Assembly (NCBI GenBank): GCA_963803145.1
Contig: CAWDLW010000020.1
Coordinates: 32,001-96,000 of the forward strand
Reading direction: 5' to 3'
DNA: 64,000 nucleotides
From: Methanotrichaceae archaeon
GTDB taxonomy: Archaea; Halobacteriota; Methanosarcinia; Methanotrichales; Methanotrichaceae
Shown here: positions 1 to 64,000 of the stretch, one piece after another
Layout of the letters: the number at the start of each line of letters is the position of its first letter
Position numbering within the stretch: the first letter of the stretch is position 1
Program-made: the position numbers and the translations under genes
Notes under the pieces: generated by a model
Seen by the model: the letters and a program-made list of their open reading frames with translations, nothing else
The model's database searches: none
What the model was told of the DNA's origin: nothing

Positions 1-608
1 CAGTCTGCTCCGCCCTTGACCTCTGTCCTGACCGCCGTCTGGATCGCATCAGGTCCATCTGCAATTACGTAGGACTTCATGGCATTCCAGGCATCAGGGA
101 TGTATATGCCGGTAAAATCGCCGTGGCCACCTGTGCAAGATATTGCGTGTGGTGCGACTATCATCCTGGGACCTACGATCAGCCCTTTATTTATGGCGTT
201 CTTCATATCAATGGTCAAGAAGCCCCACTGGGGCGCAGTGGCTAAATCACACACCGTGGTAAATCCATTTAGAAGCACGAGCTTCGTATTCGCTAAGGAA
301 CGCACGAAAGCCTGAGATGCTGTTTGCGAGGCCATTTCCATAAAGTGTATTGGGTCGAATGTAGGATGCGCATGGCAATCGATGAACCCTGGAGTCACCA
401 TCCGATTTGGCAGAGGGATGATCTGGGCGCCCGCCGGCCTGCTTACCTTCTCGCCCATCTCAGCTATCTTTCCATCCTGAACCAGGATCTCCATGGGGCC
501 GAGGGGCGCTTCAGCCTGGCCGTCCCAAACGCTACCGCACTGGAGCACTATAGGCGCCTGAAGAGAATCCTGGATTGGTCCACTGGCTACGACTTGGATT
601 TGAGACAT
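1..608 (-). CDS. Metal-dependent amidohydrolase family protein (5' part; runs off window start)
   Basis: Manual translation from ATG at 608 after a GAGGTGA SD: MSQIQVVASG...GPMEILVQDGKIAEMG...VTPGFIDCHAHPT, the amidohydrolase PGxIDxHxH metal-binding motif. Absent from the ORF track because it is open at the window edge. Confidence 0.85.
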   Translation of the reverse strand, partial: MSQIQVVASGPIQDSLQAPIVLQCGSVWDGQAEAPLGPMEILVQDGKIAEMGEKVSRPAGAQIIPLPNRMVTPGFIDCHAHPTFDPIHFMEMASQTASQAFVRSLANTKLVLLNGFTTVCDLATAPQWGFLTIDMKNAINKGLIVGPRMIVAPHAISCTGGHGDFTGIYIPDAWNAMKSYVIADGPDAIQTAVRTEVKGGAD

Positions 609-883
609 GATTCACCTCATTTTTACGGTACTATATTTTACAATTTATTCAAAGATCTAGACTAATATCATTTTATATATTTTTATTCTGACCATTAAAC
701 GGCCTGTAAAGCGAAAATAGACTCCTATGTTATAAACTTTATTATGACGTTTTAGACCTCAAAAGTATTCGAATTTATAATAATATTGAATTTATATAGA
801 TATACAAGCCTAAACATTACCAGAAAAAAATGTTTGTCGATCACCGTTGTTTGTATATACATCGCTATTCTCCTTATCTCAGA

Positions 884-1531
884 TCAACCATGCGCGACAG
901 TCAGTGTACCCAAAACTGGGAATAGCGCTGTCAGCGCCGTAGCGGCACCGCCTATGGCTATGGCCAGGAGCAGGAGTCCGAAGATGCGGGTCAGGATGTT
1001 CATGCCGGTGATGCCGAGAAGCTTCTGTATCCGAGGAGAAGCAAGAAGCAATAGAGCTGTGGCGATTCCGACCAGAGATATGACAGCCGCCCCTTTGATG
1101 ATGTCTTCCGAGCTTGAGACCTGGGCTGCGTAGTTGATCACCAGGCTTATGGCACCTGCTCCGGCTAGTATGGGAAAGGCCAGGGGAACTATGGCCACGG
1201 AGTCCTTCTGCTCAGCCTCCTGATCCTCTGCTTTAGTGTGCTGTATCTGGCTCATCTTGGCATTCAGCATCGACCAGGCCATGGTGGCAATCACGATCAT
1301 GCCTGCCAGGCTGAAAGCGTGTATGTTGATCCCAAATAGTTTTAGGATATCATCTCCGACGAAGAGCGCCACCAGAAGGGTGACCACCATTGCAGCCGAG
1401 GCTACCAGGGCAGTTCGCTTCTGTTCATGAGGCGTCTGGCCGTGGGTTAAAGCCAGAAATAAGGGTACAGCACCTATGGGATCGATGATAGTAAACAGTC
1501 CAATGAACATTACGCTAAGGCTTAAGTCCAT
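884..1531 (-). CDS. marC: MarC family integral membrane protein
   Basis: Six hydrophobic segments; LFTIIDPIGAVPLF, AIVPLAFPILAGAGAI and ITGMNILTRIFGLLL motifs typical of MarC. Confidence 0.9.
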   Translation of the reverse strand: MDLSLSVMFIGLFTIIDPIGAVPLFLALTHGQTPHEQKRTALVASAAMVVTLLVALFVGDDILKLFGINIHAFSLAGMIVIATMAWSMLNAKMSQIQHTKAEDQEAEQKDSVAIVPLAFPILAGAGAISLVINYAAQVSSSEDIIKGAAVISLVGIATALLLLASPRIQKLLGITGMNILTRIFGLLLLAIAIGGAATALTALFPVLGTLTVAHG

Positions 1532-1702
1532 GATATTCCTCCTTCATCGGGAAGCATATTAACGTCATATCATATGAGCTCCGTGATTTAACCCGGTTTA
1601 GATCGAGGGGCATAACTTAAGAAGAGAGCTAAACACGTACACTTAAGGAAAATGCCATGAAGTTCGAATAAAGTATAATAGTACTAGCGATAACTCCGGT
1701 TT

Positions 1703-2332
1703 ATGCTGGAGATTATCATCAAACTGCTTCTTGCATTGGCCATTGGCAGCCTGATAGGAGCTGAAAGGGAGTTCCGTGAAAAATCTGCCGGCCTTAGAAC
1801 CATTACTTTGGTATGTCTGGGCTCTACCCTTTTCACCATTTTCTCCAGTATGTTCGATCCTGTCAGAGGAGATCCATCGAGAGTTGCTGCTTCAATTGTA
1901 ACAGGAATAGGATTCCTTGGAGCGGGCGTAATTTTACGCGAGAAGAAACATGTGTGGGGGCTGACTACGGCAGCCATCATATGGCTTGTGGCGGCCCTTG
2001 GAATGGGCATAGGCATAGGACAATACCTCACAGTCATTCTGGCTACTGCCACTACCCTGACAATCCTGTGGGGTTTTCCCAAGCTGGACTATTTGAGCAA
2101 GGCACGCGATACTTATACTTATGAAATAGTGGCACCCTCTGAGAAAGCCAAATTCGATATTCTGGTTGGCAAGTTCAAGGAAGTCGGCCTCAGAATTACC
2201 TCGCAGATCGTTGAGAGGAAAGGGAATAAGATAATCGTCACATGGCAGGCATATGGCAACCCGGAGAGCCATGCCAGATTGATGCAGGAATTCCTGGCTG
2301 ATACTGAGATAGATGAATTTAGAATTCTTTGA
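1703..2332 (+). CDS. MgtC/SapB family membrane protein
   Basis: IGAERE...AGLRT..LVCLGS, DPSRVAASIVTGIGFLGAG and GLTTAA..W motifs. The TGA stop overlaps the IS5 left end. Confidence 0.92.
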   Translation: MLEIIIKLLLALAIGSLIGAEREFREKSAGLRTITLVCLGSTLFTIFSSMFDPVRGDPSRVAASIVTGIGFLGAGVILREKKHVWGLTTAAIIWLVAALGMGIGIGQYLTVILATATTLTILWGFPKLDYLSKARDTYTYEIVAPSEKAKFDILVGKFKEVGLRITSQIVERKGNKIIVTWQAYGNPESHARLMQEFLADTEIDEFRIL

Positions 2333-3458
2333 GGATTCCTATTAACCTACCCAAGGCAACAATATGAGAAAGTTTATATACTAATAATACTATTCCATAT
2401 CATGGATTCTTTTACCACATGGATACTTAGAGGGCTTGGCACTAAACAAGGGAAGTCTCGACTTTCACAGATATCAGATTTAATAGACTGGGAACCAATT
2501 CGTCTCATTCTTGAAGAGATGTATGACAATAAGAGCGAAAGGGGCGGAAGGCCCAACTATGACGTTATTCTGATGTTCAAAATCCTAGTTCTTCAACAGT
2601 GGTATGGTTTGAGTGATCTGGAAGTTGAAAGACAAATGGCAGATCGCATCTCGTTTATGTCTTTTCTCGGCTTTCCTGATCCATTCCCCGATTCCAGGAC
2701 TATATGGCTTTTCAAAGAACGCATGGCTGAGACCGGGAAAAAAGAGATAGTCTGGGCAGAACTTCAAAGGCAGCTGGACAAAATGGGCTTACAAGTTAAA
2801 CGTGGAACGGTTCAAGATGCCACATTCATCGAAGCAGATCCAGGATCGTCTAAGAAACTGCGCGGCGAGAATGCTAAAACTCGCCGCAGCAGAGATGGTA
2901 CCTGGGCCAAAAAAGGAAAAGAATCCTATTTCGGCTATAAGTTGCACCAAAAAACCGATATCGATTACTGCCTTATACGTGAAATAGAGACAACTACGGC
3001 ATCAACGCACGATAGTCAGGTCGACCTATCTGAAGCGGGAGAGATTGTGCTTAGAGATAGAGGTTATTTCGGCGTGAAGGCAAAAGGTATTGATTTTACC
3101 ATGAAGCGCAGAACCACGGAATACCAACTTGGAGAACTCGATAAAGAACGAAATCGATTGATTAGCGTTTTAAGATCGCCTGGCGAAAGACCTCATGCGG
3201 TCATAAAAAGAGTCTTTGGAGCTGGGAGAGTGTTGGTTACAACTGTCAAAAGAGTTGGTGTTAAAATGATGGTTACAGCTTTTGCTTTTAACCTCTATCA
3301 GCTCTGCACTCTTAAAAACGCCAAAATTATTTAGACTAGCGGATGCTGTCGATGAATGATCGAATAAGTGGGTAATTCAAGGATATTGGAACCCTCAAGA
3401 CGAAACTTGGGTCAACTTCTAAGAACTGATTTTTAAACACAGGTAAATAGGAATCCTC
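2331..3458 (+). mobile_element. IS5-family insertion sequence (1128 bp)
   Basis: 18-bp TIRs GAGGATTCCTATTAACCT (2331-2348) and AGGTAAATAGGAATCCTC (3441-3458), 17/18 complementary; 4-bp target duplication CTTT at 2327-2330 and 3459-3462. Confidence 0.93.
2402..3334 (+). CDS. IS5-family DDE transposase
   Basis: GGRPNY...LQQWYGLSD N-terminal domain; VQDATFI, SYFGYKLH and LRDRGY motifs. Confidence 0.93.
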   Translation: MDSFTTWILRGLGTKQGKSRLSQISDLIDWEPIRLILEEMYDNKSERGGRPNYDVILMFKILVLQQWYGLSDLEVERQMADRISFMSFLGFPDPFPDSRTIWLFKERMAETGKKEIVWAELQRQLDKMGLQVKRGTVQDATFIEADPGSSKKLRGENAKTRRSRDGTWAKKGKESYFGYKLHQKTDIDYCLIREIETTTASTHDSQVDLSEAGEIVLRDRGYFGVKAKGIDFTMKRRTTEYQLGELDKERNRLISVLRSPGERPHAVIKRVFGAGRVLVTTVKRVGVKMMVTAFAFNLYQLCTLKNAKII

Positions 3459-3472
3459 CTTTAGTTGATGAT

Positions 3473-3514
3473 ATATAGATATCAATATTTGTTCCCAGAT
3501 ATCGATATCTATAT
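3473..3514. terminator. AT-rich inverted repeat between convergent genes (possible bidirectional terminator)
   Basis: ATATAGATATCAATAT (3473-3488) and ATATCGATATCTATAT (3499-3514) are 15/16 complementary. Confidence 0.4.
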
Positions 3515-3547
3515 CCGTCTCCCATGCCCAAAACTGGACGTTTTTTT

Positions 3548-5455
3548 TCAGAACCTTGATACGTAAGCCAGTCCAATAGCTACCAGGTAAGCCAGAGGAT
3601 ACAGCCAGATCGCGACTTTGTCCAGGCGTTCTGCCAGGGCAGTCTTGTCTTTAGACTGCAGCCATCTCAGGTATATATTGTAGGTGAAGAGCAGCGCTGT
3701 TATCGCAAAAGAGATGGTTATGACCATATCCATGAAGGTAAGATAGCCGAGTCTTGGCAAGTCGCCAGCTATTGTGAAGTTATATGCTATGAGCAGCAGT
3801 AGATTGGCAGCCGCCATATCTGAGCGTTTCCCGTAGTCTTTCAAGGAGAAGGTCAGCAAGGACAGGAATAGAATGATCAGGATTGGTAAGAAAATGCGCA
3901 GTAAGTAATAGTTGAGATGGCGGTGTGCCAGGAAATAGAATGAGATACGCGATGTATTATCCATTGTGCCTTGGCTTGTATTGCCAATCTCAGTCCCGAA
4001 GCTGGTGGGAGACCACTCCTCCTCGCCCAATTGAGGGCCGATGCCAGTCATCTCCGGCCAATCAACAAAGACATAGGAATCCTGAGGATATATGGAATCG
4101 ATTTTTACGTAGAACTTTTGCTGATCAAAAGGATACTTGTTGAAATCGAAGTCAGGTGCCTGAAGAGTGGCAGAGAATCGTTCGAAGTATAACGCTTCTC
4201 CATCAGGATATATGACTACCATCTGATTTTGAGAGAAGCGTTTCCCCTGCTGGTTGTAGATAGTGAACTCGGGCAATGGTTTCTTCTCTTTTTCAATGAA
4301 CTGGTCGATGCTATGGTAGACCTTGTAGCCACACTGGCAACTCTCTGGACTGAAAGCAAGATCTGGATCCTTCCAGCTCAGCCAGAGGCTCGCGACTATG
4401 GCGAAGTTCTCATTCTTCTGGTCTACTTCAGTGATCTGATCAAGCTTCATGCACGAACGAACCTTGATGGGTTCAAGAAGAACCTGTTCGCCCCTGCTCT
4501 TTGATGAGTTAATGAGTGCACCAGGGTCATTAAGGCCCACAAGCAGTCGGTAGCTGCCTGTGGTGAGGCCTCCATCTAACAGGTCACCGTAGATCATAAG
4601 GTGATTATTTTGGCTGTAATTCTGAAATGCGTATTGCATTATGGCGCTTCTGGCAGTGCCAGTCCAGTTGCTGATGCAAATGGATTTGTTACCATAATCT
4701 TTGAGAATAATGATCGGTGACAGGTTGCCGGATACAGCTTCGATGGATGCATAAAGCGTATCGTTGGGCCTCATCCTCCTCAGCCAGAAAGAATCCGAGG
4801 CATCCCTGGCGGTGATATTCCCCCTGAGCTCCTGAACTCCCATGCTATTCGAAGATTCGGAGGTGTTAAGCAAAGCCAAGATCTCCCCAGTCGGCTCGGC
4901 CCGGCCATTCAGAACCTGTGGGGCATCTATTCCCGGAACCAGCATGTAATCGCCGAAGGTCTCCTTTACAGGGCTGCTGGAGACTATAAGCTGGTAGCTA
5001 CCGCTGGATGGAATCCTGTACTTAAATGCAGATGAGTATCCCGTCCCTATGTCGTCATTCCATATTAAGAACAGACTGTTTGCGATATTCCGGACGGCTA
5101 CCAGCGGGTCCATTCCCTCAGCGATTTGCCGATTTAGTCTTTCCTGGAATTCGGCATTTAGGCCACGGGAATTAAGTTTAGCGTCTGCCAGTGCAGTAAA
5201 TGGATCTAGGTCACCTGAAGTTCCTGCGGCATATACATAGAGCGTTTGGCCCTGCATGATGCTCGGGAGCGTATAGACGGCAATCTCGCCGGGATCGAGA
5301 TGTCCTGTTAATACTTGAACAGCTCCTTCCGTCTGTGATGTTCCAGGAACAGTCGTCAAATTCAGTGAAACAAAAAGAGATAGGATCAATAATACGATAA
5401 TTTTGTCTTTGCGGCCTATACCTGTATCGATGGATCTGTTGAGCATTGAACCCAT
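3548..5455 (-). CDS. Multidomain pentameric ligand-gated ion channel (Pro-loop/pLGIC) with two extra N-terminal beta domains
   Basis: N-terminal hydrophobic signal; two homologous N-terminal repeats; LDQITEVDQKNENF..LWLSWKDP beta strands; Pro-loop FDFNKYPFDQQ; pre-M1 R-HLNYYLLRIFLP; four TM helices with LPRLGYLTFMD in the M2-M3 loop. Confidence 0.88.
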   Translation of the reverse strand: MGSMLNRSIDTGIGRKDKIIVLLILSLFVSLNLTTVPGTSQTEGAVQVLTGHLDPGEIAVYTLPSIMQGQTLYVYAAGTSGDLDPFTALADAKLNSRGLNAEFQERLNRQIAEGMDPLVAVRNIANSLFLIWNDDIGTGYSSAFKYRIPSSGSYQLIVSSSPVKETFGDYMLVPGIDAPQVLNGRAEPTGEILALLNTSESSNSMGVQELRGNITARDASDSFWLRRMRPNDTLYASIEAVSGNLSPIIILKDYGNKSICISNWTGTARSAIMQYAFQNYSQNNHLMIYGDLLDGGLTTGSYRLLVGLNDPGALINSSKSRGEQVLLEPIKVRSCMKLDQITEVDQKNENFAIVASLWLSWKDPDLAFSPESCQCGYKVYHSIDQFIEKEKKPLPEFTIYNQQGKRFSQNQMVVIYPDGEALYFERFSATLQAPDFDFNKYPFDQQKFYVKIDSIYPQDSYVFVDWPEMTGIGPQLGEEEWSPTSFGTEIGNTSQGTMDNTSRISFYFLAHRHLNYYLLRIFLPILIILFLSLLTFSLKDYGKRSDMAAANLLLLIAYNFTIAGDLPRLGYLTFMDMVITISFAITALLFTYNIYLRWLQSKDKTALAERLDKVAIWLYPLAYLVAIGLAYVSRF

Positions 5456-5836
5456 ATCGCTTCTCCTTTAAGGGCAATGCACCGGAAAAGCCTTTCTATC
5501 GAAGGATGCCTTTAGAAAACGAAAAGCCTTTTATGCTTATAGCAATCGATAAGGGGATGTCCCAAAAATTTTTAGAACCGGGAAGTAAATTATGAAAGCG
5601 CTATTCATCTATGTCTTGAGGGCTTTGTCCGTTACATCGCTTCGGCAAAGCATGAGAAGATCGGCAAGTTTGCATAACGTTTCTTTCGACCGGAACACTA
5701 CCAGGAATTATGGCCAACAACTACGATTTTCCATCCTTTAAGTTAGCCATTTCTGTATCGCTCTTCTATCTATAATCGGCATAGTTAAGGCATATAGTAT
5801 TTATATCTCTTTAATAATGTACATAGAGAGCAAAAT

Positions 5837-7831
5837 ATGAGAATGGACAGAGGAGTGGTGATTAAGGTTTTGAGAACCTTAGTCATTTGGGCTACTTCAG
5901 CCCTAGGCCTGCTGCTCATGGCAAGATTGATCCCAGGAGTTTATGTTCATGGCTGGGGAACTGCCATCGCTGCAGTTCTTGTTATTGGACTGCTGAATGC
6001 AGTGCTTTGGCCCATTCTCTCCCGTTTCACACTTCGATTTCTTGTGTTCACCTTCGGCATAGGAGCTTTGATACTGAACGGCCTGATAATATGGTTGGCT
6101 CAGTCTTTCGTTCCTGGATTTCATATTGAAGGCTGGAGGGCAATGATCCTGGCCCTAATAGGTGTGTCAGCTGTAAGCACGCTTGCATCTACCCTGATGA
6201 CTATAGATGATGATGCATCCTATTACCGTTCAGTTATAGGCAAAAGAGCTCGCCGTCGGAATATCCAAGGAACTCAGAGCGATAAGCCGGGCTTCATCCT
6301 CCTGGAAATAGACGGGCTGTCCGAGACTATCTTAAAGCATGCGATTCATAAGGGAAATATGCCTACTCTTGCCGGATGGCTAAAGGATGGTACACATAAG
6401 CTGAAAGTATGGGAGACTGATCTATCCTGCCAGACAGGCGCAAGCCAAGCGGGAATTCTCCACGGCAAGAATCAGGATATCCCTGCCTTCCGCTGGGTTG
6501 AGAAGGATAACGGCAACAGATTGATGGTCTCCACAGGGCCATTCGATGCGCCTGAGATAGAGAGCCGTATCTCCGACCACAAAGGCCTTCTGTATCAAAA
6601 CGGCGCCAGCCGCGCGAACCTGTTCTCCGGAGATGCGGAGGATGTGATATTTACTTACAGCCAGCTCACCAACATGTCCAGATTTTACAACTCTGCATGG
6701 TATTTCTTTTATTCGAGCCCCTATAATCTTCCACATACGATTGTGCTTACAGTCTGGGATATATTCCTGGAGATTTACGCTCACTGGAGGCAGTGGCGTC
6801 AGGATGTGCAGCCGCGCCTTAGCCATATCGGAACCTACCCAATATTGAGGGCCTTTACAAATGTATTCCTGAGAGAGATGACGACTTATACTTTGATCGG
6901 CGATATTTTTGAAGGAAAGCACGATGTTATCTATGCAACTTATGTCGGATATGATGAGATAGCACATCATTCCGGCGTCGAGGATGATGATGCTTTCTTC
7001 GCCTTAAGGAAGCTCGACCGGCATTTTGCATTCCTTTCGAAGGCTGCTGAGAACGCTCCGAGACCTTATCGCTTTATCATCCTTTCAGATCACGGCCAGA
7101 GCAAGGGTGCAACATTTAAACAGCGCTATGGACTGACATTTGAGGATCTTGTACGCAGTCTTATTCCAAGCAGGCTCAAGATTCACAGCGAACTTGACAC
7201 AAACCAGGACCATTTCGGCCTCGCTCTGACCTATCCGGTTGAAAAAGGGAAAGAGATGGCAAAAGATGGACTTCAACGTGTGCGAATAGGCGAAAGCCGG
7301 CACAAAGAGATAAAAAGCCCGACGGATGAAGCCCAGGTAGTAGTGCTCGCATCCGGTAATCTGGGCTTGATCTACTTCACAGATTGGGCTGATAATTTGA
7401 GCCTGGAGAAGATCGAAGATCTGTTTCCCGCCCTTATCCCCGGACTCACAGGGCATGAAGGCATAGGGTTCATAATGGCCAGATCTGAGGAGCATGGCCC
7501 GGTTGCAATTGGGGCAAAGGGAAGATATTACCTCGAAGATGATAGAATTGTTGGACAGAATCCGCTCGCAGATTTCGGACCCCGGATTGCAATGCATCTG
7601 CGGAGAACTGCTGGATTCAAGTATGTCCCTGATATACTTGTCAATAGCATTTACAGCGCCGTTAAGGATGAAGTTGCTGCCTTTGAGGAACTGATAGGCA
7701 GCCACGGCGGGGCTGGAGGGGGACAGTCATATCCTTTTTTGATATATCCTGCCGAATGGGATCTGGGAGATGATGAAATAGTGGGCGCAGAGGATATCCA
7801 TAGAATCCTGAAATCAAAGATGGCCGCATGA
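5837..7831 (+). CDS. 4-TM phage-holin-like domain fused to an alkaline phosphatase/phosphodiesterase-superfamily domain
   Basis: N-terminal GLLNAVLWP...TFGIGALILNG holin superfamily IV pattern; then LEIDGL, SCQTGASQ, YDEIAHH, LSDHGQ and GSHGG metal-binding motifs. Confidence 0.82.
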   Translation: MRMDRGVVIKVLRTLVIWATSALGLLLMARLIPGVYVHGWGTAIAAVLVIGLLNAVLWPILSRFTLRFLVFTFGIGALILNGLIIWLAQSFVPGFHIEGWRAMILALIGVSAVSTLASTLMTIDDDASYYRSVIGKRARRRNIQGTQSDKPGFILLEIDGLSETILKHAIHKGNMPTLAGWLKDGTHKLKVWETDLSCQTGASQAGILHGKNQDIPAFRWVEKDNGNRLMVSTGPFDAPEIESRISDHKGLLYQNGASRANLFSGDAEDVIFTYSQLTNMSRFYNSAWYFFYSSPYNLPHTIVLTVWDIFLEIYAHWRQWRQDVQPRLSHIGTYPILRAFTNVFLREMTTYTLIGDIFEGKHDVIYATYVGYDEIAHHSGVEDDDAFFALRKLDRHFAFLSKAAENAPRPYRFIILSDHGQSKGATFKQRYGLTFEDLVRSLIPSRLKIHSELDTNQDHFGLALTYPVEKGKEMAKDGLQRVRIGESRHKEIKSPTDEAQVVVLASGNLGLIYFTDWADNLSLEKIEDLFPALIPGLTGHEGIGFIMARSEEHGPVAIGAKGRYYLEDDRIVGQNPLADFGPRIAMHLRRTAGFKYVPDILVNSIYSAVKDEVAAFEELIGSHGGAGGGQSYPFLIYPAEWDLGDDEIVGAEDIHRILKSKMAA

Positions 7832-7908
7832 CCACTATATTTAAATATTCAACAAGAAGATAACCGATCTCAATTCAATCCAAATTTCAGGACTTGAGAA
7901 GTGATCAG

Positions 7909-8943
7909 ATGGATGACTTACTAGAGATCGAAAAGAAGCCAGATATATGGGTGGGCAATGAATGGGGAGAACTAAGGGAGGTTGTCATTGGCAGGCCTGA
8001 TCAGCATAAGTTCCCGCAAATCAACGATATGGCATTGAACCATTTCATGAAGGTCATGCCCGCCTCTGATAAAGAATCTGAAAAGGAGAATTTCTTAAAT
8101 CTCGAAGGAAAGCTATTCAAGAATGCCATTCCCGACAGGTTCAAAACTATGGTTGATGAGGTTGAAGCCTTCGTCAAGCTTCTGGAAGGGCGAGGCATAA
8201 AAGTTCACAGGTCAAGATTGCTCAACGCCGATGAGCTCAAGTACAACGCCTTCTGGTGGGATGGCTGTTTTAGCCTCTTCCTTAAAGACCCCATTATCGT
8301 TGTGGGCAACCTGGTTATAGAGGGAGGAAACCGCAGTGCAATACGGCACAAGGATATGTACTCCTATAGAGAGCTATTCTTCGAGCGCGTCCTCGGGAGC
8401 AATGCCAAGTGGATCTGTATGCCAAGGCCCGCTCCCAACACCACAGATCCCACAGGCGGATATGGACCATATCTCACAGGAGGGGATGTCTTCCCCATGG
8501 GCAAAAGGAACGTGCTCCTGGGGTTCAACGATTCTGATTCCAATATATGGGGTCTGAGGTGGATTGCAGATCTTCTGAGAAAGGAGGGCTGGAAGGTCCA
8601 TTCAGTCAGGTACAGGGATGACTGCATGCACCTGGATACAGCCATGTCATGCCCTCTAGAAGGCATTGCGTTGGCCTGCAAGGAGTTCTTCTTCGATGGC
8701 TTGCCAGATCTTTTGAAAGGTTGGGAGATCGTGGACGTGGCTCCTGAAGATGCCAGGGCTGATGCCTGCAATGGCCTTCCGCTCGGACGTGGGTTTTATG
8801 TGATGTCCACCGAGTGGAAGAAGTACGGAGAGAAGCTCATGGATCACGGCGTAAAGCCTCTTTATACGCCCTTTGAGGAGAACAATCACGTTACAGGCGG
8901 AGGCCCACGCTGCTCTCATGGCCCTCTAGTTAGGATGGATTAG
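7909..8943 (+). CDS. Amidinotransferase/pentein-fold enzyme, copy 1
   Basis: NEWGELREVVIG start; GGD, MHLD and C-terminal GGGPRCSH catalytic Cys motifs. ATG 7909 preferred over TTG 7894. Confidence 0.85.
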   Translation: MDDLLEIEKKPDIWVGNEWGELREVVIGRPDQHKFPQINDMALNHFMKVMPASDKESEKENFLNLEGKLFKNAIPDRFKTMVDEVEAFVKLLEGRGIKVHRSRLLNADELKYNAFWWDGCFSLFLKDPIIVVGNLVIEGGNRSAIRHKDMYSYRELFFERVLGSNAKWICMPRPAPNTTDPTGGYGPYLTGGDVFPMGKRNVLLGFNDSDSNIWGLRWIADLLRKEGWKVHSVRYRDDCMHLDTAMSCPLEGIALACKEFFFDGLPDLLKGWEIVDVAPEDARADACNGLPLGRGFYVMSTEWKKYGEKLMDHGVKPLYTPFEENNHVTGGGPRCSHGPLVRMD

Positions 8944-9247
8944 CGTAAGCAGAAGGCAATACTAACCTGACGAACCTCGGCTCGGCTGGGACGGCGAGAT
9001 GAAGTGCTGTAATTGAAGTTCTATTTCCAAGCCCGAGTAGTATTGCTTTTATCTATTCCTCATATATTTTTGACTACATATAGAGACATATATGAATATC
9101 GTGAGACAAATTCTAGTGGCGGCAGATCTATAATTCATCATAAGATTTTTTGCCATTAATGTTGAATTTTGAAACAAAATTCAAAAGATATTTATGCGAG
9201 AACGAAAAATCCTCGAATAACGTGAAACATTTAGGGAGGGAGATTCA

Positions 9248-10321
9248 ATGGAACAAATTTCATGCACGATTTCGGAATATGCAGCATCGGACGGCGGCAT
9301 CGATCTAATTCCAGGTTACAGGCACAAGCTTACTCATACTTCAATTGGCGAATGGAACCTCTGGGGACGCTTAAGAGAGGTTGTGGTGGGCACTCCGGAG
9401 GGAACCATCATACCCAACTTCGAGGCGGTTAACGAAAAGGTTGTTGCGCCTGAGCTCGTGGAGATGATGAAGAAATATGGGGGCAGGCTCGCCAAGGAAG
9501 TCCTTCCAGATATGTACGCTGCCCTGGAAAGGGAGAGCAACGAGCTGGTGGAGATCTACAAGTCCCACGGCGTCAAGGTTCATAGACCGCGTTCCATCAA
9601 GCCTGAGGAGACTGCATATTCTTTCGGTTTCGGCTGCACAAACATATTTTCTTGCGATCCCTTCTGGTGCGTTGGAAGGAACATCATAGAGAGCAGCTGG
9701 CGGAAGATGGGTGGCCGGCCTCAAAAGTGGGCGGTTAGGGAGACCTACCAGCCCAAGGTGGATGCCGACCCTTCGGTCCACCTCCACGCCTGTCCCATGC
9801 CCTCTCCCGGGAACGGCCCGGGCTCGGGGGACTATTATTTTGAGGTCGGCGATATGCTGGTCGTCGGCGATGGAAACGTAATTTTAGCCTACGATGAAGC
9901 AGGCACCTCCAGCAACCCCCGTGGATGCGAGTGGGTCAAACGCATCCTCGAAGCAGACGGCTTCAAGGTAACAATCATAAAGCTGCCGGACACAGGCATC
10001 CTTCACCTCTTTGCGGTCATCTGCATCATAGGTCCCGGCACGGCCATAGCCTATGAGGGAGCCTTCCCGGATAGGAAGCTGCCCGAGCCCCTCGAGGGAT
10101 GGAACGTGGTATGGTGCGACCTGGAGGAGGCCAAGGCCACGGCCCCCTGTGCCGTGAACATCGACAGGGAGACGGTGTTGCTGCCGCGTGAGGCGCCCAA
10201 AACCTGTAAGGCGGTATCCGACCTCGGTTTCGATGTCATAGACTTAGAGTTCTCAGCCCATGCCATGGCCGCGGGAGGCATTCGATGTGCCACCGGCGTG
10301 ATCTACAGGGAGATTGACTGA
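9248..10321 (+). CDS. Amidinotransferase/pentein-fold enzyme, copy 2 (divergent active site)
   Basis: WGRLREVVVG start; EVGD, LHLF and AGGIRCAT motifs; GGGAGG SD upstream. Confidence 0.82.
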   Translation: MEQISCTISEYAASDGGIDLIPGYRHKLTHTSIGEWNLWGRLREVVVGTPEGTIIPNFEAVNEKVVAPELVEMMKKYGGRLAKEVLPDMYAALERESNELVEIYKSHGVKVHRPRSIKPEETAYSFGFGCTNIFSCDPFWCVGRNIIESSWRKMGGRPQKWAVRETYQPKVDADPSVHLHACPMPSPGNGPGSGDYYFEVGDMLVVGDGNVILAYDEAGTSSNPRGCEWVKRILEADGFKVTIIKLPDTGILHLFAVICIIGPGTAIAYEGAFPDRKLPEPLEGWNVVWCDLEEAKATAPCAVNIDRETVLLPREAPKTCKAVSDLGFDVIDLEFSAHAMAAGGIRCATGVIYREID

Positions 10322-10343
10322 GCCATATCTCACCTTTTTTTGG

Positions 10344-10516
10344 CTTATGTTCGGTGGGCTAATCTTTGGGGAGCTTTGCTCGGCCTTGAAGCCCTTTGGC
10401 ACGATCTTCATAAAGCTAATGCAGTGACGGTGCTGCCATCGGTGAAGATCACCCTGATCGCCATCATGGGTGATAAAAGCCAGGATGAGATCAAGGCCCT
10501 GGCTGTAAAAGCCTAA
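10344..10516 (+). pseudogene. Remnant of a dicarboxylate/amino acid:cation symporter (DAACS) N-terminus
   Basis: LMFGGLIFGELCSALKPFGTIFIKLMQ, then a frameshift into TVLPSVKITLIAIMG...KALAVKA*; resembles the GltP-type LKPxGxxFIxLxxMxVxP segment. Confidence 0.55.
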
Positions 10517-10543
10517 TCGGTCATTCTCCTCTTCAGCACAAAG

Positions 10544-10587
10544 GTAGACCTAAGGCCCCTCTTCAGCTGAGGGGCAAATTTTCCATC
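10544..10587 (+). repeat. Copy of the 3' end and downstream hairpin of the C45 gene at 13112-13156
   Basis: GTAGACCTAAGGCCCCTCTTCAGCTGAGGGGCAAATTTTCCATC versus GTAGACCTAAAGCCCCTCTTCAGCTGAGAGGCAAAATTTTCCATC. Confidence 0.8.
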
Positions 10588-10648
10588 ATGACGGTGGATC
10601 TATTCGAAATGGCTATTGAGAAAGATGTTTTTGAAAAGAGAGAGTGTA

Positions 10649-10697
10649 ATGGATAAGGGCCAACAAGCTTTATTGTGATCGATGTACAAAACGAATC
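10649..10697 (+). pseudogene. Isochorismatase/cysteine-hydrolase N-terminal remnant
   Basis: ATG followed by frameshifted A-FIVIDVQNE, matching the family ALxVIDxQNx motif; very short. Confidence 0.4.
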
Positions 10698-10794
10698 GCA
10701 AAAGAAGAGGATACAATGTTTTCAAGCGAACTGCGAAAAATAATTTTAGATAGATAGATATATGCTCCATCTACGAATGACATGCTCTCATATA

Positions 10795-11322
10795 TTATCG
10801 CATTTTGAAGCTTATATATACGGCGGTGAGCCCTCCTATAATGAATAATCCGCCGAACAAGTAGGTCAGCATTGCAGCGGCAATGAGCGGCGAGCCAAGA
10901 AGTAATATGCCTAAGATAAGGCTGAGCAGTCCAATAACAGCTGCTCCACGATCGCCTTTAAGGGCGTGAAAGAGGCTAATTGCACCCATGATTATTCCTA
11001 GCGTTCCAACTATCATTATCATAGTTGTTGGCACCAAGATGCCGCCTAATACCGGGTTCAGTATTATCGTTAGTCCTGCAAGTATGCCGATTATTCCGAA
11101 TATGGCTTTCCAAAGTCTATTGTCGTTATCTTCTAAGGCCGCAACGATGCCGAAAGTGCCTGACATGAGCCAATACCATCCTAGCAAAAATACGAGGGCG
11201 ATCACAGTTGTTAATGGCCTGGTTACAAGAAGTATCCCCAATATAGTCGCTAAAATGCCATCTATCATAATAGCCCACCAAGGGGCGAAGTCCATATTTT
11301 CCCTAGAAATAGTCTCATTCAT
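10795..11322 (-). CDS. HdeD/DUF308 family membrane protein, copy 1
   Basis: WWAIMIDGILATILGILL..P repeats; start reassigned to ATG 11322 after a GGAGGG SD; close paralog of 18125-18652. Confidence 0.85.
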   Translation of the reverse strand: MNETISRENMDFAPWWAIMIDGILATILGILLVTRPLTTVIALVFLLGWYWLMSGTFGIVAALEDNDNRLWKAIFGIIGILAGLTIILNPVLGGILVPTTMIMIVGTLGIIMGAISLFHALKGDRGAAVIGLLSLILGILLLGSPLIAAAMLTYLFGGLFIIGGLTAVYISFKMR

Positions 11323-11456
11323 AATTGCTTCTCCCTCCTTTATTCCGAGGATATATCTGGCTAATTGCCAATGAACTATAAATTTTTGATGCCCAAATTC
11401 CTCGGACATAATTATAATAATGCTAAACTTACACTCGTTATCATTCTTATCTCAGA

Positions 11457-11550
11457 TCAGCTATGGACGACTGCTGATATGCCCAGAGCTGGAAAGAGCG
11501 CTGTCAGAGCTGTAGTGGTGATGCTAACCCGTGCTATGACCATGGCTCCA
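11457..11550 (-). pseudogene. MarC C-terminal remnant
   Basis: Translates ...TTALTALFPALGISAVVHS* versus intact MarC ATALTALFPVLGTLTVAHG*; the 3' flank (CTTATCTCAGATCA on the plus strand) is also shared with 884-1531. Confidence 0.75.
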
Positions 11551-11640
11551 AAGGTCCGAACTCCTTTAACCCATTTAGGCTAAATTACTATACTATTCAA
11601 AATTTTTTGATTGTAATCGTTTGTGAATCTTTCCCTAATT

Positions 11641-11724
11641 CATGATGAAGTCCACCTCGCCGGTAACGTTAATATCCCGAGGGGATCTCTAGGATTTTGT
11701 GTTGGCATCCGGTCGCCATTTAGT
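11641..11724 (+). pseudogene. Rhodanese-domain remnant
   Basis: HDEVHLAGNVNIPRGSLGF resembles the rhodanese GHIPGAxNIPRGxLEF motif; no start codon or complete ORF. Confidence 0.45.
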
Positions 11725-11926
11725 AAACTTTTTGATTAGAATAGAACTCAGCATATTGATGATATGGATGCTATTGGATTACGAGTTACAGCTCTTAGAA
11801 AAATTCCGATATTCAATCGAACGAGTCTGCTTATGAAAAATAACAACCAATTGTGGAACATAATGCTAATCTTTATATAATTTCCCACTCATTTGCGATT
11901 GATATCCGGTAGAAGGAGGGGAAAGC

Positions 11927-13138
11927 TTGAGTAGCGTAAATATATCAGCCGCAGAGATCGATGGATCGAAGACTGCCTCGACAGATAGCGATACTACGAA
12001 GACCGCTGCAAATATCAGCCATATCCTTGATGCCAGGAACCCTGCTGCCACCTTTGAGGGAGGAAAGCTGTACATGGCTGGAAACCTGAAGGTCGTTGAG
12101 CTTCATGGGAGCTACAGGGCGATGGGCAGGCGGTATGGCGCCCTCATGAAGAAGGATTTAAACGAGATATACGAATACATAAGTGTCGATTTCGGGAAGA
12201 AGCCCGGCGTCAACTATGACGGATTCCTGAAGCTCGGCAGGACGTACTACAACTCCTACCCTCAGAGGTATAGGGAAATACTCAACGGGATAGGCGAGAC
12301 CTCAGGCCTCGGGCTGGATAAAGAGCTTATAATCAACTCTATGGAGGGTGCTTACTTACGATCGAGATTTGGGTGCTCAGGGATCGCTGCCTGGGGCGAC
12401 TATACATCGGGAGGGCCTCTCGTCTTTGGCCGAAACTTCGACTGGGTTACCATGGGCAATTACTTCTCAGTAGTTATCTATAATCCCGATGACGGCAACA
12501 TACCAGTTGCAAGCGTGGGCTATACTGGCTGTGTATACGTATGCACCGGCATGAATAAGAAAGGGGTCTTTCTTGAGCTGAACAACGGTGCGTTTGTTGA
12601 AGCCATAGATTTCTCGAACAGGGTCCTTGCCATGGCTTCATTGTTCTCCTTCCTGGAGGATTCCCAGGACCTGGACCAGCTCGACATTCAGTTCCATACG
12701 GCCCGTCCATCTCATACCTTCATAATAAATGTGGCCAACCAGACAGGAGCCTACTCCTATGAGTGGGCAACCTTCGATGTCAAACGCAGAGGGCCTGATA
12801 GGGACGGGCTGCTCGTCGGCACCAACCAGTTCGTCGACCCATCATGGGGAATTACCATGGCAGGTGATACCTATCTAATAGGACAGACCTTTGACATGGC
12901 CATGACAAAAGAGCGCCGCGAGAACCTCCTTGCCCTCGGGAAGAAGTACAAAGGCAAGATTACTCCTGAGACAATGATGAAGATCATTAGCATACCCATA
13001 GAGGAAGGGGGAGCATTCATGGCTCCTCACGGCACGAGCTATCAGACAGTTGCTGTGCCAAAAGACCTGAAGATCTGGGTCAGGGTGCCCGAGTATCAGG
13101 ATTGGGTAGAAGTAGACCTAAAGCCCCTCTTCAGCTGA
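11927..13138 (+). CDS. C45 family autoproteolytic Ntn-hydrolase/acyltransferase, copy 1
   Basis: LHGSYRAMGRRYG, E..GI, G|CSGIAAWG nucleophile Cys, GRNFDW, GMNKKG and TNQF; TTG start after GGAGGGG. Confidence 0.85.
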   Translation: MSSVNISAAEIDGSKTASTDSDTTKTAANISHILDARNPAATFEGGKLYMAGNLKVVELHGSYRAMGRRYGALMKKDLNEIYEYISVDFGKKPGVNYDGFLKLGRTYYNSYPQRYREILNGIGETSGLGLDKELIINSMEGAYLRSRFGCSGIAAWGDYTSGGPLVFGRNFDWVTMGNYFSVVIYNPDDGNIPVASVGYTGCVYVCTGMNKKGVFLELNNGAFVEAIDFSNRVLAMASLFSFLEDSQDLDQLDIQFHTARPSHTFIINVANQTGAYSYEWATFDVKRRGPDRDGLLVGTNQFVDPSWGITMAGDTYLIGQTFDMAMTKERRENLLALGKKYKGKITPETMMKIISIPIEEGGAFMAPHGTSYQTVAVPKDLKIWVRVPEYQDWVEVDLKPLFS

Positions 13139-13289
13139 GAGGCAAAATTTTCCATCTCTATCTTTTTTGTTGGCGAAGAACTGGCTTCCATGATCAGTAA
13201 TGGCTTGCTCGATCTTTCTTCTATCACTGTATTCTTTAGAGCTCGTCTTAATGAAAAAGCTTATATTGTTATCTGACTTACCGGCGTTC

Positions 13290-14879
13290 ATGGAGCCCCT
13301 GAATGAGAAAGCCTACAGGCAACGCTGGATCGCCCTGGCCTTCATATGCCTGTCGCTGCTGGCTATAAGCTTCAACGACTCAACCATAAACGTAGCTCTT
13401 CCATCGATAGCCAAAGATATGCATGCGAGTGCAAGCAATCTGATGTGGGTGGTCAATGCTTATATTATCGTATTTGCTGCCCTGCTGCTGCCAATGGGAT
13501 CTGCTGGAGACCGCTATGGACGCAGACTATTTCTATTAATTGGGCTTGCTCTGCTATGTATAACATCGGCCTTGGCCTGCTACAGCGGATCGATTGAAGC
13601 TCTCATCGCTACGAGGGGCATAATGGGAATAGCAGGCGCAATGATAATGCCTTCTACGCTCTCAATACTTTCTGCCACATTTACAGATAAAAAAGAGCGC
13701 TCTCAGGCGATAGCCATCTGGGCTGCAACATTTGGTCTGGGAGCTGCAGGAACTGTGCTTGGAGGCTGGCTTCTGGAGAATTTTTCATCGACCTCTGTAT
13801 TCTTTGTAAATGTGCCTCTGGCCATCATCGCTATCATAGGCGGCTATTTCTTCATATCCAATTCAAAGGATGAGCATGCTCCATCAATAGATCTGCCGGG
13901 GGTCGTGCTATCCATAATAGGCATGGTCGCCCTTGCATTTGGAATCATCAACGCTGGGGAGATAGGATGGAGCGATCCAGGCGTTATAAATAGCCTGGGG
14001 ATGGCAATTGTCTTCATGGCAGCCTTCTGCTACTGGGAGAGCAAGACTAAAAACCCTATGCTGCCTTTGTCTCTCTTCAAGAACAGGTCGTTTTCTCTAT
14101 CCACTATGGCAATTGTAATGGACGTGTTCACTCTAGCAGGCGTTAGCTTCTTCTTCCCCCAGTTTATCCAGACGGTTCTCGGCTACAGTGCTCTGCAGTC
14201 TGGCCTGGCTATGCTGCCGCTATCAGCCGTGGTTGTGATATTCTCAACCTCGTCAGCTAAGCTGGTGGGACGGTGGGGGGTCAAGAAGGTTATAGCATGT
14301 GCCCTCATGTCCTCTACAATTGGCCTCTTGTTCATGATTGCGACATTTGGAGTGGATACATCATATCTGGTGCTTTTGATATCTATGATCTTCATGGGCA
14401 TAGGGAGCGGAACTATCACAGCACCTGCCACTGACTCAGCGATGAGCACAGTTCCAATCTCTAAAGCGGGAGTCGGATCTGCTACTAACAATGCGGTCAT
14501 AAGTCTTGGAGGCGCCCTGGGTGTGGCGGTCCTGGGCTCGATCATGAATAGCATGTACATCTCCGAACTCGGTAAATTTACAGATCTAAATCTTCTGCCT
14601 GTGGATGTCTACAACACCATAAAGAGCGGAGTCGTTGGGGCACATCAGTTTGCGGCCTACATAACCCATCCCCAGGTCCAGTCGCAGTTCATTGTCTTTG
14701 TGGATCAGGCCTTCGTATCTGGCATGAAGAGCGCACTGCTTGTGGACGCAGCTTTGGTGTTCTTGACAGCCATAGCTATTTACCGACTCCTGCCGGATAT
14801 GAGCCAGAGGACAAAAGAAGATGGCGAGGATTCCATTCGGCGTGAGGTGGTGACCCCTCAGCAGTCAGGGACTGAGTAG
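13290..14879 (+). CDS. DHA2 (14-TMS) MFS efflux transporter, copy 1
   Basis: DSTINVALPSI, GSAGDRYGRR motif A and E...KNPMLPL; ATG 13290 lies about 25 nt after a TTATAT TATA-like box. Confidence 0.9.
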   Translation: MEPLNEKAYRQRWIALAFICLSLLAISFNDSTINVALPSIAKDMHASASNLMWVVNAYIIVFAALLLPMGSAGDRYGRRLFLLIGLALLCITSALACYSGSIEALIATRGIMGIAGAMIMPSTLSILSATFTDKKERSQAIAIWAATFGLGAAGTVLGGWLLENFSSTSVFFVNVPLAIIAIIGGYFFISNSKDEHAPSIDLPGVVLSIIGMVALAFGIINAGEIGWSDPGVINSLGMAIVFMAAFCYWESKTKNPMLPLSLFKNRSFSLSTMAIVMDVFTLAGVSFFFPQFIQTVLGYSALQSGLAMLPLSAVVVIFSTSSAKLVGRWGVKKVIACALMSSTIGLLFMIATFGVDTSYLVLLISMIFMGIGSGTITAPATDSAMSTVPISKAGVGSATNNAVISLGGALGVAVLGSIMNSMYISELGKFTDLNLLPVDVYNTIKSGVVGAHQFAAYITHPQVQSQFIVFVDQAFVSGMKSALLVDAALVFLTAIAIYRLLPDMSQRTKEDGEDSIRREVVTPQQSGTE

Positions 14880-14974
14880 ACTGCAGATGTTCAGGTATCA
14901 AGCTAAGCAGCTAAACACGTACTAAGCTGCTTAACTTTTAAATATAAATTCTAACATTTTTTCATTTTTGGGAG

Positions 14975-15464
14975 GATGAGACATCCACTTTCTCGAAAGG
15001 AAGATCCGGGTGGAAAACTTCCTGAATCCCATAGCGCGATCGAGCGAGCGCGGATTTATCTGGCTCAAATCCATCCTTGGGCCACAGGGCTATGACGTGG
15101 AGAGAGTTCCCATCAGGGGCGAGTTCCTTCATCTGGATGTGGCCTTATCGGTCGTGAGGCCTGGCCTGGCTGTGATTTGCCCTGACGCCTTCGCTGAGGG
15201 AATTCCATCGTACTTCGACGGCTGGAAGCTCATTGAGGTCTCCAAGGATGAGGCCCAGCGACTGGCTACAAATGGCCTTCCTATTGATCCAGATCATTAT
15301 ATACTGAGCTACAATGAGCACTACGACGGGTGGCGAGTCCAGAAGGCCCTGGAGCCGAGGGCATAACTGTCCATCGCATTGCATTTGACAACCACAATGG
15401 GGATGGCGGCTCTGTGAGATGTGCCACTCACCCACTTGTGAGGAGATTGAACTCGAAGGCATGA
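14975..15464 (+). pseudogene. Amidinotransferase/pentein-fold enzyme, copy 3 (5'-truncated, frameshifted)
   Basis: SERGFIWLKSILG...LHLDVALSVVRPGL...LATNGL; a frameshift near 15358 continues GITVHRIAFDNHNGDGGSVRCATHPLVRR to TGA at 15464; N-terminal half absent. Confidence 0.82.
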
Positions 15465-15731
15465 GCAAAGAGAATCTGTTCCTCGATATTTCTTGCGGGC
15501 TGCCTCAGGATATCGATCAGGAGCCTTAATGATTCGCATGCCTGTCAGAAGTTTGACCTCTAGGCGGTTGATAGCGGCATGTGACTCATTAGATATGAGC
15601 TCTCAAAACAAAACATCGAATAATCATTTTTTCGGTATCAATTATAACCAGAAATGTATTCTCTTTACAGGGACAATGCAAATATCATAAATCCGAGAAA
15701 GTTTATATGTCAGGAAGTCATGACAGCCTTT

Positions 15732-17279
15732 ATGCCTCGTGAAGCAAAAAGCGCGAATAGTCAGCCCTGGATTTCTATGATATTCATATGCTTATCGGTA
15801 TTGGTTACAAGCCTAAATAATAATATGCTCAATGTAGCCCTGCCGTCTATCGCCAAAGATTTGCATGCAAGTTACAGCGAGCTTCAATGGGCAATTGATG
15901 CATATGTGCTGATCTTCGCAGCGCTGCTGCTGACGATGGGATCCATCGGCGATCGATTTGGCAGAAAGCGTTCATTAAAAATTGGACTCGCATTATTTGG
16001 AGTAAGCTCAATACTTGCGGGCGGAGCTACATCGATTTTATCGCTGATCCTCATCCGCGCCTTTATGGGCATATGCGTGGCAATGATCATGCCCTCTACC
16101 TTGTCGATTTTAACGGCAGCCTTTGAATATCCAAAGGAGCGCTCGCAGGCAATTGCGCTTTGGGCCGCTACCTTCGGTTTAGGTATAGGCATCGGCCCCT
16201 TATTAGGCGGCTGGATTCTCAAACATTTCTCCTGGAATTCAATTTTCTTCGCAAACATACCGCTAATTGCAGTTGCACTAGCCGGCAGTTATATTTATAT
16301 CAGCGAGTCAAAAGACGAAAAAGCCCCTCCGGCAGATATGATCGGTGTATTTCTATCGATCACAGGTATGGTCACCCTGCTATTTGGCATCATCCAGGCG
16401 GGCGTTGTAGGCTGGGAAAATCCCAAAATATTGATCTCCTTAGCGCTGGCTGCCATATTCCTGACAGCATTTGCAATTTGGGAAAAACGCACAAAAAATC
16501 CCATGCTGCCTCTTTATCTTTTCAAGAATAAATCCTTCACCGGAGCAAATATAGCAATGACCTTTCTCACCTTTAGCTTGTTCGGCTCAAGTTTCTTCCT
16601 AAGCCAGTATTTCCAGACAATTCTCGGATATACTGCACTGCAGACAGGTCTGGGTATCCTGCCCATCGCGATAGCAGTGGTTGTATCCTCTGCATTGTCT
16701 GCCAAGGTTTCTGAAAGGCTGGGCATAAAATTTACAGTCGTTGGAGCGATTCTGATAACGGCAATCGGTCTGATCTATATGGCTGCTATTGCGGGTATAG
16801 CAACGAGCTATGGGACTCTGCTGATAGGCATGATATTATTAGGCGTTGGCCTCGGGATTGCCCAAGGCCCGGCTACCGACTCTGTCATGGGTGCCGTCCC
16901 TAAGGCCAAGGCTGGCGTAGGTTCAGCGATGAATGATACAACACGAGAGCTCGGCGGCGCACTGGGAGTGGCTGTGCTCGGGACCATATCGAACAGGGAT
17001 TTCCTGGCCCAGATCAATCGGCTGAGCATACAAAATATTTTGCCTCCAGATGCATATCAGCTAATTCAAAGCGGTATAGTAGGAGCACATCAATTTGCGA
17101 CTTATATTCCCTTTCCGCAGGTTCAGGAAAAGTTTGTAATTTATGTGGATGAGGCATTCGTAGGAGGGATGAGAGACGCTATGTTCATTGGAGCTGCAAT
17201 AATGGTTCTTGCAGCTATACTGACATATAGAATTCTGCCTGCGCAGATTCAACGCGCAGAAGATACTAAAAAGGATTAA
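15732..17279 (+). CDS. DHA2 (14-TMS) MFS efflux transporter, copy 2
   Basis: NVALPSI, GSIGDRFGRKR and GVGSAMNDTTRELGGALGVAVLG motifs; paralog of 13290-14879. Start could be 15720 or 15732. Confidence 0.9.
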   Translation: MPREAKSANSQPWISMIFICLSVLVTSLNNNMLNVALPSIAKDLHASYSELQWAIDAYVLIFAALLLTMGSIGDRFGRKRSLKIGLALFGVSSILAGGATSILSLILIRAFMGICVAMIMPSTLSILTAAFEYPKERSQAIALWAATFGLGIGIGPLLGGWILKHFSWNSIFFANIPLIAVALAGSYIYISESKDEKAPPADMIGVFLSITGMVTLLFGIIQAGVVGWENPKILISLALAAIFLTAFAIWEKRTKNPMLPLYLFKNKSFTGANIAMTFLTFSLFGSSFFLSQYFQTILGYTALQTGLGILPIAIAVVVSSALSAKVSERLGIKFTVVGAILITAIGLIYMAAIAGIATSYGTLLIGMILLGVGLGIAQGPATDSVMGAVPKAKAGVGSAMNDTTRELGGALGVAVLGTISNRDFLAQINRLSIQNILPPDAYQLIQSGIVGAHQFATYIPFPQVQEKFVIYVDEAFVGGMRDAMFIGAAIMVLAAILTYRILPAQIQRAEDTKKD

Positions 17280-17289
17280 TTTTCAGATT

Positions 17290-17748
17290 CTAAGATAGAA
17301 TCCCGAAGAAGAACCTGATGGCATCACCGCTGGATAGAACAGCCGCCAGCTTTAGCGTGGCGCCTATGGTGTTGCCTTTTATGCTCACTTCTCCCGACTT
17401 TTCGGCATCTTTGTAAGCTGTTGTGGGATCTGCTGCGTTTTCTACTCTATGAATTGCACCCTCGGTCGCATAGACATCAATGGTTGGATTCTCGATGCCT
17501 CCTTTCTCTGATCTTATGATTTTGGCATTCTTAGTTTCAAATCCCCAAGCAATAGTGCTGCTATCATTCATCGGAACAGTGATGTTTACCTTTTCATCTC
17601 CTAATAGCGCCCTTAGCACTGATGGTGCGTTATCTATTCTGCTATTGTAGCTATCAACGCTCTTTTGCAGGTTGTTTACATCTACAACTGCATCGGCCGT
17701 TAAGACGCAAAGGAAAATTACCAGGGCTAGAGAAATTATAGTCCTCAT
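17290..17748 (-). CDS. Secreted hypothetical protein
   Basis: Signal peptide MRTIISLALVIFLCVLTADA; 152 aa. Confidence 0.7.
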   Translation of the reverse strand: MRTIISLALVIFLCVLTADAVVDVNNLQKSVDSYNSRIDNAPSVLRALLGDEKVNITVPMNDSSTIAWGFETKNAKIIRSEKGGIENPTIDVYATEGAIHRVENAADPTTAYKDAEKSGEVSIKGNTIGATLKLAAVLSSGDAIRFFFGILS

Positions 17749-17847
17749 AAGATCAATTATGATTAATTAGAATTTATCTTTTTCCCTTTGTATATCATCT
17801 TGAAACCACAAATCATAATAATATTCGTATACAATATTGGATATTAC

Positions 17848-17985
17848 GGTGCTGTCCCCTTATTTCAGGCAGAGGATGGTGAGGCTGAGCAGAGGGATTC
17901 CGCGGCCATAGCCATAGGCGGCGCCGCTACAGCGCTGATAGCGCTCTTCCCGGCCCTGGGCTTATCGACAGTCGTGCACAGCTAA
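17848..17985 (+). pseudogene. MarC remnant with two large in-frame internal deletions
   Basis: GAVPLF + AEDGEAEQRDS + AIAIGGAATALIALFPALG match the N-terminal, middle and C-terminal segments of intact MarC. Confidence 0.8.
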
Positions 17986-18124
17986 TCCGAAATGAGAGGA
18001 ATAGCAAGGCATAAGTTTAAGATTATTATAAATATGTTCATGGGATCAGGACATCAAAAATATTTTATAGTACGTTGGCGTTTAACCGGTTATATCCTCA
18101 GCATAAGAGGAGGGAGAAGCAATT

Positions 18125-18652
18125 ATGGATGGGAACATTTCTAGAGAAAATATGGTCTTCGCCCCTTGGTGGGCTATTATGATAGATGGCATTGTAGCGA
18201 TTATCTTGGGGGTACTTCTTGTAACCAGGCCGTTATCAACTGTGATTGCCCTAGTATTCTTGCTCGGATGGTACTGGCTTATCTCAGGCGTTTTGGGAAT
18301 CGTCACGGCTTTCAAAGATGAGGACAATAGACTTTGGAAAGCCATATTCGGCATAATCGGCATACTCGCAGGGCTAGCAGTAATATTCAACCCGGTATTA
18401 AGCGGCATCCTGGTGCCCACAACCATGATACTCATGGTTGGAACGCTAGGAGTAATCATGGGTGCAATTAGCCTATTTCACGCCCTTAAAGGCGATCGTG
18501 GAGCAGCTGTTATTGGACTGCTCAGCATCATCTTGGGCCTACTCCTTGTCGGCTCACCACTCATTGCCGCAGCAATGCTGACCTACTTGTTCGGCGGATT
18601 GTCCATCATAGGAGGATTGGCGTCAGTATACATAGGCTACAAGATGCGATAA
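18125..18652 (+). CDS. HdeD/DUF308 family membrane protein, copy 2
   Basis: Near-identical architecture to 10795-11322; GAGGAGGG SD. Confidence 0.87.
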   Translation: MDGNISRENMVFAPWWAIMIDGIVAIILGVLLVTRPLSTVIALVFLLGWYWLISGVLGIVTAFKDEDNRLWKAIFGIIGILAGLAVIFNPVLSGILVPTTMILMVGTLGVIMGAISLFHALKGDRGAAVIGLLSIILGLLLVGSPLIAAAMLTYLFGGLSIIGGLASVYIGYKMR

Positions 18653-18742
18653 GATACGAGTACATATTTTATTTTTTGCTCCAAAACAGCTAAATAATCA
18701 TCAACTGGTTGTGGATCAGTCTATAATAAGTGAGGTGGTAAT

Positions 18743-19258
18743 ATAACTGATTTAGTAGCAATAGTATACCCAGATGAGGGGCGTGCTGCCGAGGTCATGA
18801 ACAAGCTCAAGGAGCTTTCCAGCCTGTACCTCATCGATCTTGAAGACGCAGTCTATGTGACCAAGGATGTAGAAGGCAAGGTCAAGCTGCACCAGTCAGC
18901 AGACCTGACTGGCGCCGGAGCAATCGGTGGTGCCTTTTGGGGGCTTCTTATTGGGCTTCTCTTCTTCATTCCAATTGGCGGCATGATTATAGGGGCTATC
19001 GCAGGGGCTATCGGCGGCAGTCTAGCTGATTACGGCATAGATGATGAGTTTGCCAAATCCCTGACTAAATCGATGACACCTGGAAGCTCAGCCGTCTTCA
19101 TGCTCGTGCGCAAAGTTACCATAGACAAGGTAGAGCCGGAGCTGGCCAAGTTCGGCGGAAAGATTCTTCATACCTCTCTCTCCAAGGAAGTAGAGGCAAA
19201 GCTGCAGGCAACACTCGATGAGGCGGGCAAGGCAGAAGTGAAGCAGGCTCCTGTTTAG
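18743..19258 (+). CDS. DUF1269 family membrane protein (probable ATA start)
   Basis: LIDLEDAVYV..D..GKVKL.Q and GA.GG.FWGLLIGLLF..P motifs, D.GIDDEF. In-frame extension (I)TDLVAIVYPDEGRAAEV follows a GAGGTG SD; first ATG is at 18797. Confidence 0.82.
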   Translation: MTDLVAIVYPDEGRAAEVMNKLKELSSLYLIDLEDAVYVTKDVEGKVKLHQSADLTGAGAIGGAFWGLLIGLLFFIPIGGMIIGAIAGAIGGSLADYGIDDEFAKSLTKSMTPGSSAVFMLVRKVTIDKVEPELAKFGGKILHTSLSKEVEAKLQATLDEAGKAEVKQAPV

Positions 19259-19387
19259 CCTGCATGAGCGGAGAGGACTGAGCAGGAGTCCCGGTCTAAA
19301 GGCACGGTCTAGCCAAATCAGAGAGCTAATGAGAGTCACGACGTAGTCATATCAGGATGAAAGCAGAGCAAGGTAGTTCTTGGAGGG

Positions 19388-20620
19388 ATGATGCCGATGA
19401 AGACAATTTTGAAGAACGAGATACTGCTGAATAGAGATAGCGTCAATTACTCTGAGGTAAGACATATAGTTCTCAAGGGAACGAATGAGCTGATCGGCAA
19501 AGCCCTTGGAGAGATTTCTAAGGAGGATTACCATGTCACCCCGAGCCGTTACATTGATCCCATTTACGCCAAGGCTCGCCTGGCATACATGCAGAAGAAC
19601 TATCCTGCCTTCTACGAGAGGTTGAAGGGTGCCGCAGAGGCCTATGGGGTCTCCATCGACTCCACTGATTTAGACCTCAGCGTCCTCCCCTACGATGCAG
19701 GATCTCTTGGCTGCTCAGTGGTCTATTTTCCACCATCCGCAACATATAATGGCCATGCCATGGCCTGCAGGAACCTGGACTTCCGCACGGCGCCTATAGA
19801 TAGACTCCTCGGCAAGACCGACATCTCCAATCAGACGGGCATGTTTGCCAGAACCTATGTGATGGAGCTTTACCCCGACGAGGGATACTCCAGTCTGGTG
19901 ATTGGAGCCCATGACCTCATGGGGTTCGTCTTCCAGGGGCTCAACTCCCGGGGACTGGGCATAGAACTGCAGGCCGATGATAGTCCCCTCGTTGTGGTAG
20001 CCCCACTGGGGGGCGTCAGATCAAATGGACTTTCGGATTTGATGGCGGCCAGGATGATCCTGGATACCTGCAAGAGCGTAGAAGAGGCCAAACTTGTCTT
20101 ACTCAACAACAGGATATATTTCCCCTTTATAGGCCCCCACTTCCTGATCTACGATAAGTACGGCAACTCCACCATAGCTGAGTTCCTGGCTAAGGACGAC
20201 CGCGTCCACTTTACAGATGCTATGAACTCCGTTCGAGTGATGACCAACCATCCTGTCTGTCTGTATCCCACCGCGGACACCTACCCCAAGCCCGATGTCA
20301 ATGTCGGATATTACGATAGTTTCATTCGATTTAAGACACTCACTGAGATCACATCGGGCCATCAGGGAAAGTTCTCCCAGGAGGATATGATCGATGTCCT
20401 CAGGACCGTTTATGCCGAGGTATATTATGGATCGCTTCTGTCGGAGAATGCAAAGATACCCGAAAGAACTGTGATGAACTCACTGCTTGACCTGACCGAC
20501 GGGACTATCCTGGCCCGATATTATCTCAGGGACGGCCCCACAGATCCCATGCTCGGGGGACCTAGCAATATCTTCTCCCAGTTCTTCAGCTTCACACTTG
20601 GGATGATTTCATCGTCATGA
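19388..20620 (+). CDS. C45/linear amide C-N hydrolase (Ntn-hydrolase), copy 2
   Basis: G|CSVVYF nucleophile, CRNLDF, GLNSRGL, LDTCKSVEEA, HFLIYD..G and MTNH motifs. Confidence 0.82.
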   Translation: MMPMKTILKNEILLNRDSVNYSEVRHIVLKGTNELIGKALGEISKEDYHVTPSRYIDPIYAKARLAYMQKNYPAFYERLKGAAEAYGVSIDSTDLDLSVLPYDAGSLGCSVVYFPPSATYNGHAMACRNLDFRTAPIDRLLGKTDISNQTGMFARTYVMELYPDEGYSSLVIGAHDLMGFVFQGLNSRGLGIELQADDSPLVVVAPLGGVRSNGLSDLMAARMILDTCKSVEEAKLVLLNNRIYFPFIGPHFLIYDKYGNSTIAEFLAKDDRVHFTDAMNSVRVMTNHPVCLYPTADTYPKPDVNVGYYDSFIRFKTLTEITSGHQGKFSQEDMIDVLRTVYAEVYYGSLLSENAKIPERTVMNSLLDLTDGTILARYYLRDGPTDPMLGGPSNIFSQFFSFTLGMISSS

Positions 20621-21060
20621 CTGACATCAAAAAAGAGCAAAAGGGCGAGTACCTCGACAGGTTCCAGAACATCATCATCACAGTTCTATCCTGGACGATG
20701 GCGGTGGTTGTGTTATTTGCAACCATCGACCTGATCTACAACCTTGCCCTCTACCTGATCACCCCTCCGTTCGGGCGCTTGGGTATTACAGAGCTTCTGG
20801 AAGTCTTCGGAAGCATTCTCGCGGTGCTCATCGGAGTAGAGCTTCTTGAGACCTTCAAGGCGTTCAGGCTCGAGAAGTCGGTCAATGTACTGATGGTATT
20901 AATGGTGGCGATGATCGCCATGGCTCGGAAGATCATAGTCCTGGAGATGAACGAATCATCCAGCAATGTGAGCCTGGTGGGCGTAGCAGCAGTCATAATC
21001 GCCCTGTCCGCAGGCTACTATCTTGTCAATAGAGCAAGATCCGAGGAGAAGAGGACATGA
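20617..21060 (+). CDS. Phosphate-starvation-inducible PsiE-like membrane protein
   Basis: Four TMs with LIGVELLET and VAMIAMARKII motifs; ATGA overlap with the upstream gene. Confidence 0.85.
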   Translation: MTDIKKEQKGEYLDRFQNIIITVLSWTMAVVVLFATIDLIYNLALYLITPPFGRLGITELLEVFGSILAVLIGVELLETFKAFRLEKSVNVLMVLMVAMIAMARKIIVLEMNESSSNVSLVGVAAVIIALSAGYYLVNRARSEEKRT

Positions 21061-21089
21061 GCTTGTAGTCATGAGAGAGCCTCTTGTAG

Positions 21090-21608
21090 CTACTCCAAAG
21101 TAGAATAGCTGACCTTTCTGACGGTTCCAGATGATGCTGCTGTATCGGCACTGAATATGTTATACGTCTTCGATGGAGTCTGGCCGCTCAAGTCCAATGA
21201 GAGAGCATAAAGCTTTGAGCCATCCGCCGGCACTACATTTAGCCTCAGAATATCGCCGGATAGAGATCCACTGGCTGTTGCCAGCTGAGCAAAGGCAGAG
21301 GATGTCACATTACCGCTGCCGAATACCATGCTTCCTGATTGAGAAAGAGCCAGATTGATGTATGCTCCATTCTCGAGCTCCAAATGCCATTCGCCTGTTA
21401 TGCACCGTGAAGCCGTATTTGCCGAAGGTAAGTCTGCATTTAGCGCAGAGCTATCAGATCCTGCAGCCTCTGGCTGTGCAGGCGCATCCATTGATGCCAT
21501 TAACTGTCTTGCGACGGGGTCCATGGAATCTTCTTGAGAGTGCACTTGAGACACGAGGAAGAGGAGCAGTGCACTAGCTAGCAATAATATGCAGTACTTC
21601 ATTTTCAC
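21090..21608 (-). CDS. Secreted hypothetical protein with a small beta-barrel-like domain
   Basis: Signal peptide; ITGEWHLEL...INLALSQSGSMVFGSG...ATASGSLSG domain shared with 61490-62377. Confidence 0.75.
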   Translation of the reverse strand: MKMKYCILLLASALLLFLVSQVHSQEDSMDPVARQLMASMDAPAQPEAAGSDSSALNADLPSANTASRCITGEWHLELENGAYINLALSQSGSMVFGSGNVTSSAFAQLATASGSLSGDILRLNVVPADGSKLYALSLDLSGQTPSKTYNIFSADTAASSGTVRKVSYSTLE

Positions 21609-21712
21609 CCACTCCGGCGAGATTTATAGAGCTGCCAGTATATTAAACTTAATCCTCGTCCCACTAACTATTGCCATCGATACCTCTCTGCTGTTGCCAT
21701 CTTCAGCCGATC

Positions 21713-21871
21713 TTATCTTAAATCCTCAAGCCTCTCGATCAGTTCCAGCTTCGCCATCTCAGCAGCCCTAATCTCATTCAAGGCCGTAACTGCTGCATCT
21801 ATGCTCTCGATGTGGGTAACGATGGCTCTTTTGACCTCAGATGGAGATGCTACAAATGTATCTAAATCCAT
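21713..21871 (-). CDS. Small coiled-coil hypothetical protein (52 aa)
   Basis: Manual translation MDLDTFVASPSEVKRAIVTHIESIDAAVTALNEIRAAEMAKLELIERLEDLR*, preceded by GGGGAGG. Confidence 0.5.
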   Translation of the reverse strand: MDLDTFVASPSEVKRAIVTHIESIDAAVTALNEIRAAEMAKLELIERLEDLR

Positions 21872-22248
21872 AATCTCGCCGCCTCCCCGATCAAGATAGT
21901 AGTAGCCATAATAGTAACCGAGTCCAGAAGGAATCCAGCTCTATTCAGATAGCTTGTATTCAGTCGAGGCATGGTCTGGATCCTCTGTAACTGGCATAGA
22001 TATGAGTGCCAGAATGGCTTTAATACGGCTTGCATATACATTTTCGTTTACCTCCTTTGCAGAGTTTCCGCCAGGTTTAGAATAACTAATTACGACCCGG
22101 CAATCTTTAATCCTTCTAAAGTGCTTATCCCTATATAAGGATATTCCCTTTTGAAGGATAATACCTTTAGAAGGATAATAATAAAGAGTTTTATACCAAA
22201 ACAAATTATCCTATCTGATAAGTGGTTATAATGCTTCTAAGTAATTTG

Positions 22249-22413
22249 ATGGAAAAACTGGGATCACGTAATCTGATAACTGATCCTTCTTACAGGAAAG
22301 TGGATAAGATAGGCAGAGTCACTATTGGAAAAGAGTTCGCAGGGAAGGAGGTAATAGTGATCGCCCTAGAGCCCAAGCTGCCGAATGATAAAGCCGATTA
22401 TATAAAGCTCTGA
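22249..22413 (+). CDS. Small AbrB-like/DUF2080-like protein
   Basis: RKVDKIGRVTIGKEFAGKEVIVIALE swapped-hairpin-like pattern. Confidence 0.55.
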   Translation: MEKLGSRNLITDPSYRKVDKIGRVTIGKEFAGKEVIVIALEPKLPNDKADYIKL

Positions 22414-22890
22414 TGTCGCAGAGATGGAGTGTTTCCGCACTGAGGTGAGCAGACTGGCCGCACAAAAAGGTCAATCTTCCTTTGTTGCTGTGGCCCTGAA
22501 GAATTTTGCCAGAGAAAACGATAAGATAGCACTTGGGGTTGATCTCAAAACATAACAAAGAAATGTTATGCCATGACAAATACCTTTAGATATACTGTCG
22601 CGAAGCCGCCGCGCCTGTTAGATGTCGATATGATCGAAAACATTAAATTCAGCCATAAGTGTATGGGTTATATGTAGGTACGAAATGCATAGCCTTAAAA
22701 TTCTAAACGTCGGAAAACCAAAGGATACGGGAAGATTGAACGGCTCTGCCTCCAGACCTCCGTCAGATGTACTTGGAAAGCGTAGAGTACCATCATAAGC
22801 TATTAGAGAGGCTTGCTCAGAGGTAGTTAGATAAACTGCTCTGGGCCACCTTCCACCAGTTGTGGCTCTTTCTCCTCAACCAGCGCTCTA

Positions 22891-23979
22891 CTATAGTTAA
22901 TCATTGAGCTTATTGCCCTATAGATACATTTAATAATTAATGCGTGAAAATACATAGGCATGGGTAGAAAACCTATAATAATTAGGCATATATCAAAGAT
23001 AGACCTTGATAAATTATATAAAAAAGAGACTGATCTAAGGATTAAGGAACGGTTATTGGCAATAATACATTTATATGAAGGGAAAAACGTATATGAGGTA
23101 GCTGATATTTTAAAAAGGGGCGAGAGGACAATAAAATATTGGTTAAGCAGATGGAATAATCAAGGCTATAATGGATTGACACCAAAGAATAGAAATGGCA
23201 AAAAGCCAAAGATGTCTCTTGATGAATGGGATAGAGTTATTAAAGAAATTGAAGACAAAGGAATGACGATAAAAGACGTATTAAAATATGTAAGGGATAC
23301 AAGAGGTATAGATTTTTCATATAAATATGGCTGGCGAATTTTAAGAGTAGTGAAAAAAGTTAAGTATGGGAAACCATACATCAGAAATGAAAAGAGGCCT
23401 GCAGATGCAGAAAGTTTTTTAAAAAAGGATAAAATCAGTGCTGACCACTGTTACTGATCCTGTTATAGGATTTCTTGATGAAAGCTCTTTACAACAGCGC
23501 CCTAATACACGTAGAGTCTTAAACACTCATTTAATAAATTATAAACCTGGAAAGGTTAGATCAAGAACTATTTTTGGATTTATAGCATTAAATGGCAATG
23601 ATGAGGTTATGGTTTCCAACTCCTCTAAGAAGGAAGCGTTGATGGCATTTGCTCAAAATATAAGAAATAATAATATTATGAGGCCAATTTGTATACTTTT
23701 AGATAATGCTAGAATTCATTTGGCCAAGAAATTTAGAAAACTAGCTGAGGAAATCGATATTCACTTAATTTATAATATCCCCTATTCACCAGATTTGAAT
23801 CCTATAGAATTCGGTTGGAAGGATTTCAAAAGAGAGATCGCCAAATACACTGATTTCGATGAAGCTATTATAGCTAGCCAAGATTGCGCTTTAGAAATAT
23901 TTTATTCCAAAAAGGATGGATATTCAAAGTCCTGGGTGGAGCGATTTCTTAGTGCAAAAAGCTAGGAGATTAACTATAG
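22891..23979 (+). mobile_element. IS630-family insertion sequence (1089 bp)
   Basis: TIRs CTATAGTTAATC... (22891) and ...GATTAACTATAG (23979); TA duplication at 22889-22890 and 23980-23981; AT-rich. Confidence 0.92.
22960..23965 (+). CDS. IS630 transposase in two frames (HTH ORF 22960-23457; DDE ORF to 23965), probable -1 frameshift
   Basis: HTH ORF ends at TTTTTTAAAAAAG (about 23415-23427); the second frame has FLDES, LDNARIH and PYSPDLNPIE. Confidence 0.88.
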
Positions 23980-24046
23980 TACGCTTGATCGTTTTTGTGT
24001 GAAGATACAAAAGTATAATTGATTCCAGATTTGGCCTGCCATTAGA

Positions 24047-24177
24047 ATTCAAGAGCTACTTACTTCTGGGGCTAATACTGGCGGCCTTCTAGCGCCCTCA
24101 ATCGCCGGGCGGGCTACCCCTAACCCCTCGCTGGGGGAAGGCTTTGGAAAACGCATACTATACGGTTGAAGAGGATA
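24047..24177 (-). repeat. Structured dispersed repeat, copy A
   Basis: CTTCTGGGGCTAATACTGGCGG...CTAGCGCCCTCAATCGCCGGGCGGGCTACCCCTAACCCCTCGCTGGGGGAAGGCTTTGGAAAA; homologous to copies B-E. Confidence 0.88.
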
Positions 24178-24262
24178 TGATAGAGGAACCCCTCTATCTA
24201 TTTCGCTGAAGTGCTGAAGGGAAATTTGTGACGACACTTATTGGTCGCAATGACGGTTTATT

Positions 24263-24796
24263 TTAAGGCAAGCGAACAGTTAATCCAGAATTTGGTCCAG
24301 GAGGAAGACCAAGAGCGGGCTCTACCCCTGGGGACATCCTAAGGTCTTCCAGCAATCTCTTTGCGGAGATCCTTTTTCCAATCATTGCTTCAGACTCTGG
24401 GCGTGGTTGATTCACTTGTTTACCTCTATATACTTCAACTTCTGGAATGCTGTCTTCCATGGCTCTGGCACATAGACCGCGCACATAGAAGCGATTAAAC
24501 TCACCTTCTGCAAGAGTATCCGGTGCGTTAACAGGAACTTGGGCGATTGAAAAACTGCCGTTCTTTTTATTGCGCTTTTCAGTGGTATTCATATAACCAA
24601 GGCGACGCAATTCGCCTGCAAGCCATGCATCGTCACGACTTTGAATTGCTTCCTTCAGGAGCGAAGGATACGACTCTAAACCCTGCTGATTCAAACGAGG
24701 GCTGATATAAAGTGATCCTCTCGATATATCTAATTCCACTTCTTTCAGCATAAACTGACGTGTTCTAGCATCCAAGTTCTCATAAATTAGTGCCAT
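24263..24796 (-). CDS. Conserved-looking hypothetical protein (177 aa)
   Basis: Clean ORF with motif-like segments LAEGEFNRFYVRGLC and PPGPNSGL; co-oriented with the DUF2188 gene. Confidence 0.75.
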   Translation of the reverse strand: MALIYENLDARTRQFMLKEVELDISRGSLYISPRLNQQGLESYPSLLKEAIQSRDDAWLAGELRRLGYMNTTEKRNKKNGSFSIAQVPVNAPDTLAEGEFNRFYVRGLCARAMEDSIPEVEVYRGKQVNQPRPESEAMIGKRISAKRLLEDLRMSPGVEPALGLPPGPNSGLTVRLP

Positions 24797-24868
24797 TATC
24801 CCACCTGCGCTCGATACTTTAGGATATACATCCTCATGGGATGATATTTACGCACCTGAAAAGTTTAT

Positions 24869-25102
24869 TCACTTCTTATCTTTTGGCGGGCAAGGATCCT
24901 TGCCATAGCTATTTGACTCTCGGATCTTTCCATCCTTGCCGTGAATTATACATTCTGCTCTCTGATTTAGACATATCTCCCGTGCACGGTCGATTGCTTC
25001 AGCTTGTGTAGTGCTATGACTCGACGACTTTTCTGCATGGGGCTTCTTGACATCCCAGCCACCATCAGGGTTTTGTACAACATGCCTTTCCTTTCTTGCC
25101 AT
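24869..25102 (-). CDS. DUF2188 family protein
   Basis: HVV..PDGGWDVK...TQAEAIDRAR...IHGKDGKIRE..SYG.DP.PP pattern. Confidence 0.88.
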   Translation of the reverse strand: MARKERHVVQNPDGGWDVKKPHAEKSSSHSTTQAEAIDRAREICLNQRAECIIHGKDGKIRESNSYGKDPCPPKDKK

Positions 25103-25206
25103 TGGTTAGTTCATAGTAATATGATAATATTTAAGTTCGAGCAGTGCAGAGCGAAAGTAATTAACTATGTATAACCTATGGTTGATCCAAGAAAGAGGAG
25201 GTGTAA

Positions 25207-25479
25207 ATGAGTTCTGGTGCCAATGATTGCTGTTGTTGTGCAGGCAAGATGCGTGAGGGCAAGCATGAATTTATGGCCAGAGTTGGGGATGAGATAGTAG
25301 TCATCAAGGATGTTCCGGCTCTTGTCTGCGATATCTGCGGCGAGGTCGAATACACGCCTGAGGTATCAGAAGAGATCGATGTGATCATGGAAGACTTCTT
25401 TGCGGGGCGTCTAATGGCAAAGCCCATTGTGGCGGGAGAGGTCATGTTTAGGCCTCAGGGTGCAGACTCAACGGTATAA
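25207..25479 (+). CDS. YgiT-type zinc finger (MqsA-like antitoxin N-domain)
   Basis: CxxC...VIKDVPALVCDICGE pattern; no intact toxin upstream. Confidence 0.82.
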   Translation: MSSGANDCCCCAGKMREGKHEFMARVGDEIVVIKDVPALVCDICGEVEYTPEVSEEIDVIMEDFFAGRLMAKPIVAGEVMFRPQGADSTV

Positions 25480-25735
25480 GCATTTCTTGGGTCAGCGGAT
25501 CTCTAAAAAACTACTATCTGCAGAGCGCGCTTTGAGTGCCGTTGGAAGTGCATTCAGTGGTCAAGCCGAAAAGGCTGACGATTTACATTGAATAAGCTAA
25601 TCCAAAATATTAATCTAGCTTTGCCCCCAATTTATAATATTAGATAGCATAATTGTTTGAAATTCTCTATCAAAACCAACATCTTTAAGAAATAGATGCT
25701 TATTTAGCACTCATAGTCTGAACTAGGATGGCATT

Positions 25736-26647
25736 ATGGATAGAGTAAGCCGATCATGGTACGAACTTGCATTTGAGCGAGATTTTCTAAAGAAAACCGG
25801 CAATTCGTTCCAAGATTTCTTCTGCGAAATTATGGAAAAATGCCATCCTGGAGATTTTCAACGAATTCGTCCTTGGGGAAAATTCGGAGATAGAAAAAAT
25901 GATGGCTACTTGTCATCGGCAAGAATGCTGTTCCAAATCTATGCACCTAATGAAATTCGCCAAGCAGATACATTAGCGAAAATAAATGAGGATTTCTATG
26001 GTGCACTACCTTATTGGGAAAAATATTTTGACTCTTGGGTTTTTACACATAATTCTCGCCAAGGGCTCAGTCCAGACGTATTCAAGAGATTATTGGAACT
26101 TAAGACTGAATATACTTATTTAGAGTTCCCTTGCTGGGGTTTTGAAGAATTAAGGATAAAAGTCTTCACACTATCTGAGAGGGATATTGCATCGATTCTG
26201 GGCCTTGCACCAACAAACCAGGATCTGCTTAATGTAGGATTCTCAGAACTAAAACTCGTGCTCGGTGCCATATCTCAACAAGAACCTCTATTCGATCAAG
26301 ATATAAGTTCAATATCCAAAGAGAAGCTTACTTACAATGCTTTATCACATAGCGTGGAAGAATTGATTAAATTGGGTGCTGTTCGATCCAACCTTGTTAA
26401 GCGATTTTTTAGAGAATATAACGATCCTGAATATGGCGATAAAATTGCGCGAACATTTAGAGAAAAGTATATTGAATTGAAAAAGGAAAATAACTCCCCT
26501 GATATTATTTTTTTGAAGCTTCAGGAATTCGCTGGCGGCACAAAGCGTGGCCCACCTAAGTATGAGGCTGCTGTTTTAGCGATATTGTCATATCTCTTTC
26601 AGAGTTGCGATATCTTTGAGCATCCTGCACCTAGAGGACCACTATGA
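25736..26647 (+). CDS. ABC three-component (Lamassu-like) effector with putative PD-(D/E)xK-type nuclease N-domain
   Basis: FQDFF..IM...GDRKNDGY...FQIYAP N-domain; C-terminal K...N.L...Y...LSYLFQSCDIFE helical domain; first of three genes linked by ATGA overlaps. Confidence 0.75.
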   Translation: MDRVSRSWYELAFERDFLKKTGNSFQDFFCEIMEKCHPGDFQRIRPWGKFGDRKNDGYLSSARMLFQIYAPNEIRQADTLAKINEDFYGALPYWEKYFDSWVFTHNSRQGLSPDVFKRLLELKTEYTYLEFPCWGFEELRIKVFTLSERDIASILGLAPTNQDLLNVGFSELKLVLGAISQQEPLFDQDISSISKEKLTYNALSHSVEELIKLGAVRSNLVKRFFREYNDPEYGDKIARTFREKYIELKKENNSPDIIFLKLQEFAGGTKRGPPKYEAAVLAILSYLFQSCDIFEHPAPRGPL

Positions 26648-26880
26648 TTCTGCCTACTAAGCATTCCGGGTATGATCGCTCACTTTTGGTTCTTGGCGCG
26701 GAAATCTTGAATATCTTAAGTGTACCCAAAACGTTATCTCGTACATGGGAAGAACTCAAACGAAATAATATTAATAAAAACTACTTAACCTATGAGTGGT
26801 TTATCTTATCTTTAGACTTATTATATCTCCTAAATGCCATAGAATTTGAAAATGGATTGATTAGGAAGGTATATTTATGA
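26644..26880 (+). CDS. ABC three-component middle component (LmuC-like)
   Basis: MILPTKH...RSLL..GAEIL...F.LSLDLLY.L..I small helical protein between the effector and the ATPase. Confidence 0.78.
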   Translation: MILPTKHSGYDRSLLVLGAEILNILSVPKTLSRTWEELKRNNINKNYLTYEWFILSLDLLYLLNAIEFENGLIRKVYL

Positions 26881-28005
26881 TTTATAAAATTTTTAGCGAT
26901 TTACCTAGTTTTAAGGAAATTGATTTTCATCCAGGGTTAAATCTACTTATAGCTGATAAAAGCCCTGGAGCAACTGATCAGCAGACTAGAAACCGCGCTG
27001 GAAAAACTAGCATTATTGAGATAATTCATTTTTTATTAGGGTCCGATTGTGGGCCGGATTCCATCTTTAGATCTGAGAAACTTATAGGTTTCTCTTTTAG
27101 TATGGAATTTGATCTTGGGCACGCTATAACAATTGTAGAAAGGTCAGGGACGCGACCTAATCGGATTTTAGTAAAAACAGATAACTTTGATGCATGGCCA
27201 ATTAAGCCTGCAAAACAAAAGATAACAACTATTTCCAATTCAGAATGGAGGAACATATTAGGGTCTATTATTTTTGGGCTAAACGAAGCTGAAGATCAGA
27301 ATTTAGGAAAAAAATTTGCGCCGAGATTTAGAGCTCTTTTCTCATATTTTGCTCGTCGAGAAAGAAAAGGCGCATTTAACTCCCCGATGAAGCAATCTGA
27401 TATGCAGCAATTATGGGATCAGCAGGTAGCGCTCTCATATCTACTTGATCTAGATTGGGTTATAGCCCAGAGTTGGCAGACTGTAAGAGAACGTGAAAAG
27501 ACATTAAGGGAGTTAAGAAAGGCAGTTGGTGAAGGCGTCTTCGGAGAAGCTATCGGTACTGTCGCCAGTCTTAGAACCGAATTGACAGTAGCTGAAGAGA
27601 AAATACGACGCATAAGGCAAGAACTAAATGAGTTTAAGGTACTTCCACAATATCATGAGCTCGAAACTGAGGCTTCTAATTTAAGCCAACAATTAGGTAA
27701 ACTCTCAGATGAAAATATTATTGATCGAGAATTAATTGATAACATCGAATCATCCCTAGAACAAGAGCAACCACCTGCATTGGATGATTTATACCGTCTT
27801 TATGAAGAGGCAGGCGTATTATTGACTGATAGGATTAAGCTTCATTTCGATGACCTAAGCAAATTTCATGAATCAATAATCGAAAATAGAAAATTCTATC
27901 TATCATCTGAAATTGAGGAAGCTAACCGACGTATAAGTTCCAGAGATCATAATATGATATCTCTGTCTCGTCGGTGGTCCGAAATAATGGCACTACTCAA
28001 TTCTC

Positions 28006-29230
28006 GGTTGTGTATGTGACCTATTGAAATGGGATCCTCCAAGTCATTAACTCCTTCATAGTCCAAATATGGTCGGTAATCAATTCAACCATCGCAGGCG
28101 TTCGAGGGATCCATTTTTTAGGATTCAGAGCGAATCCCACTTCTTCCATGTCAAGGTTTATCTCAATTTTTAAAGAATCATGCGGCTTAACGAAGTTGTA
28201 CCAAGCTTGGAAAAAGTCTATTGCGCCGGTATGAATTTGCCTATCTTTACTAAAGTTCATAGACTCACGTATAAACCTGGCCAGATAATTCCTGAAAGTG
28301 AGATTCATTCGTTCGACGTAGGATGTCTGGATATGTTCTTTCGATGTTGGGCAAAGCAGTTCAAGCACATCTTTCGGGTCACCATATACAATCCGTTCAA
28401 ATGTGTTAACCACTTCATCATTCTTTTTATTTTTCACAATTTGAGCATATTTAAGGTCAGGAGGAGGAACAAGTATAGGATTTGGTTTTCTGCCTAGTCC
28501 TTTGTATTCAGGCGTCTCCTTGACACCGTAGACTTCAAGGAGGGCATTGGAAAATGGATCCCAATCATCGGAAACGAATACCGGAAGAGGTGTGCCTGTC
28601 GCCCGTCTATGTTCTAAGTCACTAAATAAGGCAGTTGCATCTTCTATAGTTCGGCCACCTTCATGATGGCAGATTAGTAACCTTGATTCAGCATTTATTG
28701 CTGTCAGACTATATACGTCACCAACGTCTTTTGAGTCATAGCTACTTACATTTTTTTGTTTTTTTACAAAATGACCATATTTCATCTATCTGCACTTGTG
28801 TAAGATGAAGATGGTTCAGGAAGTAATCATTGACCTCTTTGCAATGATCCGCTGCCCTTTTGAGCCATCGGCAGATTGTATTTTTATCATGACCTGTAGA
28901 TCTTGCAACACCACGAATACTGCCTTTTTCTACCAATTGGGCCAGGACATCTAAGACTTCCTCATCTGATGTGCTTAAACCGAAAAATATTGTTCCGCGA
29001 GTCTCGCTGAAACAATGACCACATGTTCTACACTTCAAGAGCGCACGGTTGTTCTTTCCATAGTGATCTTTTATCACTATGTTGCCTTTATCGTTTATGC
29101 CATAATCCTGGCAGCCTTCATGATGGCACCAGTAATCGGACAATGTAATATCAGACATTTTTGATACATCCCTTTTAAAGAATGTATCATTATAAACATA
29201 TAACTATTTCATCGGAACGCATACACGACC
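28006..29230 (-). mobile_element. IS1-family insertion sequence (1225 bp)
   Basis: Ends GGTTGTGTATG / CATACACGACC (10/11 complementary); 8-bp target duplication CAATTCTC at 27998-28005 and 29231-29238. Confidence 0.9.
28021..29158 (-). CDS. IS1-family transposase in two frames (InsA-like Zn-finger/HTH 28742-29158; InsB-like DDE 28021-28785)
   Basis: CxxxxC...CxxC and HTH, QIDEIWSF followed by an A7-C-A7 tract; second frame has VSDDW, TSYVERMNLTFR and FSK. Confidence 0.82.
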
Positions 29231-29891
29231 CAATTCTCATGGAGCATTAGATCAATATAGCAAAATGCAATCCAGATTATCAAAACTCGAAGCGGAAACA
29301 GAAGTCTTGCGCCAAAGATTCTCAGCTGCAGAACAGTTAGAGGGCAAGAAAACGGAATTGGATATAGAGAGAAAGCGATTGCTCGTAAGGCTTATGCAGG
29401 ATTACCAAGAAAGAAAATCTCAACTAAGCCATTCTATTATAATTTTTCAAGAAATATCTAGTTCACTCTATGAGAGTGCTGGCAATTTGACCGTTTCTGC
29501 ATCAAATAACGGCCCTATGTTCGAAGTAAAAATACAAGGGAAAGAGAGTAAGGGCATTAATAATATGCAAATATTCTGCTTTGACATTATGTTGATGGAA
29601 TTATGTTCAGAAAAAGATATAGGTCCTGGCTTCCTAGTACACGATAGCCATTTGTTTGATGGTGTTGATGAGCGTCAGATAGCCAAAGCCCTTCAACTTG
29701 GCGCTTCCACTGCAAGAGAATTTGGATTTCAGTACATAGTTACGATGAATTCTGATGACCTACCCAGAGAGCTCCCTGCTGAATTTGATCTAAAGGATTA
29801 CATTTTGCCAATACGTTTAACAGATGCTACAGAAACTGGCGGTTTATTTGGATTGATATTTTAGTTTTCTTATGCCAAAGGGAAACAAAAA

Positions 29892-30032
29892 ATGAGGAAT
29901 ACATCTTTAGAACGATATGAGCAACAGACTGAAGATTTGCATGATCTAGTGGTTGTAGTTGAGCGCAGAGAGGAAGAGCCAATTAGCCTTAAAGAGATGA
30001 AGCGCCGCCTTAAGCAAGATTGTCTCCTGTGA
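29892..30032 (+). pseudogene. Truncated orphan antitoxin (RelB-like)
   Basis: ERYEQQTEDLHDLVVVVERREEEPISLKEMKRRLKQDCLL* resembles type II antitoxin C-termini; no toxin follows. Confidence 0.55.
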
Positions 30033-30049
30033 TATTAATAAAAGGATAG

Positions 30050-30245
30050 AGCGAATAGTTGATTTTATCCCTTTCATCTTTACGGCATACGTTTTCCAAA
30101 GCCTTCCCCCGTAGAGGGGTTAGGGGCAGCCCGCGCGGCGATTGAGCGCGCTATCGTCACCGCTAGTATTAGCCCCAGAAGAATGTGTAGGCTTTGAATC
30201 ACACAAGTCTGCCCCAAACATAAAGTAATAGCGGCTCTCCAATGC
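30050..30245 (+). repeat. Structured dispersed repeat, copy B
   Basis: TTTTCCAAAGCCTTCCCCCGTAGAGGGGTTAGGGGCAGCCCGCGCGGCGATTGAGCGCGCTA...TTAGCCCCAGAAGAA; colinear with copy C over about 195 bp. Confidence 0.9.
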
Positions 30246-30329
30246 ATGTTATGAAATTATGCTCGGCAATAGCTATATCTTAGAAAAGCTGAATTATTCT
30301 CTGGCATTGCATTTTCACCGATCAATGCC

Positions 30330-30350
30330 GGGATGGGCATTTCCCATCCC
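30330..30350. terminator. Perfect 8-bp hairpin immediately after the AbrB gene
   Basis: GGGATGGG-CATTT-CCCATCCC. Confidence 0.45.
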
Positions 30351-30352
30351 AC

Positions 30353-30499
30353 CTAATCCTTAGATGGCGTTCTCTTTTGGATTTTGATTTCTACTATATC
30401 GCCTGGCTTGATCCCTAAGAGATCCCTTACAGATTCCGGTATAGTCACTCTTCCGAGTTGCATTACTTTAACTGTGAATATGGCACTGTCTTCAGGCAT
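30353..30499 (-). CDS. AbrB/MazE/SpoVT DNA-binding protein (48 aa)
   Basis: Manual translation MPEDSAIFTVKVMQLGRVTIPESVRDLLGIKPGDIVEIKI; below the ORF-track cutoff. Confidence 0.85.
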   Translation of the reverse strand: MPEDSAIFTVKVMQLGRVTIPESVRDLLGIKPGDIVEIKIQKRTPSKD

Positions 30500-30739
30500 A
30501 TTCGGTATTTTAATCCCTGTAGTATATAATATTATCCTATTAAATACTCTTAAATACGTTAAAATACTTTCAGAGTATTTGGTGAAAATGCAATGGCTAG
30601 AAGAACAATCTTTGAGGATAAACTAGAATTTCAATCATCAGAGCTAATTTGGCGCTATCATGAAGACAGTTGTCCGAATATCCTAACGGCGAATATTCGA
30701 GGCATCTCTCAGGAAATCACAAAGGCAGAGGCGATCTAA

Positions 30740-31357
30740 TTGCCCCCCACAAACCACCCCGAAAACGCCGATCTGGTAGCGACCGATCCCGCAATCGCAG
30801 ATGATTCAGCAACCACGGGCACGCTATCAGATCTCACCACAACACTAGCCGAACTCCAGCCCCTCGCCTCCAAAATCACCGATCTGCAAAAGCAAACCCT
30901 TGAAAAAGAATCCTCAATCCTAAAAGCGATCCTGGAGAAGCTCAAGCCTCTGGTGCCTCTGCTGAGTGAAGACTGCGAGCAATGTTACCGCCGTGAGATT
31001 GTCATCCTGACCAGAGAAGAGAAAGTGCAGCTTGAGGAAGGTTCCGGCTTTTTCAGCGAGCACAGGCTGATTCTCTACGAGAACGGCCTGCTGGCGAGGA
31101 CGCATCGCTATGGCCAATCTGTAGACCACGGCCAATCTATGGACCATGGCCAATTATCGGAAGCTTTGCACCTGGGATGGGAAAACACCGACGAGGATGT
31201 GCTCACACCCGAGGCGGCCATAATCGCATTCGGTTTCATGGCCATTTCAACGGGCTTGATAGAGGCTATTGGTGAGACTTCATCGATGGCTATCCGCAAA
31301 GAGGAGCTTGAGGGCAGGCTGGCGGCTTTAACCAAGGTGCTGGAAGCTATAAGGTAA
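30740..31357 (+). CDS. Hypothetical protein with an internal 18-bp tandem repeat
   Basis: 205-aa ORF (TTG start, uncertain); GQSVDH-GQSMDH-GQLS repeat. Confidence 0.6.
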   Translation: MPPTNHPENADLVATDPAIADDSATTGTLSDLTTTLAELQPLASKITDLQKQTLEKESSILKAILEKLKPLVPLLSEDCEQCYRREIVILTREEKVQLEEGSGFFSEHRLILYENGLLARTHRYGQSVDHGQSMDHGQLSEALHLGWENTDEDVLTPEAAIIAFGFMAISTGLIEAIGETSSMAIRKEELEGRLAALTKVLEAIR

Positions 31358-31515
31358 GACAAATGCCAGCGAATAGAAATGCCAGCAGGCAGAATAGAGC
31401 AAATGACATAGGCGATCTGCCTATATTGGGTTGCTGAGCATCAGATGAGGTAGCGCTTTGATCGACCATCAACCTTTTTATCCTTTTAATACTGCTATTT
31501 TCCAAGGGCTGTGGA

Positions 31516-32625
31516 ATGAAGAATGATAAGTCCTCTCTGGCGGGAAATATCAGATCGCAGGATTTGCCGCCCAAATATGCCGAGCTTCTGGCAGAGCTGA
31601 AGGCACAGATCCGCTCTGCTCAGTTGAAAGCGGCGCTGTCTGTTAACCGTGAGCTGGTCTTGCTTTATTGGCGAATTGGCAGGCAGATCCTTGAGAACCA
31701 ACGGCAAGAAGGCTGGGGATCGAAGGTTATCGACCGGCTGTCAAGGGATCTGCGCATAGCCTTTCCAGAGATGAAGGGTTTCTCGCCGCGCAATCTGAAG
31801 TACATGAGGGCATTTGCTGATGCTTATCCAACTGAATCATTTGTGCAAGAGGTGCTTGCACAAATTACCTGGTATCACAATATTACTCTTTTAGACAAGA
31901 TCAGAAAACCCGAGGAACGCGAATTCTATGTTCGCAAGACCATTGAGCACGGCTGGAGCAGAAACGTTCTCGTCCATCAGATCGAGAGCGACCTGTACCA
32001 CAGGCAGGGCAACGCCATCGCCAACTTCGACCGCACCCTACCTGCTCCACAATCTGAGCTGGCCCAGCAGATCCTCAAAGATCCCTATAACTTCGACTTT
32101 CTGGGCCTAAGCGTTGAGGTTCAAGAGCGCGATCTTGAGCATGCCCTGATCCAGCACATACGCGAGTTCCTGCTTGAGCTTGGTGTGGGCTTTGCCTTCG
32201 TGGGCAGCCAGTATCATCTGGAAGTAGGAGGCGAGGACTTTTACATCGATCTGCTCTTCTATCACCTGCATCTGCGCTGCTATGTGGTCATAGATCTGAA
32301 GGTCTGCGAGTTCCAGCCGGAGTTTGCGGGAAAGATGAACTTCTATCTCTCTGCCGTGGACGACCTGCTCAGGCATGAAGATGATAGACCTTCTATTGGG
32401 CTAATCCTTTGCAAGACCAGAAACCGAATCATTGTGGAATATGCCATGAGGGATACGTTGAAGCCCATGGGTGTGGCCGCTTACCAGATTACAGCTTCAC
32501 TGCCGGAACACCTCAAGGGTAGCCTGCCGACAGTTGAGGAGCTGGAGAGGGAGATGAGGGATGCAAACGGAGAAGGAAATGAAGGATCTGGCTCAGACAG
32601 ATATAGGAATCCTCCTGGACACTAA
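31516..32625 (+). CDS. YhcG/DUF1016 PDDEXK nuclease-domain protein
   Basis: VNRELVLLYWRIG, GFSPRNLKYMRAF, KDPYNFDFL, FLLELGVGFAFVG.Q, IDLLFYH..LRCYVVIDLK and GKMNFYL motifs. Confidence 0.95.
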   Translation: MKNDKSSLAGNIRSQDLPPKYAELLAELKAQIRSAQLKAALSVNRELVLLYWRIGRQILENQRQEGWGSKVIDRLSRDLRIAFPEMKGFSPRNLKYMRAFADAYPTESFVQEVLAQITWYHNITLLDKIRKPEEREFYVRKTIEHGWSRNVLVHQIESDLYHRQGNAIANFDRTLPAPQSELAQQILKDPYNFDFLGLSVEVQERDLEHALIQHIREFLLELGVGFAFVGSQYHLEVGGEDFYIDLLFYHLHLRCYVVIDLKVCEFQPEFAGKMNFYLSAVDDLLRHEDDRPSIGLILCKTRNRIIVEYAMRDTLKPMGVAAYQITASLPEHLKGSLPTVEELEREMRDANGEGNEGSGSDRYRNPPGH

Positions 32626-32659
32626 AAGAACACCTTTAGACGCTTCGGCACAATTGATT

Positions 32660-32855
32660 GAGGGAATAGTTAATCCTATCCTTTTAATCTTATAGCTTGT
32701 ATTTTCCAAAGCCTTCCCCCAGCGAGGGGTTAGGGGCAGCTCGCACGGCGACTACAGCGCGCTAGTAAACCGCTAGTGTTAGCCCCAGAAGAACGATTAG
32801 GCTTTGAACTACACAAGTCAGTCCAAAACACAAAGTAAGAGTATCTCTCTAATGT
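32660..32855 (+). repeat. Structured dispersed repeat, copy C
   Basis: TTTTCCAAAGCCTTCCCCCAGCGAGGGGTTAGGGGCAGCTCGCACGGCGACTACAGCGCGCTAGTAAACCGCTAGTGTTAGCCCCAGAAGAA. Confidence 0.9.
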
Positions 32856-32961
32856 AGGCTCTCAAATTATTACCTCGATTCTCCGTCAACTCCAATTTTA
32901 TTGAGATAACTCATCAACCTGTAGCAATTTCTTTATCCCTGGAAGCGAACTATATCTTCCA

Positions 32962-33264
32962 ATGGACAAATTCGAGGCCCTGAGGGATAAGGTACTGCCC
33001 TTGCTCAGGCCATACGTGAAACGCATTGCTGTTTTCGGCTCCTTTGCTCGTGGTGAGGAGACTCCAGAGAGCGATATTGATCTCATGGTTGAGCTAAAGC
33101 CTCCAGAACAGCGCCCGTCCTTGGGCTTGAAGTGGTTTGGCCTGGAAGACGAGCTGAGTCGCATCCTGGGCAGAGAAGTCGAACTGGTAACTGAGGGCGC
33201 TCTTAGCCCTTATATAAAACCGTATGCGGAGAGGGATATGGTCCTGCTCTATGAAGAAGGATGA
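32962..33264 (+). CDS. mntA: Minimal nucleotidyltransferase (MNT) antitoxin
   Basis: FGSFARGEETPESDIDL (GSx10DxD) motif. Confidence 0.9.
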   Translation: MDKFEALRDKVLPLLRPYVKRIAVFGSFARGEETPESDIDLMVELKPPEQRPSLGLKWFGLEDELSRILGREVELVTEGALSPYIKPYAERDMVLLYEEG

Positions 33265-33586
33265 CACGGTCTATCTTCGCCATATAATCGATTCATGTGA
33301 GCGGATAGAGCATTACATGGAAGGCATCCCTAAGGATAAGTTCTTCGAAACAGAGTTACTGCAGGACGCCGTCATAAGGCAATTGGAGATAATAGGTGAG
33401 GCCGCATGTAACCTTTCCGATGATTTGAGGCTAAGCAATCCTCAGGTTCCTTGGCGCCAGATGGTAGGCTTAAGAAACAGGGTTATTCATGCCTACTTTG
33501 AGGTTAATCCTCAGATCATCTGGGAAATTACCAAAGGTGATCTCCCTGCTTTAAAGCAAGAAATTAAGCAGATCTTAGGAAGTTGA
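33251..33586 (+). CDS. hepT: HEPN/DUF86 RNase toxin
   Basis: Start MKKDDTVYLRHI at 33251, overlapping MNT; RNRVIHAY (Rx4HxY) motif. Confidence 0.9.
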   Translation: MKKDDTVYLRHIIDSCERIEHYMEGIPKDKFFETELLQDAVIRQLEIIGEAACNLSDDLRLSNPQVPWRQMVGLRNRVIHAYFEVNPQIIWEITKGDLPALKQEIKQILGS

Positions 33587-33615
33587 GGAAGAGTATGAAA
33601 TAGTCGAGGAAGAGT

Positions 33616-33843
33616 ATGAAATGTTTGATTTGCAAGCAAGCCTTCACCCAAGCAGGCACAACTACCGTGACCCTGGAGCGTGGTTGCCTGACTATGGTGG
33701 TGAAATGCGTGTCAGCTCAGGTCTGTCCCAACTGTGGCGAAGCTTACGTAGACGAAACTGTGGCCGAGGATCTATTGAACACTGCTGAGCAGGCAGCTCG
33801 CACAGGCGCTCAAGTCGAGGTTCGGCAGTATGTAGCTGCATAA
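33616..33843 (+). CDS. YgiT-type zinc finger (MqsA-like), orphan
   Basis: MKCLICK...VSAQVCPNCGEAY; preceded by a 17-bp direct repeat GAGGAAGAGTATGAAAT. Confidence 0.85.
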   Translation: MKCLICKQAFTQAGTTTVTLERGCLTMVVKCVSAQVCPNCGEAYVDETVAEDLLNTAEQAARTGAQVEVRQYVAA

Positions 33844-33871
33844 TATCGTAGAACATTTTCATCTACGATTT

Positions 33872-33921
33872 ATGCAACAGGCTGTTGCACAAATTCCCTG
33901 ATATTACAATATTACTCTTTT
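33872..33921 (+). pseudogene. Short remnant of a yhcG/DUF1016 paralog
   Basis: TGCAACAGGCTGTTGCACAAATTCCCTGATATTACAATATTACTCTTTT aligns with 31844-31892 (VQEVLAQITWYHNITLL). Confidence 0.7.
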
Positions 33922-34180
33922 ACTACCTCTCGGTGTTCTTGTTGCATGCGGGGGATGATACTCTAGCACTATAATACTCCGGGCAAAAGCTAGGGCTTAA
34001 GATGCTCACTCTTCTTAAAGCGCATGATTTTATTAACCATTTATCCAATTTATCGCGAATATTATCCCTTTTTGGATAATTGATGTATATATATTTCCTT
34101 AATAGGATAACCATTCGTACTAAGAGGATAGGATTTATAAATTGGACATGCCTAATATTTGATAAAGGAGGTGAGGTGCA

Positions 34181-34213
34181 ATGAAGCTCATGGTAGTCGT
34201 AGTAAAGAGGTAA
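34181..34213 (+). CDS. Candidate 10-aa peptide MKLMVVVVKR
   Basis: TTTATAAA box at about 34134 and AAGGAGGTGA SD just upstream of the ATG. Confidence 0.35.
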   Translation: MKLMVVVVKR

Positions 34214-34416
34214 ATAACGTAAGCTAGAAGGCTTAAGATACGAACAGACTTCATACCATATGGTATAGAGTTCCTGTAAAACGGATGCTACTCAAAGACT
34301 AGTGCTGTCATTCATATGCCCAATTGGCCTTAAGAACTGCACATAAACCACAAAGTTCCCATAGGCCTCGTTTTCCCCTTTATAATTCGACATTTTGAAT
34401 AACTCCTAAATGTTCG

Positions 34417-35703
34417 GTGGTTGGAATGATACCAAAAATTATTATGTCACGAGTAATGTCGTTGCGTGACTTCCGTCTTCTATTCCTTGGTACTACAGTC
34501 TCACTACTGGGAGATCAATTCGCTCTCATCGCTATACCATGGTTGACACTAAAACTAACAGGCGATCCATTAACCCTAGGATTTGTCCTGGCTCTAGAGG
34601 GCATTCCGCGTGCGGCAATTATGCTCTTGGGAGGTGCTATAACGGACCGCCTCTCGCCACGCATCATGATGCTTACCGCAGATCTCACCCGCTTTGTTTT
34701 GACAAGCTTAATAGCATTTACTGTGTTGACAGGCACTATTCAGATATGGATGCTGTATGCCTTCAGCTTAGGGTTCGGCTTGGTGTCAGGGCTCGAAATC
34801 CCAGCGGAAAGCAGCATAGTGCCTATGCTGGTAGAGACGCAGGACCTGCAGGCGGGCAATTCGCTCATGCTGAGCAGCGCTCAGGTAGCCCAGTTCGTTG
34901 GTCCTACAATCGCTGGTATTCTGATAGGGCTATATTCAAACTCATTCTTCGGCATTGGTCTGGCCTATTCCATCGATGCTGTGGGCTTCGCAGTCTCAGC
35001 GATCTGTCTGTGGCTGATACATACTAGCAATAGGCCCCAGGTTCCTGAGGAGTCTCATAAGAAAGAGAGCATCTGGAATTCTATTCTAACAGGTATAAAA
35101 TACATTTGGACTGACGAAGCCCTGCTGCTGATAATTCTGGTTATGGGAGGATTAAACCTCTTGCTCATCGGACCTATTATAGTCGGCATCCCCGTTCTTG
35201 CAGATCAGCGTCTTCCAGAGGGTGCAACAGCCTTCGGCCTGCTCATTTCCGCTTATGCTGGAGGGAATCTGATCGGTTATCTGATAGCAGGTACCTTGCC
35301 TCGTCCAAGCGGAAAGATCATGAGAATCATTTTTATTTCCTTTATGATAGCATTTGGAACAGTCATTGGGGCGCTCGGGTTTATTCAGTCAACCTGGGTG
35401 GATTTTATCTTATTGCTCGGCTTAGGTCTGGGAAATGGGTATATTGACATCGTCCTTTTCACCTGGATTCAAATCCGCGTCCCTATAGAGATGCTTGGTC
35501 GGGTGATGAGCATAGTTATGTTCGCCAGTTTGGGGTTGGGACCCATCTCCCAGGCTATATCAGGTGCAATCCTAAGGTGGAACCTTAATAATCTCTTCAT
35601 TTCAGAAGGAACGCTGGTTCTGATGTTAGCATTATGGACGTTTTCCCGGCCAGCGCTCAAAATATTCAGCGAAGGCCTGGCGACGCAAAAAGCCTGTTCG
35701 TAA
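34417..35703 (+). CDS. 12-TMS MFS transporter (DHA3/macrolide-efflux-like)
   Basis: RDFRLLFLG..VS.LGD, GGAITDRLSPR and P.EMLGRV.S motifs; exact start uncertain. Confidence 0.9.
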   Translation: MVGMIPKIIMSRVMSLRDFRLLFLGTTVSLLGDQFALIAIPWLTLKLTGDPLTLGFVLALEGIPRAAIMLLGGAITDRLSPRIMMLTADLTRFVLTSLIAFTVLTGTIQIWMLYAFSLGFGLVSGLEIPAESSIVPMLVETQDLQAGNSLMLSSAQVAQFVGPTIAGILIGLYSNSFFGIGLAYSIDAVGFAVSAICLWLIHTSNRPQVPEESHKKESIWNSILTGIKYIWTDEALLLIILVMGGLNLLLIGPIIVGIPVLADQRLPEGATAFGLLISAYAGGNLIGYLIAGTLPRPSGKIMRIIFISFMIAFGTVIGALGFIQSTWVDFILLLGLGLGNGYIDIVLFTWIQIRVPIEMLGRVMSIVMFASLGLGPISQAISGAILRWNLNNLFISEGTLVLMLALWTFSRPALKIFSEGLATQKACS

Positions 35704-35758
35704 TCTATGTTTGGCACTTTATGAGCTCTAGTTATCGGCAGCTACAGTGAGTTCAACA

Positions 35759-36391
35759 CTATCTTCGAGAAGCAAAGAAGATAAAAAGTGCGAATCCCGC
35801 CAGAGCCATTAAAGCGTAGCTCTTCGGCGTTTTGAATGGATTTTTCCTGGTAAAGCCGAAAAAGGAATTGGCGTTGACAAGATGGAATACGCCGCCTAAG
35901 ATCAAAGCCCCTGATGCCAGATACCTGGGCAGAGCAATAATGACAATAACTGCATAGAAAATATACTCCAAAACAAATGCTAATGGCCCATTGCGCCATG
36001 ATCCCAGACCAACTTTCCTGTCATTTCTGCCAAATCCCAGCACGGGCAGATCCGGGAGGTGTACGATCGCATCCAGGACCCAGTGGGAGGCAGATCCTGC
36101 GGCAAATACCATGGCGGCCAGAGGATTCCCCAGAACAGAAGCAAGGATAAGTCCTACAACCACGGCCAGCAGGCTGGTCAATACCAGTGAATGGGAATAA
36201 GGATACCTCTCGAATCTGATATACTTTTGAAGAGGACTATCCGGGTTAATCTTCACCTTCTCGATGCCTGCCAGCACCAAGAAAGGCCATACCAAGTCAG
36301 GGAAGCTAACGGCTATGAGAGGAACTAGTATAGGCAATTGAGGAAATAATCTCGCCAAGAGAAACGCTACTGCAAAATGGCCTATGAACAT
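35759..36391 (-). CDS. Membrane-bound metal-dependent hydrolase-like protein
   Basis: MFIGH, PD, YSHSL and SHWVLD..VH motifs; start reassigned to 36391. Confidence 0.78.
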   Translation of the reverse strand: MFIGHFAVAFLLARLFPQLPILVPLIAVSFPDLVWPFLVLAGIEKVKINPDSPLQKYIRFERYPYSHSLVLTSLLAVVVGLILASVLGNPLAAMVFAAGSASHWVLDAIVHLPDLPVLGFGRNDRKVGLGSWRNGPLAFVLEYIFYAVIVIIALPRYLASGALILGGVFHLVNANSFFGFTRKNPFKTPKSYALMALAGFALFIFFASRR

Positions 36392-36672
36392 TTGAGATCC
36401 CCAAATTATTTCTAAAATATTGGCATGTACAGGTATAAATTTCTTAGCTATTGGCCATATTCTGAGAAGAGTGGAAGAATAATCTGCTGCAGAATCTACT
36501 GCAGAATATCCTGGCATTTAGATCGTTTGAGATCATTCAAACAGCCAATTTCCGAGCCTATCAAAATAGACTACCTTTAACTATACTGACGATAACATCT
36601 TTGCACTTAAAGCAAAAATTTATAATTTATTATGAGGGAATTCTTATGGAAAAACTTGTTGGGGAAATGTAA

Positions 36673-38275
36673 ATGATATTTCTTAAAAGACTTATGGTGT
36701 TTGCCATAATTGCATTTATGCTTTTTACCTCGATCGTAAATGCAGCCAATATGAACGCTACGAACTCCCAAAACCAGACCGGCAACTTTTCCGCCGGTTT
36801 GCAGGAGGTCCTGGCTGGGCCGCAATACAGTCATGCCTGGTGGGGCCTGATTGTAGAAGACCTAAACACGGGAAAGGTCCTTTATGAGCTCAACCCTGAA
36901 AATATGTTCATCCCTGGCTCCACAGCCAAGCTCTATACAGTTGCCGCTGCCCTGGATACATTTGGAAAGGATTACAGATTTACTACCCCCATCTACGCAC
37001 ATGGGAATGTGAATGATTCAGGGGTGCTCAATGGAGACCTCATCCTGGTTGCCAGCGGAGATCTGACCATGGGAGGCCGCACAACGCCTGACGGCAGAAT
37101 CGCTTACACCAACATGGACCATGGCGATGCCAACGCTCTTGGCAATGCCACCCTGACCGAGCAGGATCCACTGGCAGGCCTGAACGATCTCGCCAGGCAG
37201 GTTCGCAGGATCCGGCATCAAAAGCATTTCGGGAGATGTGATCATCGATGACAGACTCTTCAATATTACACCCTCACCAGACCCGTCAGCAGGTTATATC
37301 ATAACGCCCATTATAATAAACGATAACCTTATAGATCTTACTATCAAGCCCGCTTTGCCGGGAGATATGGCAGAGGTCGATTGGAGACCAAAGACCTCGG
37401 TTTATCAGGTTCAGTCTAATGTGAAGACCGCTCCCCCAGGCACGCCAACCCAAATCGAAGTGGATTCTAACAATGTAAATGGGATAACCACAATAACCCT
37501 GAAAGGTCGGATCGCCTCCGACAACGGCCCAATAGTCCGAACCCAGCAAGTGGAGGACCCTTCATCCTTCGCCAGATCGCTGCTCATTGAGGCACTGGAA
37601 TGAAACAAAGTCTCTGTGAATGCATCGCTAAAGGCTAATAACCCTTCAGAAAAGCTGCCATCCTCAGAGATTTATGCCAACTCAAAACCAGTAGCTCTCC
37701 TAATATCCCCGCCCTTTTCGGAGAATGCGAAACTGATCCTCAAAGTCAGCCAGAATATGCAGGCCGATACTCTTGTATCCCTCATGGCAGCAGAGCACGG
37801 TAACCGCAGCTTTGAGGATGGCCTGAAATCTGAGCGCCCGTTCTTCAAGAAAGCAGGGGTAGATCTAAACGCTATCTCTCTAGGAGATGGCCGTGGTAGC
37901 GTTTGGTCCGACCTGACTGCGCCGAACGCTACGCTACAACTCTTGCGCTATATGTCCGATAGCTCGAACTCCCGAGTGTATAAAGATGCTCTGCCAATTT
38001 TGGGCGTAGACGGCAGCCTTTCCGATGTGAGCAAGAGCAGTCCTGCAAAGGGAAATGTCTGGGCCAAGACTGGAACTGTGGTGGTTTATGATGGCGTCAA
38101 CGACCGACCATTAGTCTTAGCCAAAACTCTGGCAGGATACATAAACTCATCCTCGGGCAGAAGCCTAGCCTTCGCAGCTTATGTGAACAATGTCCCTGTT
38201 AACGATGTCAATTCTGCACTCCAGGTAGGAAATGATCTGGGACGCGTTGCGGAGCTGATTTATGAGAACTATTAG
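36673..38275 (+). pseudogene. dacB: Peptidase S13 D-Ala-D-Ala carboxypeptidase/endopeptidase, frameshift plus nonsense
   Basis: Signal peptide; SxxK (GSTAK), SxN (SQN) and KTG motifs spread over three ORFs; frameshift near 37207 and in-frame TGA at 37601-37603. Confidence 0.9.
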
Positions 38276-38584
38276 TGGAGGTGAGGATTTCAAAGGGCCC
38301 TAAGTAATCCTTGCTGAGTCTTTATAAGGTATCTTAAAGAGGTCTGGCTATAACCTGGCATCAATCTCGACTGTGTCATCGCCCAGCTCTGCATTTGGAG
38401 TTGATTTGTGTTATAGATTAGTATCATTATTACTACTTTTATCATTCTATTAACTATTTTTTTTACATGAAGCAATCACTAATTATAGTTAGCCGATAAA
38501 ATCCATTTTCATACGTTCTTATGCAGATTCAAGAGAACCGTTAAATATTCAGATATACAATTGTGAATCCAAGGTGATAATGAA

Positions 38585-38737
38585 ATGTGCACAGTTGGTG
38601 GCGGGCCTGATGTCGGTGAAATTGAGACTGTAGCGGCTAAGGACTATGAGTGCCTAGATTGTAAAAACAAATTCAAGGCTATGGGCAGAAGGCCTATGTG
38701 TCCTTCCTGCAAATCAAGGAACGTGAAGCAGGCATAA
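38585..38737 (+). CDS. Small zinc-ribbon protein (50 aa)
   Basis: MCTVGGG...YECLDCKNKFKAMGRRPMCPSCKSRNV (two CxxC); GGTGA SD; missed by the ORF track. Confidence 0.8.
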   Translation: MCTVGGGPDVGEIETVAAKDYECLDCKNKFKAMGRRPMCPSCKSRNVKQA

Positions 38738-38745
38738 GCTAAATC

Positions 38746-39210
38746 ATGCGCATATCGCTTAAAGAGAACGAGATCGCCTATCTTTGTGGCCAAAGTGGAA
38801 CGATTGCATTGGCCAAAACTCTCGGCAACTTTTTTTACCTTGAGACCGAGAAAGAGGAGATAGTCCTCTTTACCGAACCGGATGACCTGATGGTAGCATC
38901 AGCTTTCGGTGTAGGAGATAGAATTCGTCGAGGTCTAAGGTGTACCATTTATCAGATCAGGGATCTTGGAGCGCCGCTGATCGTTCTGCCCAAAGGCCAT
39001 CCAGCATCCCCGAGGCTTAAGACTGTTGTATCCATTGGCCCAAAAACGAGATTAAGCTGTAAAATACAGCCTGGGACCCATCCCGAGCAGGATATACTCT
39101 GCGGCCCAGATGAGTTTCATAGCCTGGAGATATTAGCAGAGCCAGAAGGAGCATTGATCAACGGCCTGAAAGAGGACTTCAGTGATCATATAATTATCGA
39201 AAAATTATAG
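38746..39210 (+). CDS. Conserved hypothetical methanogen protein
   Basis: 154-aa ORF in an apparent operon; PGTHPEQD motif. Confidence 0.7.
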   Translation: MRISLKENEIAYLCGQSGTIALAKTLGNFFYLETEKEEIVLFTEPDDLMVASAFGVGDRIRRGLRCTIYQIRDLGAPLIVLPKGHPASPRLKTVVSIGPKTRLSCKIQPGTHPEQDILCGPDEFHSLEILAEPEGALINGLKEDFSDHIIIEKL

Positions 39211-39233
39211 GTTAAAATTGTAGGTGATAAACC

Positions 39234-39512
39234 TTGGCAGAGATAAGAGAAGATAGCCTTGTCAGATATAAAGGCACAGGCACAATCGGTACTGTAAAGG
39301 TTCTGAAGGAGGAGGATGGGCAGAAGTGGGCATTTCTTGATAGCACAGGCCTTTACTACAGATTGGATACCCTCGAGCCGATTGAAGCGGCTCCTGAACG
39401 CAAGGAGCTGGAGGGCATGACTCTGGAGCAAATCCAGGAACGCTTCAAAGCACACCAGGAGATCATGGATAAGGCAAAGATGCAGGATGAAAGCTTGGAA
39501 TCAGGCGGATAG
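39234..39512 (+). CDS. DUF2098 family protein
   Basis: VRYKGTGTIGTV...WAFLDSTGLYY and C-terminal GG; TTG start after GGTGA. Confidence 0.8.
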   Translation: MAEIREDSLVRYKGTGTIGTVKVLKEEDGQKWAFLDSTGLYYRLDTLEPIEAAPERKELEGMTLEQIQERFKAHQEIMDKAKMQDESLESGG

Positions 39513-40677
39513 AAATAGGATCGGGGTAGTAATTCATGGCCCTGAAGTCATAGATTCAGGCGCAGCCAGGAAGCTGATAAACTACCTTCAGAAATTCGGC
39601 ATCGTTACGGCAATCCTTGGCGGCACAATGGGCAGGCTGGCTATTATTGATGCCGGCCTTGATGATATAATAGCCATAAGCCCAAAAAGGAAGCCAAGCG
39701 AATCCCTTAGGGATCTCCAGGCCACCTCGGATATGTTGATTCTTATTAACCAGGCAAAGACAAAGGAGACCGCCATGGCCTTTGGCTCCAGAATAGCCGA
39801 TAATGCCAAAGCCACCAAGCCACTCATCCAAATTGACTGCGGCGGAAAGTTCATTGCGATATTAACAGGCGGTGGGGAAAACCTGGCTGAGAGATTATCA
39901 AAGGATCTAGGCCTTGATCTGCTGAATATTGCAGAATCTCAAAATGGCAAAGAGGGCAATATAACACATGAGGGCAATGTTACAAAGCGCAGACTGACAG
40001 GGGTTATGACCGGCGAACTCATAACGGTAAATGGAATAGTGATAGCTAAAGCGATAGATAATTCAATAGAGATCGAAGCCAGTAACAAAAGGATTGTAAA
40101 AGTAAACGGCGCAGAGATGAAGCTCCACGGCATTGAAAAGCTTCCTCCATTAGACCTGGAAAGAGCGGTCATCCGCAGCGGTATTATCAGGCGAACTAAT
40201 GCAAAGCCAGGGAAGGCCTTGAAGTGTAAAGGGAATTGGGCGGTGCTAATAAACCATAATGCTGAGGATGCCTTCGAAATATCAAAGGATGCTTGCATTG
40301 CTGTAACAGTTGGCGATGATACGACGGCTATCGCAAGAGAAATTCTCTCCCGGCTCGGTATACCTATCATCGGGATAATAGATGGCGATCTTGATGGACT
40401 TTCAGGTAATAAAGATAAGGACAACACTAACATCATTGCTGATATAGCTACTGATACTATTGATATCATTAATACAACTAATATTATGACAAATGCCGCC
40501 ACCCAAAATGGCAGCACCATAATCAGGGTAGAACCAGGATATGATGATGTGATTGGTGCTCAAGTGAAAGAGAAAATATTCATTGGCGTTAACAGAGCAC
40601 AAATTAAGACGAGCGAACTTTTAGACAGGATAAGGGAGATTGCTGGAAGCCATATAACCACGATTGAAAGATTCTAG
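39487..40677 (+). CDS. DUF2117 family protein
   Basis: IGVVIHGPEVIDSG, GGTMGR.A..DA, VTVGDDTT and GIIDGD motifs. Confidence 0.85.
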   Translation: MKAWNQADRNRIGVVIHGPEVIDSGAARKLINYLQKFGIVTAILGGTMGRLAIIDAGLDDIIAISPKRKPSESLRDLQATSDMLILINQAKTKETAMAFGSRIADNAKATKPLIQIDCGGKFIAILTGGGENLAERLSKDLGLDLLNIAESQNGKEGNITHEGNVTKRRLTGVMTGELITVNGIVIAKAIDNSIEIEASNKRIVKVNGAEMKLHGIEKLPPLDLERAVIRSGIIRRTNAKPGKALKCKGNWAVLINHNAEDAFEISKDACIAVTVGDDTTAIAREILSRLGIPIIGIIDGDLDGLSGNKDKDNTNIIADIATDTIDIINTTNIMTNAATQNGSTIIRVEPGYDDVIGAQVKEKIFIGVNRAQIKTSELLDRIREIAGSHITTIERF

Positions 40678-40678
40678 T

Positions 40679-42319
40679 TCAGAATACTTTCAGCTCATCG
40701 ATGAACGCTGGCCTTCTGCGGTTTTCCTGCCGAAGCTTGCTGATGAACTCTGCAAACTCGCCCTCGAATCCTCTTATTTCGCTCATCTTCCTGAGATAAG
40801 ATACAACCTCCTGGTAGTGTCTCCTGCCTGTTTCAATCCCTGCGAACGAATGAATCAGCTCACGGTATGCCTGGAAATATTCATTAGGATAGCGGTCTGC
40901 CAGGTCTTTATGATACTTCGCTAGGAGAGAGAGGCTCCTTGACTCCAGTAACCTCTTGAAGGCGGTATCGTACATCCCCTCCCTCAAATAGACATCAATT
41001 AATCTAGCTAAACTAAAGCGATCTTGAGAAAGGCTATTAATAATTCTCAATAATATATCGTTCCAGGATTCTGGGAATCTTGTCTTCATTGCTTCATAAT
41101 ATTTCCACTCATTGGTGTTCAGAAATAGCCATAATAGATTCTCTTTATATTTCTCGATATCAGAGTGCTCATAGAGCTCGCTCAGGAACACTCTGATGGG
41201 TTTTGTTTGATAATCGGGAAAAAGAGAGGAGCATTCCTCAGCCACCTTTACGGACTGCTCAAGATTACCGTCTTCTTTGAGCGACATGGCATATGACAAG
41301 CATAGATTAGGACTATGTTGATAGTATTGCTCGACGAGGTCATAGTAGTCGTTCTTCCTCTCAAGAGCCCATAGTAGTCGCAGCTTTGTTGAGATAAGCG
41401 CCAGTTTTCGATATGCCTTTTCTGCATCAATCTCCTCTTGCAGATATGGTTCCATGAGTTCCAGCACGTACTCGCGGTCCTCTCTGGATACGCATAGCTC
41501 CTCCATAGCCTGGAGGTACTCGTCCTCGAAATATTGAGTACCACCAATATATTTTTCGAAGAGATACTTTAGAGGATTTCTTCTTGCCTTGGCGTTAAGA
41601 TTTGCGCTTTTAATACAGTTGACGTAATTGCTTAGATAATTTGAGAATTTGCTCTCATAATATCCGCTGGACTCATCTATGGATTCCATCCTCTCATCGA
41701 TACTCTCGAAGAGGGCCTGGTAGATCTTTGCTGCCTCAAGAAAGCTCTTTTTCCTTATGTTGATTTCAGCAAGCTGCTCGAAGGGGGAGAAGTCAACCTC
41801 AGGCCCATAGTAGATTTCATCATCATATATCCCAGTCTCCCTGAAAAGCTTGCCTATCTCTCTCTTATAATCATGAATGCTCTTCAGATCACCGCTTCGG
41901 GAAAACCAGGTCATAAAATGGGTCCTTAGAGAAGGAAACTGCTCCATTTCATTGTGCAGGAATTCCCTCAGCTCCAAAGGATCTGCTTCTTTCAGTAAGG
42001 CCAAAGCTGCCTCCTGATCATGACGGCTCTTGGACATCATGACCTCGATTTCTTCTTTGTTATCGAGCATCGACAAAAGGACGGCTACAATATGCTTGCA
42101 GTATCCTTCCAGGTCGTAAGGGCAGTTGCACTCGGCCGATATCCCATTCTTTAGATCTACTTTAACATTGTACTTCTCAGTCCCCTGGACTTCAGCAGTC
42201 ACTCCTGTGGGTGATGCCCCTAGAATACTCACCCGGCCTTCATCGAGGTACCTCTTTCCGCGCTCGAAGGAGGCTTCTGTGCATAATTTTCTTACATCAT
42301 CGACTCCAAAATTCATCAA
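40679..42319 (-). CDS. SWIM zinc-finger protein with helical C-terminus
   Basis: SFERGKRY, V.G...Y.V, CNCPY....CKHIVAVL; C-terminal RRRPAFIDEL. Confidence 0.88.
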   Translation of the reverse strand: MMNFGVDDVRKLCTEASFERGKRYLDEGRVSILGASPTGVTAEVQGTEKYNVKVDLKNGISAECNCPYDLEGYCKHIVAVLLSMLDNKEEIEVMMSKSRHDQEAALALLKEADPLELREFLHNEMEQFPSLRTHFMTWFSRSGDLKSIHDYKREIGKLFRETGIYDDEIYYGPEVDFSPFEQLAEINIRKKSFLEAAKIYQALFESIDERMESIDESSGYYESKFSNYLSNYVNCIKSANLNAKARRNPLKYLFEKYIGGTQYFEDEYLQAMEELCVSREDREYVLELMEPYLQEEIDAEKAYRKLALISTKLRLLWALERKNDYYDLVEQYYQHSPNLCLSYAMSLKEDGNLEQSVKVAEECSSLFPDYQTKPIRVFLSELYEHSDIEKYKENLLWLFLNTNEWKYYEAMKTRFPESWNDILLRIINSLSQDRFSLARLIDVYLREGMYDTAFKRLLESRSLSLLAKYHKDLADRYPNEYFQAYRELIHSFAGIETGRRHYQEVVSYLRKMSEIRGFEGEFAEFISKLRQENRRRPAFIDELKVF

Positions 42320-42400
42320 ATTTTATATACATTTTCTACATTTATATATTCTGCTAATGCAGCAAAGATGAAATCTTTGAAGCATCCCTAATTATGATTT

Positions 42401-42995
42401 ATGGCAAAAACAGCTAAAGGCTCTTCAGATCAGTCAGAGCCTTTGACAGTTTACCAGCTTAAGGTGACCCTCGAAAGAATAAGACCGCCCATCTGGCGGA
42501 GGATCCAGGTTCGCGGGGACATATCGCTATTCAAGCTTCACAAGATCTTACAAGAGGTCATGGGCTGGTATGACTACCATCTACACCAGCTCCTTATTGA
42601 TGGCGAGAGATACAGCGTTATTTCCAGGGAGGCAGATATGCTGGGAGATGATTTCAAGGACGAGAAAAGGGTCAGGCTGAACAGAGTCATCCCTGGGGAG
42701 AAGTTCGAGTTCACCTATGAGTACGACTTTGGGGATAGCTGGCTATCATAAGATCCTGGTGGAGAAGATCTTCAAGCCTGATGAGGAGTTGACGCATCCT
42801 GTTTGCCTGAAGGGCAAGCGTTCTGCCCCTCCGGAGGACTGTGGCGGAGTTGGCGGATACTACCATCTACGGGAGGCTCTCAGAGATAAAGATCACCCGG
42901 ATCATGAATATCTGATGGAGTGGACGGGAGATGAATACGATCCAGAGCATTTCAATATCGAGGAAGTGAATGAAAGGTTGAAGAAGATCAGGTGA
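42401..42995 (+). pseudogene. Plasmid pRiA4b ORF-3 family protein, frameshifted
   Basis: YQLKVTL...PPIWRRI, YEYDFGDSW, then a frameshift near 42742 to HKILVE...PPEDCGG. Confidence 0.88.
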
Positions 42996-43041
42996 ATGTT
43001 GGTATAAGGATTCATATGTAGCCAAAAAGCAAGGGATAACA

Positions 43042-43485
43042 ATGAAAGAAGAGAAAGATGGACTGAGCATGATAAAACCCACATCGTTCTATTCCAGTGA
43101 AAGCGAGAAAATAAAATTAAACTGGTTTTGTTACGAATTATCAATAGAAATATATGATAATATGAAAAAGCGTATGGGAAATCGATTAAAGAGAAAAGGA
43201 ATCAGTGACGAAGTTCTTGCTGAATTTTCAATTAATATATCGAAAAGCATGAAAGACATCATACTAGAAAAGCTGTCGGGCAGGATCAAGAAGGTATATT
43301 TTTGCCATGAAATGATAGAACGGAATTTTCCGAATCTCGATGATAGGACGATCAATAGAATGCTGAATATTATTTCAAGAACGTGGGATAAAATGCTCAG
43401 CAATTGTGAAGTATGCCCTACACGATGCATAAGCGATAAAGATGCATATTGTGCCATGTTCAATGTTAAAGATCTCTTTACATGA
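43042..43485 (+). CDS. Hypothetical protein with C-terminal Cys cluster
   Basis: 147-aa AT-rich ORF containing CEVCPTRC...C. Confidence 0.65.
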   Translation: MKEEKDGLSMIKPTSFYSSESEKIKLNWFCYELSIEIYDNMKKRMGNRLKRKGISDEVLAEFSINISKSMKDIILEKLSGRIKKVYFCHEMIERNFPNLDDRTINRMLNIISRTWDKMLSNCEVCPTRCISDKDAYCAMFNVKDLFT

Positions 43486-43506
43486 GCCTCGCCAAGAGAT
43501 GTAGAT

Positions 43507-43725
43507 ATGAAGATAAGCTATGATCGTGAAGTGGACGTTCTCACCCTTGAGTTCTCGGATGGCGACATAGACCATGCAGAGGAAGCAGGGCCGACGATAA
43601 TCCATCTCACTGAGGATAACAGGCCCGTTCTCATTGAGATCCTGGATGCCAGCGATTTTCTGGCCAGCCTAACCAAGATTTCCGCCAGAGCTGCGAGCAG
43701 AGAGGCAGTGGAAATCGAATCATAG
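43507..43725 (+). CDS. DUF2283 family protein (putative orphan antitoxin)
   Basis: MKISYDREVDVL...IEILDAS pattern. Confidence 0.85.
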   Translation: MKISYDREVDVLTLEFSDGDIDHAEEAGPTIIHLTEDNRPVLIEILDASDFLASLTKISARAASREAVEIES

Positions 43726-43848
43726 AATTTTGCTCAACTTTTATCCGCTTGGAAGGGCTACTCTTCATAAAGATTAATGATTTTCTAAGAAATTCGGCTT
43801 ATCGCAAATAATTCGTCCCTCTTTGTATTCCTTGTTCCAGCTATTATG

Positions 43849-43919
43849 ATTCAAGAAACTACACTTCTTCTAGGGCTAATGCTAACGACCTTCTAGCGCG
43901 CTCAGTCGCCATGCGGGCT
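43849..43919 (-). repeat. Structured dispersed repeat, copy D (partial)
   Basis: TTCAAG...CTTCTAGGGCTAATGCTAACGACCTTCTAGCGCGCTCAGTCGCCATGCGGGCT; truncated before the second hairpin. Confidence 0.8.
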
Positions 43920-43987
43920 TCAGAGACTGCAATCCAAGGCGTATATTTCAGAACCGCTTTGACTTCGTATTTGTGCCAGCTAATTTA

Positions 43988-44118
43988 ATCCAAAGCCTAC
44001 GCTTTCTTTTTGGGCTAACACTAATGGTTATACTAGCGTGCTCAATCGCCGCACGGGCTACCCCTAACCCCTCTTCGGGGGAAGGTTTGGATTGCCTGGA
44101 ATACGGATAAGAGAGGAT
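43988..44118 (-). repeat. Structured dispersed repeat, copy E
   Basis: GGGCTAACACTAATGG...CTAGCGTGCTCAATCGCCGCACGGGCTACCCCTAACCCCTCTTCGGGGGAAGG. Confidence 0.88.
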
Positions 44119-44238
44119 GTGTTTTCAAAGCCTTTCAAGTTTTCAGCGTACAGGAATAGCTCTAGAAATTAGGGGCAGGATTACAGTAATTCCTTGAGCT
44201 TCAGGAATTGAGGTCAAGATATAGAATAAGAAAGCCGG

Positions 44239-44588
44239 GTGAATAAGACAGCTCCTGCTTTGGCTTTTAGGGTGCATAGTAAACTATTGATCGAATAACA
44301 ATGCTAAGTTAGTTGTATGAGTAATAACGGTAAACTCTTCGAGTTCTGTTTAAGGATTGATAGCATATTAATAGCAATTCTTCCAACTCTGTTACAGTAA
44401 AAGCAAAAATAAGATTTAGTGAATATGGCAGCTCCTGCCTTGGTTTTTCGGGTGCACAGGATGCAATCGACCATGTATAAAGGCTAGTCAACAATATGAT
44501 AACAGTAATTTTTGGAACTCTGATAGAATCAAAGTTAAAATTCATATTCTAAATTATAAGATTATAAAAATCAAGTGAATATGGCAGC
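44239..44588. repeat. Degenerate direct repeats carrying the 5S rRNA 3'-terminal sequence
   Basis: AGTGAATATGGCAGC is identical at 44418-44432 and 44574-44588 (5S end); a diverged GTGAATAAGACAGC at 44239 shares about 40 bp with the 44419 copy. Confidence 0.7.
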
Positions 44589-44703
44589 GATCTGCAGTTC
44601 CCGAGAGCTCGCGCATCTGAGTACAGTGCAAAACGTGGACGGGCTTATCTTCTGAGTTCGGGATGGGATCAGGAGTTACCCCGTCGCTATGGCCGCCATA
44701 TTC
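44577..44703 (-). rRNA. rrf: 5S rRNA
   Basis: Helix I GAATATGGCGGC/GCTGCCATATTC; conserved CCATCCCGAAC segment; ends approximate. Confidence 0.93.
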
Positions 44704-44707
44704 GATT

Positions 44708-44759
44708 CCAGGTATCGGGTTCGAACCGATTGAGCTGCTTCCAAATTAAGCAACCCTGG
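44708..44759 (-). other. tRNA-like (t-element) structure in the 23S-5S spacer
   Basis: Minus strand CCAGG-[GTTGCTT..AAGCAGC]-ATCGG TTCGAAC CCGAT-A-CCTGG: acceptor-like stem plus T-arm ending 4 nt before 5S. Confidence 0.7.
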
Positions 44760-44844
44760 TGTATAGAATCGATTGGGATTTAGATTTAGGCCAATCTTAT
44801 CTTAGCTAAGCTTTGCGACCAGATTACGCCTGAGCATAATGGAG

Positions 44845-47740
<2,896 letters not shown>

Positions 47741-47871
47741 ATTGCTCCACTATAACTCAGTGAGCGTCTGGTCGCAAAGCTTATACACGGCTTCTCAGGC
47801 CTCTATCGACTTGCGATCGATTGGCCTCGGCCCTTCCACATCGAGTCCTCCTCAATGTGTGCATTTTACAG

Positions 47872-47944
47872 TGGACTTGCTGGGATTCGAACCCAGGGCC
47901 TCCGCCTTGCAAAGGCGGCGCTCTACCAGCTGAGCTACAAGCCC
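47872..47944 (-). tRNA. tRNA-Ala(UGC)
   Basis: GGGCTTGTAGCTCAGCTGGTAGAGCGCCGCCTTTGCAAGGCGGAGGCCCTGGGTTCGAATCCCAGCAAGTCCA; G3:U70 pair; CCA not encoded. Confidence 0.97.
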
Positions 47945-48190
47945 CGGTTTAAAGCCCAGCAATAATTAAATTAAAGCTGGCTTTCGGTTTGATTTTAGTT
48001 TGATTTCGTTTTGTTACCATTAGGTTTTCGTTGATTAAGTTTTAGTGGTTTTCTGGTTCTTATTTGGTCCTGGCTAACTTTTCAGACTCCAATCGATACT
48101 ACTTCTTTTGGCGGTATCCGCTTGAAGAAGCGGATTGCTTTGTTTTTGCATACGTAACGTATGCTTTTGCGCTCATTTGAGCGCGACATT

Positions 48191-49661
<1,471 letters not shown>

Positions 49662-49890
49662 TGTTTCTTTAGGGAAGTATTTTGTATCGATTGGAATTGG
49701 CTGAGCAGCCAAGACCATTGTCAGACACGAAAAATCTCGCGTCTCCACTAAACTATAATCTTTTTGGATCTAAGCTCTTCAGCTTAGCTCTAGCTCTTTA
49801 TGCCGCAACCTGGATAGCAGCTCATCATAAATCAGAGCCGTAACGTTTCGTTGCGACGCCTTTTCGGCCCGACTCTATAGGTTTCCTGGC

Positions 49891-49970
49891 TATTTATAGT
49901 TTCCTGTCGCCGGAAGCCCCGTTCATCGGACCTTCTTATCTATTCACTACTGGTATTTATACTTTTCTTC
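49891..49970 (-). promoter_or_regulatory. Tandem rRNA operon promoters (two TATA boxes with purine-rich BRE)
   Basis: Minus strand TATAAATA at 49891-49898 and 49954-49961, each preceded by an A/G-rich tract. Confidence 0.65.
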
Positions 49971-50332
49971 CACGCAACACAATCAAATCTTATTGCTGCG
50001 CGGATCCGATCTATGACAATATAGTTATCCGTGTTTCAAAAGCTCTTTGCTATCACGCAAAAGGGCTGAATCGTACGCTGTCGGATGTGTCATATCGGCC
50101 TCATCTACTAGCATAATCATAGTATTTGAGGATTACGGCCATGTGCTGATAATATAATACGAACCTGTAAGTTGTTCTTAGTGCTGGAGGTTTCAGTATC
50201 GTATAGCTATGACCTCATTCTCATCCTAAGCTAGGGTTAATCTGGCGGCTTGACTTGAGGGCTTTCTTCCAATACGCATAGGAGATAGATCCGCCCAGAA
50301 ACTATTTATTTAGATTTCTTGAGATTAATGTT

Positions 50333-51172
50333 GTGAACCGCCCATACGAGTTTATTACCTACTTGAGTAGACTTAAAGCTGCCTATAACCGTTTTGGGCT
50401 CTATATCTGGGCGCTCAATACTGCAGTAGTCGCCATTGGGATCTATGCGATCACCCTTTTAATTGGCATTCCTGCATTTACTCAATTCTACTGGCGCGAC
50501 TCTCTGCTTCTCGCGAATTTGCCTGCAATCATGTCCTTGGCTTTTGGAGCTTTAATTGCGACGCTCGTCGGAAAAAGGAATAAATCTGATCTCTATAGGC
50601 TTCTAGGCCCTGAGCTGTCCGAGAAGGCTCGAACAGGCTATGATAATAGAGACGAAGAATCATTGCCAATGCAGAACCTAGCCGAGGATCTAAAGATAAG
50701 CCTCTCAAGGGTTCAGCCCTCGAAGATCTTCGATTGGCGGAAGATCAGAATCAGAGCTGTACTCGCGATCATTCTTGCTGGTGCTACAATATTCATAGCA
50801 AGCAGTCAGATTAGTGCAGATATAACGCCAAATGATTTTCAATCAATATCGGACCTGAGAGACAGAGCGATGGGACTCTTCAAGAACGAGACGCCATCGC
50901 AAAGACCGTCATCAGTTAATTTCTCAGGCAACGGCAGTATCTATGGCAAGCCATCCCTTGCAGTTCTGAACGAAAACAAACTGCAGTTGGAGCTTTACCC
51001 TGGAATAGGCACTGGTTCCCAAGCAAGGAATACCACGCCTACAGAGCATTTATTCCAGCAATCTCAGCCGGGAGAAGCTGCCGCAGTGCCAGCCGATCAA
51101 TATATTGAAAGCTTGCCCCCACAGAATAAGGAGATAATACAGAAGTACTTCCAAAACCTTGCGGGCAGTTGA
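50333..51172 (+). CDS. Membrane protein of the type found with MoxR/DUF58/vWA operons
   Basis: Three TM segments; EKARTGYDN and C-terminal LPPQNKEIIQKYFQNL. Confidence 0.65.
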   Translation: MNRPYEFITYLSRLKAAYNRFGLYIWALNTAVVAIGIYAITLLIGIPAFTQFYWRDSLLLANLPAIMSLAFGALIATLVGKRNKSDLYRLLGPELSEKARTGYDNRDEESLPMQNLAEDLKISLSRVQPSKIFDWRKIRIRAVLAIILAGATIFIASSQISADITPNDFQSISDLRDRAMGLFKNETPSQRPSSVNFSGNGSIYGKPSLAVLNENKLQLELYPGIGTGSQARNTTPTEHLFQQSQPGEAAAVPADQYIESLPPQNKEIIQKYFQNLAGS

Positions 51173-51508
51173 TGTTTTTTGGCATGCAGGGCTTAAATTT
51201 ATATCTAAGTTTATGCTACTATAAATGGCTGGAGCATTTAGAATTTAATATGCAAGATTAAAATTTCTTTTAATATAGCTGATTTTTAAAGAGAGTTATG
51301 TTTAGCAAGTTAGGAAGGAGATCCGTCAAGCTATTTTATTCTAGCTGTTGACATAATTCTAACTATTACTACTAATCATTACTTCCACATAGTTTATAAA
51401 ACCTCAGAACGAGAATATAAATGTGAGTTTTAGTAATATTGCTAAACTAGGCAGTTTAAGCCAATATGAAACTAAACCAATATTCAATTGTGATGGAGGA
51501 GATATCGC

Positions 51509-51796
51509 ATGAGGACGAAGAAAAGAAGTGATGATCTAATAATCGCTCAGATATTGGATATATGCCAAAGCAGCGCACGTAAAACTAGGATAGTATACCA
51601 GGCTAACCTTAATTCCACGACGGTCAATCGATATCTGGAATGCCTTATAGAGACCGGCATGATTGAGCAGTCCAACTATGGATCAAGCTACCTGTTTAAG
51701 ACAACGGTAAAAGGAGCTGAGCTGAAAAATAGGATGAGCCGTCTCCAGACGGAGATGGATGAACTCCGCACCAACGTGCTTAAAGTTCCAGCCTAA
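51509..51796 (+). CDS. Archaeal winged-HTH transcriptional regulator, copy 1
   Basis: KRS...IIAQILDIC...KTRIVYQANLN....NRYL..L...G and TTVKG. Confidence 0.88.
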   Translation: MRTKKRSDDLIIAQILDICQSSARKTRIVYQANLNSTTVNRYLECLIETGMIEQSNYGSSYLFKTTVKGAELKNRMSRLQTEMDELRTNVLKVPA

Positions 51797-52223
51797 ACTT
51801 CAGCTCAATACTCATCATAAGTATCCTCAACATTAATCTGAATCAATTTCAGTCGCATTGATCAATTCAATCGCAAAAATTAATTCAAACCGGATTAATC
51901 AATCCCAAATGAATTAATCAATTCCAGCAACACTAGTCGATCCTATCCCCAAGGATATATTGCCCCACGGGCAGATACTATTTTTTAGGTAATCCATCAT
52001 AATGTTCCAAATTAGAATCTCTTCGCGCACAAAAAGTACTAAGAATACATATTTTAACTCGAAATTCAAAATACAGACTGTTAATTAACATTGCATATTC
52101 ATACATACTCTCAAAATTGACTGTTCATACAACTATTTCTGGTATATTTATTTTCTATGAGACAGTAAGAGGTGTATCTGCGTAGCATCATCCAATCTAA
52201 ACGGTTTAAATGTGGTGAAAATT

Positions 52224-52535
52224 ATGGTATCGAAAAGACGCACCGATGATAAAATCATCTATTTAATTCTCGATATATGCCAGGATGGTGCTCTTAAAAC
52301 GAATATTATCCAAGGAGCCAAGCTTAATTATACAACAGTTAACCGCTACTTGGATATCTTAGTCAAAAATGGCATGGTAACTGAACTGGGCAAAAAGCCG
52401 ACAACTATGTTCAAGACCACAACCAAGGGATCAAAGTTTAAGAAGAAGCTGGTTGGCATACATTCGCAGATAAATAACGGCTGGACACCTGAAAAATCAT
52501 TTTCTGCAGCCGATTCGAACAGGGAAGATAAATAG
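52224..52535 (+). CDS. Archaeal winged-HTH transcriptional regulator, copy 2
   Basis: KRRTDDKIIYLILDIC..GALKTNII..AKLNY..VNRYL and TTTKG; paralog of 51509-51796. Confidence 0.85.
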   Translation: MVSKRRTDDKIIYLILDICQDGALKTNIIQGAKLNYTTVNRYLDILVKNGMVTELGKKPTTMFKTTTKGSKFKKKLVGIHSQINNGWTPEKSFSAADSNREDK

Positions 52536-52754
52536 CTTCTGGAGTTATATCTCTAATCAACAGCTACCTGCTACATTCGTTTTTGCTTTCGTCAATTCTA
52601 ATTCGCGATTTCAGGAATTTATTAAACTACCTGATAAAAGTTATCCATTCTGCAGCTTCATATCATCGATCACAGTTTATAAGAAGAAGGCAAAAAAAAT
52701 TATCTCGAGCTGGCATCGGTTATAGCTCATATTGCCAGCCATATTGTATCAGTT

Positions 52755-53561
52755 TTACTCGCCAAGAGCCCTGATCAGCCAGTTGATCTTCACAGTTTCG
52801 TTTGTTCTGGTCGTGTATTGAGCCGGATCTAACTTTCCATTTACAACAAAGTAGGAGTTTCCCGTTCCGTTGTCCTGCTCTGCTCCAATGAGCATCGCGC
52901 CGCGATCATAGAACGCTATGTAGAAATCACCTGTTATCGGCAGAGCGGGTATATCTATCCCGCGAACTACGGGACCTGCTGCGGATGCGAAGTACATGTT
53001 CTGGGTATCGGCAAATTTGTAAAGCAAATCAGCATTACTATCTCTAACCTCAACGAGGAAGTTCCTGTCTGCAGGATATCTCTTTGTGGTGTTATTGAAT
53101 ATGCTCAAACCGACAATTTGGATTTTCTTTAACTTCCATCCTGGCTTGGGCGCTGTGAATTTTACTACTTCGCCTACATTCAGGCCGGCTGCTCCGAAAT
53201 CGTTAACAGCAGAGTACATAGTCATATTCATTTTTGAAAAATCCTTCCCGCTATCTTGCTTCAGTGTAGTAAGACCCTCTGTTGAGGCCATACTATTAGA
53301 TGTAGCTATATTGGGAATTTGTCCCTGTGAAGGCATTGTGGTACCTGTTGATGCCTTAGACGACTCAATTGCGCCCTGTGCGCTGAAGCTCATCGGCTCT
53401 GCATTCTGTTTCGTCCCTGAGTTCGCTTTAGCTGGGCTATCTGCTGCAAGAACGCTGAAGCAAAGGATCGAGCAGCAAATTAGCGTTATTAAGATTATCT
53501 TCTTCAATTGATCACCGCTATAGGAAATAGCTGTTGCTGATATATAGGTAATGCTGGGCAA
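52755..53561 (-). CDS. Secreted hypothetical protein (Ser/Thr linker plus beta-sandwich-like domain)
   Basis: Signal-like KKIILITLICCSILCFSVLAA (true start probably the TTG near 53507); C-terminal NWLIRA. Confidence 0.72.
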   Translation of the reverse strand: MPSITYISATAISYSGDQLKKIILITLICCSILCFSVLAADSPAKANSGTKQNAEPMSFSAQGAIESSKASTGTTMPSQGQIPNIATSNSMASTEGLTTLKQDSGKDFSKMNMTMYSAVNDFGAAGLNVGEVVKFTAPKPGWKLKKIQIVGLSIFNNTTKRYPADRNFLVEVRDSNADLLYKFADTQNMYFASAAGPVVRGIDIPALPITGDFYIAFYDRGAMLIGAEQDNGTGNSYFVVNGKLDPAQYTTRTNETVKINWLIRALGE

Positions 53562-54002
53562 ATAGTATATCAGCTACGTTTTATGGGTTTGAGAATATGG
53601 CTTATGATATAAATCCTCTAATTACAAATTTTTAACGTAATTAAGATATAGCTCATGTACATCAAAAGAAATGGATTATAGAGCTATTTCATTAGGCTAT
53701 TCTCAAAACAACATAAAGCAGAATTTTAAAATGTATCATCAATTCATAATGTTGTTCCAGAGCAATCGTACAAATTATGAGTTCAAAGTGTTGTTACAAA
53801 TTACCATTTCATAGTCAAACTAAAAATTAACAATTCTTAGCACAAATTCAAATTAATGTTTCAAATTGTTTTTACAAATTGTGAATGCATAAATTAGTTT
53901 CCACTACATTTATCTATTCTACCGTCCTCTAGGATATTAGTCAAAACGCAAGTTTGGGCAGAAACGCCCCAAATGAAAAGGAAAAAATTGGAGGATAGAA
54001 AA

Positions 54003-54746
54003 ATGAAGACAATAGCATTGCTAGTGGCATTCCTGGCCATGGTCGGATTTGCCGCAGCATGGGATACGTCAGACACATTGCAGTACCAGTTTACACACGC
54101 TATGTACCAGCAAGCTGGAGATCCAACTGAAGGTGGTTTCTTCAGTGGCGTAACATCTCAGAGCAGCTTCTCTGCAAACAATCCATACGGAACTGGTGAA
54201 GGACAGGTAGTTAACAAGCTCAACTATGCAACAACTAGCCAGTCGTATACTTATCCTTATGGCACATTGGATCAGCCAAGCCAGACATTAACGCTCACTC
54301 AAGGAGGCTCAGCCACTCTAGCGACACATGCCCTTGATTCACAGGATAGTACACCTGAGGTAATAGCAGGCTTAAGCAAGTATCAGGATCTGCACTTCAG
54401 CGGCGTGTATAGTGATGTCCAGGCGAACTTCGCAGATGAGGGCAATGTTGGCCTCGCATGCAACCCGATCCGTGTGAATGAAAACGCCTACCAGACACAA
54501 AATGGTGAGGTTTACGCACCCGGCGCCACGTTCACAGAAGCTGATGTTGGAGTCGCATCCACAAGCGGACTCACATGGGATAAAGTTACTGACCAGAAGA
54601 CTCTGTCCGGCTCGAGCCAGGCATTCTCATCATTCACAGGCGGCATCGCTCCTGCTGGCACGAATATCAACACATACAGTGGAGACTTCCTGACTCAGAC
54701 CAAGTGGGATAACACCGCTCCAGTTATACCCAGCCAGTGGCCCTAG
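54003..54746 (+). CDS. Secreted S/T/G/Q-rich beta protein (candidate major surface or filament subunit)
   Basis: GGAGGA SD; signal peptide MKTIALLVAFLAMVGFAAA; mature part polar, with few basic residues. Confidence 0.8.
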   Translation: MKTIALLVAFLAMVGFAAAWDTSDTLQYQFTHAMYQQAGDPTEGGFFSGVTSQSSFSANNPYGTGEGQVVNKLNYATTSQSYTYPYGTLDQPSQTLTLTQGGSATLATHALDSQDSTPEVIAGLSKYQDLHFSGVYSDVQANFADEGNVGLACNPIRVNENAYQTQNGEVYAPGATFTEADVGVASTSGLTWDKVTDQKTLSGSSQAFSSFTGGIAPAGTNINTYSGDFLTQTKWDNTAPVIPSQWP

Positions 54747-54861
54747 ATAAGATGAAATAGTCAAACAGAATTAGCCAAACAGAAATAATCTAATAGAAAA
54801 CAAAGGCTAAGGTGCTAGAAAAGATAGCGCCTTAGCCTCTTTTATTATGGAGGTAATTGCC

Positions 54862-55857
54862 ATGAGATCTGTCACAATACTGATGATTCTGCTGGGAGTT
54901 CTTTTGGTACCTGCAAATGCTTCGACAGATGTGAGATCCTTTGCGAACTCAGATTTGATTAGCGAAACAAGCAACTTCAGTTTCGTTAAAACAGAATTGG
55001 AAAGCGCGGCATCCACGTCGAATATCAACTTTGTATCTCATGGCGAATTCAATACGGAATACGCACTTGATCATGAGGGAGTTTACCGGATAAACCAAGG
55101 AATTTGGACATCGCTAAATAACTCCTGGTGGTATAACGGCCAGAACAACTTCAATAACTCCTATTCAGGATTCAATATCACCGAGGCACAGACAAGATTC
55201 TACGGCACCATGGCAACGGAGTTTTCCCCTTATCGTTATTATCCTGGGGCCATGGCGGAAACTTCTGCCTTCGCGACGTCAGACGGCCACATCGGCGATT
55301 ACAGCGCCATTTCAAAGACCATTCTGGATAGCAATATATCCAATCCAGTAATTATGAATATATCCAACCCTACCTATAACTTCAGGACTCAAGGCGAAGT
55401 TGAAACTGTGTTCAACCAGACCTGCAACGGCACTTACCATCTGAACCAGGGCATTACCACTTCGCCGGACAACTATTTTGGGCTCTATGGCAAAAGCAGC
55501 ATCTACAGCACCTTTTATAAAAACCTCGAGAACAAGAGCGGCTTTTTCAACACTCAGCACAGCACATTTACAGGCAGCCAGGTGACGAGCGCGCGGACGT
55601 TCTCCTACGGCAATATAACCGTGGGCTTTCCAAATCTAAAAAGCCCTGACCAATCAAAGGCCGAGTCTCTGGAGACAAATGCTACAAGCACATGGAGCCT
55701 CGATGAGCCGGCTGACCTCTTTAAGCAGGATATAGCCCTGGAGTTTAGAACTGCTGATGACCAGGTAGCGTATGCAGGCTTCGATGTCACAAGAGAGGTG
55801 TCGATAGGAGACATCGATTGCACTTCGGAGGAAGAGTTCGTTTATCCGGAGACTTGA
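54862..55857 (+). CDS. Secreted protein with internal duplication and many N-x-S/T sequons
   Basis: GGAGGT SD; signal peptide; repeated F.S/TxGE..T......G.Y..NQGI.TS..N...SGF....S/T.F.G unit. Confidence 0.8.
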   Translation: MRSVTILMILLGVLLVPANASTDVRSFANSDLISETSNFSFVKTELESAASTSNINFVSHGEFNTEYALDHEGVYRINQGIWTSLNNSWWYNGQNNFNNSYSGFNITEAQTRFYGTMATEFSPYRYYPGAMAETSAFATSDGHIGDYSAISKTILDSNISNPVIMNISNPTYNFRTQGEVETVFNQTCNGTYHLNQGITTSPDNYFGLYGKSSIYSTFYKNLENKSGFFNTQHSTFTGSQVTSARTFSYGNITVGFPNLKSPDQSKAESLETNATSTWSLDEPADLFKQDIALEFRTADDQVAYAGFDVTREVSIGDIDCTSEEEFVYPET

Positions 55858-55867
55858 CCGAGGTTCC

Positions 55868-56887
55868 ATGAGGCCGCTCAGATTGCTGTTACCGTTTCTG
55901 ATAATGATATGTTTGGCAGGGGCTGTAAAGGCAGAGATAGGCCTTCAGATGGACTTCTATAATCCAGATGATAGCATTTCAGTCGGTCTCTCCGCAGAGA
56001 ATATGAAGTTTGATGCCGGGATTTCGCTCATGCCCGACTCTGTGTCATACCAGAACGGCGGCAAATCCATCGCCCAAGATAGCTATTACTCATATCAGGT
56101 GGTCCTCAACGGCGAAAAGATAACATCAGCTGCCAAAACTGATTCGGGATCACTTGGATGGAGTACAACGGCTTACTCCGGCGGTAAAGGTGTAGATCCC
56201 GATCAGCTAGCCGTTAAGCATAGCGATATGGTTCAAAATGGAACCCTATATACATGTGATACCAACAATGATTATAAGATCGAGCAGACTATGAACACAT
56301 TTAACGCCATCGGCTATCAACAAGGGACAACAATGCTGCACCTTATGTCGTCCTCAGGCATAGGTCAGACCATAGAAAACAGCCTGACGGATCAAATCAA
56401 GGGCTTTCAAGATACCATAAACGTCGAACATCTAGTGGGTGAAAAGAAACCGGCCGACATAGATCTAAATGTTAACGGCGATACGGATGCCCAGTGGCAA
56501 TATAACTTCGTATCCAATCCAACTCAATATACCTTCGGCCAGTCGGTAATAGGAATCATGAGGCATTCTGATAAAGATAATCTTACGATGAAGGGAGAGG
56601 CAGCAGGATTTCCCACCCAGGTACTGCCAATACAGGGCATCAATATCTCCTACCAGCTCAATAACGCCAATTATAGCGAGTCATTTGGAAGGCTTAATTC
56701 TGAGATAAATGAATCCATAAACCAGTCCGAAGGGATTTGTAATCTGCCAAATACGCCAAAACCGATACCTGTATATAACTTCGACCAGAACGAGTTAACA
56801 AATCCAATAAGTATCAATACTTCTGGCAAATCGACGAAAGCAGAGGTATTCTATAGGATGTCGGTCCAGTTTAAAGTAGATGTATAA
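55868..56887 (+). CDS. Secreted hypothetical beta-rich protein
   Basis: Signal peptide MRPLRLLLPFLIMICLAGAVKA; starts 10 bp after the previous stop. Confidence 0.78.
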   Translation: MRPLRLLLPFLIMICLAGAVKAEIGLQMDFYNPDDSISVGLSAENMKFDAGISLMPDSVSYQNGGKSIAQDSYYSYQVVLNGEKITSAAKTDSGSLGWSTTAYSGGKGVDPDQLAVKHSDMVQNGTLYTCDTNNDYKIEQTMNTFNAIGYQQGTTMLHLMSSSGIGQTIENSLTDQIKGFQDTINVEHLVGEKKPADIDLNVNGDTDAQWQYNFVSNPTQYTFGQSVIGIMRHSDKDNLTMKGEAAGFPTQVLPIQGINISYQLNNANYSESFGRLNSEINESINQSEGICNLPNTPKPIPVYNFDQNELTNPISINTSGKSTKAEVFYRMSVQFKVDV

Positions 56888-57071
56888 ACCATCTTTCGAT
56901 CTTTTTTTATTAATAATAATATTCGATTAAAGCTCTTGCAAAGTATCTACCAAAAGAATTATATCTGCTGTAGAAGTTTAGCTAATGCTGAGAAAGCAGA
57001 AGAAATCGTACAACGGCCAGTACCATAATTGCATATATCAGGCCGAAATAGATCCGATTAGAGGTAGCTTG

Positions 57072-57947
57072 ATGGTAGGAGGGATAAGATACTTAGCGTT
57101 GGTTATGCTTTTGTGTATGCTTATGCCGCCATCAGCTTCGCGAATGGGCTACGATATTATTGCAACCATCCCAGGATCAGCCATAGAGATACATCGTACC
57201 ACAGATTACATTAACTTCTCAATGGATGGCTCCGTAAAGGGAACAGGCAATTTCTCAAAGCTGGCCCATATAACGAAATATGCAGGAATCGAGACGAAGG
57301 AGCTGTCTGCGTCTCCAAAAGAGAGCGACCTTGAGTATGACGAGCGCTTTCAACTGTTGAGCAGGTACGGACCTGTTTATGCAACCATCGATCTTCAGAG
57401 CATCAACCTCACGAATGGGACAGTAGGTCCCATTTTCATAAATGGAGCAGCCGATGTAGTAGTTGATGAAGCGTGGCCTACATATATATCAGATTATAAG
57501 AAGATCTCATATCTTGGGCCTGGGTTGACAAGTATAGAAAAGTATGATAATAATGGAGATACCATCTCTAAATATCTTGACTCTTGGAAGCTTTCTAAGG
57601 AAAGCCTTTATCAAACATTTATCAACAGATCCATAATATCAATTAATATATCATCAACTGGTATAAAAGCCGAAAGATTCACAAACAGATCAACCTTATA
57701 TCAGCTTAGCCAGAGTTCTATTGGGGCAGCCGCGCGTCTCGACGCATCCCAGAGATCTTTGAATGGTAATATTGCTCGAGTCTCGCAGGACTATATAGGC
57801 AGCCATGAGATGGACCTGAGGTTAGGAATGTCCGATATTATAAAGAAAAATATTTCAGATGATAACTGGCTCGATTGCTGCTCCGACTACTCCGACTACT
57901 CCGATTATTTGAACACAGATACAGTTTCAAAGCTGTTTGATACATAG
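57072..57947 (+). CDS. Secreted hypothetical protein with C-terminal WLDCC motif
   Basis: Signal peptide from ATG 57072; 9-bp tandem repeat giving SDY x3 near 57881-57908. Confidence 0.75.
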   Translation: MVGGIRYLALVMLLCMLMPPSASRMGYDIIATIPGSAIEIHRTTDYINFSMDGSVKGTGNFSKLAHITKYAGIETKELSASPKESDLEYDERFQLLSRYGPVYATIDLQSINLTNGTVGPIFINGAADVVVDEAWPTYISDYKKISYLGPGLTSIEKYDNNGDTISKYLDSWKLSKESLYQTFINRSIISINISSTGIKAERFTNRSTLYQLSQSSIGAAARLDASQRSLNGNIARVSQDYIGSHEMDLRLGMSDIIKKNISDDNWLDCCSDYSDYSDYLNTDTVSKLFDT

Positions 57948-58133
57948 CATATTAACGAATCTCCCGTCTTAGTCATTTTATCCATAATTTTCATCATAAT
58001 AGGATAACCAAGATAGAGTTAAGGAATTTCCAAAAATAACAGGAAAGCTTATGACCTATTCTGCGGTACTCTTTTATCCAATAGAATTTAGAGCCAGCCA
58101 GAGTTCAGCCGAAAGGAACTATGGAGAAGAGCG

Positions 58134-59093
58134 ATGACACAGGATCTTAAGGCTATTTACAGCGATGCGCCTGGCATATTCCAAGGGCTCAGGCGCGAGA
58201 TTGATAAGGTAATGGTAGGCCAAGGTGCGGCCATTGAGCAGCTTCTTGTCTCCATTCTGGCAGGAGGCCATGCCCTTCTTGAGAGCAACCCGGGGCTTGC
58301 AAAGACGCTTCTTATAAAGACTACAGCCTTGACAATGGGCCTGAGCTTCAGCAGGATTCAATGCACTCCAGATCTAATGCCAGCGGACATCACAGGTACA
58401 ACTATTATTGAAGAGACCACCTCGGGAAGTAAAGAGTTCAGGTTCACGCCTGGACCTGTGTTCGCAAACATCGTCCTTGCAGATGAGATCAACAGGGCAT
58501 CACCCAAGACGCAAAGCGCGCTTCTCGAGGCGATGCAAGAGAAGCAGGTGACTGTCGGCAATCATACTTATCACCTAGATCAGCCGTTCTTCATCCTTGC
58601 GACACAAAACCCAATAGAGATGGAGGGAACATTTCCACTGCCTGAGGCTCAGCTTGATAGATTCCTGCTCAAGATCCTCTTAGGTTACCCCTCATTCGAG
58701 GAGGAGATAGGGATCTTAGATAGGTATACGGGAAATATTGAGCCGACAGTAAACCAAGTGGTATCAAAAGAGGAGCTTCTGGTTCTGCAGCAGCTTTGCC
58801 GTGATATACCTATTTCGGATGAGCTGAAGCAAAATGTGGTAAAGATCGTTCTTTCAACAAGGAGCTGGGAGGGCGTACAGTATGGGGCGAGTCCAAGGGC
58901 ATCTATAGGCCTGATACTGTCTTCAAAGGCCAGGGCGTTTCTCCAGGGGAAAAACTATGTTTCAAAGGATGACTTGCATGCTATGGCCTATCCGGTGCTC
59001 AGGCACAGGATAATTCTTAACTTTGAAGCCGAGCGAAAGGGCTTGACACGCGACCAGGTTGTGACTGATATTCTGAAGAGCCTCAATATCTGA
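58134..59093 (+). CDS. moxR: MoxR family AAA+ ATPase
   Basis: GHALLES.PGLAKT, RIQCTPDLMPADITG, LADEINRASPKTQSALLEAM, ATQNPIE.EGTFPLPEAQLDRF and GASPR. Confidence 0.96.
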   Translation: MTQDLKAIYSDAPGIFQGLRREIDKVMVGQGAAIEQLLVSILAGGHALLESNPGLAKTLLIKTTALTMGLSFSRIQCTPDLMPADITGTTIIEETTSGSKEFRFTPGPVFANIVLADEINRASPKTQSALLEAMQEKQVTVGNHTYHLDQPFFILATQNPIEMEGTFPLPEAQLDRFLLKILLGYPSFEEEIGILDRYTGNIEPTVNQVVSKEELLVLQQLCRDIPISDELKQNVVKIVLSTRSWEGVQYGASPRASIGLILSSKARAFLQGKNYVSKDDLHAMAYPVLRHRIILNFEAERKGLTRDQVVTDILKSLNI

Positions 59094-59124
59094 TCGATTC
59101 TCGAGTGGTAACTAACAGGTAAAT

Positions 59125-59982
59125 ATGGATACAGATTTCTTTCGCGAGCTGGATAGGTTCGCCTTGCTTGTGAAGAAACGAGTCTCAACGGCTTATACAG
59201 GAGGAAGGAAATCGCTGCGGTTCGGACACGGAATAAGCCCTGTCGGCTACAGGGAGTACCGCAAGGGGGATGACTTCAAGCTCGTGGACTGGAAGGTTTA
59301 CGGCAGAACTGAGAAGCTCTATATTCGCGAGCATGAGGAAGAGCGATCGCTTGTAGTTAACATACTTCTGGATGCGAGCGGCAGCATGGGCTATGATGGA
59401 AAGTTCGGCTACGCTTCTCGCATCGCGGCTGGATTCGCTTATCTTGCGACTTTGGAGAACGAGAAATATGCAATATCGCTCTTTTGTAAAAAGCTCTATC
59501 CGGGCGAGCCAAGACGAGGCAGAAGGTATCTATTTCAAGCGATAGAGGATCTGGATGAAACTGCGCCCAAGGGGGAAACTGATATGAAACTAGTTTCAGA
59601 GCAGTTTGATGCCATGATAACTTCTACTAGCCTAGTCGTGATAATATCCGATTTCCTGGGTAACACTGAGGAGATACTTTCCAGCATTTACAGGCTCTCA
59701 AAGCACGATCTAGTTCTGATACAGGTGCTGGCTCCTGATGAGTTACAGTTGAATTTTGGCGGGGATATCAGATTCGTTGACATGGAAACAAAACAGCCCT
59801 TGATAACGCGCGTGACGCAGGCAACTAAAAATGAGTATAAGAGAAAGCTGGATGAGCACAACTCCCGGATAGCTGCAGCCTGCAACAATGTAGGTGCGGA
59901 CTTCTTCAGCTTTAGGACAGATAAGCCGATATTCGATGCCTTCTCAGAAATGGTTTCTAAGGCGATCATCTGGAGAATATGA
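59125..59982 (+). CDS. DUF58 / vWA-like protein
   Basis: YREY..GDD...VDWK.Y.RT.KLYIRE, LLDASGSM and VIISDF motifs. Confidence 0.93.
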   Translation: MDTDFFRELDRFALLVKKRVSTAYTGGRKSLRFGHGISPVGYREYRKGDDFKLVDWKVYGRTEKLYIREHEEERSLVVNILLDASGSMGYDGKFGYASRIAAGFAYLATLENEKYAISLFCKKLYPGEPRRGRRYLFQAIEDLDETAPKGETDMKLVSEQFDAMITSTSLVVIISDFLGNTEEILSSIYRLSKHDLVLIQVLAPDELQLNFGGDIRFVDMETKQPLITRVTQATKNEYKRKLDEHNSRIAAACNNVGADFFSFRTDKPIFDAFSEMVSKAIIWRI

Positions 59983-61181
59983 AGCTTGGATATGGCCATG
60001 GATATCTGGAGCTTGAGACTCTTGGGGAGGTTGTGCTTCCGGAGGAGCTGCCTGCTGCAGGCGATGGTGAAATTGAGAGAGCTCTCACTGAATCCATTGG
60101 TAAACACTTGGCGGATCTCAGCGGAAGATCGGCCTCCATTCTTGTCAGCGATATAACGCGCCCGGCGCCGAGCTATCTTATGCTTCCGCCTCTTCAGACG
60201 AGTCTAAAGCATATGGGCATTTCCGAGCTGAAAGTCATCTTCGCATTGGGAACTCATAGACGGATGGACCCCAGTGAAGAGAATGCGCTTCTGAAGGATT
60301 GCATAGGGGTGCCTCATATGCAGCATGACCCCAAAAGATGCATACCTATTGGCAAAACTTCGAGAGGCACTCCTGTTGAGATACTAGAGGATGTCGTCTC
60401 ATCTGATTTGATAATCGCCACTGGAAATATCGAGTATCACTATTATGCAGGCTACAGCGGCGGCGCAAAGGCGATGCTGCCTGGTGTAAGCTCCATGGCG
60501 TCCGTCGTGAGAAATCATGAGCTCATGAGGGACCCACGAGCCGTCTCAGGACGCCTTGATAGTCCTGTGAGACGGGATATGGAAGAGGCAGCAGCTATTG
60601 GCAGACTGGATTTTATCTTAAATGTGGTTTTGAACGGCAGAAAGGAGATAGTACGCGCTGTTGCAGGCGACTTTATTCAGGCTCATCGAGCTGGTGCTCA
60701 AGTAGTTGACCAAATGTACCGAAAAAACGTTGAACCGGCTGAGATCGTCATAACCTGCACGGGAGGAATGCCCAAGGATATCAACCTCTTCCAGGCTCAA
60801 AAGGCGCTGGATAATGCTAAGGCTGCGGCAGTTCCTGGCGGAACGATAATTCTTGTTGCAGAATGCAGCGAGGGATTAGGCAACCCAGTCTTTGAGCGGT
60901 GGGTTAACGAGGCTAAGTGTGCCGAAGATTGCATTGAGCGTTTTGGCCGAGAATATGAGTTCGGCGGACATAAGGCTGCATTCTTAGCAAAGGAATCTCT
61001 GAATCACGATTTGATTTTAGTATCCTCAATTCCGTCCGCAAAGGTGAGAAAATGCTTCTTTACGCCTGCGAAAACTTTGAATGAAGCGATTTCCATGGCG
61101 CAAGAGCGACAAGGCAAGGATGCACGTATGATTGTGATGCCCCATGGAAATCTGACGCTGGCTGCTGCGAAGAAGCGATGA
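59979..61181 (+). CDS. larA: Nickel-pincer-dependent lactate racemase family protein
   Basis: SDITRP, ALGTHR, G.TSRGTP, HYYAGYSGGAK, DINLFQAQK and C.EGLG motifs; ATGA overlap with DUF58. Confidence 0.9.
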   Translation: MKLGYGHGYLELETLGEVVLPEELPAAGDGEIERALTESIGKHLADLSGRSASILVSDITRPAPSYLMLPPLQTSLKHMGISELKVIFALGTHRRMDPSEENALLKDCIGVPHMQHDPKRCIPIGKTSRGTPVEILEDVVSSDLIIATGNIEYHYYAGYSGGAKAMLPGVSSMASVVRNHELMRDPRAVSGRLDSPVRRDMEEAAAIGRLDFILNVVLNGRKEIVRAVAGDFIQAHRAGAQVVDQMYRKNVEPAEIVITCTGGMPKDINLFQAQKALDNAKAAAVPGGTIILVAECSEGLGNPVFERWVNEAKCAEDCIERFGREYEFGGHKAAFLAKESLNHDLILVSSIPSAKVRKCFFTPAKTLNEAISMAQERQGKDARMIVMPHGNLTLAAAKKR

Positions 61182-61489
61182 GTATAAGTCTCAAATCCGG
61201 TTAAACGTTCCCTGTTCCCTAGTTTATGCTTCTTCCTGTCTTAGGGCATCCTCGGGCTTATGCTCTTTTGGCATCTCTTGCGCACGGATTATCGAACTGT
61301 GCATTCTCTGCGCACATAAGCACTTCTTCAGCGAGTGCTAGTTCAATACGTGCCTTCAAGAGTGCCTGATATGCATCTCTTATCTCAGCTTCAGTAACAT
61401 CTCAAATTTATTATATTATATCGTTGATTCCGTATAATCTTTGGTAAAGGCAGCAACCCATGTATACTCCTTTAATTTATTTGAGATTT

Positions 61490-62377
61490 TTATCCTGAGG
61501 AAACAGAGCTTACAGATTGCATGCCGCTTGATCCTCCACTTGAATCCATACTCATCGAGGTGCTGGAGCTAACGTCTCCACTGTATCCCTGGCCCACGCT
61601 GGCTGACCCTGAACCTAAATTAGCAACTGAGCTTGCAGCAGCAGCATCACTAGCTGTACCTGCTCGAAGTGGAGTTTCAGTTCCAGCTCCTTGAGATTGG
61701 GAAGAATCTGGGGCTGCAGTATCTGATGTAGTATCAGATGCAGTTGAGGAAATCCCAGCAGGGGCCGTACCTGTGACATCACCCGACCATGTATCTCCGT
61801 TCGCTGAGTAGGCGGTGTAAGAACCAGCAGTATTCGAATCGAGTGAGAGATCGAGCTTGTAAAGATCCAGACTATTGATCGGCATCACAGTAAGCATTAT
61901 TTTGCCGCCCGAAAGAGAACCGCTGGCTGTAACCCTTTGAGTGCCATTTCCTCCGGTCATTGCCCCATAACCCATAACAGTATCCTTATTTTGTGTTAAG
62001 CTCAGGTCAATATGTCTTGTAAGTTCGCCCGATAGGTCTAAGGACCAAGCACCGGAAATGTTCGCGTTCTCTGCGTCAGCCGTATTTGTCGTCAGCGTAT
62101 TTGTTGTCGGCATTACATCCATCTCTGCGCCAGCAGGAGGCGTGCCCAAATAGGTAGTTGAAGGTCCGCTGGCAGAACTATATTCGGGATTGTTCCCAGT
62201 TATTATTCCGGCCTCCTTAGCCTGCTGCTCAAGCTCCAGATCCATGCCTGTGGACATAGTCTCGCCAACGAAGTTGGGACTTAGGGGATCACCCGCTCCC
62301 CCCCAGTCTTGAGCATGCACTTGGACTATTATATAGGCAATAGCCGTTATAATCAATGGCAATTTGTCGTACATCAT
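61490..62377 (-). CDS. Secreted hypothetical protein with Ser-rich tail
   Basis: Signal peptide; ISGAWSLDL...IDLSLTQ...VMGYG...VTASGSLSG domain shared with 21090-21608. Confidence 0.78.
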   Translation of the reverse strand: MMYDKLPLIITAIAYIIVQVHAQDWGGAGDPLSPNFVGETMSTGMDLELEQQAKEAGIITGNNPEYSSASGPSTTYLGTPPAGAEMDVMPTTNTLTTNTADAENANISGAWSLDLSGELTRHIDLSLTQNKDTVMGYGAMTGGNGTQRVTASGSLSGGKIMLTVMPINSLDLYKLDLSLDSNTAGSYTAYSANGDTWSGDVTGTAPAGISSTASDTTSDTAAPDSSQSQGAGTETPLRAGTASDAAAASSVANLGSGSASVGQGYSGDVSSSTSMSMDSSGGSSGMQSVSSVSSG

Positions 62378-62567
62378 GCCAGCTATTGGTTATGTCCCAT
62401 TTATTGTTTTCGGATAATTGATTTCAGATGATATATAATAGCAACACTGTGCATCTGCTGCATTATCACTGGCTAGCGACACATCAGTTTCTAATTTGAA
62501 GCTACATTTTTGGGGAAGCTTTAATTTCTTGATATGGTAAGTAAGACGTTATCGAATCAAGGTTCAC

Positions 62568-63941
62568 ATGAGAGATATTGCTGAAGATCTGAGGAAAATC
62601 GTTGGCGAGAGAATCGCAGATTCGCTCACCGAGCGGTGCTGCTACTCATCTGATGCATCTCAGGTCCAGGGGATGCCAGATTACGTGGTTCGCCCAAAGA
62701 GCGCTTCTGAAGTTTCCAGTATCCTACGCCTCTGCAGCGATCTCGAAATTCCAGTGACCGCACGGGGAGCGGGAACAGGCCTTGCAGGAGGAGCTGTGCC
62801 GGTTAGGGGCGGCATAGTCCTGGACACGTCCGGCATGGATAGAATAATCGAGATTGATATTGAGAACCTCCAGGTCACCGTAGAGCCGGGCGTGGTTCAG
62901 GAAAGGCTTAACCAGGTTCTATTGCCCTATGGGTTTTTCTTCCCGCCTGATCCCGGAAGCTCTGCTACATGCACCATCGGAGGAATGATCTCTTACAACA
63001 GCAGCGGTATGCGCTGTGTGAAGTACGGGACTACGCGCAATTATATTCTCGATCTGGAGATTGTACTCTCAGATGGCCGCGTGATCCATACCGGCTCAAA
63101 GATGCTCAAATCGGCTGCAGGCTATGATCTCACAAGGCTGTTTGTTGGCTCTGAAGGATCCTTGGGCATAATTACCAAAGCAGGCTTGAAGATAGTTCCG
63201 CGGCCGTTGGCCAGAAGGCTTGTTGTTGCATCCTTTGACAACGCCGAGATTGCGGGCCGGGCTGTAGTGAAGGTATTCTCCGGCGGCATCACGCCGTCGG
63301 CCTGCGAGATCCTTGATAGGACGACACTGCAGGTCCTGAAGCGCTGCGATTCCAGTCTGGCTCTGCCGAATGATGGGGATGTGATCCTCTTTGAGGTCGA
63401 TGGGACCGAGAGTTCAACCGCAGAGGATGCAAAGCGAATTTCTGAGACCTGCTCCTCCTTGGCAAGGAGCATTCAGATCGCCTCAAGCCGCAGCGATATG
63501 GATGCTATCTGGGCAGCGCGCAAACTTGTTGGAGCTGCGGTTTCGCGCATTGATCCAACAAAGACACGCATCTACGTGGCCGAGGATGTTGGCGTGCCTA
63601 TAAAGCAAATCCCAGCTTTGATTAAGAGAATCCAGGAGATATCGAACGAATTCGACCTGCCTGCGATGAAGTATGGGCACATAGGCGACGGCAATCTGCA
63701 CGTTGCTTTGTTCATCGATGTGATGGATGAGGATCAGTGGGAGAGGCTGAGGAAGGCGGCAGATAGAATTCACAGAACGGCGATTGGGCTTGGCGGCACG
63801 GTCAGCTCGGAGCATGGCATCGGCCTTGCAAGGGCCGAATATATGGCTGAACAGGTAGGTCCAGCCCTGGATGTGATGAGGGCGATCAAGAAGGCCCTGG
63901 ATCCAAAGGGCATACTTAATCCCGGCAAGATGGGCCTGTGA
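62568..63941 (+). CDS. FAD-linked 2-hydroxyacid oxidoreductase (GlcD/D-lactate dehydrogenase family)
   Basis: RGAGTGLAGG, PPDPGS...TIGG, GYDLTRLFVGSEGSLG, GHIGDGNLH, SEHGIG and LDPKGILNPGK motifs. Confidence 0.93.
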   Translation: MRDIAEDLRKIVGERIADSLTERCCYSSDASQVQGMPDYVVRPKSASEVSSILRLCSDLEIPVTARGAGTGLAGGAVPVRGGIVLDTSGMDRIIEIDIENLQVTVEPGVVQERLNQVLLPYGFFFPPDPGSSATCTIGGMISYNSSGMRCVKYGTTRNYILDLEIVLSDGRVIHTGSKMLKSAAGYDLTRLFVGSEGSLGIITKAGLKIVPRPLARRLVVASFDNAEIAGRAVVKVFSGGITPSACEILDRTTLQVLKRCDSSLALPNDGDVILFEVDGTESSTAEDAKRISETCSSLARSIQIASSRSDMDAIWAARKLVGAAVSRIDPTKTRIYVAEDVGVPIKQIPALIKRIQEISNEFDLPAMKYGHIGDGNLHVALFIDVMDEDQWERLRKAADRIHRTAIGLGGTVSSEHGIGLARAEYMAEQVGPALDVMRAIKKALDPKGILNPGKMGL

Positions 63942-64000
63942 GTGAATTTAGTTTTATCTCGAATAACAAAACGTACTTGACCAAACCTCAAAGACATGAA

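Follow-up and report, generated by a model that had tools for sequence, protein, structure and literature searches.

The window analysed here is a 64-kb stretch of a contig of a Methanotrichaceae archaeon, in which a repeat recurs among defence and toxin-antitoxin genes. A preliminary description had listed five copies (A to E) and a stub; all of them were located, and a covariance model gave exactly five matches in the window, including a partial one at 43892–43942 (+). The stems written out in that description were correct, e.g. CGCCC/GGGCG at 24093–24111 in copy A. Copy A (24027..24184, core 24088–24144, +) was complete, with a breakpoint after 24115 (GGGCT|ACCCC), and its left arm was shortened and lay beside an IS630-type element. 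Copies B (30055..30236, core 30099–30155) and C (32666..32842, core 32709–32766, a loop variant) were complete copies on the minus strand, with left halves ending at 30128 and 32738, respectively. Copy D (43833..43919, +), which had been regarded as partial, was found to be a left half only that terminated exactly at the breakpoint (GGGCT), and E began directly behind it at 43920. The left half of E was a 140-nt gene-free mini-cassette (43920..44059, +) inserted at the breakpoint of D; it started with TCAGAG and ended with GGGCT, and its 69% identity to D corresponded to background. Behind it lay the right half of E (44060..44125, +) with the ACCCCTAACCCC hairpin and tail, the core match of E being at 44032–44088 (+).

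The block between A and B (24263..29864) contained a 177-aa gene, a DUF2188 gene and ABC-three-component genes, which were Lamassu-like (PADLOC PDC-M68A/B) and split by an IS1-family element. A putative 2.6-kb cassette (30128..32738, –), suggested by the co-orientation of the copies, extended from the C-breakpoint to the B-breakpoint. It contained the right half of C, a YhcG/DUF1016 PD-(D/E)XK nuclease gene (31516..32625, +; PADLOC PDC-S02), the stub (31469..31510, –), which was a distal right tail without core behind a 205-aa gene, that gene itself (30740..31357, +), a member of a multicopy ~190-aa family that was frequent cargo, and the left half of B. An MNT-HepT toxin-antitoxin pair with a YgiT/MqsA-like zinc finger (32962..33843, +) was observed on the left side of C, and a 147-aa gene with a DUF2283 gene (43042..43725, +) on the left side of D.

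The repeat was confirmed to be real and far more extensive than first reported. In the 4.1-Mb genome (51 contigs, 99% complete), 122 matches, of which 99 were strong, were obtained at E < 1e-5; since the best match in the reversed genome, used as a control, had an E value of 8.0, the repeat could not be ascribed to chance. The ~100 copies were intergenic, with 64 of 100 clustered and 36 solitary, and some adjoined housekeeping genes, among which no copy had been noticed earlier. Relatives were found in 33 of the 105 genomes of the family, all compared as metagenome assemblies, and in tailed archaeal viruses; there was no match in plasmid or phage records. Copies were numerous in this genome and in G001, G002, G011, G023, G016, G102 and G015, whereas groups g6, g8, g12 and g13 had almost none. 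In the window, Rfam models at gathering score matched only rRNA and tRNA, leaving the repeat without an Rfam match, and scans by E-value gave only sub-threshold scraps. No description of the repeat was found in the literature searched.

The core was arranged in the order covarying hairpin, GGCT, CCCC/GGGG hairpin. The left half consisted of an arm, TAG, the 5-bp covarying hairpin and GGCT, and the right half of RCCCC, TAA, the CCCC/GGGG hairpin and a tail. The hairpin loop, previously described as conserved, was TCARTCGCC, although variants occurred. The covariation claimed for the 5-bp stem was borne out among 77 copies: one pair was GC in 42, CG in 22, AT in 5 and GT in 5, and the neighbouring pair was CG in 62, TA in 11 and TG in 2; among 43 copies from several genomes, 93.4% of the cells paired versus 88.7% in shuffles, none of 500 shuffles attaining the observed value. 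In the 43-copy alignment, however, changes on both sides were seen in just 2 of the 12 pairs, and 468 of 500 shuffles attained this number too. The TAG was able to pair either with an upstream CTA or with a downstream CT(A/G), and therefore the three-way junction proposed earlier represents one of two folds; the GGGG/CCCC stem said to close it showed no compensatory change among the copies. Folding energies were unremarkable (mean z of –0.2 to –0.9). In the TAG:CT(R) pairing G.T (47) prevailed over A.C (2), while in the main hairpin A.C (14) was commoner than G.T (11). The 5' foot of the hairpin was TAG or TGG in this genus (usually CTAG or ATAG) and GGGG in other genera, and its AG never changed jointly with the CT.

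A sharp breakpoint was observed after GGCT, at which left halves terminated. Fourteen of the 25 left-only rows were true left halves, all with a GGCT-like end, and most left-only junctions belonged to a single unit type; 22 of the 23 right-only rows retained the hairpin as a loop variant, the remaining one being another repeat. Nine tandems of the form L|L|R (L and R, left and right halves) were found, in which the inserted unit measured 131–145 nt in eight cases and 171 nt in one, with 59–74% identity to its own upstream half. Three mini-cassette units at unrelated loci shared 87–92% mutual identity, whereas the other parts of the same loci were at background (upstream halves 67–76%, right halves 58–61%, flanks 45–53%). 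Local tandem duplication was thus rejected as the origin of L|L|R, because the units were unlike their own upstream halves and alike across unrelated loci. The pattern also picked up three non-tandem left ends, each with GCGTTCT in front of TCAAG, and junctions in the genomic sequence followed CT on both sides of the hairpin. Copies were present or absent at orthologous sites, so that the earlier notion of a non-autonomous mobile element was partly true. Five comparisons of filled with empty sites revealed ragged, variable ends on both sides and neither the terminal inverted repeats nor the target duplication of a classical MITE.

Copies were strongly grouped, with 38 neighbour pairs 0.3–4 kb apart versus 8.3 expected (maximum of 18 in 1000 trials). 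Co-orientation was found in 34 of the 38, and the direct-repeat sites separated modules of one to three genes rich in toxin-antitoxin genes. Eighteen of 34 PIN, HicA and HepT toxin genes lay within 1 kb of a copy versus 10.6% of small ORFs (p ~1e-9), and the other 16 were more than 3 kb from any copy. The inverted bracket noted for A and B was present but is a minority arrangement in a genome whose arrays are direct repeats; inverted copy pairs were also seen in three other genomes (G011, G023 and G016). The placement of copies shortly downstream of co-oriented genes did not hold genome-wide: of 97 right-side genes, 46 pointed towards their copy and 51 away from it, indicating cargo without fixed orientation.

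The two sides of the repeat had separate histories. Left and right identities between copies were uncorrelated (r of –0.006). Among 150 copies, after those bearing IS110 had been dropped, pairs sharing a flank shared only the left one in 7 cases, only the right one in 43 and both in 5, and identity tracked the shared side as far as the core. Left and right flanks were shuffled between copies and between species; modules started at the right half and recurred behind different left halves, and orthologous arrays in a related genome (G002) contained other modules. Right flanks were also repeated in truncated form within arrays, e.g. three epimerase starts in L001. The core was too conserved to place the gene-cassette crossovers within a few tens of bases, and homologous exchange could therefore explain these crossovers.

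Sequence comparison thus established a fixed breakpoint, a discrete mini-cassette, core-centred flank shuffling, co-oriented arrays, toxin enrichment and presence in viruses. On balance we lean towards the view that DNA is inserted site-specifically at the repeat, so that cassette arrays like those of integrons are built up, with an enzyme supplied in trans. The preliminary interpretation was partly supported overall, and its proposal of a cassette-boundary or recombination site gathering defence genes was supported by the breakpoint, the mobile mini-cassette, the shuffling of flanks and the abundance of toxin genes near copies. In the proposed mechanism the plus strand would fold as single-stranded DNA, the AG at the hairpin foot might select the CT, and a single-strand nick would be made after CT, as in REP/IS200 systems. 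Incoming DNA with a left half as its 3' end would join a resident copy at GGCT|R, converting L|R into L|cargo-L'|R. Cargo starting with a right half would be a full cassette reaching from one breakpoint to the next (0.5–3.6 kb), while cargo starting at a secondary site, also after CT, would give the empty unit of 131–145 nt. Repeated insertion would produce direct-repeat arrays of toxin-antitoxin and defence modules with species-specific order and content. Against this explanation stand the failure to find an enzyme, the ragged ends at new sites, the 36 solitary copies, the coreless stub, the cargo orientation and the guide and CT that never change together.

Integrons are the textbook gene-cassette platform. 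Their attC sites are bounded by R'' (RYYYAAC) and R' (GTTRRRY) boxes, with the crossover at G|TT. These boxes occurred in 0 of 100 copies on either strand, the crossover of the repeat followed GGCT, the repeat had no long single hairpin, and no IntI exceeded the cut-off; by these features the repeat is not attC. The likeness is to the cassette arrays of integrons (attC/IntI), archaeal integrons and CALINs among them. These are, as outlined in PMC9668308, similar in having direct-repeat sites between mobile toxin-antitoxin and anti-phage modules, empty cassettes, content that varies among relatives and a site that is probably folded; unlike them, the repeat had cargo in both orientations and many solitary sites.

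In rolling-circle elements of the IS91/ISCR and Helitron types, one end is defined by a hairpin, the other varies, and fragments of genes are captured. The repeat resembles them in all three features but showed no orphan right halves at its outer boundaries. In REP and IS200/IS605 systems the cut site is chosen by a guide 5' of the hairpin, and CT by A3G4 of GTAG (PMC8266576). The short hairpin, the TAG at its 5' foot and the junction after a CT located 3' may recall these right ends and REP/BIME (PMC8266576 and PMC6006769), but putative guide and cut site of the repeat did not covary, and the IS200/IS605 ends present in this genome bore no relation to it. Relaxases such as TrwC process oriT/nic and integrate DNA into a resident copy, as summarized in PMC3264647. 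An inverted repeat 5' of the nick, integration at a resident copy and a viral ArdC gene on the side that would lead are points of similarity, whereas no TrwC was found in 105 genomes and the carriers are tailed viruses.

The joining might be done in trans by a nick-and-transfer enzyme of the HUH type that a virus or another mobile element supplies, although we hold this only tentatively. No cognate recombinase had been noted in the window, and none was found in the whole genome either. The integron integrase model (TIGR02249) gave 18 weak matches in this genome, the best with 48.8 bits versus a cut-off of 265. No RAYT (NF047646) exceeded its cut-off in 5 element-bearing genomes, where the weak matches were IS200-type, and TrwC relaxase (PF08751) was found in 0 of 105 genomes, in which the TrwB coupling protein (PF10412) gave only short N-terminal P-loop matches. 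Reverse transcriptase (PF00078) gave no match in this genome, with the control positive in 3 of 14, and the Y2 transposase of IS91 gave none here, but the control genomes were silent too. A proteome scan for HUH transposases returned only three IS200 TnpA copies with ends unrelated to the repeat, and none of the ends of 13 TnpB-like and 6 TnpA loci resembled it by eye. The MOB-P, -Q, -V, -H, Rep_1, Rep_2 and Rep_trans groups were covered only by a motif scan of the ORF set.

Several candidates were rejected. Y1 transposases did not track the element, being present in 79 of 105 genomes but in neither G015 nor G102. The same held for a small tyrosine recombinase located beside L088, which was present in 28 of 105 genomes but absent from G001, G015, G016 and genus g10, and the 13 tyrosine recombinase matches of this genome adjoined no array, the nearest being ~4.4 kb away. 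A viral zinc-finger protein of 124 aa, in which an HxH motif occurs, had no informative atlas match and was absent from virus L112 and from this genome; a 250-aa SWIM-like viral protein had 121 relatives with no Pfam family listed. The ~190-aa multicopy protein was modelled (pLDDT of 83) as a coiled coil with a four-stranded sheet; its best Z, 6.8 to Pur-alpha, was below the level of common arrangements, and no viral fold was matched at E ≤ 0.001. Members of its family were found in 13 of 105 genomes; G001 had a single one, and G015 and G016 had none.

The repeat could instead be a selfish REP/BIME-like miniature element that spreads by itself, leaving ragged flanks and tandems at GGCT, while toxin-antitoxin genes simply persist in the permissive regions where it also lies and are rearranged by ordinary homologous recombination between copies. 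We consider this unlikely, but it survives best among the alternatives. It is in line with the ~100 intergenic copies, many of them solitary, the tandem units, gains and losses without cargo and the inverted pairs. Of 9 full copies of an IS110 element, 8 were inserted at a single position in the left arm of the repeat, as is found for IS110 elements in REPs (PMC12288879). On the other hand, most neighbours were direct repeats that did not alternate and were separated by one to three genes, and modules starting at the right half recurred behind different left halves. The repeat is also longer than REP/BIME, multi-hairpin and archaeal, and no RAYT was found over the cut-off in the 5 genomes scanned; according to PMC6006769, REP-type sites with their own enzyme are described in bacteria only, and archaea showed only the IS200 subclass of Y1 enzymes.

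In viruses L112, L113, L114, L130 and L132 the core was located beside an inverted repeat within a conserved, structured 500-nt region between two divergent early operons, one ribbon-helix-helix-like and the other, as seen in L130, L132, L150 and L152, SWIM-like/ArdC. In several viruses the region was duplicated with inserted genes, and in L130 and L132 the duplication junctions lay 230–330 nt to the right of the breakpoint. The position of the site varied between viruses: in L131, L133, L134 and L135 it lay ~1.6 kb before the terminase, and in L137 it was absent between the same two late genes. The pattern of genus g1 had 0 occurrences in viral contigs. Tailed viruses are the probable source from which the site reached the chromosomes. 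A less likely alternative than the REP-like one is that a viral replication origin or a pac/cos-like packaging site was copied to the chromosome, where a viral enzyme would cut or initiate, host repair would yield a fixed GGCT end and a variable one, and the virus would ferry neighbouring genes. The conserved region and its duplications, the location before the terminase and the truncated right-flank repeats suit this alternative, but the site is optional and differently placed in viruses, was not found in the provirus on contig C23 of this genome, and the precision of both ends of the 140-nt unit would be left unexplained. The new ncRNA family considered in the preliminary description, which would be a small RNA, a leader or a 3' element with a structure that affects adjoining toxin-antitoxin transcripts, had no positive support and is very improbable, for although compensatory changes and the one-strand G.T bias suit RNA equally with single-stranded DNA, the orientation to adjoining genes was not fixed, the halves had independent histories, folding z-scores were near zero, and precise insertions of DNA are not what a role in RNA would lead one to expect.

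Returning to the insertion-site reading, we infer that folded single-stranded DNA is the form in which the site works. In its fullest form, to which we give somewhat less than even weight, the repeat may be an archaeal counterpart of integrons that uses HUH-like single-strand nicking and not a tyrosine recombinase: a virus-derived site, amplified to ~100 copies, at which one methanogen lineage would capture, stack and reorder toxin-antitoxin and defence cassettes by means of a putative trans enzyme, and at which tailed viruses carrying the site would exchange immunity modules. If true, acetate-using methanogens would have a second, unrelated cassette system, showing that the stacking of defence modules arose anew, on a different site and probably by a different chemistry. 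The building of toxin-antitoxin islands in these genomes would then be explained, host defence arrays would be connected with non-coding DNA of viruses, and a putative site-specific enzyme with a ~60-nt target, of possible use in archaeal genetics, would be indicated. Even under the REP-like alternative, the breakpoint mapped here would belong to an archaeal repeat family that had not been described.

Contigs from four DNA sequencing runs were broken at repeats and mapped no breakpoint. Near-identical copies on contigs C9, C17 and C38 were found to be one locus, triplicated in the assembly inside a duplicated housekeeping stretch; they were rejected as a mobile unit and probably reflect assembly redundancy.

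Re-inspection of the window confirmed the positions at which the preliminary description had placed five copies of the repeat (A to E) and a stub, which is a distal right tail without the core (31469..31510, minus strand). A covariance model trained on 43 copies matched these five copies and nothing else in the window at E ≤ 1, with A, D and E on the plus strand and B and C on the minus strand. In the whole genome (G000, 4.13 Mb), a nucleotide profile gave 122 matches at E < 1e-5 and 99 at E < 1e-15, while the best E value in the reversed genome was 8.0. The conserved core ran in the order TAG, a 5-bp hairpin around TCARTCGCC, GGCT (these forming, with the arm, the left half), RCCCC, TAA and a CCCC/GGGG hairpin (these forming, with the tail, the right half). 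The 100 copies scoring at least 55 bits fell into 55 groups, of which 36 were single copies, 11 were pairs, 4 were triples and the rest longer runs (4, 7, 9 and 10 copies). Pairs of neighbouring copies 0.3–4 kb apart numbered 38, where random placement would give 8.3 (never more than 18 in 1000 trials); 34 of the 38 were co-oriented.

HicAB, PIN with UPF0175, AbrB or DUF2281 partners, MNT-HepT and PemK were found between the array copies, as were DUF4258/DUF2283, ParE, acylphosphatase-like genes, nucleases and a recurring ~190-aa gene. Every PIN, HicA and HepT match in the genome (35, or 34 after two adjacent pieces were merged) was compared with 1486 small ORFs called in this analysis. It was found that 18 of the 34 toxin genes lay within 1 kb of a copy, versus 10.6% of the small ORFs (p about 1e-9); the remaining 16 were more than 3 kb from any copy. 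Of 97 right-hand genes, 46 pointed at the copy, so cargo orientation was not fixed. Because of this, and because some copies adjoin housekeeping genes, the rules drawn from the window, by which copies lie only among accessory genes and in a set orientation to them, failed genome-wide.

The ~190-aa family is multicopy (window 30740-31357; L003:12564-13145; 20+ further loci) and known only from Methanotrichaceae-type sequences. The protein has a coiled coil and a four-stranded sheet and matched no Pfam or PHROG family; the usual neighbours of its gene are a ~70-aa gene upstream and a divergent small repressor-like gene. It is cargo, and was set aside as a candidate recombinase. The window also holds ABC-three-component defence genes (Lamassu-like, PDC-M68A/B; 25736-29864), and an IS1-family element splits the ATPase of this block (about 28021-29260).

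Left-arm and right-tail identity between copies were uncorrelated (r = -0.006, IS110-bearing copies included). In a set of 150 copies drawn from this genome and its relatives, the left flank was common to 33 pairs, the right to 51 and both to 6; after removal of IS110-bearing copies, 7 pairs shared the left only, 43 the right only and 5 both. The last five were either orthologous sites or a duplicate in the assembly. Within the element, identity tracked whichever flank was common as far as the core, whose conservation precludes exact placement of the crossover. Orthologous arrays in a related genome (G002) had the same flanking housekeeping genes and other modules inside. At locus L001, the start of an epimerase gene stood behind each of three successive copies, two of these starts being truncated and each then followed by a HicAB pair; comparable truncated right-flank repeats were present in other arrays. 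In five comparisons of filled and empty sites, the element was gained or lost together with 0.2–1.9 kb and both ends were ragged, which a precise insertion model does not explain.

Partial copies in this genome and the extracted loci were non-random. Of 25 left-only matches, 14 were true left halves, all terminating at GGCT-like bases; nine were right-half variants or a likely chance match, and two extended four bases further. One unit type accounted for most left-only junctions, with a few of other types. The hairpin was retained with a variant loop in 22 of 23 right-only matches, the other being a different repeat. In the window, D is a left half and E begins at the very next base. When nine such tandems (left, left, right) were compared, the inserted unit was 131–145 nt in eight and 171 nt in one, and its identity to its own upstream half was 59–74%, which ruled out local duplication. 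Three inserted units on two contigs were 87–92% identical to each other amid surroundings at background level (upstream halves 67–76%, right halves 58–61%, flanks 45–53%), so a discrete, gene-free mini-cassette has moved into the identical position of different copies. Its left end, when not behind another copy, was preceded by GCGTTCT (three of three pattern matches); thus both ends come after CT.

We therefore lean, by a little, towards the repeat being an insertion site: incoming DNA with a left half at its end would be joined between the GGCT and the right half of a resident copy. The mini-cassette junctions show such joining, and gene cassettes would have entered likewise. HUH-type chemistry is a tentative suggestion by analogy. 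The guide-like AG 5' of the hairpin and the break after CT resemble REP and IS200/IS605 processing, where the cut is chosen by four nucleotides 5' of the hairpin, the A3G4 of GTAG specifying CT (PMC8266576). Relaxases likewise integrate DNA into a resident site adjoining an inverted repeat (PMC3264647). Among the Y1-type enzymes of archaea, PMC6006769 reports the IS200 subclass only. Integron arrays work alike (archaeal integrons: PMC9668308), but the attC box test failed in 100 of 100 copies and no IntI was found. Searches of element-bearing and family genomes gave no integron integrase, RAYT, TrwC or reverse transcriptase; no Y2 transposase was matched, the control being equally silent. A motif scan of the ORF set returned eight proteins, the only HUH transposases being three IS200 TnpA copies, whose ends are unrelated to the repeat. 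The occurrence of Y1 transposases did not follow copy number, nor did that of a small tyrosine recombinase.

The strongest alternative, though rather unlikely, is that the repeat is a selfish REP-like element and that genes are shuffled passively: the site geometry and IS110 targeting resemble those of REPs, but no RAYT was found and genes are carried in direct arrays. An IS110-family element (419-aa transposase; G000 contigs C8, C9, C15, C18, C23, C27, C34 and C42, e.g. L002:8364-9623) has nine full copies, eight of them at one left-arm position of the repeat, a ready case for bridge RNA target prediction. The literature search, of mainly open-access papers, turned up no account of the repeat.

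The covariance model matched in 33 of 105 Methanotrichaceae genomes (at least 53 copies each in G000 and G002, 45 in G001, 24 in G023, 22 in G016, 21 in G011, 13 in G102, 9 in G015; one in most genomes of genus g2) and in none of 150 others drawn from the phylum. Across 185,579 species genomes, the exact pattern occurred at 52 loci, confined to five assemblies, each of them from Methanotrichaceae; the plasmid and phage collections searched gave no match. Protein relatives with a named taxon likewise belonged to Methanotrichaceae or to uncultured archaea, in line with the placement of the genome. A variant pattern was found in six IMG/VR contigs and 27 metagenome stretches, many of the latter viral, and by their terminase, portal and capsid genes the carrier contigs are assigned to tailed viruses. 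A viral origin or packaging site, a reading we consider improbable, would draw on the placement of the core in L112, L113, L114, L130 and L132: a 500-nt structured non-coding region (L112:14615-15180, without Rfam match) separating two divergent early operons, one with a small repressor-like gene at its head, the other, where the contig reaches, consisting of SWIM-like and ArdC genes. Several viruses had this region duplicated with genes inserted. In L130 and L132 one region copy lacked the right hairpin from GGCT onward; the actual duplication junctions lay 230–330 nt farther right than the GGCT breakpoint. At the left edge, repressor and operator-like repeats were swapped; the repressor gene and the matching operator-like repeats on both sides varied in concert. 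The region terminates in an inverted repeat, and the viruses are Methanothrix-type. A 100-nt form stood between two late genes in L131, L133, L134 and L135 and was absent at the corresponding site in L137. The former four encode, directly 3' of the portal gene, a ~900–1040-aa protein with ATP-dependent DNA ligase and uracil-DNA glycosylase domains. A provirus of roughly 50 kb related to the element-bearing viruses (G000 C23:84000-135000; terminase-like, tail-like and integrase genes) had no copy of the element.

In 77 copies, the middle pair of the hairpin was GC in 42, CG in 22, AT in 5 and GT in 5, and the pair beside it CG in 62, TA in 11 and TG in 2. TAG could alternatively pair with CT(A/G) 3' of the hairpin; its departures (47 G.T versus 2 A.C) point to the plus strand as the putative folding strand, whereas the main hairpin ran the opposite way (A.C 14, G.T 11). 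When covariation was tested in 43 copies, 93.4% of cells were paired and 27 were double-change cells, values that no shuffle out of 500 reached, but covariation was confined to 2 of 12 pairs. In the three-way junction proposed earlier, the GGGG/CCCC closing stem had no compensatory change. Other genera conserve no more than its layout and have another hairpin in place of the CTA/TAG one. Folding z-scores of 40 copies were -0.2 to -0.9. Selection acts on structure in one short stem, the remainder being mostly sequence conservation. That the repeat acts as RNA is very improbable given these z-scores, the covarying stem notwithstanding; it had no Rfam match, the window giving only rRNA, tRNA and sub-threshold scraps.

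Other repeats were also observed. An IS630-type element (HTH and DDE_3 frames, terminal inverted repeats; window 22960-23965) lies immediately left of copy A. Direct and inverted repeats of 43–558 nt (862-945, 11340-11518, 17869-18665) include two mutually inverted DUF308 paralogues (86% over 558 nt). A 68-nt direct repeat with 180-nt spacing follows the 5S rRNA gene (44239-44486), and three AT-rich 43-nt repeats have a 26-nt register (53771-53891). A housekeeping region that contains an RNase P RNA-like gene occurs three times in G000 (C9:1-5750, C17:252825-257187, C38:42718-48041; 98.5–99.9% identical), probably reflecting assembly redundancy or strain mixture. A second repeat family, within or adjoining left arms, consists of a hairpin, GGCT and a CCCTCACCCC-type hairpin (G000 C9:4330-4490, C8:500722-500821; L024, L026), with an inverted-orientation variant at C11:58.5 kb and C18:81.6 kb.
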